Shown here: positions 1 to 64,000 of the stretch, one piece after another
How positions within the stretch are numbered: the stretch's first letter is position 1
How the letters are laid out: each line of letters starts with the position of its first letter
Assembly: GCA_965202585.1 (NCBI GenBank)
Contig: OZ241826.1
Location: 91,388,001 to 91,452,000 of the forward strand
Length of the DNA: 64,000 nt
From: Thalia democratica
Taxonomy: Eukaryota
Direction of reading: 5' to 3'
Notes under the pieces: model-generated
Seen by the model: only the letters and a program-made list of their open reading frames with translations
What the model was told of the DNA's origin: nothing
The model's database searches: none
Made by a program: the position numbers and the translations under genes

Positions 1-210
1 AATTTAAACACTGTGAGTTTATTGAAAATAAATACGACTTACGCGCAAAATAAAAAAACAGAAACAGTTGTACAAATTTAGAAACATTCATTTTACTAAA
101 GTTTAAACTAAAGTTTTAAAAATGTTGTTGAAAACAAAAAAATATAAAATACGCAATCGTTTTGTGCAAATAAATGCCAGTTTATAGTATGATGATATAG
201 TTGCCAGTTG

Positions 211-216
211 TTTATT
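211..216 (-). terminator. Polyadenylation signal AATAAA (representative; present in all units)
   Basis: tttatt on + strand, about 30 nt after the TAA of the terminal exon; conserved in A, B, C and D. Confidence 0.6.
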
Positions 217-246
217 GAGAATAAAAGAAAATTGGGCTTCATGCAA

Positions 247-828
247 TTAGTTTAGTTGAAATTTTAAGAGTTTATGAAGTAAAATAACGATACGAGTTGC
301 ATGGAAGCTGAAAAAACAAAAAATACTGATTAAATTTAGAAAAATTCACTTTCTTTTCGTTTTGGTGTCGAACTGAATTTTCAGCATCTTCATGATCAGG
401 TTCCTGTTGCTCATCTTCTTCAGGTTTTTGCTCAGCTTCTTGTAAAACGTCAGCTCGCCGTTCCGAGACTCGTAGTAGCGGTTGAGCAGGGCGAGAACGG
501 ACAGGCCGAGCATGCACACAGTGAACACCACGCACACGATCATGCACGCGACGAAGAACACTTCGAAGTCCAAAAAGTCCGTTATCTTCGTCGCCTCCCT
601 ACTTTCAGTCATGACCATGTGTCTCAGCTGGTCGTCGAGCTTTTTCTTCGTGTGCTCGTCCTGGAGAGATATGTCGAAAAGTGTCGACCTCATCATTTGT
701 TTCAGCTGCGCCACTCCGCTGTAGTCCAAAGATGGCATGGAGGCGAGCAAGTGGGCGTAAAGGTTCTTGAAGGTCATCGCGGCCGTGCTGTCTTGCTTCA
801 TGTCCTTTTCCGGCGCCTTCGGCAGCAT
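247..828 (-). CDS. Copy 1 (A1): uncharacterised single-pass membrane protein, 179 aa spliced model join(350..828,247..307)
   Basis: Codons ending mostly in G/C (CTG CCG AAG GCG...); TM segment FEVFFVACMIVCVVFTVCMLGLSVLALL; intron 308-349; start ATG uncertain (828 or 801). Confidence 0.72.
308..349 (-). other. 42-nt spliceosomal intron (GTGAAT...TTTTTTCAG); same offset in every unit, 40 nt in copies 47 and 54, donor lost in A3 copies
   Basis: GT donor, poly-T + CAG acceptor; GT/AG kept in diverged copy 47 despite internal indels. Confidence 0.75.
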
Positions 829-887
829 CTGCGGCTTGATCTTGCGTTTACCAAAATCATTAAAAAATTGTGTCCGCAAATTTGCAT
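798..887 (-). other. Upstream overlapping ORF of family A (29 aa, MQICGHNFLMILVNARSSRRCCRRRRKRT); its TGA overlaps an in-frame ATG (ATGA)
   Basis: ATGs at 887 and 860 are out of frame with the main ORF; stop 800..798 overlaps ATG 801..799. Confidence 0.5.
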
Positions 888-957
888 AATTCTCTTCTTT
901 TCGAATAATTTCGCTCTCTCCTTCTTAATTTTGCACACAAATTCACACCTCCAACCG

Positions 958-977
958 AACTGACGCTTATATATACG
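958..977 (-). promoter_or_regulatory. Putative core promoter: TATATAAG (A1) or palindromic CGTATATATACG (other copies) next to TCAGTT
   Basis: Sequence match only; TCAGTT is too close to the TATA to be its canonical initiator. Confidence 0.4.
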
Positions 978-996
978 AGCTCCGGCATAGACACTT

Positions 997-1203
997 TGAT
1001 AAGAAGAGAAGAGGCGTTCAGCATTATCAATAAAAACACGGCCTCCCAACAGTGACGAAACGCATTGATTCTCATGTGTCTAAATATATTTGTATACAAA
1101 GGTAAAATCAACAGACAATAGCGACTTAGCGACTTGGCGTGCTTGGCCATAATAGCACATTAGATGTCTTATTGTAAGCTTATTTTTAAATTAGAACTGA
1201 TAA
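997..1203. promoter_or_regulatory. Upstream region with three TGATAA (GATA-type) motifs at 997, 1024 (reverse) and 1198, plus the GCGACTTR mini-repeat at 1121-1145
   Basis: Motifs read directly; a GATAA core persists at the 1198-equivalent site in B/C/D (AGATAA); function inferred. Confidence 0.33.
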
Positions 1204-1449
1204 AATTTAAACACTGTGAGTTTATTGAAAATAAATACGACTTACGCGCAAAATAAAAAAACAGAAACAGTTGTACAAATTTAGAAACATTCATTTTACT
1301 AAAGTTTAAACTAAAGTTTTAAAAATGTTGTTGAAAACAAAAAAATATAAAATACGCAATCGTTTTGTGCAAATAAATGCCAGTTTATAGTATGATGATA
1401 TAGTTGCCAGTTGTTTATTGAGAATAAAAGAAAATTGGGCTTCATGCAA

Positions 1450-2031
1450 TTAGTTTAGTTGAAATTTTAAGAGTTTATGAAGTAAAATAACGATACGAGT
1501 TGCATGGAAGCTGAAAAAACAAAAAATACTGATTAAATTTAGAAAAATTCACTTTCTTTTCGTTTTGGTGTCGAACTGAATTTTCAGCATCTTCATGATC
1601 AGGTTCCTGTTGCTCATCTTCTTCAGGTTTTTGCTCAGCTTCTTGTAAAACGTCAGCTCGCCGTTCCGAGACTCGTAGTAGCGGTTGAGCAGGGCGAGAA
1701 CGGACAGGCCGAGCATGCACACAGTGAACACCACGCACACGATCATGCACGCGACGAAGAACACTTCGAAGTCCAAAAAGTCCGTTATCTTCGTCGCCTC
1801 CCTACTTTCAGTCATGACCATGTGTCTCAGCTGGTCGTCGAGCTTTTTCTTCGTGTGCTCGTCCTGGAGAGATATGTCGAAAAGTGTCGACCTCATCATT
1901 TGTTTCAGCTGCGCCACTCCGCTGTAGTCCAAAGATGGCATGGAGGCGAGCAAGTGGGCGTAAAGGTTCTTGAAGGTCATCGCGGCCGTGCTGTCTTGCT
2001 TCATGTCCTTTTCCGGCGCCTTCGGCAGCAT
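1450..2031 (-). CDS. Copy 2 (A1), 179 aa spliced model
   Basis: Same as copy 1, offset 1203. Confidence 0.72.
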
Positions 2032-2652
2032 CTGCGGCTTGATCTTGCGTTTACCAAAATCATTAAAAAATTGTGTCCGCAAATTTGCATAATTCTCTTC
2101 TTTTCGAATAATTTCGCTCTCTCCTTCTTAATTTTGCACACAAATTCACACCTCCAACCGAACTGACGCTTATATATACGAGCTCCGGCATAGACACTTT
2201 GATAAGAAGAGAAGAGGCGTTCAGCATTATCAATAAAAACACGGCCTCCCAACAGTGACGAAACGCATTGATTCTCATGTGTCTAAATATATTTGTATAC
2301 AAAGGTAAAATCAACAGACAATAGCGACTTAGCGACTTGGCGTGCTTGGCCATAATAGCACATTAGATGTCTTATTGTAAGCTTATTTTTAAATTAGAAC
2401 TGATAAAATTTAAACACTGTGAGTTTATTGAAAATAAATACGACTTACGCGCAAAATAAAAAAACAGAAACAGTTGTACAAATTTAGAAACATTCATTTT
2501 ACTAAAGTTTAAACTAAAGTTTTAAAAATGTTGTTGAAAACAAAAAAATATAAAATACGCAATCGTTTTGTGCAAATAAATGCCAGTTTATAGTATGATG
2601 ATATAGTTGCGAATTGTTTATTGAGAATAAAAGAAAATTGGGCTTCATTCAG

Positions 2653-3234
2653 TTAGTTTAGTTGAAATTTTAAGAGTTTATGAAGTAAAATAACGATACG
2701 AGTTGCATGGAAGCTGAAAAAACAAAAAATACTGATTAAATTTAGAAAAATTCACTTTCTTTTCGTTTTGGTGTCGAACTGAATTTTCAGCATCTTCATG
2801 ATCAGGTTCCTGTTGCTCATCTTCTTCAGGTTTTTGCTCAGCTTCTTGTAAAACGTCAGCTCGCCGTTCCGAGACTCGTAGTAGCGGTTGAGCAGGGCGA
2901 GAACGGACAGGCCGAGCATGCACACAGTGAACACCACGCACACGATCATGCACGCGACGAAGAACACTTCGAAGTCCAAAAAGTCCGTTATCTTCGTCGC
3001 CTCCCTACTTTCAGTCATGACCATGTGTCTCAGCTGGTCGTCGAGCTTTTTCTTCGTGTGCTCGTCCTGGAGAGATATGTCGAAAAGTGTCGACCTCATC
3101 ATTTGTTTCAGCTGCGCCACTCCGCTGTAGTCCAAAGATGGCATGGAGGCGAGCAAGTGGGCGTAAAGGTTCTTGAAGGTCATCGCGGCCGTGCTGTCTT
3201 GCTTCATGTCCTTTTCCGGCGCCTTCGGCAGCAT
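2653..3234 (-). CDS. Copy 3 (A1), 179 aa spliced model
   Basis: Same protein as copy 1. Confidence 0.72.
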
Positions 3235-3855
3235 CTGCGGCTTGATCTTGCGTTTACCAAAATCATTAAAAAATTGTGTCCGCAAATTTGCATAATTCTC
3301 TTCTTTTCGAATAATTTCGCTCTCTCCTTCTTAATTTTGCACACAAATTCACACCTCCAACCGAACTGACGCTTATATATACGAGCTCCGGCATAGACAC
3401 TTTGATAAGAAGAGAAGAGGCGTTCAGCATTATCAATAAAAACACGGCCTCCCAACAGTGACGAAACGCATTGATTCTCATGTGTCTAAATATATTTGTA
3501 TACAAAGGTAAAATCAACAGACAATAGCGACTTAGCGACTTGGCGTGCTTGGCCATAATAGCACATTAGATGTCTTATTGTAAGCTTATTTTTAAATTAG
3601 AACTGATAAAATTTAAACACTGTGAGTTTATTGAAAATAAATACGACTTACGCGCAAAATAAAAAAACAGAAACAGTTGTACAAATTTAGAAACATTCAT
3701 TTTACTAAAGTTTAAACTAAAGTTTTAAAAATGTTGTTGAAAACAAAAAAATATAAAATACGCAATCGTTTTGTGCAAATAAATGCCAGTTTATAGTATG
3801 ATGATATAGTTGCCAGTTGTTTATTGAGAATAAAAGAAAATTGGGCTTCATGCAA

Positions 3856-4437
3856 TTAGTTTAGTTGAAATTTTAAGAGTTTATGAAGTAAAATAACGAT
3901 ACGAGTTGCATGGAAGCTGAAAAAACAAAAAATACTGATTAAATTTAGAAAAATTCACTTTCTTTTCGTTTTGGTGTCGAACTGAATTTTCAGCATCTTC
4001 ATGATCAGGTTCCTGTTGCTCATCTTCTTCAGGTTTTTGCTCAGCTTCTTGTAAAACGTCAGCTCGCCGTTCCGAGACTCGTAGTAGCGGTTGAGCAGGG
4101 CGAGAACGGACAGGCCGAGCATGCACACAGTGAACACCACGCACACGATCATGCACGCGACGAAGAACACTTCGAAGTCCAAAAAGTCCGTTATCTTCGT
4201 CGCCTCCCTACTTTCAGTCATGACCATGTGTCTCAGCTGGTCGTCGAGCTTTTTCTTCGTGTGCTCGTCCTGGAGAGATATGTCGAAAAGTGTCGACCTC
4301 ATCATTTGTTTCAGCTGCGCCACTCCGCTGTAGTCCAAAGATGGCATGGAGGCGAGCAAGTGGGCGTAAAGGTTCTTGAAGGTCATCGCGGCCGTGCTGT
4401 CTTGCTTCATGTCCTTTTCCGGCGCCTTCGGCAGCAT
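3856..4437 (-). CDS. Copy 4 (A1), 179 aa spliced model
   Basis: Same protein as copy 1. Confidence 0.72.
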
Positions 4438-5058
4438 CTGCGGCTTGATCTTGCGTTTACCAAAATCATTAAAAAATTGTGTCCGCAAATTTGCATAATT
4501 CTCTTCTTTTCGAATAATTTCGCTCTCTCCTTCTTAATTTTGCACACAAATTCACACCTCCAACCGAACTGACGCTTATATATACGAGCTCCGGCATAGA
4601 CACTTTGATAAGAAGAGAAGAGGCGTTCAGCATTATCAATAAAAACACGGCCTCCCAACAGTGACGAAACGCATTGATTCTCATGTGTCTAAATATATTT
4701 GTATACAAAGGTAAAATCAACAGACAATAGCGACTTAGCGACTTGGCGTGCTTGGCCATAATAGCACATTAGATGTCTTATTGTAAGCTTATTTTTAAAT
4801 TAGAACTGATAAAATTTAAACACTGTGAGTTTATTGAAAATAAATACGACTTACGCGCAAAATAAAAAAACAGAAACAGTTGTACAAATTTAGAAACATT
4901 CATTTTACTAAAGTTTAAACTAAAGTTTTAAAAATGTTGTTGAAAACAAAAAAATATAAAATACGCAATCGTTTTGTGCAAATAAATGCCAGTTTATAGT
5001 ATGATGATATAGTTGCGAATTGTTTATTGAGAATAAAAGAAAATTGGGCTTCATTCAG

Positions 5059-5640
5059 TTAGTTTAGTTGAAATTTTAAGAGTTTATGAAGTAAAATAAC
5101 GATACGAGTTGCATGGAAGCTGAAAAAACAAAAAATACTGATTAAATTTAGAAAAATTCACTTTCTTTTCGTTTTGGTGTCGAACTGAATTTTCAGCATC
5201 TTCATGATCAGGTTCCTGTTGCTCATCTTCTTCAGGTTTTTGCTCAGCTTCTTGTAAAACGTCAGCTCGCCGTTCCGAGACTCGTAGTAGCGGTTGAGCA
5301 GGGCGAGAACGGACAGGCCGAGCATGCACACAGTGAACACCACGCACACGATCATGCACGCGACGAAGAACACTTCGAAGTCCAAAAAGTCCGTTATCTT
5401 CGTCGCCTCCCTACTTTCAGTCATGACCATGTGTCTCAGCTGGTCGTCGAGCTTTTTCTTCGTGTGCTCGTCCTGGAGAGATATGTCGAAAAGTGTCGAC
5501 CTCATCATTTGTTTCAGCTGCGCCACTCCGCTGTAGTCCAAAGATGGCATGGAGGCGAGCAAGTGGGCGTAAAGGTTCTTGAAGGTCATCGCGGCCGTGC
5601 TGTCTTGCTTCATGTCCTTTTCCGGCGCCTTCGGCAGCAT
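5059..5640 (-). CDS. Copy 5 (A1), 179 aa spliced model
   Basis: Same protein as copy 1. Confidence 0.72.
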
Positions 5641-6261
5641 CTGCGGCTTGATCTTGCGTTTACCAAAATCATTAAAAAATTGTGTCCGCAAATTTGCATA
5701 ATTCTCTTCTTTTCGAATAATTTCGCTCTCTCCTTCTTAATTTTGCACACAAATTCACACCTCCAACCGAACTGACGCTTATATATACGAGCTCCGGCAT
5801 AGACACTTTGATAAGAAGAGAAGAGGCGTTCAGCATTATCAATAAAAACACGGCCTCCCAACAGTGACGAAACGCATTGATTCTCATGTGTCTAAATATA
5901 TTTGTATACAAAGGTAAAATCAACAGACAATAGCGACTTAGCGACTTGGCGTGCTTGGCCATAATAGCACATTAGATGTCTTATTGTAAGCTTATTTTTA
6001 AATTAGAACTGATAAAATTTAAACACTGTGAGTTTATTGAAAATAAATACGACTTACGCGCAAAATAAAAAAACAGAAACAGTTGTACAAATTTAGAAAC
6101 ATTCATTTTACTAAAGTTTAAACTAAAGTTTTAAAAATGTTGTTGAAAACAAAAAAATATAAAATACGCAATCGTTTTGTGCAAATAAATGCCAGTTTAT
6201 AGTATGATGATATAGTTGCGAATTGTTTATTGAGAATAAAAGAAAATTGGGCTTCATTCAG

Positions 6262-6843
6262 TTAGTTTAGTTGAAATTTTAAGAGTTTATGAAGTAAAAT
6301 AACGATACGAGTTGCATGGAAGCTGAAAAAACAAAAAATACTGATTAAATTTAGAAAAATTCACTTTCTTTTCGTTTTGGTGTCGAACTGAATTTTCAGC
6401 ATCTTCATGATCAGGTTCCTGTTGCTCATCTTCTTCAGGTTTTTGCTCAGCTTCTTGTAAAACGTCAGCTCGCCGTTCCGAGACTCGTAGTAGCGGTTGA
6501 GCAGGGCGAGAACGGACAGGCCGAGCATGCACACAGTGAACACCACGCACACGATCATGCACGCGACGAAGAACACTTCGAAGTCCAAAAAGTCCGTTAT
6601 CTTCGTCGCCTCCCTACTTTCAGTCATGACCATGTGTCTCAGCTGGTCGTCGAGCTTTTTCTTCGTGTGCTCGTCCTGGAGAGATATGTCGAAAAGTGTC
6701 GATCTCATCATTTGTTTCAGCTGCGCCACTCCGCTGTAGTCCAAAGATGGCATGGAGGCGAGCAAGTGGGCGTAAAGGTTCTTGAAGGTCATCGCGGCCG
6801 TGCTGTCTTGCTTCATGTCCTTTTCCGGCGCCTTCGGCAGCAT
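6262..6843 (-). CDS. Copy 6 (A1), 179 aa spliced model
   Basis: Same protein; one private synonymous SNP (AGG>AGA) near 6702. Confidence 0.72.
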
Positions 6844-7464
6844 CTGCGGCTTGATCTTGCGTTTACCAAAATCATTAAAAAATTGTGTCCGCAAATTTGC
6901 ATAATTCTCTTCTTTTCGAATAATTTCGCTCTCTCCTTCTTAATTTTGCACACAAATTCACACCTCCAACCGAACTGACGCTTATATATACGAGCTCCGG
7001 CATAGACACTTTGATAAGAAGAGAAGAGGCGTTCAGCATTATCAATAAAAACACGGCCTCCCAACAGTGACGAAACGCATTGATTCTCATGTGTCTAAAT
7101 ATATTTGTATACAAAGGTAAAATCAACAGACAATAGCGACTTAGCGACTTGGCGTGCTTGGCCATAATAGCACATTAGATGTCTTATTGTAAGCTTATTT
7201 TTAAATTAGAACTGATAAAATTTAAACACTGTGAGTTTATTGAAAATAAATACGACTTACGCGCAAAATAAAAAAACAGAAACAGTTGTACAAATTTAGA
7301 AACATTCATTTTACTAAAGTTTAAACTAAAGTTTTAAAAATGTTGTTGAAAACAAAAAAATATAAAATACGCAATCGTTTTGTGCAAATAAATGCCAGTT
7401 TATAGTATGATGATATAGTTGCGAATTGTTTATTGAGAATAAAAGAAAATTGGGCTTCATTCAG

Positions 7465-8046
7465 TTAGTTTAGTTGAAATTTTAAGAGTTTATGAAGTAA
7501 AATAACGATACGAGTTGCATGGAAGCTGAAAAAACAAAAAATACTGATTAAATTTAGAAAAATTCACTTTCTTTTCGTTTTGGTGTCGAACTGAATTTTC
7601 AGCATCTTCATGATCAGGTTCCTGTTGCTCATCTTCTTCAGGTTTTTGCTCAGCTTCTTGTAAAACGTCAGCTCGCCGTTCCGAGACTCGTAGTAGCGGT
7701 TGAGCAGGGCGAGAACGGACAGGCCGAGCATGCACACAGTGAACACCACGCACACGATCATGCACGCGACGAAGAACACTTCGAAGTCCAAAAAGTCCGT
7801 TATCTTCGTCGCCTCCCTACTTTCAGTCATGACCATGTGTCTCAGCTGGTCGTCGAGCTTTTTCTTCGTGTGCTCGTCCTGGAGAGATATGTCGAAAAGT
7901 GTCGACCTCATCATTTGTTTCAGCTGCGCCACTCCGCTGTAGTCCAAAGATGGCATGGAGGCGAGCAAGTGGGCGTAAAGGTTCTTGAAGGTCATCGCGG
8001 CCGTGCTGTCTTGCTTCATGTCCTTTTCCGGCGCCTTCGGCAGCAT
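7465..8046 (-). CDS. Copy 7 (A1), 179 aa spliced model
   Basis: Same protein as copy 1. Confidence 0.72.
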
Positions 8047-8667
8047 CTGCGGCTTGATCTTGCGTTTACCAAAATCATTAAAAAATTGTGTCCGCAAATT
8101 TGCATAATTCTCTTCTTTTCGAATAATTTCGCTCTCTCCTTCTTAATTTTGCACACAAATTCACACCTCCAACCGAACTGACGCTTATATATACGAGCTC
8201 CGGCATAGACACTTTGATAAGAAGAGAAGAGGCGTTCAGCATTATCAATAAAAACACGGCCTCCCAACAGTGACGAAACGCATTGATTCTCATGTGTCTA
8301 AATATATTTGTATACAAAGGTAAAATCAACAGACAATAGCGACTTAGCGACTTGGCGTGCTTGGCCATAATAGCACATTAGATGTCTTATTGTAAGCTTA
8401 TTTTTAAATTAGAACTGATAAAATTTAAACACTGTGAGTTTATTGAAAATAAATACGACTTACGCGCAAAATAAAAAAACAGAAACAGTTGTACAAATTT
8501 AGAAACATTCATTTTACTAAAGTTTAAACTAAAGTTTTAAAAATGTTGTTGAAAACAAAAAAATATAAAATACGCAATCGTTTTGTGCAAATAAATGCCA
8601 GTTTATAGTATGATGATATAGTTGCCAGTTGTTTATTGAGAATAAAAGAAAATTGGGCTTCATGCAA

Positions 8668-9249
8668 TTAGTTTAGTTGAAATTTTAAGAGTTTATGAAG
8701 TAAAATAACGATACGAGTTGCATGGAAGCTGAAAAAACAAAAAATACTGATTAAATTTAGAAAAATTCACTTTCTTTTCGTTTTGGTGTCGAACTGAATT
8801 TTCAGCATCTTCATGATCAGGTTCCTGTTGCTCATCTTCTTCAGGTTTTTGCTCAGCTTCTTGTAAAACGTCAGCTCGCCGTTCCGAGACTCGTAGTAGC
8901 GGTTGAGCAGGGCGAGAACGGACAGGCCGAGCATGCACACAGTGAACACCACGCACACGATCATGCACGCGACGAAGAACACTTCGAAGTCCAAAAAGTC
9001 CGTTATCTTCGTCGCCTCCCTACTTTCAGTCATGACCATGTGTCTCAGCTGGTCGTCGAGCTTTTTCTTCGTGTGCTCGTCCTGGAGAGATATGTCGAAA
9101 AGTGTCGACCTCATCATTTGTTTCAGCTGCGCCACTCCGCTGTAGTCCAAAGATGGCATGGAGGCGAGCAAGTGGGCGTAAAGGTTCTTGAAGGTCATCG
9201 CGGCCGTGCTGTCTTGCTTCATGTCCTTTTCCGGCGCCTTCGGCAGCAT
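8668..9249 (-). CDS. Copy 8 (A1), 179 aa spliced model
   Basis: Same protein as copy 1. Confidence 0.72.
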
Positions 9250-9870
9250 CTGCGGCTTGATCTTGCGTTTACCAAAATCATTAAAAAATTGTGTCCGCAA
9301 ATTTGCATAATTCTCTTCTTTTCGAATAATTTCGCTCTCTCCTTCTTAATTTTGCACACAAATTCACACCTCCAACCGAACTGACGCTTATATATACGAG
9401 CTCCGGCATAGACACTTTGATAAGAAGAGAAGAGGCGTTCAGCATTATCAATAAAAACACGGCCTCCCAACAGTGACGAAACGCATTGATTCTCATGTGT
9501 CTAAATATATTTGTATACAAAGGTAAAATCAACAGACAATAGCGACTTAGCGACTTGGCGTGCTTGGCCATAATAGCACATTAGATGTCTTATTGTAAGC
9601 TTATTTTTAAATTAGAACTGATAAAATTTAAACACTGTGAGTTTATTGAAAATAAATACGACTTACGCGCAAAATAAAAAAACAGAAACAGTTGTACAAA
9701 TTTAGAAACATTCATTTTACTAAAGTTTAAACTAAAGTTTTAAAAATGTTGTTGAAAACAAAAAAATATAAAATACGCAATCGTTTTGTGCAAATAAATG
9801 CCAGTTTATAGTATGATGATATAGTTGCCAGTTGTTTATTGAGAATAAAAGAAAATTGGGCTTCATGCAA

Positions 9871-10452
9871 TTAGTTTAGTTGAAATTTTAAGAGTTTATG
9901 AAGTAAAATAACGATACGAGTTGCATGGAAGCTGAAAAAACAAAAAATACTGATTAAATTTAGAAAAATTCACTTTCTTTTCGTTTTGGTGTCGAACTGA
10001 ATTTTCAGCATCTTCATGATCAGGTTCCTGTTGCTCATCTTCTTCAGGTTTTTGCTCAGCTTCTTGTAAAACGTCAGCTCGCCGTTCCGAGACTCGTAGT
10101 AGCGGTTGAGCAGGGCGAGAACGGACAGGCCGAGCATGCACACAGTGAACACCACGCACACGATCATGCACGCGACGAAGAACACTTCGAAGTCCAAAAA
10201 GTCCGTTATCTTCGTCGCCTCCCTACTTTCAGTCATGACCATGTGTCTCAGCTGGTCGTCGAGCTTTTTCTTCGTGTGCTCGTCCTGGAGAGATATGTCG
10301 AAAAGTGTCGACCTCATCATTTGTTTCAGCTGCGCCACTCCGCTGTAGTCCAAAGATGGCATGGAGGCGAGCAAGTGGGCGTAAAGGTTCTTGAAGGTCA
10401 TCGCGGCCGTGCTGTCTTGCTTCATGTCCTTTTCCGGCGCCTTCGGCAGCAT
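9871..10452 (-). CDS. Copy 9 (A1), 179 aa spliced model
   Basis: Same protein as copy 1. Confidence 0.72.
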
Positions 10453-11073
10453 CTGCGGCTTGATCTTGCGTTTACCAAAATCATTAAAAAATTGTGTCCG
10501 CAAATTTGCATAATTCTCTTCTTTTCGAATAATTTCGCTCTCTCCTTCTTAATTTTGCACACAAATTCACACCTCCAACCGAACTGACGCTTATATATAC
10601 GAGCTCCGGCATAGACACTTTGATAAGAAGAGAAGAGGCGTTCAGCATTATCAATAAAAACACGGCCTCCCAACAGTGACGAAACGCATTGATTCTCATG
10701 TGTCTAAATATATTTGTATACAAAGGTAAAATCAACAGACAATAGCGACTTAGCGACTTGGCGTGCTTGGCCATAATAGCACATTAGATGTCTTATTGTA
10801 AGCTTATTTTTAAATTAGAACTGATAAAATTTAAACACTGTGAGTTTATTGAAAATAAATACGACTTACGCGCAAAATAAAAAAACAGAAACAGTTGTAC
10901 AAATTTAGAAACATTCATTTTACTAAAGTTTAAACTAAAGTTTTAAAAATGTTGTTGAAAACAAAAAAATATAAAATACGCAATCGTTTTGTGCAAATAA
11001 ATGCCAGTTTATAGTATGATGATATAGTTGCCAGTTGTTTATTGAGAATAAAAGAAAATTGGGCTTCATGCAA

Positions 11074-11655
11074 TTAGTTTAGTTGAAATTTTAAGAGTTT
11101 ATGAAGTAAAATAACGATACGAGTTGCATGGAAGCTGAAAAAACAAAAAATACTGATTAAATTTAGAAAAATTCACTTTCTTTTCGTTTTGGTGTCGAAC
11201 TGAATTTTCAGCATCTTCATGATCAGGTTCCTGTTGCTCATCTTCTTCAGGTTTTTGCTCAGCTTCTTGTAAAACGTCAGCTCGCCGTTCCGAGACTCGT
11301 AGTAGCGGTTGAGCAGGGCGAGAACGGACAGGCCGAGCATGCACACAGTGAACACCACGCACACGATCATGCACGCGACGAAGAACACTTCGAAGTCCAA
11401 AAAGTCCGTTATCTTCGTCGCCTCCCTACTTTCAGTCATGACCATGTGTCTCAGCTGGTCGTCGAGCTTTTTCTTCGTGTGCTCGTCCTGGAGAGATATG
11501 TCGAAAAGTGTCGACCTCATCATTTGTTTCAGCTGCGCCACTCCGCTGTAGTCCAAAGATGGCATGGAGGCGAGCAAGTGGGCGTAAAGGTTCTTGAAGG
11601 TCATCGCGGCCGTGCTGTCTTGCTTCATGTCCTTTTCCGGCGCCTTCGGCAGCAT
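11074..11655 (-). CDS. Copy 10 (A1), 179 aa spliced model
   Basis: Same protein as copy 1. Confidence 0.72.
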
Positions 11656-12276
11656 CTGCGGCTTGATCTTGCGTTTACCAAAATCATTAAAAAATTGTGT
11701 CCGCAAATTTGCATAATTCTCTTCTTTTCGAATAATTTCGCTCTCTCCTTCTTAATTTTGCACACAAATTCACACCTCCAACCGAACTGACGCTTATATA
11801 TACGAGCTCCGGCATAGACACTTTGATAAGAAGAGAAGAGGCGTTCAGCATTATCAATAAAAACACGGCCTCCCAACAGTGACGAAACGCATTGATTCTC
11901 ATGTGTCTAAATATATTTGTATACAAAGGTAAAATCAACAGACAATAGCGACTTAGCGACTTGGCGTGCTTGGCCATAATAGCACATTAGATGTCTTATT
12001 GTAAGCTTATTTTTAAATTAGAACTGATAAAATTTAAACACTGTGAGTTTATTGAAAATAAATACGACTTACGCGCAAAATAAAAAAACAGAAACAGTTG
12101 TACAAATTTAGAAACATTCATTTTACTAAAGTTTAAACTAAAGTTTTAAAAATGTTGTTGAAAACAAAAAAATATAAAATACGCAATCGTTTTGTGCAAA
12201 TAAATGCCAGTTTATAGTATGATGATATAGTTGCCAGTTGTTTATTGAGAATAAAAGAAAATTGGGCTTCATGCAA

Positions 12277-12858
12277 TTAGTTTAGTTGAAATATCAAGAG
12301 TTTATGAAGTAAAATAACGATACGAGTTGCATGGAAGCTGAAAAAACAAAAAATACTGATTAAATTTAGAAAAATTCACTTTCTTTTCGTTTTGGTGTCG
12401 AACTGAATTTTCAGCATCTTCATGATCAGGTTCCTGTTGCTCATCTTCTTCAGGTTTTTGCTCAGCTTCTTGTAAAACGTCAGCTCGCCGTTCCGAGACT
12501 CGTAGTAGCGGTTGAGCAGGGCGAGAACGGACAGGCCGAGCATGCACACGGTGAACACCACGCACACGATCATGCACGCGACGAAGAACACTTCGAAGTC
12601 CAAAAAGTCCGTTATCTTCGTCGCCTCCCTACTTTCAGTCATGACCATGTGTCTCAGCTGGTCGTCGAGCTTTTTCTTCGTGTGCTCGTCCTGGAGAGAT
12701 ATGTCGAAAAGTGTCGACCTCATCATTTGTTTCAGCTGCGCCACTCCGCTGTAGTCCAAAGATGGCATGGAGGCGAGCAAGTGGGCGTAAAGGTTCTTGA
12801 AGGTCATCGCGGCCGTGCTGTCTTGCTTCATGTCCTTTTCCGGCGCCTTCGGCAGCAT
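12277..12858 (-). CDS. Copy 11 (A2), 179 aa spliced model (tail LLIFQLN)
   Basis: First copy with the A2 SNP set; exon 1 protein unchanged from the ATG. Confidence 0.72.
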
Positions 12859-13479
12859 CTGCGGCTTGATTTTGCGTTTACCAAAATCATTAAAAAATTG
12901 TGTCCGCAAATTTGCATAATTCTCTTCTTTTCGAATAATTTCGCTCTCTCCTTCTTAATTTTGCACACAAATTCACACCTCCAACCGAACTGACGCGTAT
13001 ATATACGAGCTCCGGCATAGACACTTTGATAAGAAGAGAAGAGGCGTTCAGCATTATCAATAAAAACACGGCCTCCCAACAGTGACGAAACGCATTGATT
13101 CTCATGTGTCTAAATATATTTGTATACAAAGGTAAAATCAACAGACAATAGCGACTTAGCGACTTGGCGTGCTTGGCCATAATAGCACATTAGATGTCTT
13201 ATTGTAAGCTTATTTTTAAATTAGAACTGATAAAATTTAAACACTGTGAGTTTATTGAAAATAAATACGACTTACGCGCAAAATAAAAAAACAGAAACAG
13301 TTGTACAAATTTAGAAACATTCATTTTACTAAAGTTTAAACTAAAGTTTTAAAAATGTTGTTGAAAACAAAAAAATATAAAATACGCAATCGTTTTGTGC
13401 AAATAAATGCCAGTTTATAGTATGATGATATAGTTGCCAGTTGTTTATTGAGAATAAAAGAAAATTGGGCTTCATGCAA

Positions 13480-14061
13480 TTAGTTTAGTTGAAATATCAA
13501 GAGTTTATGAAGTAAAATAACGATACGAGTTGCATGGAAGCTGAAAAAACAAAAAATACTGATTAAATTTAGAAAAATTCACTTTCTTTTCGTTTTGGTG
13601 TCGAACTGAATTTTCAGCATCTTCATGATCAGGTTCCTGTTGCTCATCTTCTTCAGGTTTTTGCTCAGCTTCTTGTAAAACGTCAGCTCGCCGTTCCGAG
13701 ACTCGTAGTAGCGGTTGAGCAGGGCGAGAACGGACAGGCCGAGCATGCACACGGTGAACACCACGCACACGATCATGCACGCGACGAAGAACACTTCGAA
13801 GTCCAAAAAGTCCGTTATCTTCGTCGCCTCCCTACTTTCAGTCATGACCATGTGTCTCAGCTGGTCGTCGAGCTTTTTCTTCGTGTGCTCGTCCTGGAGA
13901 GATATGTCGAAAAGTGTCGACCTCATCATTTGTTTCAGCTGCGCCACTCCGCTGTAGTCCAAAGATGGCATGGAGGCGAGCAAGTGGGCGTAAAGGTTCT
14001 TGAAGGTCATCGCGGCCGTGCTGTCTTGCTTCATGTCCTTTTCCGGCGCCTTCGGCAGCAT
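13480..14061 (-). CDS. Copy 12 (A2), 179 aa spliced model
   Basis: As copy 11. Confidence 0.72.
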
Positions 14062-14681
14062 CTGCGGCTTGATTTTGCGTTTACCAAAATCATTAAAAAA
14101 TTGTGTCCGCAAATTTGCATAATTCTCTTCTTTTCGAATAATTTCGCTCTCTCCTTCTTAATTTTGCACACAAATTCACACCTCCAACCGAACTGACGCG
14201 TATATATACGAGCTCCGGCATAGACACTTTGATAAGAAGAGAAGAGGCGTTCAGCATTATCAATAAAAACACGGCCTCCCAACAGTGACGAAACGCATTG
14301 ATTCTCATGTGTCTAAATATATTTGTATACAAAGGTAAAATCAACAGACAATAGCGACTTAGCGACTTGGCGTGCTTGGCCATAATAGCACATTAGATGT
14401 CTTATTGTAAGCTTATTTTTAAATTAGAACTGATAAAATTTAAACACTGTGAGTTTATTGAAAATAAATACGACTTACGCGCAAAATAAAAAAACAGAAA
14501 CAGTTGTACAAATATAGAAACATTCATTTTACTAAAGTTTAAACTAAAGTTTTAAAAATGTTGTTGAAAACAAAAAATATAAAATACGCAATCGTTTTGT
14601 GCAAATAAATGCCAGTTTATAGTATGATGATATAGTTGCCAGTTGTTTATTGAGAATAAAAGAAAATTGGGCTTCATGCAA

Positions 14682-15255
14682 TTAGTTTAGTTGAAATATC
14701 AAGAGTTTATGAAGTAAAATAACGATACGAGTTGCATGGAAGCTGAAAAAACAAAAAATACTGATTAAATTTAGAAAAATTCACTTTCTTTTCGTTTTGG
14801 TGTCGAACTGAATTTTCAGCATCTTCATGATCAGGTTCCTGTTGCTCATCTTCTTCAGGTTTTTGCTCAGCTTCTTGTAAAACGTCAGCTCGCCGTTCCG
14901 AGACTCGTAGTAGCGGTTGAGCAGGGCGAGAACGGACAGGCCGAGCATGCACACGGTGAACACCACGCACACGATCATGCACGCGACGAAGAACACTTCG
15001 AAGTCCAAAAAGTCCGTTATCTTCGTCGCCTCCCTACTTTCAGTCATGACCATGTGTCTCAGCTGGTCGTCGAGCTTTTTCTTCGTGTGCTCGTCCTGGA
15101 GAGATATGTCGAAAAGTGTCGACCTCATCATTTGTTTCAGCTGCGCCACTCCGCTGTAGTCCAAAGATGGCATGGAGGCGAGCAAGTGGGCGTAAAGGTT
15201 CTTGAAGGTCATCGCGGCCGTGCTTCATGTCCTTTTCCGGCGCCTTCGGCAGCAT
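14682..15255 (-). pseudogene. Copy 13 (A2) with 8-bp frameshift deletion; only an N-truncated product from MTFKNL remains open
   Basis: gtgct[gtcttgct]tcatg deletion at about 15221-15224. Confidence 0.6.
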
Positions 15256-15876
15256 CTGCGGCTTGATTTTGCGTTTACCAAAATCATTAAAAAATTGTGT
15301 CCGCAAATTTGCATAATTCTCTTCTTTTCGAATAATTTCGCTCTCTCCTTCTTAATTTTGCACACAAATTCACACCTCCAACCGAACTGACGCGTATATA
15401 TACGAGCTCCGGCATAGACACTTTGATAAGAAGAGAAGAGGCGTTCAGCATTATCAATAAAAACACGGCCTCCCAACAGTGACGAAACGCATTGATTCTC
15501 ATGTGTCTAAATATATTTGTATACAAAGGTAAAATCAACAGACAATAGCGACTTAGCGACTTGGCGTGCTTGGCCATAATAGCACATTAGATGTCTTATT
15601 GTAAGCTTATTTTTAAATTAGAACTGATAAAATTTAAACACTGTGAGTTTATTGAAAATAAATACGACTTACGCGCAAAATAAAAAAACAGAAACAGTTG
15701 TACAAATTTAGAAACATTCATTTTACTAAAGTTTAAACTAAAGTTTTAAAAATGTTGTTGAAAACAAAAAAATATAAAATACGCAATCGTTTTGTGCAAA
15801 TAAATGCCAGTTTATAGTATGATGATATAGTTGCCAGTTGTTTATTGAGAATAAAAGAAAATTGGGCTTCATGCAA

Positions 15877-16458
15877 TTAGTTTAGTTGAAATATCAAGAG
15901 TTTATGAAGTAAAATAACGATACGAGTTGCATGGAAGCTGAAAAAACAAAAAATACTGATTAAATTTAGAAAAATTCACTTTCTTTTCGTTTTGGTGTCG
16001 AACTGAATTTTCAGCATCTTCATGATCAGGTTCCTGTTGCTCATCTTCTTCAGGTTTTTGCTCAGCTTCTTGTAAAACGTCAGCTCGCCGTTCCGAGACT
16101 CGTAGTAGCGGTTGAGCAGGGCGAGAACGGACAGGCCGAGCATGCACACGGTGAACACCACGCACACGATCATGCACGCGACGAAGAACACTTCGAAGTC
16201 CAAAAAGTCCGTTATCTTCGTCGCCTCCCTACTTTCAGTCATGACCATGTGTCTCAGCTGGTCGTCGAGCTTTTTCTTCGTGTGCTCGTCCTGGAGAGAT
16301 ATGTCGAAAAGTGTCGACCTCATCATTTGTTTCAGCTGCGCCACTCCGCTGTAGTCCAAAGATGGCATGGAGGCGAGCAAGTGGGCGTAAAGGTTCTTGA
16401 AGGTCATCGCGGCCGTGCTGTCTTGCTTCATGTCCTTTTCCGGCGCCTTCGGCAGCAT
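15877..16458 (-). CDS. Copy 14 (A2), 179 aa spliced model
   Basis: As copy 11. Confidence 0.72.
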
Positions 16459-17079
16459 CTGCGGCTTGATTTTGCGTTTACCAAAATCATTAAAAAATTG
16501 TGTCCGCAAATTTGCATAATTCTCTTCTTTTCGAATAATTTCGCTCTCTCCTTCTTAATTTTGCACACAAATTCACACCTCCAACCGAACTGACGCGTAT
16601 ATATACGAGCTCCGGCATAGACACTTTGATAAGAAGAGAAGAGGCGTTCAGCATTATCAATAAAAACACGGCCTCCCAACAGTGACGAAACGCATTGATT
16701 CTCATGTGTCTAAATATATTTGTATACAAAGGTAAAATCAACAGACAATAGCGACTTAGCGACTTGGCGTGCTTGGCCATAATAGCACATTAGATGTCTT
16801 ATTGTAAGCTTATTTTTAAATTAGAACTGATAAAATTTAAACACTGTGAGTTTATTGAAAATAAATACGACTTACGCGCAAAATAAAAAAACAGAAACAG
16901 TTGTACAAATTTAGAAACATTCATTTTACTAAAGTTTAAACTAAAGTTTTAAAAATGTTGTTGAAAACAAAAAAATATAAAATACGCAATCGTTTTGTGC
17001 AAATAAATGCCAGTTTATAGTATGATGATATAGTTGCCAGTTGTTTATTGAGAATAAAAGAAAATTGGGCTTCATGCAA

Positions 17080-17661
17080 TTAGTTTAGTTGAAATATCAA
17101 GAGTTTATGAAGTAAAATAACGATACGAGTTGCATGGAAGCTGAAAAAACAAAAAATACTGATTAAATTTAGAAAAATTCACTTTCTTTTCGTTTTGGTG
17201 TCGAACTGAATTTTCAGCATCTTCATGATCAGGTTCCTGTTGCTCATCTTCTTCAGGTTTTTGCTCAGCTTCTTGTAAAACGTCAGCTCGCCGTTCCGAG
17301 ACTCGTAGTAGCGGTTGAGCAGGGCGAGAACGGACAGGCCGAGCATGCACACGGTGAACACCACGCACACGATCATGCACGCGACGAAGAACACTTCGAA
17401 GTCCAAAAAGTCCGTTATCTTCGTCGCCTCCCTACTTTCAGTCATGACCATGTGTCTCAGCTGGTCGTCGAGCTTTTTCTTCGTGTGCTCGTCCTGGAGA
17501 GATATGTCGAAAAGTGTCGACCTCATCATTTGTTTCAGCTGCGCCACTCCGCTGTAGTCCAAAGATGGCATGGAGGCGAGCAAGTGGGCGTAAAGGTTCT
17601 TGAAGGTCATCGCGGCCGTGCTGTCTTGCTTCATGTCCTTTTCCGGCGCCTTCGGCAGCAT
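17080..17661 (-). CDS. Copy 15 (A2), 179 aa spliced model
   Basis: As copy 11. Confidence 0.72.
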
Positions 17662-18282
17662 CTGCGGCTTGATTTTGCGTTTACCAAAATCATTAAAAAA
17701 TTGTGTCCGCAAATTTGCATAATTCTCTTCTTTTCGAATAATTTCGCTCTCTCCTTCTTAATTTTGCACACAAATTCACACCTCCAACCGAACTGACGCG
17801 TATATATACGAGCTCCGGCATAGACACTTTGATAAGAAGAGAAGAGGCGTTCAGCATTATCAATAAAAACACGGCCTCCCAACAGTGACGAAACGCATTG
17901 ATTCTCATGTGTCTAAATATATTTGTATACAAAGGTAAAATCAACAGACAATAGCGACTTAGCGACTTGGCGTGCTTGGCCATAATAGCACATTAGATGT
18001 CTTATTGTAAGCTTATTTTTAAATTAGAACTGATAAAATTTAAACACTGTGAGTTTATTGAAAATAAATACGACTTACGCGCAAAATAAAAAAACAGAAA
18101 CAGTTGTACAAATTTAGAAACATTCATTTTACTAAAGTTTAAACTAAAGTTTTAAAAATGTTGTTGAAAACAAAAAAATATAAAATACGCAATCGTTTTG
18201 TGCAAATAAATGCCAGTTTATAGTATGATGATATAGTTGCCAGTTGTTTATTGAGAATAAAAGAAAATTGGGCTTCATGCAA

Positions 18283-18864
18283 TTAGTTTAGTTGAAATAT
18301 CAAGAGTTTATGAAGTAAAATAACGATACGAGTTGCATGGAAGCTGAAAAAACAAAAAATACTGATTAAATTTAGAAAAATTCACTTTCTTTTCGTTTTG
18401 GTGTCGAACTGAATTTTCAGCATCTTCATGATCAGGTTCCTGTTGCTCATCTTCTTCAGGTTTTTGCTCAGCTTCTTGTAAAACGTCAGCTCGCCGTTCC
18501 GAGACTCGTAGTAGCGGTTGAGCAGGGCGAGAACGGACAGGCCGAGCATGCACACGGTGAACACCACGCACACGATCATGCACGCGACGAAGAACACTTC
18601 GAAGTCCAAAAAGTCCGTTATCTTCGTCGCCTCCCTACTTTCAGTCATGACCATGTGTCTCAGCTGGTCGTCGAGCTTTTTCTTCGTGTGCTCGTCCTGG
18701 AGAGATATGTCGAAAAGTGTCGACCTCATCATTTGTTTCAGCTGCGCCACTCCGCTGTAGTCCAAAGATGGCATGGAGGCGAGCAAGTGGGCGTAAAGGT
18801 TCTTGAAGGTCATCGCGGCCGTGCTGTCTTGCTTCATGTCCTTTTCCGGCGCCTTCGGCAGCAT
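18283..18864 (-). CDS. Copy 16 (A2), 179 aa spliced model
   Basis: As copy 11. Confidence 0.72.
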
Positions 18865-19484
18865 CTGCGGCTTGATTTTGCGTTTACCAAAATCATTAAA
18901 AAATTGTGTCCGCAAATTTGCATAATTCTCTTCTTTTCGAATAATTTCGCTCTCTCCTTCTTAATTTTGCACACAAATTCACACCTCCAACCGAACTGAC
19001 GCGTATATATACGAGCTCCGGCATAGACACTTTGATAAGAAGAGAAGAGGCGTTCAGCATTATCAATAAAAACACGGCCTCCCAACAGTGACGAAACGCA
19101 TTGATTCTCATGTGTCTAAATATATTTGTATACAAAGGTAAAATCAACAGACAATAGCGACTTAGCGACTTGGCGTGCTTGGCCATAATAGCACATTAGA
19201 TGTCTTATTGTAAGCTTATTTTTAAATTAGAACTGATAAAATTTAAACACTGTGAGTTTATTGAAAATAAATACGACTTACGCGCAAAATAAAAAAACAG
19301 AAACAGTTGTACAAATATAGAAACATTCATTTTACTAAAGTTTAAACTAAAGTTTTAAAAATGTTGTTGAAAACAAAAAATATAAAATACGCAATCGTTT
19401 TGTGCAAATAAATGCCAGTTTATAGTATGATGATATAGTTGCCAGTTGTTTATTGAGAATAAAAGAAAATTGGGCTTCATGCAA

Positions 19485-20058
19485 TTAGTTTAGTTGAAAT
19501 ATCAAGAGTTTATGAAGTAAAATAACGATACGAGTTGCATGGAAGCTGAAAAAACAAAAAATACTGATTAAATTTAGAAAAATTCACTTTCTTTTCGTTT
19601 TGGTGTCGAACTGAATTTTCAGCATCTTCATGATCAGGTTCCTGTTGCTCATCTTCTTCAGGTTTTTGCTCAGCTTCTTGTAAAACGTCAGCTCGCCGTT
19701 CCGAGACTCGTAGTAGCGGTTGAGCAGGGCGAGAACGGACAGGCCGAGCATGCACACGGTGAACACCACGCACACGATCATGCACGCGACGAAGAACACT
19801 TCGAAGTCCAAAAAGTCCGTTATCTTCGTCGCCTCCCTACTTTCAGTCATGACCATGTGTCTCAGCTGGTCGTCGAGCTTTTTCTTCGTGTGCTCGTCCT
19901 GGAGAGATATGTCGAAAAGTGTCGACCTCATCATTTGTTTCAGCTGCGCCACTCCGCTGTAGTCCAAAGATGGCATGGAGGCGAGCAAGTGGGCGTAAAG
20001 GTTCTTGAAGGTCATCGCGGCCGTGCTTCATGTCCTTTTCCGGCGCCTTCGGCAGCAT
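19485..20058 (-). pseudogene. Copy 17 (A2) with the 8-bp frameshift deletion
   Basis: Same deletion at about 20024-20027. Confidence 0.6.
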
Positions 20059-20678
20059 CTGCGGCTTGATTTTGCGTTTACCAAAATCATTAAAAAATTG
20101 TGTCCGCAAATTTGCATAATTCTCTTCTTTTCGAATAATTTCGCTCTCTCCTTCTTAATTTTGCACACAAATTCACACCTCCAACCGAACTGACGCGTAT
20201 ATATACGAGCTCCGGCATAGACACTTTGATAAGAAGAGAAGAGGCGTTCAGCATTATCAATAAAAACACGGCCTCCCAACAGTGACGAAACGCATTGATT
20301 CTCATGTGTCTAAATATATTTGTATACAAAGGTAAAATCAACAGACAATAGCGACTTAGCGACTTGGCGTGCTTGGCCATAATAGCACATTAGATGTCTT
20401 ATTGTAAGCTTATTTTTAAATTAGAACTGATAAAATTTAAACACTGTGAGTTTATTGAAAATAAATACGACTTACGCGCAAAATAAAAAAACAGAAACAG
20501 TTGTACAAATATAGAAACATTCATTTTACTAAAGTTTAAACTAAAGTTTTAAAAATGTTGTTGAAAACAAAAAATATAAAATACGCAATCGTTTTGTGCA
20601 AATAAATGCCAGTTTATAGTATGATGATATAGTTGCCAGTTGTTTATTGAGAATAAAAGAAAATTGGGCTTCATGCAA

Positions 20679-21252
20679 TTAGTTTAGTTGAAATATCAAG
20701 AGTTTATGAAGTAAAATAACGATACGAGTTGCATGGAAGCTGAAAAAACAAAAAATACTGATTAAATTTAGAAAAATTCACTTTCTTTTCGTTTTGGTGT
20801 CGAACTGAATTTTCAGCATCTTCATGATCAGGTTCCTGTTGCTCATCTTCTTCAGGTTTTTGCTCAGCTTCTTGTAAAACGTCAGCTCGCCGTTCCGAGA
20901 CTCGTAGTAGCGGTTGAGCAGGGCGAGAACGGACAGGCCGAGCATGCACACGGTGAACACCACGCACACGATCATGCACGCGACGAAGAACACTTCGAAG
21001 TCCAAAAAGTCCGTTATCTTCGTCGCCTCCCTACTTTCAGTCATGACCATGTGTCTCAGCTGGTCGTCGAGCTTTTTCTTCGTGTGCTCGTCCTGGAGAG
21101 ATATGTCGAAAAGTGTCGACCTCATCATTTGTTTCAGCTGCGCCACTCCGCTGTAGTCCAAAGATGGCATGGAGGCGAGCAAGTGGGCGTAAAGGTTCTT
21201 GAAGGTCATCGCGGCCGTGCTTCATGTCCTTTTCCGGCGCCTTCGGCAGCAT
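20679..21252 (-). pseudogene. Copy 18 (A2) with the 8-bp frameshift deletion
   Basis: Same deletion at about 21218-21221. Confidence 0.6.
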
Positions 21253-21872
21253 CTGCGGCTTGATTTTGCGTTTACCAAAATCATTAAAAAATTGTGTCCG
21301 CAAATTTGCATAATTCTCTTCTTTTCGAATAATTTCGCTCTCTCCTTCTTAATTTTGCACACAAATTCACACCTCCAACCGAACTGACGCGTATATATAC
21401 GAGCTCCGGCATAGACACTTTGATAAGAAGAGAAGAGGCGTTCAGCATTATCAATAAAAACACGGCCTCCCAACAGTGACGAAACGCATTGATTCTCATG
21501 TGTCTAAATATATTTGTATACAAAGGTAAAATCAACAGACAATAGCGACTTAGCGACTTGGCGTGCTTGGCCATAATAGCACATTAGATGTCTTATTGTA
21601 AGCTTATTTTTAAATTAGAACTGATAAAATTTAAACACTGTGAGTTTATTGAAAATAAATACGACTTACGCGCAAAATAAAAAAACAGAAACAGTTGTAC
21701 AAATTTAGAAACATTCATTTTACTAAAGTTTAAACTAAAGTTTTAAAAATGTTGTTGAAAACAAAAAATATAAAATACGCAATCGTTTTGTGCAAATAAA
21801 TGCCAGTTTATAGTATGATGATATAGTTGCCAGTTGTTTATTGAGAATAAAAGAAAATTGGGCTTCATGCAA

Positions 21873-22454
21873 TTAGTTTAGTTGAAATATCAAGAGTTTA
21901 TGAAGTAAAATAACGATACGAGTTGCATGGAAGCTGAAAAAACAAAAAATACTGATTAAATTTAGAAAAATTCACTTTCTTTTCGTTTTGGTGTCGAACT
22001 GAATTTTCAGCATCTTCATGATCAGGTTCCTGTTGCTCATCTTCTTCAGGTTTTTGCTCAGCTTCTTGTAAAACGTCAGCTCGCCGTTCCGAGACTCGTA
22101 GTAGCGGTTGAGCAGGGCGAGAACGGACAGGCCGAGCATGCACACGGTGAACACCACGCACACGATCATGCACGCGACGAAGAACACTTCGAAGTCCAAA
22201 AAGTCCGTTATCTTCGTCGCCTCCCTACTTTCAGTCATGACCATGTGTCTCAGCTGGTCGTCGAGCTTTTTCTTCGTGTGCTCGTCCTGGAGAGATATGT
22301 CGAAAAGTGTCGACCTCATCATTTGTTTCAGCTGCGCCACTCCGCTGTAGTCCAAAGATGGCATGGAGGCGAGCAAGTGGGCGTAAAGGTTCTTGAAGGT
22401 CATCGCGGCCGTGCTGTCTTGCTTCATGTCCTTTTCCGGCGCCTTCGGCAGCAT
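21873..22454 (-). CDS. Copy 19 (A2), 179 aa spliced model
   Basis: As copy 11. Confidence 0.72.
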
Positions 22455-23074
22455 CTGCGGCTTGATTTTGCGTTTACCAAAATCATTAAAAAATTGTGTC
22501 CGCAAATTTGCATAATTCTCTTCTTTTCGAATAATTTCGCTCTCTCCTTCTTAATTTTGCACACAAATTCACACCTCCAACCGAACTGACGCGTATATAT
22601 ACGAGCTCCGGCATAGACACTTTGATAAGAAGAGAAGAGGCGTTCAGCATTATCAATAAAAACACGGCCTCCCAACAGTGACGAAACGCATTGATTCTCA
22701 TGTGTCTAAATATATTTGTATACAAAGGTAAAATCAACAGACAATAGCGACTTAGCGACTTGGCGTGCTTGGCCATAATAGCACATTAGATGTCTTATTG
22801 TAAGCTTATTTTTAAATTAGAACTGATAAAATTTAAACACTGTGAGTTTATTGAAAATAAATACGACTTACGCGCAAAATAAAAAAACAGAAACAGTTGT
22901 ACAAATTTAGAAACATTCATTTTACTAAAGTTTAAACTAAAGTTTTAAAAATGTTGTTGAAAACAAAAAATATAAAATACGCAATCGTTTTGTGCAAATA
23001 AATGCCAGTTTATAGTATGATGATATAGTTGCCAGTTGTTTATTGAGAATAAAAGAAAATTGGGCTTCATGCAA

Positions 23075-23656
23075 TTAGTTTAGTTGAAATATCAAGAGTT
23101 TATGAAGTAAAATAACGATACGAGTTGCATGGAAGCTGAAAAAACAAAAAATACTGATTAAATTTAGAAAAATTCACTTTCTTTTCGTTTTGGTGTCGAA
23201 CTGAATTTTCAGCATCTTCATGATCAGGTTCCTGTTGCTCATCTTCTTCAGGTTTTTGCTCAGCTTCTTGTAAAACGTCAGCTCGCCGTTCCGAGACTCG
23301 TAGTAGCGGTTGAGCAGGGCGAGAACGGACAGGCCGAGCATGCACACGGTGAACACCACGCACACGATCATGCACGCGACGAAGAACACTTCGAAGTCCA
23401 AAAAGTCCGTTATCTTCGTCGCCTCCCTACTTTCAGTCATGACCATGTGTCTCAGCTGGTCGTCGAGCTTTTTCTTCGTGTGCTCGTCCTGGAGAGATAT
23501 GTCGAAAAGTGTCGACCTCATCATTTGTTTCAGCTGCGCCACTCCGCTGTAGTCCAAAGATGGCATGGAGGCGAGCAAGTGGGCGTAAAGGTTCTTGAAG
23601 GTCATCGCGGCCGTGCTGTCTTGCTTCATGTCCTTTTCCGGCGCCTTCGGCAGCAT
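23075..23656 (-). CDS. Copy 20 (A2), 179 aa spliced model
   Basis: As copy 11; 1202-bp unit (one A shorter in a spacer A-run). Confidence 0.72.
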
Positions 23657-24276
23657 CTGCGGCTTGATTTTGCGTTTACCAAAATCATTAAAAAATTGTG
23701 TCCGCAAATTTGCATAATTCTCTTCTTTTCGAATAATTTCGCTCTCTCCTTCTTAATTTTGCACACAAATTCACACCTCCAACCGAACTGACGCGTATAT
23801 ATACGAGCTCCGGCATAGACACTTTGATAAGAAGAGAAGAGGCGTTCAGCATTATCAATAAAAACACGGCCTCCCAACAGTGACGAAACGCATTGATTCT
23901 CATGTGTCTAAATATATTTGTATACAAAGGTAAAATCAACAGACAATAGCGACTTAGCGACTTGGCGTGCTTGGCCATAATAGCACATTAGATGTCTTAT
24001 TGTAAGCTTATTTTTAAATTAGAACTGATAAAATTTAAACACTGTGAGTTTATTGAAAATAAATACGACTTACGCGCAAAATAAAAAAACAGAAACAGTT
24101 GTACAAATTTAGAAACATTCATTTTACTAAAGTTTAAACTAAAGTTTTAAAAATGTTGTTGAAAACAAAAAATATAAAATACGCAATCGTTTTGTGCAAA
24201 TAAATGCCAGTTTATAGTATGATGATATAGTTGCCAGTTGTTTATTGAGAATAAAAGAAAATTGGGCTTCATGCAA

Positions 24277-24858
24277 TTAGTTTAGTTGAAATATCAAGAG
24301 TTTATGAAGTAAAATAACGATACGAGTTGCATGGAAGCTGAAAAAACAAAAAATACTGATTAAATTTAGAAAAATTCACTTTCTTTTCGTTTTGGTGTCG
24401 AACTGAATTTTCAGCATCTTCATGATCAGGTTCCTGTTGCTCATCTTCTTCAGGTTTTTGCTCAGCTTCTTGTAAAACGTCAGCTCGCCGTTCCGAGACT
24501 CGTAGTAGCGGTTGAGCAGGGCGAGAACGGACAGGCCGAGCATGCACACGGTGAACACCACGCACACGATCATGCACGCGACGAAGAACACTTCGAAGTC
24601 CAAAAAGTCCGTTATCTTCGTCGCCTCCCTACTTTCAGTCATGACCATGTGTCTCAGCTGGTCGTCGAGCTTTTTCTTCGTGTGCTCGTCCTGGAGAGAT
24701 ATGTCGAAAAGTGTCGACCTCATCATTTGTTTCAGCTGCGCCACTCCGCTGTAGTCCAAAGATGGCATGGAGGCGAGCAAGTGGGCGTAAAGGTTCTTGA
24801 AGGTCATCGCGGCCGTGCTGTCTTGCTTCATGTCCTTTTCCGGCGCCTTCGGCAGCAT
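24277..24858 (-). CDS. Copy 21 (A2), 179 aa spliced model
   Basis: As copy 11. Confidence 0.72.
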
Positions 24859-25478
24859 CTGCGGCTTGATTTTGCGTTTACCAAAATCATTAAAAAATTG
24901 TGTCCGCAAATTTGCATAATTCTCTTCTTTTCGAATAATTTCGCTCTCTCCTTCTTAATTTTGCACACAAATTCACACCTCCAACCGAACTGACGCGTAT
25001 ATATACGAGCTCCGGCATAGACACTTTGATAAGAAGAGAAGAGGCGTTCAGCATTATCAATAAAAACACGGCCTCCCAACAGTGACGAAACGCATTGATT
25101 CTCATGTGTCTAAATATATTTGTATACAAAGGTAAAATCAACAGACAATAGCGACTTAGCGACTTGGCGTGCTTGGCCATAATAGCACATTAGATGTCTT
25201 ATTGTAAGCTTATTTTTAAATTAGAACTGATAAAATTTAAACACTGTGAGTTTATTGAAAATAAATACGACTTACGCGCAAAATAAAAAAACAGAAACAG
25301 TTGTACAAATTTAGAAACATTCATTTTACTAAAGTTTAAACTAAAGTTTTAAAAATGTTGTTGAAAACAAAAAATATAAAATACGCAATCGTTTTGTGCA
25401 AATAAATGCCAGTTTATAGTATGATGATATAGTTGCCAGTTGTTTATTGAGAATAAAAGAAAATTGGGCTTCATGCAA

Positions 25479-26060
25479 TTAGTTTAGTTGAAATATCAAG
25501 AGTTTATGAAGTAAAATAACGATACGAGTTGCATGGAAGCTGAAAAAACAAAAAATACTGATTAAATTTAGAAAAATTCACTTTCTTTTCGTTTTGGTGT
25601 CGAACTGAATTTTCAGCATCTTCATGATCAGGTTCCTGTTGCTCATCTTCTTCAGGTTTTTGCTCAGCTTCTTGTAAAACGTCAGCTCGCCGTTCCGAGA
25701 CTCGTAGTAGCGGTTGAGCAGGGCGAGAACGGACAGGCCGAGCATGCACACGGTGAACACCACGCACACGATCATGCACGCGACGAAGAACACTTCGAAG
25801 TCCAAAAAGTCCGTTATCTTCGTCGCCTCCCTACTTTCAGTCATGACCATGTGTCTCAGCTGGTCGTCGAGCTTTTTCTTCGTGTGCTCGTCCTGGAGAG
25901 ATATGTCGAAAAGTGTCGACCTCATCATTTGTTTCAGCTGCGCCACTCCGCTGTAGTCCAAAGATGGCATGGAGGCGAGCAAGTGGGCGTAAAGGTTCTT
26001 GAAGGTCATCGCGGCCGTGCTGTCTTGCTTCATGTCCTTTTCCGGCGCCTTCGGCAGCAT
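25479..26060 (-). CDS. Copy 22 (A2), 179 aa spliced model
   Basis: As copy 11. Confidence 0.72.
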
Positions 26061-26680
26061 CTGCGGCTTGATTTTGCGTTTACCAAAATCATTAAAAAAT
26101 TGTGTCCGCAAATTTGCATAATTCTCTTCTTTTCGAATAATTTCGCTCTCTCCTTCTTAATTTTGCACACAAATTCACACCTCCAACCGAACTGACGCGT
26201 ATATATACGAGCTCCGGCATAGACACTTTGATAAGAAGAGAAGAGGCGTTCAGCATTATCAATAAAAACACGGCCTCCCAACAGTGACGAAACGCATTGA
26301 TTCTCATGTGTCTAAATATATTTGTATACAAAGGTAAAATCAACAGACAATAGCGACTTAGCGACTTGGCGTGCTTGGCCATAATAGCACATTAGATGTC
26401 TTATTGTAAGCTTATTTTTAAATTAGAACTGATAAAATTTAAACACTGTGAGTTTATTGAAAATAAATACGACTTACGCGCAAAATAAAAAAACAGAAAC
26501 AGTTGTACAAATTTAGAAACATTCATTTTACTAAAGTTTAAACTAAAGTTTTAAAAATGTTGTTGAAAACAAAAAATATAAAATACGCAATCGTTTTGTG
26601 CAAATAAATGCCAGTTTATAGTATGATGATATAGTTGCCAGTTGTTTATTGAGAATAAAAGAAAATTGGGCTTCATGCAA

Positions 26681-27262
26681 TTAGTTTAGTTGAAATATCA
26701 AGAGTTTATGAAGTAAAATAACGATACGAGTTGCATGGAAGCTGAAAAAACAAAAAATACTGATTAAATTTAGAAAAATTCACTTTCTTTTCGTTTTGGT
26801 GTCGAACTGAATTTTCAGCATCTTCATGATCAGGTTCCTGTTGCTCATCTTCTTCAGGTTTTTGCTCAGCTTCTTGTAAAACGTCAGCTCGCCGTTCCGA
26901 GACTCGTAGTAGCGGTTGAGCAGGGCGAGAACGGACAGGCCGAGCATGCACACGGTGAACACCACGCACACGATCATGCACGCGACGAAGAACACTTCGA
27001 AGTCCAAAAAGTCCGTTATCTTCGTCGCCTCCCTACTTTCAGTCATGACCATGTGTCTCAGCTGGTCGTCGAGCTTTTTCTTCGTGTGCTCGTCCTGGAG
27101 AGATATGTCGAAAAGTGTCGACCTCATCATTTGTTTCAGCTGCGCCACTCCGCTGTAGTCCAAAGATGGCATGGAGGCGAGCAAGTGGGCGTAAAGGTTC
27201 TTGAAGGTCATCGCGGCCGTGCTGTCTTGCTTCATGTCCTTTTCCGGCGCCTTCGGCAGCAT
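26681..27262 (-). CDS. Copy 23 (A2), 179 aa spliced model
   Basis: As copy 11. Confidence 0.72.
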
Positions 27263-27882
27263 CTGCGGCTTGATTTTGCGTTTACCAAAATCATTAAAAA
27301 ATTGTGTCCGCAAATTTGCATAATTCTCTTCTTTTCGAATAATTTCGCTCTCTCCTTCTTAATTTTGCACACAAATTCACACCTCCAACCGAACTGACGC
27401 GTATATATACGAGCTCCGGCATAGACACTTTGATAAGAAGAGAAGAGGCGTTCAGCATTATCAATAAAAACACGGCCTCCCAACAGTGACGAAACGCATT
27501 GATTCTCATGTGTCTAAATATATTTGTATACAAAGGTAAAATCAACAGACAATAGCGACTTAGCGACTTGGCGTGCTTGGCCATAATAGCACATTAGATG
27601 TCTTATTGTAAGCTTATTTTTAAATTAGAACTGATAAAATTTAAACACTGTGAGTTTATTGAAAATAAATACGACTTACGCGCAAAATAAAAAAACAGAA
27701 ACAGTTGTACAAATTTAGAAACATTCATTTTACTAAAGTTTAAACTAAAGTTTTAAAAATGTTGTTGAAAACAAAAAATATAAAATACGCAATCGTTTTG
27801 TGCAAATAAATGCCAGTTTATAGTATGATGATATAGTTGCCAGTTGTTTATTGAGAATAAAAGAAAATTGGGCTTCATGCAA

Positions 27883-28464
27883 TTAGTTTAGTTGAAATAT
27901 CAAGAGTTTATGAAGTAAAATAACGATACGAGTTGCATGGAAGCTGAAAAAACAAAAAATACTGATTAAATTTAGAAAAATTCACTTTCTTTTCGTTTTG
28001 GTGTCGAACTGAATTTTCAGCATCTTCATGATCAGGTTCCTGTTGCTCATCTTCTTCAGGTTTTTGCTCAGCTTCTTGTAAAACGTCAGCTCGCCGTTCC
28101 GAGACTCGTAGTAGCGGTTGAGCAGGGCGAGAACGGACAGGCCGAGCATGCACACGGTGAACACCACGCACACGATCATGCACGCGACGAAGAACACTTC
28201 GAAGTCCAAAAAGTCCGTTATCTTCGTCGCCTCCCTACTTTCAGTCATGACCATGTGTCTCAGCTGGTCGTCGAGCTTTTTCTTCGTGTGCTCGTCCTGG
28301 AGAGATATGTCGAAAAGTGTCGACCTCATCATTTGTTTCAGCTGCGCCACTCCGCTGTAGTCCAAAGATGGCATGGAGGCGAGCAAGTGGGCGTAAAGGT
28401 TCTTGAAGGTCATCGCGGCCGTGCTGTCTTGCTTCATGTCCTTTTCCGGCGCCTTCGGCAGCAT
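27883..28464 (-). CDS. Copy 24 (A2), 179 aa spliced model
   Basis: As copy 11. Confidence 0.72.
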
Positions 28465-29084
28465 CTGCGGCTTGATTTTGCGTTTACCAAAATCATTAAA
28501 AAATTGTGTCCGCAAATTTGCATAATTCTCTTCTTTTCGAATAATTTCGCTCTCTCCTTCTTAATTTTGCACACAAATTCACACCTCCAACCGAACTGAC
28601 GCGTATATATACGAGCTCCGGCATAGACACTTTGATAAGAAGAGAAGAGGCGTTCAGCATTATCAATAAAAACACGGCCTCCCAACAGTGACGAAACGCA
28701 TTGATTCTCATGTGTCTAAATATATTTGTATACAAAGGTAAAATCAACAGACAATAGCGACTTAGCGACTTGGCGTGCTTGGCCATAATAGCACATTAGA
28801 TGTCTTATTGTAAGCTTATTTTTAAATTAGAACTGATAAAATTTAAACACTGTGAGTTTATTGAAAATAAATACGACTTACGCGCAAAATAAAAAAACAG
28901 AAACAGTTGTACAAATTTAGAAACATTCATTTTACTAAAGTTTAAACTAAAGTTTTAAAAATGTTGTTGAAAACAAAAAATATAAAATACGCAATCGTTT
29001 TGTGCAAATAAATGCCAGTTTATAGTATGATGATATAGTTGCCAGTTGTTTATTGAGAATAAAAGAAAATTGGGCTTCATGCAA

Positions 29085-29666
29085 TTAGTTTAGTTGAAAT
29101 ATCAAGAGTTTATGAAGTAAAATAACGATACGAGTTGCATGGAAGCTGAAAAAACAAAAAATACTGATTAAATTTAGAAAAATTCACTTTCTTTTCGTTT
29201 TGGTGTCGAACTGAATTTTCAGCATCTTCATGATCAGGTTCCTGTTGCTCATCTTCTTCAGGTTTTTGCTCAGCTTCTTGTAAAACGTCAGCTCGCCGTT
29301 CCGAGACTCGTAGTAGCGGTTGAGCAGGGCGAGAACGGACAGGCCGAGCATGCACACGGTGAACACCACGCACACGATCATGCACGCGACGAAGAACACT
29401 TCGAAGTCCAAAAAGTCCGTTATCTTCGTCGCCTCCCTACTTTCAGTCATGACCATGTGTCTCAGCTGGTCGTCGAGCTTTTTCTTCGTGTGCTCGTCCT
29501 GGAGAGATATGTCGAAAAGTGTCGACCTCATCATTTGTTTCAGCTGCGCCACTCCGCTGTAGTCCAAAGATGGCATGGAGGCGAGCAAGTGGGCGTAAAG
29601 GTTCTTGAAGGTCATCGCGGCCGTGCTGTCTTGCTTCATGTCCTTTTCCGGCGCCTTCGGCAGCAT
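29085..29666 (-). CDS. Copy 25 (A2), 179 aa spliced model
   Basis: As copy 11; upstream region carries a B-like tract and the 8-bp duplication. Confidence 0.72.
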
Positions 29667-30295
29667 CTGCGGCTTGATTTTGCGTTTACCAAAATCATTA
29701 AAAAATTGTGTCCGCAAATTTGCATAATTCTCTTCTTTTCGAATAATTTCGCTCTCTCCTTCTTAATTTTGCACACAAATTCACACCTCCAACCGAACTG
29801 ACGCGTATATATACGAGCTTCGGCATGGACGCTTTGATAAGAAAACAAGAGGCGTTCAGCATTATCAATAAAAACACGGCCTCCCAACAGTGACGAAACG
29901 CATTGATTCTCATGTGTCTAAATATATTTGTATACAAAGGTAAAATCAACAGACAATAGCGACTTAGCGACTTAGCGACTTGGCGTGCTTGGCCATAATA
30001 GCACATTAGATGTCTTATTGTAAGCTTATTTTTAAATTAGAACTGATAAAATTTAAACACTGTGAGTTTATTGAAAATAAATACGACTTACGCGCAAAAT
30101 AAAAAAACAGAAACAGTTGTACAAATTTAGAAACATTCATTTTACTAAAGTTTAAACTAAAGTTTTAAAAATGTTGTTGAAAACAAAAAAATATAAAATA
30201 CGCAATCGTTTTGTGCAAATAAATGCCAGTTTATAGTATGATGATATAGTTGCCAGTTGTTTATTGAGAATAAAAGAAAATTGGGCTTCATGCAA

Positions 30296-30877
30296 TTAGT
30301 TTAGTTGAAATATCAAGAGTTTATGAAGTAAAATAACGATACGAGTTGCATGGAAGCTGAAAAAACAAAAAATACTGATTAAATTTAGAAAAATTCTCTT
30401 TCTTTTCGTTTTGGTGTCGAACTGAATTTTCAGCATCTTCATGATCAGGTTCCTGTTGCTCATCTTCTTCAGGTTCTTGCTCAGCTTCTTGTAAAACGTC
30501 AGCTCGCCGTTCCGAGACTCGTAGTAGCGGTTGAGCAGGGCGAGAACGGACAGGCCGAGCATGCACACGGTGAACACCACGCACACGATCATGCACGCGA
30601 CGAAGAACACTTCGAAGTCCAAAAAGTCCGTTATCTTCGTCGCCTCCCTACTTTCAGTCATGACCATGTGTCTCAGCTGGTCGTCGAGCTTTTTCTTCGT
30701 GTGCTCGTCCTGGAGAGATATGTCGAAAAGTGTCGACCTCATCATTTGTTTCAGCTGCGCCACTCCGCTGTAGTCCAAAGATGGCATGGAGGCGAGCAAG
30801 TGGGCGTAAAGGTTCTTGAAGGTCATCGCGGCCGTGCTGTCTTGCTTCATGTCCTTTTCCGGCGCCTTCGGCAGCAT
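30296..30877 (-). CDS. Copy 26 (A3): donor-less read-through form, 193 aa
   Basis: GTGAAT>GAGAAT at 30397; ORF continues to the same TAA. Confidence 0.65.
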   Translation of the reverse strand: MLPKAPEKDMKQDSTAAMTFKNLYAHLLASMPSLDYSGVAQLKQMMRSTLFDISLQDEHTKKKLDDQLRHMVMTESREATKITDFLDFEVFFVACMIVCVVFTVCMLGLSVLALLNRYYESRNGELTFYKKLSKNLKKMSNRNLIMKMLKIQFDTKTKRKRIFLNLISIFCFFSFHATRIVILLHKLLIFQLN

Positions 30878-31498
30878 CTGCGGCTTGATTTTGCGTTTAC
30901 CAAAATCATTAAAAAATTGTGTCCGCAAATTTGCATAATTCTCTTCTTTTCGAATAATTTCGCTCTCTCCTTCTTAATTTTGCACACAAATTCACACCTC
31001 CAACCGAACTGACGCGTATATATACGAGCTCCGGCATAGACACTTTGATAAGAAGAGAAGAGGCGTTCAGCATTATCAATAAAAACACGGCCTCCCAACA
31101 GTGACGAAACGCATTGATTCTCATGTGTCTAAATATATTTGTATACAAAGGTAAAATCAACAGACAATAGCGACTTAGCGACTTGGCGTGCTTGGCCATA
31201 ATAGCACATTAGATGTCTTATTGTAAGCTTATTTTTAAATTAGAACTGATAAAATTTAAACACTGTGAGTTTATTGAAAATAAATACGACTTACGCGCAA
31301 AATAAAAAAACAGAAACAGTTGTACAAATTTAGAAACATTCATTTTACTAAAGTTTAAACTAAAGTTTTAAAAATGTTGTTGAAAACAAAAAAATATAAA
31401 ATACGCAATCGTTTTGTGCAAATAAATGCCAGTTTATAGTATGATGATATAGTTGCCAGTTGTTTATTGAGAATAAAAGAAAATTGGGCTTCATGCAA

Positions 31499-32072
31499 TT
31501 AGTTTAGTTGAAATATCAAGAGTTTATGAAGTAAAATAACGATACGAGTTGCATGGAAGCTGAAAAAACAAAAAATACTGATTAAATTTAGAAAAATTCA
31601 CTTTCTTTTCGTTTTGGTGTCGAACTGAATTTTCAGCATCTTCATGATCAGGTTCCTGTTGCTCATCTTCTTCAGGTTTTTGCTCAGCTTCTTGTAAAAC
31701 GTCAGCTCGCCGTTCCGAGACTCGTAGTAGCGGTTGAGCAGGGCGAGAACGGACAGGCCGAGCATGCACACGGTGAACACCACGCACACGATCATGCACG
31801 CGACGAAGAACACTTCGAAGTCCAAAAAGTCCGTTATCTTCGTCGCCTCCCTACTTTCAGTCATGACCATGTGTCTCAGCTGGTCGTCGAGCTTTTTCTT
31901 CGTGTGCTCGTCCTGGAGAGATATGTCGAAAAGTGTCGACCTCATCATTTGTTTCAGCTGCGCCACTCCGCTGTAGTCCAAAGATGGCATGGAGGCGAGC
32001 AAGTGGGCGTAAAGGTTCTTGAAGGTCATCGCGGCCGTGCTTCATGTCCTTTTCCGGCGCCTTCGGCAGCAT
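31499..32072 (-). pseudogene. Copy 27 (A2-type) with the 8-bp frameshift deletion
   Basis: Deletion at about 32038-32041; splice donor intact. Confidence 0.6.
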
Positions 32073-32693
32073 CTGCGGCTTGATTTTGCGTTTACCAAAA
32101 TCATTAAAAAATTGTGTCCGCAAATTTGCATAATTCTCTTCTTTTCGAATAATTTCGCTCTCTCCTTCTTAATTTTGCACACAAATTCACACCTCCAACC
32201 GAACTGACGCGTATATATACGAGCTTCGGCATGGACGCTTTGATAAGAAAACAAGAGGCGTTCAGCATTATCAATAAAAACACGGCCTCCCAACAGTGAC
32301 GAAACGCATTGATTCTCATGTGTCTAAATATATTTGTATACAAAGGTAAAATCAACAGACAATAGCGACTTAGCGACTTGGCGTGCTTGGCCATAATAGC
32401 ACATTAGATGTCTTATTGTAAGCTTATTTTTAAATTAGAACTGATAAAATTTAAACACTGTGAGTTTATTGAAAATAAATACGACTTACGCGCAAAATAA
32501 AAAAACAGAAACAGTTGTACAAATATAGAAACATTCATTTTACTAAAGTTTAAACTAAAGTTTTAAAAATGTTGTTGAAAACAAAAAAATATAAAATACG
32601 CAATCGTTTTGTGCAAATAAATGCCAGTTTATAGTATGATGATATAGTTGCCAGTTGTTTATTGAGAATAAAAGAAAATTGGGCTTCATGCAA

Positions 32694-33275
32694 TTAGTTT
32701 AGTTGAAATATCAAGAGTTTATGAAGTAAAATAACGATACGAGTTGCATGGAAGCTGAAAAAACAAAAAATACTGATTAAATTTAGAAAAATTCTCTTTC
32801 TTTTCGTTTTGGTGTCGAACTGAATTTTCAGCATCTTCATGATCAGGTTCCTGTTGCTCATCTTCTTCAGGTTCTTGCTCAGCTTCTTGTAAAACGTCAG
32901 CTCGCCGTTCCGAGACTCGTAGTAGCGGTTGAGCAGGGCGAGAACGGACAGGCCGAGCATGCACACGGTGAACACCACGCACACGATCATGCACGCGACG
33001 AAGAACACTTCGAAGTCCAAAAAGTACGTTATCTTCGTCGCCTCCCTACTTTCAGTCATGACCATGTGTCTCAGCTGGTCGTCGAGCTTTTTCTTCGTGT
33101 GCTCGTCCTGGAGAGATATGTCGAAAAGTGTCGACCTCATCATTTGTTTCAGCTGCGCCACTCCGCTGTAGTCCAAAGATGGCATGGAGGCGAGCAAGTG
33201 GGCGTAAAGGTTCTTGAAGGTCATCGCGGCCGTGCTGTCTTGCTTCATGTCCTTTTCCGGCGCCTTCGGCAGCAT
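32694..33275 (-). CDS. Copy 28 (A3), 193 aa read-through, ITYFLD variant
   Basis: 210-aa track ORF minus the 17-codon TTG leader. Confidence 0.65.
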   Translation of the reverse strand: MLPKAPEKDMKQDSTAAMTFKNLYAHLLASMPSLDYSGVAQLKQMMRSTLFDISLQDEHTKKKLDDQLRHMVMTESREATKITYFLDFEVFFVACMIVCVVFTVCMLGLSVLALLNRYYESRNGELTFYKKLSKNLKKMSNRNLIMKMLKIQFDTKTKRKRIFLNLISIFCFFSFHATRIVILLHKLLIFQLN

Positions 33276-33896
33276 CTGCGGCTTGATTTTGCGTTTACCA
33301 AAATCATTAAAAAATTGTGTCCGCAAATTTGCATAATTCTCTTCTTTTCGAATAATTTCGCTCTCTCCTTCTTAATTTTGCACACAAATTCACACCTCCA
33401 ACCGAACTGACGCGTATATATACGAGCTCCGGCATAGACACTTTGATAAGAAGAGAAGAGGCGTTCAGCATTATCAATAAAAACACGGCCTCCCAACAGT
33501 GACGAAACGCATTGATTCTCATGTGTCTAAATATATTTGTATACAAAGGTAAAATCAACAGACAATAGCGACTTAGCGACTTGGCGTGCTTGGCCATAAT
33601 AGCACATTAGATGTCTTATTGTAAGCTTATTTTTAAATTAGAACTGATAAAATTTAAACACTGTGAGTTTATTGAAAATAAATACGACTTACGCGCAAAA
33701 TAAAAAAACAGAAACAGTTGTACAAATTTAGAAACATTCATTTTACTAAAGTTTAAACTAAAGTTTTAAAAATGTTGTTGAAAACAAAAAAATATAAAAT
33801 ACGCAATCGTTTTGTGCAAATAAATGCCAGTTTATAGTATGATGATATAGTTGCCAGTTGTTTATTGAGAATAAAAGAAAATTGGGCTTCATGCAA

Positions 33897-34478
33897 TTAG
33901 TTTAGTTGAAATATCAAGAGTTTATGAAGTAAAATAACGATACGAGTTGCATGGAAGCTGAAAAAACAAAAAATACTGATTAAATTTAGAAAAATTCTCT
34001 TTCTTTTCGTTTTGGTGTCGAACTGAATTTTCAGCATCTTCATGATCAGGTTCCTGTTGCTCATCTTCTTCAGGTTCTTGCTCAGCTTCTTGTAAAACGT
34101 CAGCTCGCCGTTCCGAGACTCGTAGTAGCGGTTGAGCAGGGCGAGAACGGACAGGCCGAGCATGCACACGGTGAACACCACGCACACGATCATGCACGCG
34201 ACGAAGAACACTTCGAAGTCCAAAAAGTACGTTATCTTCGTCGCCTCCCTACTTTCAGTCATGACCATGTGTCTCAGCTGGTCGTCGAGCTTTTTCTTCG
34301 TGTGCTCGTCCTGGAGAGATATGTCGAAAAGTGTCGACCTCATCATTTGTTTCAGCTGCGCCACTCCGCTGTAGTCCAAAGATGGCATGGAGGCGAGCAA
34401 GTGGGCGTAAAGGTTCTTGAAGGTCATCGCGGCCGTGCTGTCTTGCTTCATGTCCTTTTCCGGCGCCTTCGGCAGCAT
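33897..34478 (-). CDS. Copy 29 (A3), 193 aa read-through, ITYFLD
   Basis: As copy 28. Confidence 0.65.
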   Translation of the reverse strand: MLPKAPEKDMKQDSTAAMTFKNLYAHLLASMPSLDYSGVAQLKQMMRSTLFDISLQDEHTKKKLDDQLRHMVMTESREATKITYFLDFEVFFVACMIVCVVFTVCMLGLSVLALLNRYYESRNGELTFYKKLSKNLKKMSNRNLIMKMLKIQFDTKTKRKRIFLNLISIFCFFSFHATRIVILLHKLLIFQLN

Positions 34479-35107
34479 CTGCGGCTTGATTTTGCGTTTA
34501 CCAAAATCATTAAAAAATTGTGTCCGCAAATTTGCATAATTCTCTTCTTTTCGAATAATTTCGCTCTCTCCTTCTTAATTTTGCACACAAATTCACACCT
34601 CCAACCGAACTGACGCGTATATATACGAGCTTCGGCATGGACGCTTTGATAAGAAAACAAGAGGCGTTCAGCATTATCAATAAAAACACGGCCTCCCAAC
34701 AGTGACGAAACGCATTGATTCTCATGTGTCTAAATATATTTGTATACAAAGGTAAAATCAACAGACAATAGCGACTTAGCGACTTAGCGACTTGGCGTGC
34801 TTGGCCATAATAGCACATTAGATGTCTTATTGTAAGCTTATTTTTAAATTAGAACTGATAAAATTTAAACACTGTGAGTTTATTGAAAATAAATACGACT
34901 TACGCGCAAAATAAAAAAACAGAAACAGTTGTACAAATTTAGAAACATTCATTTTACTAAAGTTTAAACTAAAGTTTTAAAAATGTTGTTGAAAACAAAA
35001 AAATATAAAATACGCAATCGTTTTGTGCAAATAAATGCCAGTTTATAGTATGATGATATAGTTGCCAGTTGTTTATTGAGAATAAAAGAAAATTGGGCTT
35101 CATGCAA

Positions 35108-35689
35108 TTAGTTTAGTTGAAATATCAAGAGTTTATGAAGTAAAATAACGATACGAGTTGCATGGAAGCTGAAAAAACAAAAAATACTGATTAAATTTAG
35201 AAAAATTCTCTTTCTTTTCGTTTTGGTGTCGAACTGAATTTTCAGCATCTTCATGATCAGGTTCCTGTTGCTCATCTTCTTCAGGTTTTTGCTCAGCTTC
35301 TTGTAAAACGTCAGCTCGCCGTTCCGAGACTCGTAGTAGCGGTTGAGCAGGGCGAGAACGGACAGGCCGAGCATGCACACGGTGAACACCACGCACACGA
35401 TCATGCACGCGACGAAGAACACTTCGAAGTCTAAAAAGTCCGTTATCTTCGTCGCCTCCCTACTTTCAGTCATGACCATGTGTCTCAGCTGGTCGTCGAG
35501 CTTTTTCTTCGTGTGCTCGTCCTGGAGAGATATGTCGAAAAGTGTCGACCTCATCATTTGTTTCAGCTGCGCCACTCCGCTGTAGTCCAAAGATGGCATG
35601 GAGGCGAGCAAGTGGGCGTAAAGGTTCTTGAAGGTCATCGCGGCCGTGCTGTCTTGCTTCATGTCCTTTTCCGGCGCCTTCGGCAGCAT
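35108..35689 (-). CDS. Copy 30 (A3), 193 aa read-through, ITDFLD
   Basis: Donor SNP present, D>Y absent. Confidence 0.65.
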   Translation of the reverse strand: MLPKAPEKDMKQDSTAAMTFKNLYAHLLASMPSLDYSGVAQLKQMMRSTLFDISLQDEHTKKKLDDQLRHMVMTESREATKITDFLDFEVFFVACMIVCVVFTVCMLGLSVLALLNRYYESRNGELTFYKKLSKNLKKMSNRNLIMKMLKIQFDTKTKRKRIFLNLISIFCFFSFHATRIVILLHKLLIFQLN

Positions 35690-36318
35690 CTGCGGCTTGA
35701 TTTTGCGTTTACCAAAATCATTAAAAAATTGTGTCCGCAAATTTGCATAATTCTCTTCTTTTCGAATAATTTCGCTCTCTCCTTCTTAATTTTGCACACA
35801 AATTCACACCTCCAACCGAACTGACGCGTATATATACGAGCTCCGGCATAGACACTTTGATAAGAAGAGAAGAGGCGTTCAGCATTATCAATAAAAACAC
35901 GGCCTCCCAACAGTGACGAAACGCATTGATTCTCATGTGTCTAAATATATTTGTATACAAAGGTAAAATCAACAGACAATAGCGACTTAGCGACTTAGCG
36001 ACTTGGCGTGCTTGGCCATAATAGCACATTAGATGTCTTATTGTAAGCTTATTTTTAAATTAGAACTGATAAAATTTAAACACTGTGAGTTTATTGAAAA
36101 TAAATACGACTTACGCGCAAAATAAAAAAACAGAAACAGTTGTACAAATTTAGAAACATTCATTTTACTAAAGTTTAAACTAAAGTTTTAAAAATGTTGT
36201 TGAAAACAAAAAAATATAAAATACGCAATCGTTTTGTGCAAATAAATGCCAGTTTATAGTATGATGATATAGTTGCCAGTTGTTTATTGAGAATAAAAGA
36301 AAATTGGGCTTCATGCAA

Positions 36319-36900
36319 TTAGTTTAGTTGAAATATCAAGAGTTTATGAAGTAAAATAACGATACGAGTTGCATGGAAGCTGAAAAAACAAAAAATACTG
36401 ATTAAATTTAGAAAAATTCTCTTTCTTTTCGTTTTGGTGTCGAACTGAATTTTCAGCATCTTCATGATCAGGTTCCTGTTGCTCATCTTCTTCAGGTTCT
36501 TGCTCAGCTTCTTGTAAAACGTCAGCTCGCCGTTCCGAGACTCGTAGTAGCGGTTGAGCAGGGCGAGAACGGACAGGCCGAGCATGCACACGGTGAACAC
36601 CACGCACACGATCATGCACGCGACGAAGAACACTTCGAAGTCCAAAAAGTACGTTATCTTCGTCGCCTCCCTACTTTCAGTCATGACCATGTGTCTCAGC
36701 TGGTCGTCGAGCTTTTTCTTCGTGTGCTCGTCCTGGAGAGATATGTCGAAAAGTGTCGACCTCATCATTTGTTTCAGCTGCGCCACTCCGCAGTAGTCCA
36801 AAGATGGCATGGAGGCGAGCAAGTGGGCGTAAAGGTTCTTGAAGGTCATCGCGGCCGTGCTGTCTTGCTTCATGTCCTTTTCCGGCGCCTTCGGCAGCAT
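36319..36900 (-). CDS. Copy 31 (A3), 193 aa read-through, private S>C
   Basis: LDYCGV in translation. Confidence 0.65.
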   Translation of the reverse strand: MLPKAPEKDMKQDSTAAMTFKNLYAHLLASMPSLDYCGVAQLKQMMRSTLFDISLQDEHTKKKLDDQLRHMVMTESREATKITYFLDFEVFFVACMIVCVVFTVCMLGLSVLALLNRYYESRNGELTFYKKLSKNLKKMSNRNLIMKMLKIQFDTKTKRKRIFLNLISIFCFFSFHATRIVILLHKLLIFQLN

Positions 36901-37529
36901 CTGCGGCTTGATTTTGCGTTTACCAAAATCATTAAAAAATTGTGTCCGCAAATTTGCATAATTCTCTTCTTTTCGAATAATTTCGCTCTCTCCTTCTTAA
37001 TTTTGCACACAAATTCACACCTCCAACCGAACTGACGCGTATATATACGAGCTCCGGCATAGACACTTTGATAAGAAGAGAAGAGGCGTTCAGCATTATC
37101 AATAAAAACACGGCCTCCCAACAGTGACGAAACGCATTGATTCTCATGTGTCTAAATATATTTGTATACAAAGGTAAAATCAACAGACAATAGCGACTTA
37201 GCGACTTAGCGACTTGGCGTGCTTGGCCATAATAGCACATTAGATGTCTTATTGTAAGCTTATTTTTAAATTAGAACTGATAAAATTTAAACACTGTGAG
37301 TTTATTGAAAATAAATACGACTTACGCGCAAAATAAAAAAACAGAAACAGTTGTACAAATTTAGAAACATTCATTTTACTAAAGTTTAAACTAAAGTTTT
37401 AAAAATGTTGTTGAAAACAAAAAAATATAAAATACGCAATCGTTTTGTGCAAATAAATGCCAGTTTATAGTATGATGATATAGTTGCCAGTTGTTTATTG
37501 AGAATAAAAGAAAATTGGGCTTCATGCAA

Positions 37530-38111
37530 TTAGTTTAGTTGAAATATCAAGAGTTTATGAAGTAAAATAACGATACGAGTTGCATGGAAGCTGAAAAAAC
37601 AAAAAATACTGATTAAATTTAGAAAAATTCTCTTTCTTTTCGTTTTGGTGTCGAACTGAATTTTCAGCATCTTCATGATCAGGTTCCTGTTGCTCATCTT
37701 CTTCAGGTTCTTGCTCAGCTTCTTGTAAAACGTCAGCTCGCCGTTCCGAGACTCGTAGTAGCGGTTGAGCAGGGCGAGAACGGACAGGCCGAGCATGCAC
37801 ACGGTGAACACCACGCACACGATCATGCACGCGACGAAGAACACTTCGAAGTCCAAAAAGTACGTTATCTTCGTCGCCTCCCTACTTTCAGTCATGACCA
37901 TGTGTCTCAGCTGGTCGTCGAGCTTTTTCTTCGTGTGCTCGTCCTGGAGAGATATGTCGAAAAGTGTCGACCTCATCATTTGTTTCAGCTGCGCCACTCC
38001 GCTGTAGTCCAAAGATGGCATGGAGGCGAGCAAGTGGGCGTAAAGGTTCTTGAAGGTCATCGCGGCCGTGCTGTCTTGCTTCATGTCCTTTTCCGGCGCC
38101 TTCGGCAGCAT
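37530..38111 (-). CDS. Copy 32 (A3), 193 aa read-through
   Basis: As copy 28. Confidence 0.65.
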   Translation of the reverse strand: MLPKAPEKDMKQDSTAAMTFKNLYAHLLASMPSLDYSGVAQLKQMMRSTLFDISLQDEHTKKKLDDQLRHMVMTESREATKITYFLDFEVFFVACMIVCVVFTVCMLGLSVLALLNRYYESRNGELTFYKKLSKNLKKMSNRNLIMKMLKIQFDTKTKRKRIFLNLISIFCFFSFHATRIVILLHKLLIFQLN

Positions 38112-38740
38112 CTGCGGCTTGATTTTGCGTTTACCAAAATCATTAAAAAATTGTGTCCGCAAATTTGCATAATTCTCTTCTTTTCGAATAATTTCGCTCT
38201 CTCCTTCTTAATTTTGCACACAAATTCACACCTCCAACCGAACTGACGCGTATATATACGAGCTCCGGCATAGACACTTTGATAAGAAGAGAAGAGGCGT
38301 TCAGCATTATCAATAAAAACACGGCCTCCCAACAGTGACGAAACGCATTGATTCTCATGTGTCTAAATATATTTGTATACAAAGGTAAAATCAACAGACA
38401 ATAGCGACTTAGCGACTTAGCGACTTGGCGTGCTTGGCCATAATAGCACATTAGATGTCTTATTGTAAGCTTATTTTTAAATTAGAACTGATAAAATTTA
38501 AACACTGTGAGTTTATTGAAAATAAATACGACTTACGCGCAAAATAAAAAAACAGAAACAGTTGTACAAATTTAGAAACATTCATTTTACTAAAGTTTAA
38601 ACTAAAGTTTTAAAAATGTTGTTGAAAACAAAAAAATATAAAATACGCAATCGTTTTGTGCAAATAAATGCCAGTTTATAGTATGATGATATAGTTGCCA
38701 GTTGTTTATTGAGAATAAAAGAAAATTGGGCTTCATGCAA

Positions 38741-39322
38741 TTAGTTTAGTTGAAATATCAAGAGTTTATGAAGTAAAATAACGATACGAGTTGCATGGAA
38801 GCTGAAAAAACAAAAAATACTGATTAAATTTAGAAAAATTCTCTTTCTTTTCGTTTTGGTGTCGAACTGAATTTTCAGCATCTTCATGATCAGGTTCCTG
38901 TTGCTCATCTTCTTCAGGTTCTTGCTCAGCTTCTTGTAAAACGTCAGCTCGCCGTTCCGAGACTCGTAGTAGCGGTTGAGCAGGGCGAGAACGGACAGGC
39001 CGAGCATGCACACGGTGAACACCACGCACACGATCATGCACGCGACGAAGAACACTTCGAAGTCCAAAAAGTACGTTATCTTCGTCGCCTCCCTACTTTC
39101 AGTCATGACCATGTGTCTCAGCTGGTCGTCGAGCTTTTTCTTCGTGTGCTCGTCCTGGAGAGATATGTCGAAAAGTGTCGACCTCATCATTTGTTTCAGC
39201 TGCGCCACTCCGCTGTAGTCCAAAGATGGCATGGAGGCGAGCAAGTGGGCGTAAAGGTTCTTGAAGGTCATCGCGGCCGTGCTGTCTTGCTTCATGTCCT
39301 TTTCCGGCGCCTTCGGCAGCAT
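38741..39322 (-). CDS. Copy 33 (A3), 193 aa read-through
   Basis: As copy 28. Confidence 0.65.
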   Translation of the reverse strand: MLPKAPEKDMKQDSTAAMTFKNLYAHLLASMPSLDYSGVAQLKQMMRSTLFDISLQDEHTKKKLDDQLRHMVMTESREATKITYFLDFEVFFVACMIVCVVFTVCMLGLSVLALLNRYYESRNGELTFYKKLSKNLKKMSNRNLIMKMLKIQFDTKTKRKRIFLNLISIFCFFSFHATRIVILLHKLLIFQLN

Positions 39323-39951
39323 CTGCGGCTTGATTTTGCGTTTACCAAAATCATTAAAAAATTGTGTCCGCAAATTTGCATAATTCTCTTCTTTTCGAAT
39401 AATTTCGCTCTCTCCTTCTTAATTTTGCACACAAATTCACACCTCCAACCGAACTGACGCGTATATATACGAGCTCCGGCATAGACACTTTGATAAGAAG
39501 AGAAGAGGCGTTCAGCATTATCAATAAAAACACGGCCTCCCAACAGTGACGAAACGCATTGATTCTCATGTGTCTAAATATATTTGTATACAAAGGTAAA
39601 ATCAACAGACAATAGCGACTTAGCGACTTAGCGACTTGGCGTGCTTGGCCATAATAGCACATTAGATGTCTTATTGTAAGCTTATTTTTAAATTAGAACT
39701 GATAAAATTTAAACACTGTGAGTTTATTGAAAATAAATACGACTTACGCGCAAAATAAAAAAACAGAAACAGTTGTACAAATTTAGAAACATTCATTTTA
39801 CTAAAGTTTAAACTAAAGTTTTAAAAATGTTGTTGAAAACAAAAAAATATAAAATACGCAATCGTTTTGTGCAAATAAATGCCAGTTTATAGTATGATGA
39901 TATAGTTGCCAGTTGTTTATTGAGAATAAAAGAAAATTGGGCTTCATGCAA

Positions 39952-40533
39952 TTAGTTTAGTTGAAATATCAAGAGTTTATGAAGTAAAATAACGATACGA
40001 GTTGCATGGAAGCTGAAAAAACAAAAAATACTGATTAAATTTAGAAAAATTCTCTTTCTTTTCGTTTTGGTGTCGAACTGAATTTTCAGCATCTTCATGA
40101 TCAGGTTCCTGTTGCTCATCTTCTTCAGGTTCTTGCTCAGCTTCTTGTAAAACGTCAGCTCGCCGTTCCGAGACTCGTAGTAGCGGTTGAGCAGGGCGAG
40201 AACGGACAGGCCGAGCATGCACACGGTGAACACCACGCACACGATCATGCACGCGACGAAGAACACTTCGAAGTCCAAAAAGTACGTTATCTTCGTCGCC
40301 TCCCTACTTTCAGTCATGACCATGTGTCTCAGCTGGTCGTCGAGCTTTTTCTTCGTGTGCTCGTCCTGGAGAGATATGTCGAAAAGTGTCGACCTCATCA
40401 TTTGTTTCAGCTGCGCCACTCCGCTGTAGTCCAAAGATGGCATGGAGGCGAGCAAGTGGGCGTAAAGGTTCTTGAAGGTCATCGCGGCCGTGCTGTCTTG
40501 CTTCATGTCCTTTTCCGGCGCCTTCGGCAGCAT
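39952..40533 (-). CDS. Copy 34 (A3), 193 aa read-through
   Basis: As copy 28. Confidence 0.65.
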   Translation of the reverse strand: MLPKAPEKDMKQDSTAAMTFKNLYAHLLASMPSLDYSGVAQLKQMMRSTLFDISLQDEHTKKKLDDQLRHMVMTESREATKITYFLDFEVFFVACMIVCVVFTVCMLGLSVLALLNRYYESRNGELTFYKKLSKNLKKMSNRNLIMKMLKIQFDTKTKRKRIFLNLISIFCFFSFHATRIVILLHKLLIFQLN

Positions 40534-41162
40534 CTGCGGCTTGATTTTGCGTTTACCAAAATCATTAAAAAATTGTGTCCGCAAATTTGCATAATTCTCT
40601 TCTTTTCGAATAATTTCGCTCTCTCCTTCTTAATTTTGCACACAAATTCACACCTCCAACCGAACTGACGCGTATATATACGAGCTCCGGCATAGACACT
40701 TTGATAAGAAGAGAAGAGGCGTTCAGCATTATCAATAAAAACACGGCCTCCCAACAGTGACGAAACGCATTGATTCTCATGTGTCTAAATATATTTGTAT
40801 ACAAAGGTAAAATCAACAGACAATAGCGACTTAGCGACTTAGCGACTTGGCGTGCTTGGCCATAATAGCACATTAGATGTCTTATTGTAAGCTTATTTTT
40901 AAATTAGAACTGATAAAATTTAAACACTGTGAGTTTATTGAAAATAAATACGACTTACGCGCAAAATAAAAAAACAGAAACAGTTGTACAAATTTAGAAA
41001 CATTCATTTTACTAAAGTTTAAACTAAAGTTTTAAAAATGTTGTTGAAAACAAAAAAATATAAAATACGCAATCGTTTTGTGCAAATAAATGCCAGTTTA
41101 TAGTATGATGATATAGTTGCCAGTTGTTTATTGAGAATAAAAGAAAATTGGGCTTCATGCAA

Positions 41163-41744
41163 TTAGTTTAGTTGAAATATCAAGAGTTTATGAAGTAAAA
41201 TAACGATACGAGTTGCATGGAAGCTGAAAAAACAAAAAATACTGATTAAATTTAGAAAAATTCTCTTTCTTTTCGTTTTGGTGTCGAACTGAATTTTCAG
41301 CATCTTCATGATCAGGTTCCTGTTGCTCATCTTCTTCAGGTTCTTGCTCAGCTTCTTGTAAAACGTCAGCTCGCCGTTCCGAGACTCGTAGTAGCGGTTG
41401 AGCAGGGCGAGAACGGACAGGCCGAGCATGCACACGGTGAACACCACGCACACGATCATGCACGCGACGAAGAACACTTCGAAGTCCAAAAAGTACGTTA
41501 TCTTCGTCGCCTCCCTACTTTCAGTCATGACCATGTGTCTCAGCTGGTCGTCGAGCTTTTTCTTCGTGTGCTCGTCCTGGAGAGATATGTCGAAAAGTGT
41601 CGACCTCATCATTTGTTTCAGCTGCGCCACTCCGCTGTAGTCCAAAGATGGCATGGAGGCGAGCAAGTGGGCGTAAAGGTTCTTGAAGGTCATCGCGGCC
41701 GTGCTGTCTTGCTTCATGTCCTTTTCCGGCGCCTTCGGCAGCAT
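41163..41744 (-). CDS. Copy 35 (A3), 193 aa read-through
   Basis: As copy 28. Confidence 0.65.
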   Translation of the reverse strand: MLPKAPEKDMKQDSTAAMTFKNLYAHLLASMPSLDYSGVAQLKQMMRSTLFDISLQDEHTKKKLDDQLRHMVMTESREATKITYFLDFEVFFVACMIVCVVFTVCMLGLSVLALLNRYYESRNGELTFYKKLSKNLKKMSNRNLIMKMLKIQFDTKTKRKRIFLNLISIFCFFSFHATRIVILLHKLLIFQLN

Positions 41745-42365
41745 CTGCGGCTTGATTTTGCGTTTACCAAAATCATTAAAAAATTGTGTCCGCAAATTTG
41801 CATAATTCTCTTCTTTTCGAATAATTTCGCTCTCTCCTTCTTAATTTTGCACACAAATTCACACCTCCAACCGAACTGACGCGTATATATACGAGCTCCG
41901 GCATAGACACTTTGATAAGAAGAGAAGAGGCGTTCAGCATTATCAATAAAAACACGGCCTCCCAACAGTGACGAAACGCATTGATTCTCATGTGTCTAAA
42001 TATATTTGTATACAAAGGTAAAATCAACAGACAATAGCGACTTAGCGACTTGGCGTGCTTGGCCATAATAGCACATTAGATGTCTTATTGTAAGCTTATT
42101 TTTAAATTAGAACTGATAAAATTTAAACACTGTGAGTTTATTGAAAATAAATACGACTTACGCGCAAAATAAAAAAACAGAAACAGTTGTACAAATTTAG
42201 AAACATTCATTTTACTAAAGTTTAAACTAAAGTTTTAAAAATGTTGTTGAAAACAAAAAAATATAAAATACGCAATCGTTTTGTGCAAATAAATGCCAGT
42301 TTATAGTATGATGATATAGTTGCCAGTTGTTTATTGAGAATAAAAGAAAATTGGGCTTCATGCAA

Positions 42366-42947
42366 TTAGTTTAGTTGAAATATCAAGAGTTTATGAAGTA
42401 AAATAACGATACGAGTTGCATGGAAGCTGAAAAAACAAAAAATACTGATTAAATTTAGAAAAATTCTCTTTCTTTTCGTTTTGGTGTCGAACTGAATTTT
42501 CAGCATCTTCATGATCAGGTTCCTGTTGCTCATCTTCTTCAGGTTCTTGCTCAGCTTCTTGTAAAACGTCAGCTCGCCGTTCCGAGACTCGTAGTAGCGG
42601 TTGAACAGGGCGAGAACGGACAGGCCGAGCATGCACACGGTGAACACCACGCACACGATCATGCACGCGACGAAGAACACTTCGAAGTCCAAAAAGTACG
42701 TTATCTTCGTCGCCTCCCTACTTTCAGTCATGACCATGTGTCTCAGCTGGTCGTCGAGCTTTTTCTTCGTGTGCTCGTCCTGGAGAGATATGTCGAAAAG
42801 TGTCGACCTCATCATTTGTTTCAGCTGCGCCACTCCGCTGTAGTCCAAAGATGGCATGGAGGCGAGCAAGTGGGCGTAAAGGTTCTTGAAGGTCATCGCG
42901 GCCGTGCTGTCTTGCTTCATGTCCTTTTCCGGCGCCTTCGGCAGCAT
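42366..42947 (-). CDS. Copy 36 (A3), 193 aa read-through, private L>F at end of TM
   Basis: LALFNR in translation. Confidence 0.65.
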   Translation of the reverse strand: MLPKAPEKDMKQDSTAAMTFKNLYAHLLASMPSLDYSGVAQLKQMMRSTLFDISLQDEHTKKKLDDQLRHMVMTESREATKITYFLDFEVFFVACMIVCVVFTVCMLGLSVLALFNRYYESRNGELTFYKKLSKNLKKMSNRNLIMKMLKIQFDTKTKRKRIFLNLISIFCFFSFHATRIVILLHKLLIFQLN

Positions 42948-43576
42948 CTGCGGCTTGATTTTGCGTTTACCAAAATCATTAAAAAATTGTGTCCGCAAAT
43001 TTGCATAATTCTCTTCTTTTCGAATAATTTCGCTCTCTCCTTCTTAATTTTGCACACAAATTCACACCTCCAACCGAACTGACGCGTATATATACGAGCT
43101 CCGGCATAGACACTTTGATAAGAAGAGAAGAGGCGTTCAGCATTATCAATAAAAACACGGCCTCCCAACAGTGACGAAACGCATTGATTCTCATGTGTCT
43201 AAATATATTTGTATACAAAGGTAAAATCAACAGACAATAGCGACTTAGCGACTTAGCGACTTGGCGTGCTTGGCCATAATAGCACATTAGATGTCTTATT
43301 GTAAGCTTATTTTTAAATTAGAACTGATAAAATTTAAACACTGTGAGTTTATTGAAAATAAATACGACTTACGCGCAAAATAAAAAAACAGAAACAGTTG
43401 TACAAATTTAGAAACATTCATTTTACTAAAGTTTAAACTAAAGTTTTAAAAATGTTGTTGAAAACAAAAAAATATAAAATACGCAATCGTTTTGTGCAAA
43501 TAAATGCCAGTTTATAGTATGATGATATAGTTGCCAGTTGTTTATTGAGAATAAAAGAAAATTGGGCTTCATGCAA

Positions 43577-44158
43577 TTAGTTTAGTTGAAATATCAAGAG
43601 TTTATGAAGTAAAATAACGATACGAGTTGCATGGAAGCTGAAAAAACAAAAAATACTGATTAAATTTAGAAAAATTCTCTTTCTTTTCGTTTTGGTGTCG
43701 AACTGAATTTTCAGCATCTTCATGATCAGGTTCCTGTTGCTCATCTTCTTCAGGTTCTTGCTCAGCTTCTTGTAAAACGTCAGCTCGCCGTTCCGAGACT
43801 CGTAGTAGCGGTTGAGCAGGGCGAGAACGGACAGGCCGAGCATGCACACGGTGAACACCACGCACACGATCATGCACGCGACGAAGAACACTTCGAAGTC
43901 CAAAAAGTACGTTATCTTCGTCGCCTCCCTACTTTCAGTCATGACCATGTGTCTCAGCTGGTCGTCGAGCTTTTTCTTCGTGTGCTCGTCCTGGAGAGAT
44001 ATGTCGAAAAGTGTCGACCTCATCATTTGTTTCAGCTGCGCCACTCCGCTGTAGTCCAAAGATGGCATGGAGGCGAGCAAGTGGGCGTAAAGGTTCTTGA
44101 AGGTCATCGCGGCCGTGCTGTCTTGCTTCATGTCCTTTTCCGGCGCCTTCGGCAGCAT
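43577..44158 (-). CDS. Copy 37 (A3), 193 aa read-through
   Basis: As copy 28. Confidence 0.65.
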   Translation of the reverse strand: MLPKAPEKDMKQDSTAAMTFKNLYAHLLASMPSLDYSGVAQLKQMMRSTLFDISLQDEHTKKKLDDQLRHMVMTESREATKITYFLDFEVFFVACMIVCVVFTVCMLGLSVLALLNRYYESRNGELTFYKKLSKNLKKMSNRNLIMKMLKIQFDTKTKRKRIFLNLISIFCFFSFHATRIVILLHKLLIFQLN

Positions 44159-44779
44159 CTGCGGCTTGATTTTGCGTTTACCAAAATCATTAAAAAATTG
44201 TGTCCGCAAATTTGCATAATTCTCTTCTTTTCGAATAATTTCGCTCTCTCCTTCTTAATTTTGCACACAAATTCACACCTCCAACCGAACTGACGCGTAT
44301 ATATACGAGCTCCGGCATAGACACTTTGATAAGAAGAGAAGAGGCGTTCAGCATTATCAATAAAAACACGGCCTCCCAACAGTGACGAAACGCATTGATT
44401 CTCATGTGTCTAAATATATTTGTATACAAAGGTAAAATCAACAGACAATAGCGACTTAGCGACTTGGCGTGCTTGGCCATAATAGCACATTAGATGTCTT
44501 ATTGTAAGCTTATTTTTAAATTAGAACTGATAAAATTTAAACACTGTGAGTTTATTGAAAATAAATACGACTTACGCGCAAAATAAAAAAACAGAAACAG
44601 TTGTACAAATTTAGAAACATTCATTTTACTAAAGTTTAAACTAAAGTTTTAAAAATGTTGTTGAAAACAAAAAAATATAAAATACGCAATCGTTTTGTGC
44701 AAATAAATGCCAGTTTATAGTATGATGATATAGTTGCCAGTTGTTTATTGAGAATAAAAGAAAATTGGGCTTCATGCAA

Positions 44780-45289
44780 TTAGTTTAGTTGAAATATCAA
44801 GAGTTTATGAAGTAAAATAACGATACGAGTTGCATGGAAGCTGAAAAAACAAAAAATACTGATTAAATTTAGAAAAATTCACTTTCTTTTCGTTTTGGTG
44901 TCGAACTGAATTTTCAGCATCTTCATGATCAGGTTCCTGTTGCTCATCTTCTTCAGGTTTTTGCTCAGCTTCTTGTAAAACGTCAGCTCGCCGTTCCGAG
45001 ACTCGTAGTAGCGGTTGAGCAGGGCGAGAACGGACAGGCCGAGCATGCACACGGTGAACACCACGCACACGATCATGCACGCGACGAAGAACACTTCGAA
45101 GTCTAAAAAGTCCGTTATCTTCGTCGCATCCCTACTTCCAGTCATGACCATGTGTCTCAGCTGGTCGTCGAGCTTTTTCTTCGTGTTCTCGTCCTGGAGA
45201 GATATGTCGAAAAGTGTCGACCTCATCATTTGTTTCAACTGCGCCACTCCGCTGCATCTGCGGCTTGATCTTGCGTTTACCAAAATCAT
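44780..45289 (-). CDS. Copy 38: chimeric gene (B-type 5' half, A2-type 3' half), 155 aa spliced model from MILVNARSS
   Basis: A-type SNPs at <=44960, B-type SNPs from about 45104-45128; 104-bp segment absent. Confidence 0.65.
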
Positions 45290-45967
45290 TAAAATTGTGT
45301 CTGAAAATTTGCATAAATCTCTTCTTTTCGAATAATTTCGCTCTCTCCTTCTTAATTTTTGCACACAAATTCACACCTCCAACCGAACTGACGCGTATAT
45401 ATACGAGCTTCGGCATGGACACTTTGATGAGAAAAAAAGAGGCGTTCAGCATTATCGGTAAAAACACGGCCTCCAAACAGTGACGAAACGCATTGATTAC
45501 TTATGTGTCTAAATATGTTTGTATACAAAGGTAAAATCAACAGACAATAGCGACTTAGCGACTTGGCGTACTTGGCCATACTAGCACATTAGATGTCTTA
45601 TTGTAAGCTTTTTAACTAAGAACAGATAAAATTTTAACGCTGTGAGTTTATTGAAAATAAATACAACTTACGCGCAAAATAAAAAAACAGAAACAGTTAT
45701 ACAAATTTAAAAACATTCACTTTATTTTATTTTTTCAAACTTTTAACTTAAAACTTTCAAGCAAAAAATTTAAACTTGTGATTTAGGTTTATTGTGTTTT
45801 GCTTTTATAAATAAGAATAAACAGTTAAATTGAAGTTTAAAATAATTTTTTTAATAAAAAAACTATAAAATACGCAAACGTTTTGTGCAAATAATTGCCA
45901 GTTTATAGTATGATGATATAGTTGCGAATTGTTTATTGAGAATAAAAGAAAATTGGGCTTCATGCAG

Positions 45968-46477
45968 TTAGTTTAGTTGAAACATTAAAAGTTTATGAAG
46001 TAAAATAACGATACGAGTTGCATGGAAGCTGAAAAAACAAAAAATACTGATTAGATTTAGAAACATTCACTTTCTTTTCGTTTTGGTGTCAAACTGAATT
46101 TTCAGCATCTTCATGATCAGGTTCCTGTTGCTCATCTTCTTCAGGTTCTTGCTCAGCTTCTTGTAAAACGTCAGCTCGCCGTTCCGAGACTCGTAGTAGC
46201 GGTTGAGCAGGGCGAGAACGGACAGGCCGAGCATGCACACGGTGAACACCACGCACACGATCATGCACACGACGAAGAACACTTCGAAGTCCAAAAAGTC
46301 CGTTATCTTCGTCGCCTCCCTACTTTCAGTCATGACCATGTGTCTCAGCTGGTCGTCGAGCTTTTTCTTCGTGTTCTCGTCCTGGAGAGATATGTCGAAA
46401 AGTGTCGACCTCATCATTTGTTTCAACTGCGCCACTCCGCTGCATCAGCGGCTTGATCTTGCGTTTACCAAAATCAT
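45968..46477 (-). pseudogene. Copy 39 (B) with nonsense codon 11 (AGA>TGA); only downstream Met starts remain
   Basis: TGA at 46447..46445 in the MILVNARSSR frame. Confidence 0.55.
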
Positions 46478-47155
46478 TACAATTGTGTCTGAAAATTTGC
46501 ATAAATCTCTTCTTTTCGAATAATTTCGCTCTCTCCTTCTTAATTTTTGCACACAAATTCACACCTCCAACCGAACTGACGCGTATATATACGAGCTTCG
46601 GCATGGACGCTTTGATAAGAAAACAAAAGGCGTTCAGCATTATCGGTAAAAACACGGCCTCCAAACAGTGACGAAACGCATTGATTACTTATGTGTCTAA
46701 ATATGTTTGTATACAAAGGTAAAATCAACAGACAATAGCGACTTAGCGACTTGGCGTACTTGGCCATACTAGCACATTAGATGTCTTATTGTAAGCTTTT
46801 TAACTAAGAACAGATAAAATTTTAACGCTGTGAGTTTATTGAAAATAAATACGACTTAAGCGCAAAATAAAAAAACAGAAACAGTTATACAAATTTAAAA
46901 ACATTCACTTTATTTTATTTTTTCAAACTTTTAACTTAAAACTTTCAAGCAAAAAATTTAAACTTGTGATTTAGGTTTATTGTGTTTTGCTTTTATAAAT
47001 AAGAATAAACAGTTAAATTGAAGTTTAAAATAATTTTTTTAATAAAAAAACTATAAAATACGCAAACGTTTTGTGCAAATAATTGCCAGTTTATAGTATG
47101 ATGATATAGTTGCGAATTGTTTATTGAGAATAAAAGAAAATTGGGCTTCATGCAG

Positions 47156-47665
47156 TTAGTTTAGTTGAAACATTAAAAGTTTATGAAGTAAAATAACGAT
47201 ACGAGTTGCATAGAAGCTGAAAAAACAAAAAATACTGATTAGATTTAGAAACATTCACTTTCTTTTCGTTTTGGTGTCAAACTGAATTTTCAGCATCTTC
47301 ATGATCAGGTTCCTGTTGCTCATCTTCTTCAGGTTCTTGCTCAGCTTCTTGTAAAACGTCAGCTCGCCGTTCCGAGACTCGTAGTAGCGGTTGAGCAGGG
47401 CGAGAACGGACAGGCCGAGCATGCACACGGTGAACACCACGCACACGATCATGCACACGACGAAGAACACTTCGAAGTCTAAAAAGTCCGTTATCTTCGT
47501 CGCATCCCTACTTCCAGTCATGACCATGTGTCTCAGCTGGTCGTCGAGCTTTTTCTTCGTGTTCTCGTCCTGGAGAGATATGTCGAAAAGTGTCGACCTC
47601 ATCATTTGTTTCAACTGCGCCACTCCGCTGCATCTGCGGCTTGATCTTGCGTTTACCAAAATCAT
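47156..47665 (-). CDS. Copy 40 (B), 155 aa spliced model
   Basis: ATG ATT TTG GTA in frame with the conserved core; intron intact. Confidence 0.65.
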
Positions 47666-48343
47666 TAAAATTGTGTCTGAAAATTTGCATAAATCTCTTC
47701 TTTTCGAATAATTTCGCTCTCTCCTTCTTAATTTTTGCACACAAATTCACACCTCCAACCGAACTGACGCGTATATATACGAGCTTCGGCATGGACGCTT
47801 TGATGAGAAAAAAAGAGGCGTTCAGCATTATCGGTAAAAACACGGCCTCCAAACAGTGACGAAACGCATTGATTACTTATGTGTCTAAATATGTTTGTAT
47901 ACAAAGGTAAAATCAACAGACAATAGCGACTTAGCGACTTGGCGTACTTGGCCATACTAGCACATTAGATGTCTTATTGTAAGCTTTTTAACTAAGAACA
48001 GATAAAATTTTAACGCTGTGAGTTTATTGAAAATAAATACGACTTACGCGCAAAATAAAAAAACAGAAACAGTTATACAAATTTAAAAACATTCACTTTA
48101 TTTTATTTTTTCAAACTTTTAACTTAAAACTTTCAAGCAAAAAATTTAAACTTGTGATTTAGGTTTATTGTGTTTTGCTTTTATAAATAAGAATAAACAG
48201 TTAAATTGAAGTTTAAAATAATTTTTTTAATAAAAAAACTATAAAATACGCAAACGTTTTGTGCAAATAATTGCCAGTTTATAGTATGATGATATAGTTG
48301 CGAATTGTTTATTGAGAATAAAAGAAAATTGGGCTTCATGCAG

Positions 48344-48853
48344 TTAGTTTAGTTGAAACATTAAAAGTTTATGAAGTAAAATAACGATACGAGTTGCATA
48401 GAAGCTGAAAAAACAAAAAATACTGATTAGATTTAGAAACATTCACTTTCTTTTCGTTTTGGTGTCAAACTGAATTTTCAGCATCTTCATGATCAGGTTC
48501 CTGTTGCTCATCTTCTTCAGGTTCTTGCTCAGCTTCTTGTAAAACGTCAGCTCGCCGTTCCGAGACTCGTAGTAGCGGTTGAGCAGGGCGAGAACGGACA
48601 GGCCGAGCATGCACACGGTGAACACCACGCACACGATCATGCACACGACGAAGAACACTTCGAAGTCTAAAAAGTCCGTTATCTTCGTCGCATCCCTACT
48701 TCCAGTCATGACCATGTGTCTCAGCTGGTCGTCGAGCTTTTTCTTCGTGTTCTCGTCCTGGAGAGATATGTCGAAAAGTGTCGACCTCATCATTTGTTTC
48801 AACTGCGCCACTCCGCTGCATCTGCGGCTTGATCTTGCGTTTACCAAAATCAT
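48344..48853 (-). CDS. Copy 41 (B), 155 aa spliced model
   Basis: As copy 40. Confidence 0.65.
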
Positions 48854-49531
48854 TAAAATTGTGTCTGAAAATTTGCATAAATCTCTTCTTTTCGAATAAT
48901 TTCGCTCTCTCCTTCTTAATTTTTGCACACAAATTCACACCTCCAACCGAACTGACGCGTATATATACGAGCTTCGGCATGGACGCTTTGATGAGAAAAA
49001 AAGAGGCGTTCAGCATTATCGGTAAAAACACGGCCTCCAAACAGTGACGAAACGCATTGATTACTTATGTGTCTAAATACGTTTGTATACAAAGGTAAAA
49101 TCAACAGACAATAGCGACTTAGCGACTTGGCGTACTTGGCCATACTAGCACATTAGATGTCTTATTGTAAGCTTTTTAACTAAGAACAGATAAAATTTTA
49201 ACGCTGTGAGTTTATTGAAAATAAATACGACTTACGCGCAAAATAAAAAAACAGAAACAGTTATACAAATTTAAAAACATTCACTTTATTTTATTTTTTC
49301 AAACTTTTAACTTAAAACTTTCAAGCAAAAAATTTAAACTTGTGATTTAGGTTTATTGTGTTTTGCTTTTATAAATAAGAATAAACAGTTAAATTGAAGT
49401 TTAAAATAATTTTTTTAATAAAAAAACTATAAAATACGCAAACGTTTTGTGCAAATAATTGCCAGTTTATAGTATGATGATATAGTTGCGAATTGTTTAT
49501 TGAGAATAAAATAAAATTGGGCTTCATGCAA

Positions 49532-50041
49532 CTAGTTTAGTTGAAATATTAAGAGTTTATGAAGTAAAATAACGATACGAGTTGCATGGAAGCTGAAAAA
49601 ACAAAAAATACTGATTAAATTTAGAAACATTCACTTTCTTTTCGTTTTGGTGTCGAACTGAATTTTCAGCATCTTCATGATCAGGTTCCTGTTGCTCATC
49701 TTCTTCAGGTTCTTGCTCAGCTTCTTGTAAAACGTCAGCTCGCCGTTCCGAGACTCGTAGTAGCGGTTGAGCAGGGCGAGAACGGACAGGCCGAGCATGC
49801 ACACGGTGAACACCACGCACACGATCATGCACACGACGAAGAACACTTCGAAGTCTAAAAAGTCCGTTATCTTCGTCGCATCCCTACTTCCAGTCATGAC
49901 CATGTGTCTCAGCTGGTCGTCGAGCTTTTTCTTCGTGTTCTCGTCCTGGAGAGATATGTCGAAAAGTGTCGACCTCATCATTTGTTTCAACTGCGCCACT
50001 CCGCTGCATCTGCGGCTTGATCTTGCGTTTACCAAAATCAT
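49532..50041 (-). CDS. Copy 42 (B), 155 aa spliced model
   Basis: As copy 40, different terminal-exon haplotype. Confidence 0.65.
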
Positions 50042-50719
50042 TAAAATTGTGTCTGAAAATTTGCATAAATCTCTTCTTTTCGAATAATTTCGCTCTCTCC
50101 TTCTTAATTTTTGCACACAAATTCACACCTCCAACCGAACTGACGCGTATATATACGAGCTTCGGCATGGACGCTTTGATGAGAAAAAAAGAGGCGTTCA
50201 GCATTATCGGTAAAAACACGGCCTCCAAACAGTGACGAAACGCATTGATTACTTATGTGTCTAAATACGTTTGTATACAAAGGTAAAATCAACAGACAAT
50301 AGCGACTTAGCGACTTGGCGTACTTGGCCATACTAGCACATTAGATGTCTTATTGTAAGCTTTTTAACTAAGAACAGATAAAATTTTAACGCTGTGAGTT
50401 TATTGAAAATAAATACGACTTACGCGCAAAATAAAAAAACAGAAACAGTTATACAAATTTAAAAACATTCACTTTATTTTATTTTTTCAAACTTTTAACT
50501 TAAAACTTTCAAGCAAAAAATTTAAACTTGTGATTTAGGTTTATTGTGTTTTGCTTTTATAAATAAGAATAAACAGTTAAATTGAAGTTTAAAATAATTT
50601 TTTTAATAAAAAAACTATAAAATACGCAAACGTTTTGTGCAAATAATTGCCAGTTTATAGTATGATGATATAGTTGCGAATTGTTTATTGAGAATAAAAT
50701 AAAATTGGGCTTCATGCAA

Positions 50720-51229
50720 CTAGTTTAGTTGAAATATTAAGAGTTTATGAAGTAAAATAACGATACGAGTTGCATGGAAGCTGAAAAAACAAAAAATACT
50801 GATTAAATTTAGAAACATTCACTTTCTTTTCGTTTTGGTGTCGAACTGAATTTTCAGCATCTTCATGATCAGGTTCCTGTTGCTCATCTTCTTCAGGTTC
50901 TTGCTCAGCTTCTTGTAAAACGTCAGCTCGCCGTTCCGAGACTCGTAGTAGCGGTTGAGCAGGGCGAGAACGGACAGGCCGAGCATGCACACGGTGAACA
51001 CCACGCACACGATCATGCACACGACGAAGAACACTTCGAAGTCTAAAAAGTCCGTTATCTTCGTCGCATCCCTACTTCCAGTCATGACCATGTGTCTCAG
51101 CTGGTCGTCGAGCTTTTTCTTCGTGTTCTCGTCCTGGAGAGATATGTCGAAAAGTGTCGACCTCATCATTTGTTTCAACTGCGCCACTCCGCTGCATCTG
51201 CGGCTTGATCTTGCGTTTACCAAAATCAT
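50720..51229 (-). CDS. Copy 43 (B), 155 aa spliced model
   Basis: As copy 42. Confidence 0.65.
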
Positions 51230-51907
51230 TAAAATTGTGTCTGAAAATTTGCATAAATCTCTTCTTTTCGAATAATTTCGCTCTCTCCTTCTTAATTTTT
51301 GCACACAAATTCACACCTCCAACCGAACTGACGCGTATATATACGAGCTTCGGCATGGACGCTTTGATGAGAAAAAAAGAGGCGTTCAGCATTATCGGTA
51401 AAAACACGGCCTCCAAACAGTGACGAAACGCATTGATTACTTATGTGTCTAAATATGTTTGTATACAAAGGTAAAATCAACAGACAATAGCGACTTAGCG
51501 ACTTGGCGTACTTGGCCATACTAGCACATTAGATGTCTTATTGTAAGCTTTTTAACTAAGAACAGATAAAATTTTAACGCTGTGAGTTTATTGAAAATAA
51601 ATACGACTTACGCGCAAAATAAAAAAACAGAAACAGTTATACAAATTTAAAAACATTCACTTTATTTTATTTTTTCAAACTTTTAACTTAAAACTTTCAA
51701 GCAAAAAATTTAAACTTGTGATTTAGGTTTATTGTGTTTTGCTTTTATAAATAAGAATAAACAGTTAAATTGAAGTTTAAAATAATTTTTTTAATAAAAA
51801 AACTATAAAATACGCAAACGTTTTGTGCAAATAATTGCCAGTTTATAGTATGATGATATAGTTGCAAATTGTTTATTGAGAATAAAAGAAAATTGGGCTT
51901 CATGCAG

Positions 51908-52444
51908 TTAGTTTAGTTGAAACATTAAAAGTTTATGAAGTAAAATAACGATACGAGTTGCATGGAAGCTGAAAAAACAAAAAATACTGATTAAATTTAG
52001 AAACATTCACTTTCTTTTCGTTTTGGTGTCGAACTGAATTTTCAGCATCTTCATGATCAGGTTCCTGTTGCTCATCTTCTTCAGGTTCTTGCTCAGCTTC
52101 TTGTAAAACGTCAGCTCGCCGTTCCGAGACTCGTAGTAGCGGTTGAGCAGGGCGAGAACGGACAGGCCGAGCATGCACACGGTGAACACCACGCACACGA
52201 TCATGCACGCGACGAAGAACACTTCGAAGTCTAAAAAGTCCGTTATCTTCGTCGCGTCCCTACTTGCAGTCATGACCATGTGTCTCAGCTGGTTCTCGAG
52301 CTTTTTCTTCGTGTGCTCGTCCTGGAGAGATATGTCGAAAAGTGTCGACCTCATCATTTGTTTCAACTGCGCCACTCCGCTGCAACTTCGGCTTGATCTT
52401 GCGTTTACCAAAATCATTAAAAAATTGTTTCCGCAAATTTGCAT
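51908..52444 (-). CDS. Copy 44 (C): 164 aa from MQICGNNFL or 155 aa from MILV (52417); LENQ/TASRD variants
   Basis: Both upstream ATGs in frame. Confidence 0.63.
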
Positions 52445-53097
52445 AAATCTCTTCTTTTCGAATAATTTCGCTCTCTCCTTCTTAATTTTTGCACACAAAT
52501 TCACACCTCCAACCGAACTGACGCGTATATATACGAGCTTCGGCATGGACACTTTGATGAGAAAAAAAGAGGCGTTCAGCATTATCGGTAAAAACACGGC
52601 CTCCAAACAGTGACGAAACGCATTGATTACTTATGTGTCTAAATATGTTTGTATACAAAGGTAAAATCAACAGACAATAGCGACTTAGCGACTTGGCCAT
52701 ACTAGCACATTAGATGTCTTATTGTAAGTTTTTTTAACTAAGAACAGATAAAGTTTAAACACTGCGAGTTTATTGAAAATAAATACGACTTACATGCAAA
52801 ATAAAAAAACAAGAAACAGTTATACAAATTTAGAAACATTTACTTTTTTTTATTTTTTTCAAACTTTAAACTTGAAACTTTCAAGCAAAAAATTTAAACC
52901 TGTGATTTAGGTTTTTTATGTTTTGTATTTATAAATAACAACAAATTGTTAAACTGAAGTGTTAAAAAGGTTGTTAAAAATAATAAATTATAAAATACGC
53001 AAACGTTTTGAGCAATTAATTGCCAGTTTATAGTATGATGATAAAGTTGCCAGTTGTTTATTGAGAATAAAAGGTAATTGAGCTTCATGCAATTAGT

Positions 53098-53601
53098 TTA
53101 GTTAAATATTAAGAGTCTATGAAGTAAAATAACAAAAAGAGTTGCATGGAAGCTGAAAAAACAAAAAATACTGATTAAATTTAGAAACGTTCACTTTCTT
53201 TTCGTTTTGGTGTCGAACTGAATTTTCAGCATCTTCATGATCAGGTTCCTGTTGCTCATCTTCTTCAGGTTCTTGCTCAGCTTCTTGTAAAACGTCAGCT
53301 CGCCGTTCCGAGACTCGTAGTAGCGGTTGAGCAGGGCGAGAACGGACAGGCCGAGCATGCACACGGTGAACACCACGCACACGATCATGCACGCGACGAA
53401 GAACACTTCGAAGTCTAAAAAGTCCGTTATCTTCGTCGCGTCCCTACTTGCAGTCATGACCATGTGTCTCAGCTGGTCGTCGAGCTTTTTCTTCGTGTTC
53501 TCGTCCTGGAGAGATATGTCGAAAAGTGTCGACCTCATCATTTGTTTCAACTGCGCCACTCCGCTGCAACTTCGGCTTGATCTTGCGTTTACCAAAATCA
53601 T
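53098..53601 (-). CDS. Copy 45 (C), 153 aa spliced model (tail FHATLFVILLHRLLIFN)
   Basis: 1-nt deletion near end of terminal exon shortens tail by 2 aa. Confidence 0.63.
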
Positions 53602-54280
53602 TAAAAATTGTGTCTGAAAATTTGCATAAATCTCTTCTTTTCGAATAATTTCGCTCTCTCCTTCTTAATTTTTGCACACAAATTCACACCTCCAACCGAA
53701 CTGACGCGTATATATACGAGCTTCGGCATGGACACTTTGATGAGAAAAAAAGAGGCGTTTAGCATTATCGGTAAAAACACGGCCTCCAAACAGTGACGAA
53801 ACGCATTGATTACTTATGTGTCTAAATATGTTTGTATACAAAGGTAAAATCAACAGACAATAGCGACTTAGCGACTTGGCCATACTAGCACATTAGATGT
53901 CTTATTGTAAGTTTTTTAACTAAGAACAGATAAAATTTAAACACTGTGAGTTTATTGAAAAGAAAATACGACTTACATGCAAAATAAAAAAACAAGAAAC
54001 AGTTATACAAATTTAGAAACATTTACTTTTTTTTATTTTTTTCAAACTTTAAACTTGAAACTTTCAAGCAAAAAATTTAAACCTGTGATTTAGGTTTTTT
54101 GTGTTTTGTATTTATAAATAACAACAAATTGTTAAACTGAAGTATTAAAAAGGTTGTTAAAAATAATAAATTATAAAATACGCAAACGTTTTGAGCAATT
54201 AATTGCCAGTTTATAGTATGATGATAAAGTTGCCAGTTGTTTATTGAGAATAAAAGGTAATTGAGCTTCATGCAATTAGT

Positions 54281-54811
54281 TTAGTTAAATATTAAGAGTC
54301 TATGAAGTAAAATAACAAAAAGAGTTGCATGGAAGCTGAAAAAACAAAAAATACTGATTAAATTTAGAAACGTTCACTTTCTTTTCGTTTTGGTGTCGAA
54401 CTGAATTTTCAGCATCTTCATGATCAGGTTCCTGTTGCTCATCTTCTTCAGGTTCTTGCTCAGCTTCTTGTAAAACGTCAGCTCGCCGTTCCGAGACTCG
54501 TAGTAGCGGTTGAGCAGGGCGAGAACGGACAGGCCGAGCATGCACACGGTGAACACCACGCACACGATCATACACGCGACGAAGAACACTTCGAAGTCTA
54601 AAAAGTCCGTTATCTTCGTCGCCTCCCTGCTTTCAGTCATGACCATGTGTCTCAGCTGGTCGTCGAGCTTTTTCTTCGTGTTCTCGTCCTGGAGAGATAT
54701 GTCGAAAAGTGTCGACCTCATCATTTGTTTCAGCTGCGCCACTCCGCTGCAACTTCGGCTTGATATTGCGTTTACCAAAATCATTAAAAAATTGTTTCCG
54801 CAAATTTGCAT
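54281..54811 (-). CDS. Copy 46 (D): 162 aa from MQICG or 153 aa from MILV (54784)
   Basis: Most diverged upstream region; core frame intact. Confidence 0.63.
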
Positions 54812-55464
54812 AAATCTCTTCTTTTCGAATAACTTCGCTCTCTCCTTCTTAATTTTTGCACAAAAATTCACACCTCCAACCGAACTGACGCGTATATATA
54901 CGAGCTTCTGCATGGAGACCTTGATAAGAAAAGAAGAGGCGTTCAGCATTAGCGATAAATACACGGCCTCCAAACAGTGACGAAACGCATTGATTTCTTA
55001 TGTGATTAATATATTTATATACAAAGGTAAAATCAACAGACAATTGCGACTTAGCGACTTGGCGTACTTGGCCATAATAGCACATTAGATGTCTTATTGT
55101 AAGTTTTTTTAACTAAGAACAGATAAAATTTAAACACTGTGAGTTTATTGTAAAAAAAAAACGACTTACATGCAAGATTAAAAACAGAAACAATTATACA
55201 AATTAAGAAACATTCACTTTCTTTTATTTTTTAAAGTTTTTACTTGAAACTTTCAAGCAAAAAATTTAAACCTGTGATTTAGGTTTTTTGTGTTTTGCTT
55301 TTATAAATAACAATAAATTATCAAACTGAAGTATTAAAAAAGTTGTTAAAAATAAAAAAGTACAAAATACGCAAACGTTTTGTGCAAATAATTGCCAGTT
55401 TATAGTATGATGATATAGTTGCGAATTGTTTATTGAGAATAAAAGAAAATTGGGCTTCATGCAG

Positions 55465-55972
55465 TTAGTTTAGTTGAAATTTTAAGAGTTTATGAAGTAA
55501 AAGAACTATACGAGTTGCATGAAAGCTAAAAAAAAAACTTTTCAATCGAATTTAGAAACGTTCACTTTCTTTTCGTTTTGGTGTCGAACTGAATTTTCAG
55601 CATCTTCATGATCAGGTTCCTGTTGCTCATCTTCTTCAGGTTCTTGCTCAGCTTCTTGTAAAACGTCAGCTCGCCGTTCCGAGACTCGTAGTAGCGGTTG
55701 AGCAGGGCGAGAACGGACAGGCCGAGCATGCACACGGTGAACACCACGCACACGATCATGCACACGACGAAGAACACTTCGAAGTCTAAAAAGTCAGTTA
55801 TCTTCGTCGCGTCCCTGCTTCCAGTCATGACCATGTGTCTCAGCTGGTCGTCGAGCTTTTTCTTCGTGTTCTCGTCCTGGAGAGATATGTCGAAAAGTGT
55901 CGACCTCATCATTTGTTTCAACTGCGCCACTCCGCTGCATCTGCGGCTTGATCTTGCGTTTACCAAAATCAT
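55465..55972 (-). CDS. Copy 47 (B body, D-type 3' end), 155 aa spliced model, 40-nt intron 55526-55565
   Basis: GTGAAC...TTTTTAG intron; terminal exon differs by TTC>TTT, ATC>ATA, ATT>CTT. Confidence 0.65.
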
Positions 55973-56650
55973 TAAAATTGTGTCTGAAAATTTGCATAAA
56001 TCTCTTCTTTTCGAATAATTTCGCTCTCTCCTTCTTAATTTTTGCACACAAATTCACACCTCCAACCGAACTGACGCGTATATATACGAGCTTCGGCATG
56101 GACGCTTTGATGAGAATAAAAGAGGCGTTCAGCATTATCGGTAAAAACACGGCCTCCAAACAGTGACGAAACGCATTGATTACTTATGTGTCTAAATATG
56201 TTTGTATACAAAGGTAAAATCAACAGACAATAGCGACTTAGCGACTTGGCGTACTTGGCCATACTAGCACATTAGATGTCTTATTGTAAGCTTTTTAACT
56301 AAGAACAGATAAAATTTTAACGCTGTGAGTTTATTGAAAATAAATACGACTTAAGCGCAAAATAAAAAAACAGAAACAGTTATACAAATTTAAAAACATT
56401 CACTTTATTTTATTTTTTCAAACTTTTAACTTAAAACTTTCAAGCAAAAAATTTAAACTTGTGATTTAGGTTTATTGTGTTTTGCTTTTATAAATAAGAA
56501 TAAACAGTTAAATTGAAGTTTAAAATAATTTTTTTAATAAAAAAACTATAAAATACGCAAACGTTTTGTGCAAATAATTGCCAGTTTATAGTATGATGAT
56601 ATAGTTGCGAATTGTTTATTGAGAATAAAAGAAAATTGGGCTTCATGCAG

Positions 56651-57160
56651 TTAGTTTAGTTGAAACATTAAAAGTTTATGAAGTAAAATAACGATACGAG
56701 TTGCATAGAAGCTGAAAAAACAAAAAATACTGATTAGATTTAGAAACATTCACTTTCTTTTCGTTTTGGTGTCAAACTGAATTTTCAGCATCTTCATGAT
56801 CAGGTTCCTGTTGCTCATCTTCTTCAGGTTCTTGCTCAGCTTCTTGTAAAACGTCAGCTCGCCGTTCCGAGACTCGTAGTAGCGGTTGAGCAGGGCGAGA
56901 ACGGACAGGCCGAGCATGCACACGGTGAACACCACGCACACGATCATGCACACGACGAAGAACACTTCGAAGTCTAAAAAGTCCGTTATCTTCGTCGCAT
57001 CCCTACTTCCAGTCATGACCATGTGTCTCAGCTGGTCGTCGAGCTTTTTCTTCGTGTTCTCGTCCTGGAGAGATATGTCGAAAAGTGTCGACCTCATCAT
57101 TTGTTTCAACTGCGCCACTCCGCTGCATCTGCGGCTTGATCTTGCGTTTACCAAAATCAT
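56651..57160 (-). CDS. Copy 48 (B), 155 aa spliced model
   Basis: As copy 40. Confidence 0.65.
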
Positions 57161-57838
57161 TAAAATTGTGTCTGAAAATTTGCATAAATCTCTTCTTTTC
57201 GAATAATTTCGCTCTCTCCTTCTTAATTTTTGCACACAAATTCACACCTCCAACCGAACTGACGCGTATATATACGAGCTTCGGCATGGACGCTTTGATG
57301 AGAAAAAAAGAGGCGTTCAGCATTATCGGTAAAAACACGGCCTCCAAACAGTGACGAAACGCATTGATTACTTATGTGTCTAAATATGTTTGTATACAAA
57401 GGTAAAATCAACAGACAATAGCGACTTAGCGACTTGGCGTACTTGGCCATACTAGCACATTAGATGTCTTATTGTAAGCTTTTTAACTAAGAACAGATAA
57501 AATTTTAACGCTGTGAGTTTATTGAAAATAAATACGACTTACGCGCAAAATAAAAAAACAGAAACAGTTATACAAATTTAAAAACATTCACTTTATTTTA
57601 TTTTTTCAAACTTTTAACTTAAAACTTTCAAGCAAAAAATTTAAACTTGTGATTTAGGTTTATTGTGTTTTGCTTTTATAAATAAGAATAAACAGTTAAA
57701 TTGAAGTTTAAAATAATTTTTTTAATAAAAAAACTATAAAATACGCAAACGTTTTGTGCAAATAATTGCCAGTTTATAGTATGATGATATAGTTGCGAAT
57801 TGTTTATTGAGAATAAAAGAAAATTGGGCTTCATGCAG

Positions 57839-58348
57839 TTAGTTTAGTTGAAATATTAAAAGTTTATGAAGTAAAATAACGATACGAGTTGCATAGAAGC
57901 TGAAAAAACAAAAAATACTGATTAGATTTAGAAACATTCACTTTCTTTTCGTTTTGGTGTCAAACTGAATTTTCAGCATCTTCATGATCAGGTTCCTGTT
58001 GCTCATCTTCTTCAGGTTCTTGCTCAGCTTCTTGTAAAACGTCAGCTCGCCGTTCCGAGACTCGTAGTAGCGGTTGAGCAGGGCGAGAACGGACAGGCCG
58101 AGCATGCACACGGTGAACACCACGCACACGATCATGCACACGACGAAGAACACTTCGAAGTCTAAAAAGTCCGTTATCTTCGTCGCATCCCTACTTCCAG
58201 TCATGACCATGTGTCTCAGCTGGTCGTCGAGCTTTTTCTTCGTGTTCTCGTCCTGGAGAGATATGTCGAAAAGTGTCGACCTCATCATTTGTTTCAACTG
58301 CGCCACTCCGCTGCATCTGCGGCTTGATCTTGCGTTTACCAAAATCAT
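57839..58348 (-). CDS. Copy 49 (B), 155 aa spliced model
   Basis: As copy 41. Confidence 0.65.
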
Positions 58349-59026
58349 TAAAATTGTGTCTGAAAATTTGCATAAATCTCTTCTTTTCGAATAATTTCGC
58401 TCTCTCCTTCTTAATTTTTGCACACAAATTCACACCTCCAACCGAACTGACGCGTATATATACGAGCTTCGGCATGGACGCTTTGATGAGAAAAAAAGAG
58501 GCGTTCAGCATTATCGGTAAAAACACGGCCTCCAAACAGTGACGAAACGCATTGATTACTTATGTGTCTAAATACGTTTGTATACAAAGGTAAAATCAAC
58601 AGACAATAGCGACTTAGCGACTTGGCGTACTTGGCCATACTAGCACATTAGATGTCTTATTGTAAGCTTTTTAACTAAGAACAGATAAAATTTTAACGCT
58701 GTGAGTTTATTGAAAATAAATACGACTTACGCGCAAAATAAAAAAACAGAAACAGTTATACAAATTTAAAAACATTCACTTTATTTTATTTTTTCAAACT
58801 TTTAACTTAAAACTTTCAAGCAAAAAATTTAAACTTGTGATTTAGGTTTATTGTGTTTTGCTTTTATAAATAAGAATAAACAGTTAAATTGAAGTTTAAA
58901 ATAATTTTTTTAATAAAAAAACTATAAAATACGCAAACGTTTTGTGCAAATAATTGCCAGTTTATAGTATGATGATATAGTTGCGAATTGTTTATTGAGA
59001 ATAAAATAAAATTGGGCTTCATGCAA

Positions 59027-59536
59027 CTAGTTTAGTTGAAATATTAAGAGTTTATGAAGTAAAATAACGATACGAGTTGCATGGAAGCTGAAAAAACAAA
59101 AAATACTGATTAAATTTAGAAACATTCACTTTCTTTTCGTTTTGGTGTCGAACTGAATTTTCAGCATCTTCATGATCAGGTTCCTGTTGCTCATCTTCTT
59201 CAGGTTCTTGCTCAGCTTCTTGTAAAACGTCAGCTCGCCGTTCCGAGACTCGTAGTAGCGGTTGAGCAGGGCGAGAACGGACAGGCCGAGCATGCACACG
59301 GTGAACACCACGCACACGATCATGCACACGACGAAGAACACTTCGAAGTCTAAAAAGTCCGTTATCTTCGTCGCATCCCTACTTCCAGTCATGACCATGT
59401 GTCTCAGCTGGTCGTCGAGCTTTTTCTTCGTGTTCTCGTCCTGGAGAGATATGTCGAAAAGTGTCGACCTCATCATTTGTTTCAACTGCGCCACTCCGCT
59501 GCATCTGCGGCTTGATCTTGCGTTTACCAAAATCAT
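59027..59536 (-). CDS. Copy 50 (B), 155 aa spliced model
   Basis: Higher-order duplicate of copy 43. Confidence 0.65.
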
Positions 59537-60214
59537 TAAAATTGTGTCTGAAAATTTGCATAAATCTCTTCTTTTCGAATAATTTCGCTCTCTCCTTCTT
59601 AATTTTTGCACACAAATTCACACCTCCAACCGAACTGACGCGTATATATACGAGCTTCGGCATGGACGCTTTGATGAGAAAAAAAGAGGCGTTCAGCATT
59701 ATCGGTAAAAACACGGCCTCCAAACAGTGACGAAACGCATTGATTACTTATGTGTCTAAATATGTTTGTATACAAAGGTAAAATCAACAGACAATAGCGA
59801 CTTAGCGACTTGGCGTACTTGGCCATACTAGCACATTAGATGTCTTATTGTAAGCTTTTTAACTAAGAACAGATAAAATTTTAACGCTGTGAGTTTATTG
59901 AAAATAAATACGACTTACGCGCAAAATAAAAAAACAGAAACAGTTATACAAATTTAAAAACATTCACTTTATTTTATTTTTTCAAACTTTTAACTTAAAA
60001 CTTTCAAGCAAAAAATTTAAACTTGTGATTTAGGTTTATTGTGTTTTGCTTTTATAAATAAGAATAAACAGTTAAATTGAAGTTTAAAATAATTTTTTTA
60101 ATAAAAAAACTATAAAATACGCAAACGTTTTGTGCAAATAATTGCCAGTTTATAGTATGATGATATAGTTGCAAATTGTTTATTGAGAATAAAAGAAAAT
60201 TGGGCTTCATGCAG

Positions 60215-60751
60215 TTAGTTTAGTTGAAACATTAAAAGTTTATGAAGTAAAATAACGATACGAGTTGCATGGAAGCTGAAAAAACAAAAAATACTGATTA
60301 AATTTAGAAACATTCACTTTCTTTTCGTTTTGGTGTCGAACTGAATTTTCAGCATCTTCATGATCAGGTTCCTGTTGCTCATCTTCTTCAGGTTCTTGCT
60401 CAGCTTCTTGTAAAACGTCAGCTCGCCGTTCCGAGACTCGTAGTAGCGGTTGAGCAGGGCGAGAACGGACAGGCCGAGCATGCACACGGTGAACACCACG
60501 CACACGATCATGCACGCGACGAAGAACACTTCGAAGTCTAAAAAGTCCGTTATCTTCGTCGCGTCCCTACTTGCAGTCATGACCATGTGTCTCAGCTGGT
60601 TCTCGAGCTTTTTCTTCGTGTGCTCGTCCTGGAGAGATATGTCGAAAAGTGTCGACCTCATCATTTGTTTCAACTGCGCCACTCCGCTGCAACTTCGGCT
60701 TGATCTTGCGTTTACCAAAATCATTAAAAAATTGTTTCCGCAAATTTGCAT
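60215..60751 (-). CDS. Copy 51 (C), higher-order duplicate of copy 44
   Basis: Offset 8307. Confidence 0.63.
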
Positions 60752-61404
60752 AAATCTCTTCTTTTCGAATAATTTCGCTCTCTCCTTCTTAATTTTTGCA
60801 CACAAATTCACACCTCCAACCGAACTGACGCGTATATATACGAGCTTCGGCATGGACACTTTGATGAGAAAAAAAGAGGCGTTCAGCATTATCGGTAAAA
60901 ACACGGCCTCCAAACAGTGACGAAACGCATTGATTACTTATGTGTCTAAATATGTTTGTATACAAAGGTAAAATCAACAGACAATAGCGACTTAGCGACT
61001 TGGCCATACTAGCACATTAGATGTCTTATTGTAAGTTTTTTTAACTAAGAACAGATAAAGTTTAAACACTGCGAGTTTATTGAAAATAAATACGACTTAC
61101 ATGCAAAATAAAAAAACAAGAAACAGTTATACAAATTTAGAAACATTTACTTTTTTTTATTTTTTTCAAACTTTAAACTTGAAACTTTCAAGCAAAAAAT
61201 TTAAACCTGTGATTTAGGTTTTTTATGTTTTGTATTTATAAATAACAACAAATTGTTAAACTGAAGTGTTAAAAAGGTTGTTAAAAATAATAAATTATAA
61301 AATACGCAAACGTTTTGAGCAATTAATTGCCAGTTTATAGTATGATGATAAAGTTGCCAGTTGTTTATTGAGAATAAAAGGTAATTGAGCTTCATGCAAT
61401 TAGT

Positions 61405-61908
61405 TTAGTTAAATATTAAGAGTCTATGAAGTAAAATAACAAAAAGAGTTGCATGGAAGCTGAAAAAACAAAAAATACTGATTAAATTTAGAAACGTTCA
61501 CTTTCTTTTCGTTTTGGTGTCGAACTGAATTTTCAGCATCTTCATGATCAGGTTCCTGTTGCTCATCTTCTTCAGGTTCTTGCTCAGCTTCTTGTAAAAC
61601 GTCAGCTCGCCGTTCCGAGACTCGTAGTAGCGGTTGAGCAGGGCGAGAACGGACAGGCCGAGCATGCACACGGTGAACACCACGCACACGATCATGCACG
61701 CGACGAAGAACACTTCGAAGTCTAAAAAGTCCGTTATCTTCGTCGCGTCCCTACTTGCAGTCATGACCATGTGTCTCAGCTGGTCGTCGAGCTTTTTCTT
61801 CGTGTTCTCGTCCTGGAGAGATATGTCGAAAAGTGTCGACCTCATCATTTGTTTCAACTGCGCCACTCCGCTGCAACTTCGGCTTGATCTTGCGTTTACC
61901 AAAATCAT
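61405..61908 (-). CDS. Copy 52 (C), higher-order duplicate of copy 45
   Basis: Offset 8307. Confidence 0.63.
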
Positions 61909-62587
61909 TAAAAATTGTGTCTGAAAATTTGCATAAATCTCTTCTTTTCGAATAATTTCGCTCTCTCCTTCTTAATTTTTGCACACAAATTCACACCTCC
62001 AACCGAACTGACGCGTATATATACGAGCTTCGGCATGGACACTTTGATGAGAAAAAAAGAGGCGTTCAGCATTATCGGTAAAAACACGGCCTCCAAACAG
62101 TGACGAAACGCATTGATTACTTATGTGTCTAAATATGTTTGGATACAAAGGTAAAATCAACAGACAATAGCGACTTAGCGACTTGGCCATACTAGCACAT
62201 TAGATGTCTTATTGTAAGTTTTTTAACTAAGAACAGATAAAATTTAAACACTGTGAGTTTATTGAAAAGAAAATACGACTTACATGCAAAATAAAAAAAC
62301 AAGAAACAGTTATACAAATTTAGAAACATTTACTTTTTTTTATTTTTTTCAAACTTTAAACTTGAAACTTTCAAGCAAAAAATTTAAACCTGTGATTTAG
62401 GTTTTTTGTGTTTTGTATTTATAAATAACAACAAATTGTTAAACTGAAGTATTAAAAAGGTTGTTAAAAATAATAAATTATAAAATACGCAAACGTTTTG
62501 AGCAATTAATTGCCAGTTTATAGTATGATGATAAAGTTGCCAGTTGTTTATTGAGAATAAAAGGTAATTGAGCTTCATGCAATTAGT

Positions 62588-63118
62588 TTAGTTAAATATT
62601 AAGAGTCTATGAAGTAAAATAACAAAAAGAGTTGCATGGAAGCTGAAAAAACAAAAAATACTGATTAAATTTAGAAACGTTCACTTTCTTTTCGTTTTGG
62701 TGTCGAACTGAATTTTCAGCATCTTCATGATCAGGTTCCTGTTGCTCATCTTCTTCAGGTTCTTGCTCAGCTTCTTGTAAAACGTCAGCTCGCCGTTCCG
62801 AGACTCGTAGTAGCGGTTGAGCAGGGCGAGAACGGACAGGCCGAGCATGCACACGGTGAACACCACGCACACGATCATACACGCGACGAAGAACACTTCG
62901 AAGTCTAAAAAGTCCGTTATCTTCGTCGCCTCCCTGCTTTCAGTCATGACCATGTGTCTCAGCTGGTCGTCGAGCTTTTTCTTCGTGTTCTCGTCCTGGA
63001 GAGATATGTCGAAAAGTGTCGACCTCATCATTTGTTTCAGCTGCGCCACTCCGCTGCAACTTCGGCTTGATATTGCGTTTACCAAAATCATTAAAAAATT
63101 GTTTCCGCAAATTTGCAT
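62588..63118 (-). CDS. Copy 53 (D), higher-order duplicate of copy 46
   Basis: Offset 8307. Confidence 0.63.
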
Positions 63119-63771
63119 AAATCTCTTCTTTTCGAATAACTTCGCTCTCTCCTTCTTAATTTTTGCACAAAAATTCACACCTCCAACCGAACTGACGCGT
63201 ATATATACGAGCTTCTGCATGGAGACCTTGATAAGAAAAGAAGAGGCGTTCAGCATTAGCGATAAATACACGGCCTCCAAACAGTGACGAAACGCATTGA
63301 TTTCTTATGTGATTAATATATTTATATACAAAGGTAAAATCAACAGACAATTGCGACTTAGCGACTTGGCGTACTTGGCCATAATAGCACATTAGATGTC
63401 TTATTGTAAGTTTTTTTAACTAAGAACAGATAAAATTTAAACACTGTGAGTTTATTGTAAAAAAAAAACGACTTACATGCAAGATTAAAAACAGAAACAA
63501 TTATACAAATTAAGAAACATTCACTTTCTTTTATTTTTTAAACTTTTTACTTGAAACTTTCAAGCAAAAAATTTAAACCTGTGATTTAGGTTTTTTGTGT
63601 TTTGCTTTTATAAATAACAATAAATTATCAAACTGAAGTATTAAAAAAGTTGTTAAAAATAAAAAAGTACAAAATACGCAAACGTTTTGTGCAAATAATT
63701 GCCAGTTTATAGTATGATGATATAGTTGCGAATTGTTTATTGAGAATAAAAGAAAATTGGGCTTCATGCAG

Positions 63772-64000
63772 TTAGTTTAGTTGAAATTTTAAGAGTTTAT
63801 GAAGTAAAAGAACTATACGAGTTGCATGAAAGCTAAAAAAAAAACTTTTCAATCGAATTTAGAAACGTTCACTTTCTTTTCGTTTTGGTGTCGAACTGAA
63901 TTTTCAGCATCTTCATGATCAGGTTCCTGTTGCTCATCTTCTTCAGGTTCTTGCTCAGCTTCTTGTAAAACGTCAGCTCGCCGTTCCGAGACTCGTAGTA
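63772..64000 (-). CDS. Copy 54, partial (3' end only), higher-order duplicate of copy 47
   Basis: Truncated by window edge; 40-nt intron variant. Confidence 0.6.

Follow-up and report, generated by a model that had tools for sequence, protein, structure and literature searches.

Tandem arrays that serve gene dosage include the early histone repeats of sea urchins, the tandem gene arrays of trypanosomatids, and the major sperm protein clusters of nematodes. In Stellate/Su(Ste) of Drosophila melanogaster, tandem coding repeats with units of about 1.2 kb are accompanied by a related family that shares part of the unit. Stellate encodes a CK2-beta-like soluble protein, and Sdic is related to the dynein intermediate chain. 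Mammalian ORF-bearing macrosatellites include the D4Z4/DUX4, RS447/USP17, CT47, and TSPY arrays (PMC3018141, PMC4063668).

Here, we analyzed a stretch of 64,000 nucleotides from a marine and probably tunicate genome. This stretch, called the window, is filled by a tandem array of a gene for a small membrane protein. No description of this array was found in the literature. It resembles the dosage arrays in that complete small genes, each equipped with a promoter and a poly(A) signal of its own, are arranged head to tail, in that unequal exchange keeps the identity of the copies very high, and in that the product is under selection and the spacers drift. However, the product is a lineage-restricted membrane protein, whereas the dosage arrays encode conserved bulk proteins; moreover, the stop codon is lost in a fifth of the copies, and a few are frameshifted. 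The array shares the unit size, the tandem coding repeats, and a related family with Stellate/Su(Ste), but the part in common is the promoter and leader and not the transcribed body. In addition, the array protein, unlike the CK2-beta-like product of Stellate, lacks any Pfam match. Relatedness to CK2-beta or the dynein intermediate chain was not found, because no Pfam family scored above the cut-off and no homologue occurred outside the protein's own clusters. The mammalian macrosatellites likewise have an ORF in each unit of a satellite-like array and a copy number that varies between individuals or populations; their units are 3-20 kb long, versus 0.75-1.2 kb here, and the orphan membrane protein and the several unit bodies with one promoter module set the present array apart.

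The units were counted with a 25-mer anchor, with up to three mismatches allowed. The anchor matched 54 times, with a spacing of 1096-1211 bp, which corresponds to 53 full units and a cut unit. This agrees with the first-pass annotation of the window, which had claimed at least 54 copies of one gene. Both window ends fall within the array, and 29 distinct unit sequences are present. The layout is as follows:

1..64000, minus strand: head-to-tail tandem array, 53 full units and one cut unit of 567 bp, open at both window ends
1..12030, minus strand: sub-array A1, units 1-10, 1203 bp, TATATATAA; 160-aa ORF (179 aa with the putative intron)
12031..30049, minus strand: sub-array A2, units 11-25, TATATATAC
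30050..44533, minus strand: sub-array A3, units 26-37
44534..45629, minus strand: unit 38 at the A/B boundary, 1096 bp, recombinant
45630..64000, minus strand: sub-array B/C/D, units 39-54, 1182-1193 bp

The A types (units 1-37) have a mutual identity of at least 98.9%. The B/C/D types (units 39-54) are 93-95% identical to the A types; what sets them apart is a 104-bp indel adjoining the start codon, together with insertions of about 90 bp in the spacer. They lack the 104-nt segment, and their ORF is entered at leader ATGs (136 or 145 aa). In units 13, 17, and 18 of A2, an 8-bp deletion shifts the frame after codon 11. In 11 of the 12 A3 units, AGA replaces the stop codon TGA and the ORF reads through to 193 aa; unit 27 has kept the stop and carries the 8-bp deletion. 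Several A3 units contain a third upstream copy of the 8-mer AAGTCGCT. Exchange between units is evident from runs of identical units, from a seven-unit duplication by which units 43-46 reappear as units 50-53, and from the recombinant unit 38, which combines a B-like 5'-part without the 104-nt segment with an A-like spacer. Where A and B units share sequence, those of the window differ from each other about as much as from their own type in other lineages. The array undergoes concerted evolution, with unequal exchange between units. The tandem arrangement is independent of the assembly, because four metagenome contigs (L003, L005, L012, and L013) cross unit junctions.

With unit 1 as the reference, the anatomy of a unit is as follows:

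1120..1135, minus strand: upstream direct repeat, two copies of AAGTCGCT within a GCCAAGTCGC block that is conserved in families A, B, E, and F
967..975, minus strand: TATA box TATATATAA, A/C polymorphic at 967
798..887, minus strand: upstream ORF of 29 codons in another frame
346..828, minus strand: main ORF, 160 codons and TGA
721..824, minus strand: 104-nt segment, present in A-type units only
484..561, minus strand: membrane helix, residues 90-115, the sole hydrophobic segment
349..483, minus strand: basic tail, 45 residues, net charge +11, ending KTKRK
308..349, minus strand: putative 42-nt GT..AG intron proposed by the first-pass annotation
211..216, minus strand: AATAAA

Each of the 53 full units contains a TATA box of the form TATATATA(A/C), a minus-strand frame that is open through the membrane helix and the tail, and an AATAAA that starts 139-141 nt past the stop position. 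A complete gene with a promoter-like region and a poly(A) signal is thus present in 53 of 53, as in tandem protein-coding arrays; the first-pass annotation had claimed an intact or nearly intact gene for every unit. Between the TATA box and the expected start site, the sequence hardly varies across families. The G+C content is 51% in the CDS versus 23-38% in the spacers. The second ATG of the upstream ORF (ATGATTTT) is the start codon in the B and E forms. The same junction of the 104-nt segment is present in lineages that have diverged by 5-10%, and the segment may be an insertion in A, because the outgroup E type also lacks it. An origin by internal duplication was ruled out, as there are only chance matches of 7-8 nt within the unit. 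ORFs of 114 aa on the plus strand, opposite the G+C-rich CDS, begin with GTG or TTG; they were rejected as by-products. The leaders of 11 B-type units and of contig L011 contain TTTTCAG/A, a site resembling a trans-splice site, which is missing from L014 and from the other types. That it might serve in trans-splicing is only an idea.

Next, selection was quantified. Unit 1 was compared with the E-type locus L004 over 79 codons (TKITDF..K), which yielded 11 synonymous differences at 50.3 sites and 8 non-synonymous differences at 186.7 sites (omega 0.17, binomial p = 5e-4). Among 20 distinct sequences, the variable states of the tail were synonymous in 7 cases and non-synonymous in none (p = 8e-6); for helix and tail together the numbers were 20 and 13 (p = 9e-7). 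The tail was the most conserved region in all comparisons (0.96-0.99, versus 0.84-0.94 for the spacers), and its amino acids were unchanged in every copy and relative, with the exception of one chimeric or edge contig. Neither frameshifts nor stops were found in the helix and tail of 53 units and 12 loci, whereas indels were common elsewhere. In contrast, pN was about equal to pS in the N-terminal part (omega about 1). The helix and the 45-residue basic tail are therefore under strong purifying selection, and the N-terminal part evolves about neutrally. A non-coding satellite would lack constraint that follows the reading frame, whereas the synonymous excess and the absence of indels in helix and tail reveal protein-level selection, as in a coding gene array. 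Because selection acts on the protein sequence, the repeated gene is a real coding gene and not a captured fragment.

The protein belongs to no known family. No Pfam family scored above the cut-off (only sub-threshold noise to DUF677 and Claudin_2), the ESM Atlas contained no match above chance, and PDB sequences and viral contigs gave no match. A word-indexed search of 5.8 billion proteins retrieved only self-like metagenome proteins, and an exhaustive phmmer search of 1.84 billion representative proteins found nothing beyond near-copies of its own kind; the sole matches to the protein were near-copies on marine metagenome contigs. A single-sequence AlphaFold2 model was poor (pLDDT 59.7). Transposase, reverse transcriptase, integrase, and capsid domains were not found by Pfam or in viral contigs, and Rfam contained no family. 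The view that the protein resembles none known was borne out by these searches, which revealed neither a housekeeping protein nor a transposable element protein.

The charge distribution suggests a topology. Three net negative charges precede the helix, and the tail has a net charge of +11 overall and of +1 over its first 15 residues, so the N-terminus is predicted to be lumenal or exterior and the tail cytosolic. Apart from the 11 units that have lost the stop, every A, B, and E copy ends in K-T-K-R-K followed by the stop. Di-lysine motifs (KKXX or KXKXX) are an established sorting signal of ER-resident membrane proteins, and the lysines at positions -3 and -5 from the C-terminus are placed as in this signal. 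The conserved end thus fits a KXKXX di-lysine signal, through which the protein would be retained in the ER/early Golgi cycle. The likeness to di-lysine ER proteins includes the single helix, the predicted cytosolic C-terminal tail, and the position of the lysines next to a conserved C-terminus; the differences are the lack of a signal peptide and the length of the tail (45 residues) together with its invariance throughout. A tail of this length and constancy must have a function beyond sorting.

The promoter and leader are not confined to this array. They form a module that is common to the array, a coding array type with 755-bp units, and a gene-less tandem family with units of about 1.2 kb, and that is combined with no fewer than four different unit bodies, one of which lacks any long ORF. 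The gene-less sister family has only the promoter and leader in common with the array, including exact blocks of 20-29 nt, and shows that the module can also spread where the gene is missing. In contig L011 a gene fragment of 61 aa without a Pfam match adjoins a gene-less array. A scan of metagenomes with an exact 40-mer of the core promoter gave no match, and a scan with a degenerate tail pattern retrieved one further B-type contig.

Reads of one metatranscriptome, the only RNA library, and of three runs of unknown type were compared with unit 1. In the best-matching run, the word depth reached thousands and was flat over gene and spacer. In runs X1 and X4, the module was 3 to almost 50 times as deep as the rest of the unit. 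The array is present in many ocean metagenomes, and the proportions of its classes vary strongly from run to run (about 85% A in X1 versus about 3-5% A in X4). The copy content is high and strain-variable. Among metatranscriptomes, the sequence was present in one only; because spacer and gene are equally deep in its contigs, which contain no splice joint, carry-over of genomic DNA is as likely as transcription.

We favor, at slightly better than even confidence, a concertedly evolving multi-copy array of compact TATA-driven genes for a small single-pass membrane protein, in which the copies serve dosage. Each unit of about 1.2 kb would be one such gene, and the protein would consist of a variable, largely dispensable N-terminal part (17 to about 90 residues), one helix, and the invariant 45-residue basic tail. 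The working product would end at the conserved stop after KTKRK and have 160 aa in A and 136 or 145 aa in B/C/D. TATA-box promoters of O. dioica are sharp and adult-specific (PMC6389100), and a sharp adult-type TATA promoter on many copies may deliver a large burst of one product, as in other tandem arrays. Frameshifts, stop loss, and the 104-nt indel would mostly represent tolerated variation in unconstrained parts. Against this reading, part of the array does not make the canonical protein, since the conserved stop is gone from 11 of the 53 full units and 4 contain a frameshift. The RNA-library contigs that include the spacer and the gene-less family with its own copies of the module also count against it.

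This differs from a reading in which the unit classes are functional isoforms fixed in the DNA (179, 193, and 155-164 aa) with distinct roles, the 42-nt intron joining a terminal exon and A3 hard-wiring the unspliced form. The first-pass annotation had listed exactly these lengths and frameshifted copies, and they were reproduced exactly when the intron was accepted; omitting it gives products of 160, 193, and 136/145 aa. The stretch, GT followed by a T-rich part and CAG, fits larvacean introns, which have a median size of 48-51 nt (PMC8008620), and both the A and the B form are old, as seen from the junction shared among diverged lineages. However, the putative intron is the least conserved stretch of the unit, its acceptor is missing in L001 and L002 and its donor in L004, and the exon-2 frame is shortened in L005 and unrecognisable in L004. 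Moreover, splicing would remove the conserved C-terminal end, and the B-type N-termini vary in frame and start among lineages. The stop after KRK is kept in the A, B, and E lineages, whereas the splice sites are not. A core product of 160 aa, with variants of 136/145 aa and, where the stop is lost, of 193 aa, is therefore more likely than one of 179 aa. A change from GT to GA need not fix an unspliced form, because O. dioica splices GA donors (PMC7072748); the flanks of the GA site in the array do not fit the AG/GAA context reported for those donors (PMC7072748). The parts in which the classes differ are the neutrally evolving ones, which, together with the swing of the A:B ratio between runs, suggests interchangeable or partly decayed variants rather than a designed isoform set; we regard functional isoforms as very unlikely.

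Two further readings concern the array as a whole, and both seem unlikely to us. A germline amplicon driven by conflict, of the Stellate/Su(Ste), Sdic, or sex-chromosome type, would have gained copies in an arms race at the gamete level or between drive and suppressor, with the gene-less family as a regulator or source of small RNAs. The analysis yielded no support for a drive, testis, or host-interaction role. The homogeneity and copy number of the array, a class composition that differs sharply from run to run, the fast-evolving N-terminal part, a sister tandem family with only promoter and leader in common, and a unit size near that of Stellate would fit such an amplicon. However, an omega of about 1 in the N-terminal part reflects relaxed constraint and is not demonstrated positive selection, and helix and tail are frozen, unlike typical arms-race proteins. 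A weak point against a testis amplicon concerns TCTAGA, a spermatogenic promoter element found in more than 70% of the male-specific promoters of Oikopleura dioica (PMC6389100). It does not occur anywhere in the 64 kb, where about 12 occurrences are expected by chance, although this counts only for a larvacean genome, an assignment suggested by the marine metagenome matches and the tiny putative intron. Alternatively, the array could be a promoter-bearing satellite whose module and tandem structure are kept or spread, for a chromosomal or RNA-level role or selfishly, with the ORF as a passenger. The several unit bodies of the module, its excess depth in X1 and X4, and the inclusion of the spacer in RNA-library contigs point in this direction; in addition, the array may occupy an outlying position on a chromosome-scale piece, 15.56 Mb or more from the beginning of that piece, and long-period repeats are reported from such positions in O. 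dioica (PMC8008620). Against it stand the G+C contrast between CDS and spacers and, in helix and tail, the synonymous excess without indels across lineages that have diverged by 22%, which is inexplicable without selection on the protein. A broader version, in which the array is a branch of a large superfamily of promoter-bearing satellites in a planktonic tunicate, would place one conserved TATA/leader module on at least three bodies that code for versions of an orphan ER membrane protein and on at least one gene-less body, with a sizeable share of the genome and either mutual regulation in the manner of Stellate/Su(Ste) or a population-specific mix of products. We consider this quite improbable.

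New findings here are the strong selection on helix and tail and the conservation of the stop in combination with a 42-nt intron that is not conserved. The differing class composition between runs offers a ready marker of population structure and a natural test of which protein parts are required. The module shared by coding and gene-less families provides a tractable case of satellites and genes swapping regulatory parts. If the array is expressed, a lineage-restricted membrane protein is encoded by dozens to probably hundreds of copies in a very compact genome of a marine chordate relative. Because such a compact genome is otherwise pressed to shed DNA, the array would then be a sign that the product is needed in unusually large amounts or that a conflict is at work.

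A scan of the whole window with a 25-mer from its first bases as anchor yielded 54 occurrences, spaced at 1203, 1194, 1202, 1210/1211, 1096, 1188, 1182, 1193, or 1186 bp. Thus, the window contains 53 complete units and one cut unit of 567 bp, which confirms the large array of at least 54 copies proposed in the first-pass annotation; the array is open at both window ends. Tandem Repeats Finder missed the array only because its longest period is 500, and its output contained only an 8-mer micro-repeat within some units. The array gene is encoded on the minus strand, and unit 1, which served as the reference, is organized as follows.

Features of unit 1
1135-1120, minus strand: direct repeat, two copies of AAGTCGCT, upstream of the promoter
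975-967, minus strand: TATA box TATATATAA
From 887, minus strand: upstream ORF of 29 codons in a different frame
828, minus strand: main ATG
348-346, minus strand: TGA of the main ORF of 160 codons
216-211, minus strand: AATAAA

The TATA box, the AATAAA, and an open frame across the membrane helix and the tail, the basic C-terminal stretch that follows it, were retained in 53 of the 53 full units, and the claim that each unit carries a gene, a promoter-like region, and a poly(A) signal therefore holds. The G+C content is 51% in the CDS versus 23-38% in the spacers. Plus-strand ORFs of 106-156 aa with GTG/TTG starts lie antisense to the CDS (window 619-963, with counterparts in most units) and most likely arise as a side effect of the high G+C content of the coding strand. 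Upstream of the promoter, some A-type units carry three instead of two copies of the 8-mer AAGTCGCT (window 29957-29985, 34769-34797, and six other places).

The window contains 29 distinct unit sequences, several of which are present three to six times each. The A-type units 1-37 share at least 98.9% mutual identity, and units 39-54 (B/C/D) are 93-95% identical to them. Units 1-10 (A1) and 11-25 (A2) differ by a few bases; an 8-bp deletion in units 13, 17, 18, and 27 leads to a frameshift after codon 11; and units 26 and 28-37 have AGA in place of the stop codon TGA, so that a frame of 193 aa is open. In units 38-54, 104 nt directly after the A-type start codon are missing, and the frame is entered from leader ATGs, resulting in 136 or 145 aa. 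Unit 38 combines a B-like 5’-part with an A-like spacer, and units 50-53 repeat units 43-46. The repeated sequences, the mixed unit, and the recurring block show that the array has been shaped by unequal exchange, which acts at both the single-unit and the multi-unit scale.

The protein contains one hydrophobic helix (residues 90-115) and no signal-like segment. The 15 residues preceding the helix have a net charge of -3, and the 45-residue tail has a net charge of +11 and ends with ...KTKRK. An AlphaFold2 single-sequence model of poor confidence (pLDDT 59.7) predicted only helices, a long one spanning the membrane segment and the tail. A Pfam search gave only sub-threshold noise, and no match was found in the ESM Atlas, PDB sequences, Rfam, or viral contigs. 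A search of 5.8 billion proteins returned three nameless clusters with 74-94% identity, and an exhaustive phmmer search of 1.84 billion representatives only two proteins, both from these clusters. The protein indeed resembles nothing known, as had been stated from the sequence. All relatives are located on short contigs from marine metagenomes, in several cases those of Tara Oceans, and parts of the unit are present in many marine metagenome runs. The sequence piece continues for at least 15.56 Mb ahead of the window. The marine occurrence and the very small putative intron may point to a larvacean host of the Oikopleura kind.

The related contigs represent four types, A, B, E, and F. The A-type contigs L001 and L002 are about 93% identical to the A units of the window. 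The B-type contigs (L003, L005, L012, and L013; 90-95% identity) cross unit junctions, and the tandem layout is thus independent of this assembly. The E-type (L004, L006, L007, L009, and L010), a third coding unit type found only in metagenome contigs, has a period of 753-756 bp and 78-84% identity to the window; its product of 121 aa has the same helix and tail and shares the start at ATGATTTT with the B forms. The same 104-nt junction occurs in B-type contigs of other lineages, indicating an old origin of both the A and the B state. The 104-nt segment is likewise absent from the E-type, the outgroup, and may therefore have been inserted in A rather than deleted in B. Comparison with the rest of the unit led to rejection of an internal duplication as its source.

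In every comparison, the tail was the best-conserved part (0.96-0.99); the spacers and the N-terminal coding part reached 0.81-0.95, and the putative intron discussed below was least conserved (0.76-0.87). Synonymous and non-synonymous differences were quantified for four data sets.

Selection on the coding region
Unit 1 versus L004, 79 codons from TKITDF: 11 synonymous differences at 50.3 sites, 8 non-synonymous at 186.7 sites; omega 0.17, p = 5e-4
Tail, 20 distinct sequences (53 units and 12 loci): 7 synonymous states, 0 non-synonymous; p = 8e-6
Helix and tail, same 20 sequences: 20 synonymous states, 13 non-synonymous; p = 9e-7
N-terminal 42 codons, E-type copies compared: pS 0.08, pN 0.07-0.08; about neutral

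In the units and contig loci examined, no indel or stop was found in the helix or tail, except in L008. There, an A-type copy is interrupted within the conserved tail and followed by unrelated sequence (L008:523-615), which is either the array edge in its lineage or a chimeric scaffold. The synonymous excess and the intact helix and tail characterize a coding gene with these two parts as its working part. The array gene is thus a real coding gene, and its protein is an orphan under selection. The N-terminal region appears to be close to free of constraint.

The first-pass annotation had proposed a 42-nt intron (349-308) and isoforms encoded by copy. When this intron was assumed, the product lengths of 179, 193, and 155-164 aa were reproduced exactly, showing that the sequence had been read accurately. 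However, the acceptor AG is absent from L001 and L002, and the donor GT from L004; in L005, the exon-2 frame is closed by a premature stop. All lineages have retained the stop codon immediately after ...KRK. Because the splice sites are not kept but this stop is, the conserved product most likely ends at KTKRK, a di-lysine end of the KXKXX type. When located on a cytosolic C-terminus, KXKXX acts as a COPI-dependent signal for ER retrieval. If the product ends at KTKRK, the 11 A3 units would be stop-loss variants that bury the KTKRK end, not a hard-wired isoform. The GT>GA change in A3 is not decisive even under the intron model, because GA-AG introns are common and RNA-seq-supported in the larvacean Oikopleura dioica (PMC7072748); the flanks at this site do not match the AG|GAA context reported for that species (PMC7072748). 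In the only RNA library, the metatranscriptome X21, three contigs were found, with spacer depth equal to gene depth and without a splice joint.

In sequencing run X1, contigs identical to unit 1 had a word depth of about 2800-3900, flat across gene and spacer, a pattern suggestive of DNA present in very many copies. Over the A-only 104-nt segment (window 739-820) the depth was 3320 versus about 3900 beside it in X1, and 93.6 versus about 1950-3200 in run X4, where a loose end reads the B-type junction. A-type units accordingly make up about 85% of the units in X1 as against about 3-5% in X4, the two runs being from two organisms, and this strong difference indicates that the class composition of the array varies between strains or populations.

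In both runs, the core promoter and leader (862-1025) were covered at 3 to almost 50 times the depth of the remaining unit, with many distinct contigs and loose ends at 852, 907, and 928. With a spurious ORF spanning the promoter as bait, L011 and L014 were retrieved, which have only unit positions of about 27-352 in common with the array (L011:321-640, L014:229-557; 80-82% identity). Beyond this module, both contigs continue as an unrelated body (F-type) that is rich in A+T and contains no long ORF; the X1 loose end at 852 runs into this body. L011 contains an array edge, i.e. an unrelated gene fragment, one 1215-bp unit, and the start of the next. The fragment (L011:3-185, minus strand), 61 N-terminal aa without a Pfam match, lies directly beside the first gene-less unit and could be a genomic anchor of the gene-less array.

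When the module was aligned across all four types, the sequence between the TATA box and the start region, the leader surrounding the first ATG, the GCCAAGTCGC repeats, and AATCAATGCGTTTCG were nearly invariant. Thus, a single promoter/leader module is used by one gene-less tandem family and by no fewer than three types of coding unit, and its GCCAAGTCGC block, kept in all four families, is a candidate factor-binding site. The leaders of units 38, 40-43, 45, 47-50, and 52 contain TTTTCAG|ACAC (e.g. window 45290-45330), and the A-type leaders TTTGCGGACAC; the same site is present at L011:605-625 and not conserved in L014. TTTTCAG|A is a 3’ acceptor-like site followed by A, of the kind known from spliced-leader addition in O. 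dioica, and its use would remove the out-of-frame first ATG. In O. dioica, 71.6% of male-specific promoters are marked by TCTAGA at a distance of 40-50 nt upstream, and a consensus TATA box is a mark of sharp promoters specific to the adult (PMC6389100). TCTAGA is absent from both strands of the 64-kb window, versus about 12 occurrences expected by chance, and every unit has a consensus TATA box. If the host is a larvacean, both would point away from a spermatogenic programme and towards an adult, tissue-specific burst.

We slightly favor a tandem array of the dosage type that encodes a small membrane protein, in which the invariant basic tail and its di-lysine end would be the working part and the class differences would be mostly tolerated variation. 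A promoter-bearing satellite with the ORF as a passenger seems unlikely; the module does head gene-less units, and the helix and tail carry the synonymous excess of a coding gene. A conflict or germline amplicon is just as doubtful; the class composition varies between runs, and the promoter would, in a larvacean host, point away from spermatogenesis. True copy-encoded isoforms with the 42-nt intron are more improbable still: the lengths fit, but the splice sites are not kept in all relatives. Tandem gene arrays and ORF-bearing macrosatellites are known kinds of system, and the array described here is of such a kind. Among its details, the protein family, the common promoter module, and the two sister arrays, one with 755-bp units and one without the gene, are new.

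Follow-up and report, generated by a model that had tools for sequence, protein, structure and literature searches.

Eleven neighbouring members of a tandem array of a small membrane-protein gene share a single T>A change that is probably an ordinary stop-loss variant, in which the TGA that is lost would be a true stop codon and the 42 nt that include it would not be an intron. In the first-pass annotation the same change was read as the removal of a splice donor and an intronic stop by one base, which, if true, would be a neat single-step origin of new coding sequence. What we find speaks rather for a commonplace stop-loss of little effect in tandem copies that are redundant. More worthy of attention is the setting: a pelagic tunicate carries a fusion glycoprotein gene of viral type (gB-like), of which the membrane anchor and cytoplasmic tail have been amplified 62 times, and the amplified pieces seem to be under purifying selection.

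The stop-loss allele and its place in the array

The array consists of 63 copies, 54 of which lie within the 64-kb stretch of DNA analysed here (the window). Read on the minus strand, copies 26 and 28-37 contain ...AAAAGAAAGAGAATTTTTC, and all other copies in the window contain ...AAAGTGAA... (54 compared). The replacement of GTGAAT by GAGAAT that had been described for these copies is thus present as claimed, in 11 of the 63 array copies, and the sequence of all 11 confirms that a single SNP turns TGA into AGA. The changed base is found at window positions 30397, 32795, 33998, 35209, 36420, 37631, 38842, 40053, 41264, 42467 and 43678. Across the 802-Mb assembly, a 26-mer carrying the A allele has exactly 11 matches, every one of them inside the window. 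The one copy within the A-allele block that retains TGA, copy 27, has lost 8 bp close to its 5' end, which shifts its frame. The annotation had also reported a D>Y change that expanded together with the allele; this is true of nine of the 11 copies, but copies 26 and 30 keep D. The AAG variant at K134 is linked to the A allele.

The reading frame past AGA is likewise as described. In copy 26 it runs from an ATG at 30877 through AGA to a TAA at 30296-30298, predicting a 193-aa product with the tail that had been written out earlier, RIFLNLISIFCFFSFHATR included, and no further in-frame stop occurs in the 42-base segment between 30398 and 30357. In the other copies the unspliced product would be 160 aa (...KTKRK-stop). 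An open run of 33 codons is not unusual here, because 12% of shuffles of this T-rich stretch reach as much. The next in-frame stop precedes the poly(A) signal AATAAA at 30260-30265. Coordinates of the features discussed are collected in Table 1.

Table 1. Features of the stop-loss allele and its surroundings, in window coordinates.
Feature	Position	Strand	Remarks
11-unit block with the T>A stop-loss allele (copies 26, 28-37)	30296..44158	minus	
Codon 161	30395..30397	minus	AGA in 11 copies; TGA in the other 52, full-length parent included
Codon 84 of copy 28, TAC (Y)	33024..33026	minus	GAC>TAC; likewise in copies 29, 31-37
Copy 26 read-through ORF	30296..30877	minus	193 aa + TAA; the ordinary 160 codons plus 33 more
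Real transmembrane segment VFFVACMIVCVVFTVCMLGLSVLALL, residues 90-115	30533..30610	minus	Aligns with the transmembrane segment of the full-length proteins
Proposed "intron" (GTGAAT...TTTTTTCAG in TGA copies)	30357..30398	minus	Most likely first part of the 3' UTR
Proposed "terminal exon", 58 nt (last base of a split codon plus 19 codons), then TAA	30296..30356	minus	Most likely 3' UTR
AATAAA poly(A) signal inside CTCAATAAAC	30260..30265	minus	Homologous to the signal 3' of the paralogue's TGA

A conserved C-terminus and a probable true stop at the TGA

When the full-length proteins are aligned, a conserved NRNLI..L.IQFDT motif is followed by C-termini that differ in position by at most one residue in the parent gene product, P0005 (47% identity), the paralogue L031 (46%) and the environmental protein P0004 (67%), and 13 further environmental fragments have the same C-terminal end. 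The environmental proteins, P0004 among them, were called as ORFs from DNA contigs, and because an in-frame intronic TGA would also end them, they are no test of splicing by themselves. In the paralogue, the TGA is followed, after about 45 nt, by CTCAATAAAC, homologous to the poly(A) region of the array, and an AATAAA at that distance leaves no room for an intron and an exon. No intron position common to the array and L031 was found, L031 ending at the same residue. In this family, translation most likely terminates at the TGA. A spliced form of 179 aa had been proposed as the normal product, which is hard to reconcile with a family C-terminus that falls at this codon. A metagenome scan with the full-length alignment gave no match, and a scan with the C-terminal alignment gave one contig, L049, of 1128 nt.

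Variation among the 63 copies places a conservation boundary at the same point. The coding sequence varies at 22 of 374 columns and has no indel; the proposed intron varies at 13 of 42, the proposed terminal exon (the tail) at 12 of 61, the remaining UTR at 6 of 36 and the DNA further downstream at 78 of 215. Pairwise counts agree with these column counts, and the difference between tail and coding columns is significant (Fisher p = 0.0009). No constraint on the proposed terminal exon was found among the 63 copies: its variation is UTR-like and its frame is broken in some of them, with a 1-nt deletion in copies 45, 46, 52, 53 and 55, and in L049 it carries an early TGA. Changes in the tail comprise six synonymous and seven non-synonymous, a ratio not clearly unlike that of the coding part, and 7 of 13 are at the third codon position (p = 0.10). 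Tail changes were sorted with copy 26 as the reference, and the variable sites of the 375-nt fragment against a majority-rule string.

Form and size of the proposed intron

If the 42 bases were a real GT-AG intron, the normal product would be a spliced 179-aa protein ending ...KTKRN-FHATRIVILLHKLLIFQLN, with a junction ...KTKRN-FHATR, and the SNP would destroy donor and stop together, giving 193 aa by retention. We consider this improbable, although several features suit it. All 52 TGA copies begin the segment with a donor-like GTGAAT or GTGAAC and end it with T6-10(C)AG (the 11 A copies have GA), the spliced frame is open to TAA in most copies, the tail changes show a weak third-position bias, and donors without G at +5 exist among the mapped introns of this genome. 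The GT...T-run...AG arrangement is retained even where the interior has diverged, as in copies 47/54, the parent and L049, and this counts against the stop-loss reading.

Set against these features, in addition to the paralogue, which has no equivalent intron or exon and the same last residue, and the UTR-like, frameshifted or truncated tail, is the size of the segment. The introns mapped in this genome, a small sample of 27 from the actin family, range from 68 to 1286 nt (median 249), all of them longer than the proposed intron, and the exon gaps of tubulin genes are all about 200 nt or more. The proposed intron moreover varies in length: L049, the environmental relative, has 39 nt, and the parent gene and copies 47/54 have 40 nt, which limits the argument from in-frame retention to the 42-nt copies. 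The claim of a 42-nt intron that lost its donor is therefore opposed by size, by the 3' end of the paralogue and by variation downstream, and the segment is probably not an intron, as far as comparison of sequences can tell.

It could also be supposed that splicing persists in the 11 A-allele copies, with GA-AG in place of GT-AG, so that their protein would be no different from that of the other copies. GA-AG introns are known from Oikopleura dioica, a pelagic tunicate in which they are common, and from Eurytemora affinis, with a flanking consensus of AG|GAA (PMC7072748). The site here is AA|GAGAAT. A GT-AG solution was obtained for 26 of the 27 mapped introns, and none of these 26 resolved introns is GA-AG; the genome, at about 802 Mb, is not that of O. 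dioica, all of the evidence against the intron itself applies as well, and we give this reading very little credence. Oikopleura-like introns in general (about 45 nt, frequently GA-AG) were considered for this genome and rejected, as this is a genome of about 802 Mb with long introns, and none of those resolved is GA-AG.

Properties of the read-through tail

The stop-loss extension is rich in F, I and L because it is encoded by a T-rich UTR. Its hydrophobicity is borderline for a membrane helix: its best 19-residue window has a Kyte-Doolittle value of 2.06 and a summed biological-scale value of +1.2, against -3.4 for the real transmembrane segment, and H and R lie midway along it. The suggestion that the longer form acquires a true second transmembrane helix is correspondingly weak. 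Rather than forming a second membrane span, the hydrophobic extension would more likely make the protein unstable; animals are known to clear readthrough products with hydrophobic extensions (PMC10364623).

Parent gene and truncated units

The parent gene lies at the upstream end of the array, just outside the window, as an intronless ORF of 674 aa (L034:2764-4788, minus strand) with a signal peptide and a C-terminal transmembrane segment. Its AF2 model has a mean pLDDT of 71, and about 80 in the ectodomain. Foldseek searches with this model gave E = 1e-19 to herpesvirus gB in the PDB, and 1e-21 to 1e-14 in BFVD to gB and to nyami-, chu- and rhabdo-like glycoproteins. Global TM-scores of these matches are low (0.25-0.48), as is expected for multi-domain proteins in different conformations, and the ectodomain match to class III glycoproteins includes the long central helix. 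By its predicted structure, the parent is a class III (gB-like) viral fusion glycoprotein fold (gB / G / gp64). No Pfam or PHROGs model reached threshold with the small ORF, the paralogue or the parent; Glycoprotein_B, Rhabdo_glycop_FD and Monjiviricetes_fusion were not reached by parent or paralogue, and sub-threshold Pfam gB and Rhabdo matches appeared only in the distant homologues P0006, P0012 and P0013. No gag/pol-sized ORF was found within 5 kb of the parent.

The gene's 3' third has been amplified 62 times without the rest. Each 5'-truncated 1.2-kb unit retains about 165 codons from the end of the coding sequence, together with the 3' UTR and some 480 nt of DNA beyond it. Its match to the parent starts near CDS position 1525, extends to 240 nt after the stop codon and is followed by a match to the DNA that flanks the parent downstream. 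The units might be silent or untranslated, fragments turned into a tandem repeat in which the SNP would have no consequence for any protein. They lack the parent's promoter, signal peptide and ectodomain, two out-of-frame ATGs precede the main ATG, an 8-bp frameshifting deletion is found in four copies, and a 104-bp deletion alters the 5' end of 16. This reading has some claim to attention, but we think it rather unlikely to be the right one, as the last 124 codons are intact in 63 of 63 copies, with zero indels, and are 3-6 times less variable than the adjoining non-coding DNA, and no amino-acid change was found among the 63 copies in the cytoplasmic tail (45 codons). With intact codons, low variation and an unchanged cytoplasmic tail, the coding part of the truncated copies looks to be under purifying selection, unless gene conversion tracts stop exactly at the stop codon.

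At the other extreme, the units could be working host genes for "anchor-only" mini-proteins, that is, the membrane-proximal part, transmembrane segment and cytoplasmic tail of a gB-like fusogen, with more than 60 copies under selection. One role for such mini-proteins might be to regulate the full-length fusogen, or related elements that carry env, or to interfere with them, and the stop-loss would be a young, expanding variant with a new membrane-associating C-terminal tail. We regard this combination as quite improbable.

Origin and fate of the allele

The history that we think probable is as follows. The protein of this family ends in ...IQFDTKTKRK, TGA would be its true stop, and the AT-rich DNA beyond it would serve as 3' UTR, with an AATAAA some 130 nt downstream. 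Recently, a T>A in one unit would have turned TGA into AGA, and unequal crossing-over or gene conversion would then have carried the allele to 11 adjacent units. The outcome would be a plain stop-loss; if the units are translated, the product would gain 33 residues from the T-rich UTR. Between the A-allele units and their TGA neighbours there are only 3-10 mismatches in about 1160 nt (0.3-0.9%), and divergence between families of the array is about 5%, which marks the A allele as young. We infer that splicing is absent at the 42-nt segment, and the allele presumably spread through the dynamics of the array and not through selection.

Comparison with known systems

Intron retention or exonisation by loss of a 5' splice site is resembled in that the changed base is the T of a possible donor GT and in that 42 nt is a multiple of three and stop-free. 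Unlike such cases, an intron is opposed here by its size, by the paralogue's 3' end and by the absence of coding constraint downstream. Were the segment spliced, the A allele would convert GT-AG to GA-AG in a pelagic tunicate, as in the introns of O. dioica, but unlike the introns of O. dioica and E. affinis it does not have the AG|GAA context, and no such intron is among the 26 resolved here.

As in known stop-loss variants, a stop becomes a sense codon and translation would run on through 3' UTR until it meets the next in-frame stop, which precedes the poly(A) signal; the T-rich UTR makes the extension hydrophobic. In contrast to known single-copy stop-loss genes, the variant is found in 11 of 63 tandem paralogous copies, so its effect, which on the protein is a predicted one, would be buffered.

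As for the parent, gB-type env genes of Ty3/gypsy "errantiviruses" and endogenous viral glycoprotein genes are known in invertebrates, including tunicates (PMC13524379). The parent is like the gB-type env genes in lacking introns, in encoding a signal peptide and a C-terminal transmembrane segment, and in its predicted fold, that of herpesvirus gB and of mononegavirus-like glycoproteins. It is unlike errantivirus env in having neither a gag/pol-sized ORF within 5 kb nor a Pfam model at threshold, and in that its 3' third alone has been amplified 62 times.

A probable stop-loss allele in eleven tandem copies

A head-to-tail array of units of ~1.2 kb, each with a small minus-strand ORF, fills the window; 54 ORF 3' ends were counted in the window and 63 in the whole array. 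Comparison of the copies, together with a 26-mer count, confirmed a one-base change, GTGAAT>GAGAAT, in copies 26 and 28-37, which read ...AAAAGAAAGAGAATTTTTC where the remaining copies read ...AAAGTGAA...; the 26-mer specific to this A allele had exactly 11 matches in the 802-Mb assembly, 11 of 11 inside the window. The change converts TGA to AGA and adds 33 codons of open frame up to a TAA, giving a predicted product of 193 aa versus 160 aa (...KTKRK-stop) in the TGA copies. The read-through frame is real, and its length and tail sequence were correctly given in the first-pass annotation, which also proposed that a D>Y change had expanded with the allele; 9 of the 11 copies carry this substitution (GAC>TAC, codon 84), while copies 26 and 30 retain D. 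An open run of as much as 33 codons was reached by 12% of shuffles of the T-rich stretch. Most likely this is an ordinary stop-loss, confined to some of the tandem copies.

Coordinates of features of the array and of its relatives (positions without a prefix are those of the window)
Feature	Position	Strand	Remarks
Whole array	G000:C1:91380058-91456687		63 copies
Parent gene	L034:2764-4788 = G000:C1:91454663-91456687, outside the window	minus	intact, intronless, 674 aa
Paralogue	L031:5202-7265; C1:36009216-36011258 (C1:36.0 Mb)		full-length, 46% identical
Distant gB-like open frame	G000:C1:19148978-19149544		29% identity over central domain
Distant gB-like open frame	G000:C10:291451-292014		29% identity over central domain
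TAA ending the extension	30296-30298	minus
42-nt segment	30357-30398	minus
Last 124 codons, copy 26	30398-30772	minus	example
TAGCGACT micro-repeat	29957-29985 and equivalents		8 bp, in spacer
GACGCGTATATATACGAGCT element	29800-29819 and every unit	minus	near-palindromic
AGCAAGAC deletion	e.g. 32030-32040; 14805-, 19608-, 20802- and 31622-region units		8 bp

The sequence behind the stop codon

The first-pass annotation read the 42 nt behind ...KTKRK as an intron whose donor the A allele had destroyed, an interpretation that the comparisons leave unsupported. The C-termini of the parent gene, its paralogue and two environmental relatives, P0004 (682 aa, 67% identity) and P0005 (47%), lie within one residue of each other behind a conserved NRNLI..L.IQFDT motif, and 13 further environmental fragments end at the same place, one rearranged contig excepted. 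In the paralogue, CTCAATAAAC, a homologue of the poly(A) region in the array, follows ~45 nt beyond the TGA, too close to accommodate an intron plus a 20-codon exon. Conservation also drops at the TGA: among all 63 copies, 22 of 374 columns vary in the last coding nucleotides, with no indel, versus 12 of 61 in the proposed terminal exon (Fisher p = 0.0009), 13 of 42 in the proposed intron, 6 of 36 in the rest of the UTR and 78 of 215 further downstream, and pairwise counts were concordant. The tail varies like UTR; its frame suffers a 1-nt deletion in five copies (45, 46, 52, 53 and 55) and is truncated by a TGA in the environmental relative L049 (ENA metagenome contig ERZ1740070 NODE-134984, 1128 nt).

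The segment measures 42 nt in the majority of copies, 40 nt in the parent gene as well as in copies 47 and 54, and 39 nt in L049, whereas precisely mappable introns of actin-family genes in this genome span 68-1286 nt (median 249, n=27), and exon-exon gaps in tubulin genes are also ~200 nt or more. The GT of the supposed donor is automatic, because the lysine codon AAG directly precedes TGA. Three points favor the first-pass reading: all TGA copies retain GT...T-run...AG, even where the interior has diverged; changes in the tail tend to fall at third codon positions (7 of 13, p = 0.10), and their synonymous to non-synonymous ratio, 6:7, is not clearly unlike that of the coding part. Taking C-terminus, paralogue 3' end, conservation, length and chance together, the 42-nt segment is probably no intron, and a real, regularly used one appears unlikely from these comparisons.

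Splicing of the A allele as a GA-AG intron was considered since Oikopleura dioica splices many such introns (PMC7072748), but it is very improbable here: the Thalia democratica genome, at 802 Mb and with long introns, is unlike that of O. dioica, no GA-AG intron occurs among the 26 resolved, and the AA|GAG site departs from the described AG|GAA context. GT-AG solutions were found for 26 of the 27 mapped actin-family introns. As a separate observation on these genes, 15 of the 26 resolved introns begin GTT, with T at donor position +3 (L040, L041, L044, L047, L048 and other actin loci).

A second TM helix in the extension, also proposed earlier, has little in its favor. The best 19-residue window (LISIFCFFSFHATRIVILL) has H and R in its middle, a Kyte-Doolittle mean of 2.06 and a summed biological-scale value of +1.2, versus 2.8 and -3.4 for the true TM (all values approximate), and its hydrophobicity is that of translated T-rich UTR. 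In animals, readthrough products whose C-terminal extensions are hydrophobic are detected by SGTA-BAG6 and then broken down (PMC10364623), so by analogy a new topology would be no more likely than destabilization of the extended product.

Probable spread of the allele

The A-allele units carry 3-10 mismatches per ~1160 nt relative to neighboring TGA units (copies 11-25) and ~60 relative to distal array families, and the allele occurs on two flank haplotypes (copies 26/28/30 versus 29/31-37). The few mismatches to neighbors and the two haplotypes suggest a very recent mutation that may then have spread inside the array by unequal exchange or conversion; nothing requires selection. The TAGCGACT micro-repeat, present in 2.6 or 3.6 copies (period 1203 versus 1211), has its longer form in copies 26, 30-35 and 37, which are 8 of the 11 A-allele units, a pattern that reveals mosaic exchange inside the A-allele block.

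Possible constraint on the truncated copies

In 63 of 63 copies the final 124 codons are intact, free of indels and 3-6 times less variable than adjoining non-coding DNA. Classified with a majority-rule string of the 375-nt fragment, their variable sites comprise 11 synonymous and 13 non-synonymous changes over ~76 and 296 sites, and the 45-codon cytoplasmic tail is unchanged at the amino-acid level. These features count in favor of the copies being genes. They suggest purifying selection on these anchor-only copies, or else conversion tracts that stop exactly at the stop codon. Arguing against their being genes, the units are without the parent's promoter and signal peptide, out-of-frame ATGs lie upstream of the start, and 5' ends vary between families; past codon 10, a deletion (AGCAAGAC) common to copies 13, 17, 18 and 27 shifts the frame and leaves only a 143-aa ORF from the next ATG. 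Each unit carries, ~130 nt upstream of the ATG, GACGCGTATATATACGAGCT, with a TATA-like core and conserved in 53 units, which could be a candidate promoter element.

Origin from a gB-like gene

A BLAST comparison of one unit with the right-hand flank resolved it into three parts, namely the final ~165 codons, a 3' sequence of 240 nt and a downstream flank of ~480 nt. Each derives from the one parent gene, which stands at the array's upstream end. The parent protein has a signal-like segment at its N-terminus and a TM near its C-terminus. Pfam searches of parent and paralogue returned no model above threshold. An AlphaFold model of the parent, with 18 homologues as input, had a mean pLDDT of 71 (~80 in the ectodomain), and Foldseek matched it to herpesvirus gB in the PDB (E = 1e-19) and, in BFVD, to gB and to nyami-, chu- and rhabdo-like glycoproteins (1e-21 to 1e-14); a language-model look-up pointed likewise to a gB-type glycoprotein. 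The matches to the predicted fold are class III viral fusion glycoproteins: herpesvirus gB and the nyami-, chu- and rhabdo-like G proteins. Because the units hold just the end of this gene, what the array copies retain of this class III fusogen-like protein is only its membrane-proximal part, TM and cytoplasmic tail. The genome contains a small family of gB-like genes, including two distant loci with open frames of 611 and 445 aa.

L049, P0001 and P0023-P0031, all environmental relatives, contain the same truncated gene together with its spacer and the beginning of the following unit, so the array, or a close relative, is present in wild populations; the stop-loss allele is absent from all of these contigs. 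Of more interest than the stop-loss variant is the amplified anchor of a gB-like gene. From the gB-type env genes of Ty3/gypsy elements described in tunicates (PMC13524379) the parent gene differs in standing alone: no ORF of gag/pol size lies within 5 kb of it.

Follow-up and report, generated by a model that had tools for sequence, protein, structure and literature searches.

A gene present in more than fifty tandem copies, some of which lack the codons next to their start, raises the question of whether these shortened copies are still genes and, if so, where their translation begins and what becomes of the N-terminal end of their product. The stretch of DNA analysed here (the window, 64 kb) consists in its entirety of a single head-to-tail tandem array of such a gene, which is located on the minus strand.

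Architecture of the array and the long-form gene

A 28-nt anchor at the gene's 3′ end was counted 54 times in the window. Its spacing amounts to 1194–1211 bp over the first 37 units (373–44905) and to 1183–1188 bp over the following 16 units (44906–63895), which represent the long and the short form of the gene, respectively (Table 1). Each unit comprises a consensus TATA box, a leader of about 90–120 nt, one ORF and AATAAA signals 3′ of the stop codon. The ORF exhibits a strong bias towards G/C-ending codons, GC3 of the core reaching 80% in frame compared to 43% and 27% in the other two frames, and is embedded in spacer of 31% GC. Despite the 104 bp missing from the coding sequence of the short form, long and short units differ by only 15 bp in length because the latter contain about 94 bp of extra spacer (e.g. 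window 45700–45800), a segment which is present in all short units and in none of the long ones. The short block is built as a higher-order repeat of seven units and 8307 bp in the order B-C-D-C′-B-B-B (window 50846–63895), several units being identical across its two periods.

In the long-form product a variable N-terminal part is followed by a hydrophobic transmembrane (TM) segment at approximately residues 89–115 and by a basic tail of 45 residues. The tail (codons 116–160, window 349–483) is the most constrained stretch of the protein. It contains Y-K-K-L, ends on K-T-K-R-K and is identical in all long, short and third-lineage sequences (see below) with a complete 3′ end. An exception is the environmental long copy L013, which carries M146I, breaks off after residue 151 and at this point turns abruptly to unrelated sequence (L013:520–615); this break could mark the edge of an array or a rearrangement. 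With respect to the state of the ORF, 22 of the long units are intact and encode 160 residues, four carry an 8-bp frameshift deletion, and in the remaining eleven the stop codon TGA is changed to AGA.

In the long form two leader AUGs, designated ATG1 and uATG, precede the main start codon, which we refer to as the old ATG. Both share one frame and open an upstream ORF (uORF) of 29 codons (20 if counted from uATG) with its stop at 800–798, which overlaps the old ATG while being out of frame with the main ORF. In 37 of 37 long units the distance from uATG to the old ATG downstream of it is 32 nt, and uATG opens the 20-codon uORF which overlaps the main start. In every long unit the TGA of this uORF also overlaps the ATG of Met10 (ATGA; window 798–801 and equivalents). 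Such an overlap resembles a termination–reinitiation arrangement, and Met10 could be the real start of the long form.

Relatives of the gene were found as near-identical ORFs on short marine metagenome contigs, TARA Oceans included, and fall into three groups (Table 1). A 5.8-billion word search and HMMER over 1.84 billion representatives returned only such marine metagenome ORFs, whereas a scan of JGI metagenomes gave no match. An Rfam scan of 6 kb covering both unit types produced zero matches, searches with the family protein led to sub-threshold matches only in Pfam and to no match in the PDB, and exact-protein look-ups of the long and short products of the window found neither on record. 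The marine provenance of the relatives and a very short candidate intron suggest a planktonic tunicate with spliced-leader trans-splicing, probably an appendicularian, as the putative source. A literature search for a described array of such genes in appendicularian genomes was likewise negative. An AlphaFold2 model computed from an 11-sequence family alignment is helical only, with a pLDDT of 52, and too poor for a fold search. Judged by its sequence, the gene family is an undescribed orphan family of small, predicted single-pass membrane proteins.

Table 1. Location and make-up of the features discussed in the text (positions refer to the window; contig identifiers are given for environmental sequences)
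Feature	Position or contig	Strand	Remarks
Reference long-form CDS	346–828	−	160 aa and stop; old ATG 828–826, ORF end 346
Leader AUGs of the long form	858–887	−	ATG1 887–885; uATG (ATG ATT TTG) 860–858
Segment without counterpart in all short units	722–825	−	104 bp; long-form codons 2–36
Long-form block	373–44905	−	37 units of ~1194–1211 bp each (about 1203 bp)
Short-form block	44906–63895	−	16 units of 1183–1188 bp; 10 B, 4 C and 2 D
Short-form ORF of unit 44906, from uATG	44879–45289	−	136 aa and stop; uATG 45289–45287
Retained old ATG of unit 44906	45254–45257	−	ATG 45257–45255, now out of frame; deletion junction directly after it
Internal Met-Met	45224–45229	−	alternative start; would yield a 116-aa product shared by every unit
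TGA in the recruited frame of unit 46094	46445–46447	−	sole short copy with closed N-terminal extension
B-type leader	45301–45314	−	ATG1 45314–45312; TTTTCAG motif 45307–45301, then A
C-type 5′ end	52357–52444	−	ATG1 52444; uATG 52417, in frame; old ATG as TTG 52385–52383
D-type 5′ end	53541–53627	−	ATG1 53627; uATG 53601; old ATG as TTG 53569–53567
B type, 10 units			ATG1 out of frame, opens 60-codon overlapping ORF; old ATG kept
C type, 4 units			ATG1 in frame, 145-aa product; old ATG changed to TTG
D type, 2 units			ATG1 opens 8-codon uORF, its TAA overlapping uATG; old ATG changed to TTG
Environmental long forms	L001, L002, L012, L013
Environmental short forms	L004–L007		same deletion boundaries and TTG; four different samples
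Third lineage	L003, L008–L011		~70% identical; units ~750 bp, tandem

The 104-bp deletion and the recruited frame

The original prediction had claimed that families B, C and D lack the segment 722–825, and exactly these 104 bp are indeed missing in 16 of 16 short units, with a boundary which is ambiguous by one nucleotide (a shared C). In unit 44906 the old ATG is directly followed by the codons for SGVAQ, that is by the sequence found after 722 in the long unit. The frame opened by uATG reads MILVNARSSRRC-SGVAQLKQMMRSTLF and reaches the normal stop, resulting in a product of 136 residues. Since the length of the deletion (104 = 3×34+2) and the distance of uATG from the old ATG (32 = 3×10+2) both equal 2 mod 3, 12 former uORF codons are fused in frame to the core. 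The proposed exchange of frames, through which the upstream ATG ATT TTG comes into frame and the old ATG falls out of it, is thus confirmed, and the 136-aa ORF is open in 15 of the 16 short units. In the remaining one, unit 46094, a TGA in the recruited frame leaves only the 116-aa ORF starting from an internal Met-Met pair open. By chance, roughly one in three frameshifting deletions that start inside an overlapping uORF would restore the frame in this way.

The boundaries of the deletion are identical in all 16 short units (44906–62708) and in four environmental contigs (L004–L007), and this identity indicates, as far as can be read from the sequences, one single event. Since the same boundaries are encountered in the window and in four ocean samples, the short form is widespread in nature. 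A change of the old ATG to TTG, which corresponds to an Arg-to-Ser exchange in the new frame, is observed in units 52034, 53218, 54401, 60341, 61525 and 62708 as well as in L004–L007, so that the loss of this codon, predicted for the C and D copies, is met with in six units of the window. L004 contains an extra 4-nt deletion right after Met-Met which puts both candidate starts out of frame; some short copies therefore decay. An interpretation of the 104 bp as an intron lost from the short copies was rejected in view of boundaries reading CT...TA or TG...AC and of a GC3 of 85% in frame.

The third lineage starts at the same ATGATTTT. It is devoid of the 104-bp segment, of the old ATG and of Met-Met, contains no other in-frame ATG ahead of the TM segment, and its ORF is open in three different sequences. 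Its gap amounts to about 143 nt and spans the deletion junction. This gap may have arisen either by an independent deletion of the same phase class or by the 104-bp deletion combined with an in-frame loss of 39 nt. Promoter and TATA box of this lineage are conserved, the leader is a different one with small uORFs of its own, and an AG (TTTTAAG or TTTTTAG) is found at the leader position which in B units is occupied by TTTTCAG.

Start codons, conservation and the new N-terminal end

ATG1, which is located 25–27 nt upstream of uATG, had been absent from the original prediction and alters the picture family by family. Its phase differs among the sub-families because the T-run preceding uATG varies in length, which leads to the three leader types B, C and D (Table 1). 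The leader of L006 is like that of the C units, its first AUG being in frame, and L004 possesses the same leader in front of its broken ORF. In L005 and L007, whose leaders are like those of the D units, the first AUG opens just an 8-codon uORF ending on uATG. The out-of-frame old ATG is lost in all C, D and L004–L007 copies.

In B units the motif TTTTCAG is followed by A, and 11 nt separate its AG from uATG. Long units and C units have TTTGCGG instead, and the position varies among copies (GCGG, GCCG, GCAA, CAA). Trans-splicing in Oikopleura dioica takes place at unpaired AG acceptors, mostly with A as the next nucleotide, and the elimination of premature start codons has been put forward as a role for it (PMC6389100). 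Possibly, TTTTCAG|A of the B units is a putative trans-splice acceptor, the use of which would strip ATG1 from the B mRNAs; because the site is variable among copies we regard it as a lead only.

The search of sequencing runs yielded assembled contigs from four runs, among which the sole RNA library containing the family is a marine metatranscriptome with two small contigs. The first of them (230 nt) corresponds to a long-type copy, 43983 to 44204, and includes uATG together with 14 nt upstream of it. As it spans uATG, long-type RNA carries the start of the uORF.

Comparison of B and C short units reveals about 99% identity in promoter, leader and CDS, whereas their 3′ spacers differ by about 8% and, over one stretch of 100 alignment columns, by as much as 19%. 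This spacer divergence, which points to an old deletion, approximately equals that between long and short spacers. None of the 16 short units has a disrupted core ORF, and 12 sites vary among the 16 cores. Within the TM segment and the tail of the short units (66 codons), 0 nonsynonymous versus 3 synonymous sites vary, and in the N-terminal part 6 nonsynonymous versus 3 synonymous sites, the multi-allelic codons 75 and 78 included; both are small counts. Compared to the third lineage, the tail shows pN = 0 and pS = 0.20 and the TM segment pN = 0.11 and pS = 0.26–0.31, while within the third lineage pN of the N-terminal part is at least as high as pS. An extra synonymous constraint on the tail was ruled out, as its pS of 0.20 compares to 0.26–0.31 in the TM segment. 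The substitution pattern therefore distinguishes an invariant anchor and tail from a fast-evolving N-terminal part, and the short copies display the same pattern. Within the 12 new codons, in contrast, 1 synonymous, 2 nonsynonymous and 1 nonsense variable sites are observed, which amounts to no constraint. That long and short families share the membrane core, as had been claimed, is corroborated by the finding that fixed core differences between long and short units do not occur; given this, the constraint seen in the short copies could stem from gene conversion by the long ones. Taken at the level of sequence, the short genes are most likely still functional.

The first 27 residues of the short form carry a net charge of +5 and comprise four Arg and five Ser/Thr, with the first acidic residue at position 28 as opposed to position 7 in the long form. 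The description of this stretch as Arg/Ser-rich and free of Asp and Glu was hence correct. However, only 12 of the 27 residues are new, the other 15 being common to the long form, and the chance of finding no Asp or Glu in 12 new residues is roughly 0.2. The hydrophobic moment, used here as a crude test and not equivalent to a trained predictor, amounts to 0.57 in an 11-residue window compared to a shuffle mean of 0.57, and to 0.26 in an 18-residue window compared to a shuffle mean of 0.38. With +2 over its first 27 residues the C-type N-terminal end is less basic, and the corresponding end of the third lineage is neutral (net charge 0) and contains an acidic residue at position 14. Counted from the sequences, the net charge ahead of the TM segment is about −2 in the long and about +2 in the short form, and about +11 behind it. 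According to the positive-inside rule, this distribution predicts the same orientation, N-out/C-in, for both forms. A tail ending on KxKxx is typical of ER-retrieved or ER/Golgi membrane proteins. The end of the tail, K-T-K-R-K, presumably represents this KxKxx pattern next to a strongly positive cytosolic flank, which holds only with the annotated stop codon.

Competing explanations, known systems and significance

Start-codon use, like topology and function, we infer from the features described above. Translation of the short units most likely starts at a leader AUG, namely at ATG1 in C and at uATG in B and D, as these codons are reached first by scanning ribosomes. Against this speaks that the B units, which form the majority, keep the out-of-frame ATG1 with its 60-codon overlapping ORF as well as the old ATG. 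Some initiation at the internal Met-Met via leaky scanning is likely, and it is conceivable, though on balance rather unlikely, that the short copies are translated from Met-Met throughout, yielding a truncated protein of 116 residues, while the in-frame leader AUG is accidental and little used. This ORF is uninterrupted in all 16 short units, among them unit 46094, whose extension is closed. No leader AUG of the short units is provided with a purine at −3 (uATG has T), whereas the second Met of Met-Met has A. Furthermore, the exchange of the old ATG to TTG would also relieve an inhibitory overlapping uORF, and the lack of constraint on the 12 new codons fits this view equally well. Yet, the C units harbour two in-frame upstream AUGs, so that initiation there includes the extension, the leader AUGs come first for scanning ribosomes, and the third lineage must use the leader AUG because Met-Met and other in-frame starts are absent from it. 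This same lineage is what lends some weight to the reverse polarity, i.e. to a short ancestral form from which the long form would have arisen by a 104-bp insertion: the only diverged outgroup starts at the same AUG, does not contain the segment and agrees with the short units in some states of leader and promoter. The segment lost from the short form, however, has the gene's own codon bias, with a GC3 of 85% in the long frame compared to 47% and 38% in the other two frames, and among the environmental long copies its 36 codons show 1 nonsynonymous versus 3–4 synonymous changes. Inserted foreign or non-coding DNA would not look so, while codon bias and conservation mark the segment as old, constrained coding sequence and thus favour deletion over insertion. 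In addition, the gap of the outgroup is larger, spans the junction and may be a separate or secondary deletion. In line with the original prediction, which had argued from the G/C-ending bias, the segment is probably ancestral, and we consider the reverse polarity improbable.

If the short form has indeed arisen by deletion, it may still be asked whether its copies are anything more than non-functional array variants, spread by unequal crossing-over and with cores homogenised by gene conversion. The open upstream frame could be a one-in-three accident, other lesions are common in the array (the 8-bp frameshift in four copies, the loss of the stop codon in eleven, the TGA in unit 46094, the 4-nt deletion in L004), the lost segment specific to the long form was itself under constraint, and the cores of both forms are without fixed differences. 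On the other hand, the short form is represented by several sub-families which have diverged from one another and was recovered from four ocean samples independent of each other, its promoter, leader and CDS have stayed about 99% identical next to a spacer which diverged by about 8%, the TM segment and tail vary at synonymous sites only (0 versus 3), and the leader has been tidied up in the C and D units. We thus hold a pseudogene status of the short copies to be unlikely. Far less probable still appears the suggestion that the new end is a mitochondrial presequence or another change of targeting which sends both families to different compartments or, as pure speculation, sets them against each other as driver and decoy. 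What favours it is the composition of the end, whose first 27 residues have a charge of +5 and include no acidic one, compared to an acidic residue at position 7 of the long form, as well as the co-location of two families with a common core. Yet the hydrophobic moment does not exceed that of shuffled sequences, the long form possesses 15 of the 27 residues as well, the C-form end is less basic, the third-lineage end has no net charge and is acidic at position 14, the new codons are free of constraint, and the shared K-x-K-x-x tail with its positive cytosolic flank is, from general knowledge, ER/Golgi-like. The predicted presequence, having been deduced from composition alone, is consequently not upheld.

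The explanation which we prefer, and to which we give an even chance, is that an old, uORF-capturing deletion created a maintained family of short paralogues with a replaced N-terminal end. A 104-bp deletion of single origin would have removed codons 2–36 of the long form in a massively amplified orphan gene, thereby joining the first 12 codons of a once-overlapping uORF in frame to the conserved core. The resulting protein would retain the same TM segment and the invariant basic C-terminal tail, a shorter, basic N-terminal end taking the place of the conserved, mildly acidic one. The swap would thus affect the fast-evolving N-terminal part, which is predicted to be non-cytosolic, and spare anchor and tail. 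It may accordingly be regarded as diversification of paralogues at their variable end, with the compartment unchanged. A more far-reaching version, in which the leader AUG was captured twice (by the 104-bp deletion and by that of about 143 nt in the diverged lineage) and the array deliberately maintains two isoform families with invariant anchor and tail, different N-terminal ends and distinct topology, localisation or partners, strikes us as distinctly doubtful. If true, alternative-start isoforms would here have a genomic counterpart, tunable by copy number, in an ampliconic orphan gene.

The mechanism as such is an ordinary, known kind of evolutionary event, although the gene family is undescribed. 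As in other cases of uORF–CDS fusion and N-terminal replacement, an out-of-frame leader AUG with its overlapping uORF comes into frame through a deletion of a length indivisible by three, the core protein is left as it was, and some copies subsequently lose the old AUG. Unlike those cases, the present one resides in a tandem array of more than 50 copies in which the two forms are neighbours and trade sequence with each other, the same AUG is also the start in a second lineage, and its use in the short units is a prediction. With dual targeting via alternative N-termini it has in common a basic, acid-free extension encoded upstream of a shared core; it differs in that no amphipathic signal above composition is present, that the extension is not kept as such in the relative using the same AUG, and that the protein contains a TM segment and a lysine-rich tail of cytosolic type. 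Stellate/Su(Ste) of Drosophila, Slx/Sly of the mouse and Dox/Nmy likewise involve high-copy arrays of young, fast-evolving and lineage-restricted genes with co-located sub-families, whereas the forms considered here differ solely at the N-terminus. Single-pass ER/Golgi proteins with a di-lysine signal (KKxx or KxKxx) resemble the family in having one TM segment, a C-terminal flank of about +11 and an end, K-T-K-R-K, which in our case is invariant across lineages. In contrast to them, it exhibits no sequence or profile homology to a described family (Pfam, PDB, 1.8 billion representatives), and its motif would be lost if a candidate 42-nt intron were spliced.

As it stands the finding is mainly descriptive and of modest weight unless the two isoform families are functionally distinct. 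If the captured AUG is used, it would provide a clean natural case of a uORF being turned into coding sequence via one indel. As both states have survived next to each other, within one array as well as in wild populations, the system would then lend itself to work on how start codons evolve and on the diversification of ampliconic families. More than 50 copies with an invariant tail and a fast-evolving N-terminal end suggest that a key marine zooplankter either needs the product in unusually high dosage or has amplified the gene as a result of conflict.

Several further features of the array deserve mention. The eleven long units with TGA changed to AGA lie within window 30422–44905 (e.g. stop at about 30395–30397), and their ORFs extend by 33 codons through the candidate 42-nt intron to a hydrophobic tail ending on FQLN. 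The second metatranscriptome contig, which covers the 3′ end of the core (window 46066–46238), runs 5 nt past the candidate GT donor without diverging, which weakly suggests that splicing of the candidate intron had not taken place in this molecule. The 8-bp deletion in long units 14808, 19611, 20805 and 31625, located about 30 nt after the ATGs at 15255, 20058, 21252 and 32072, shifts the frame after residue 11, and only a 143-aa ORF from Met18 stays open in these units. Finally, just ahead of the TM segment (e.g. window 595–606) codons 75 (E/G/A/Q) and 78 (E/D/N) of the long form are multi-allelic and possibly represent a hot spot of diversifying selection within the N-terminal part.
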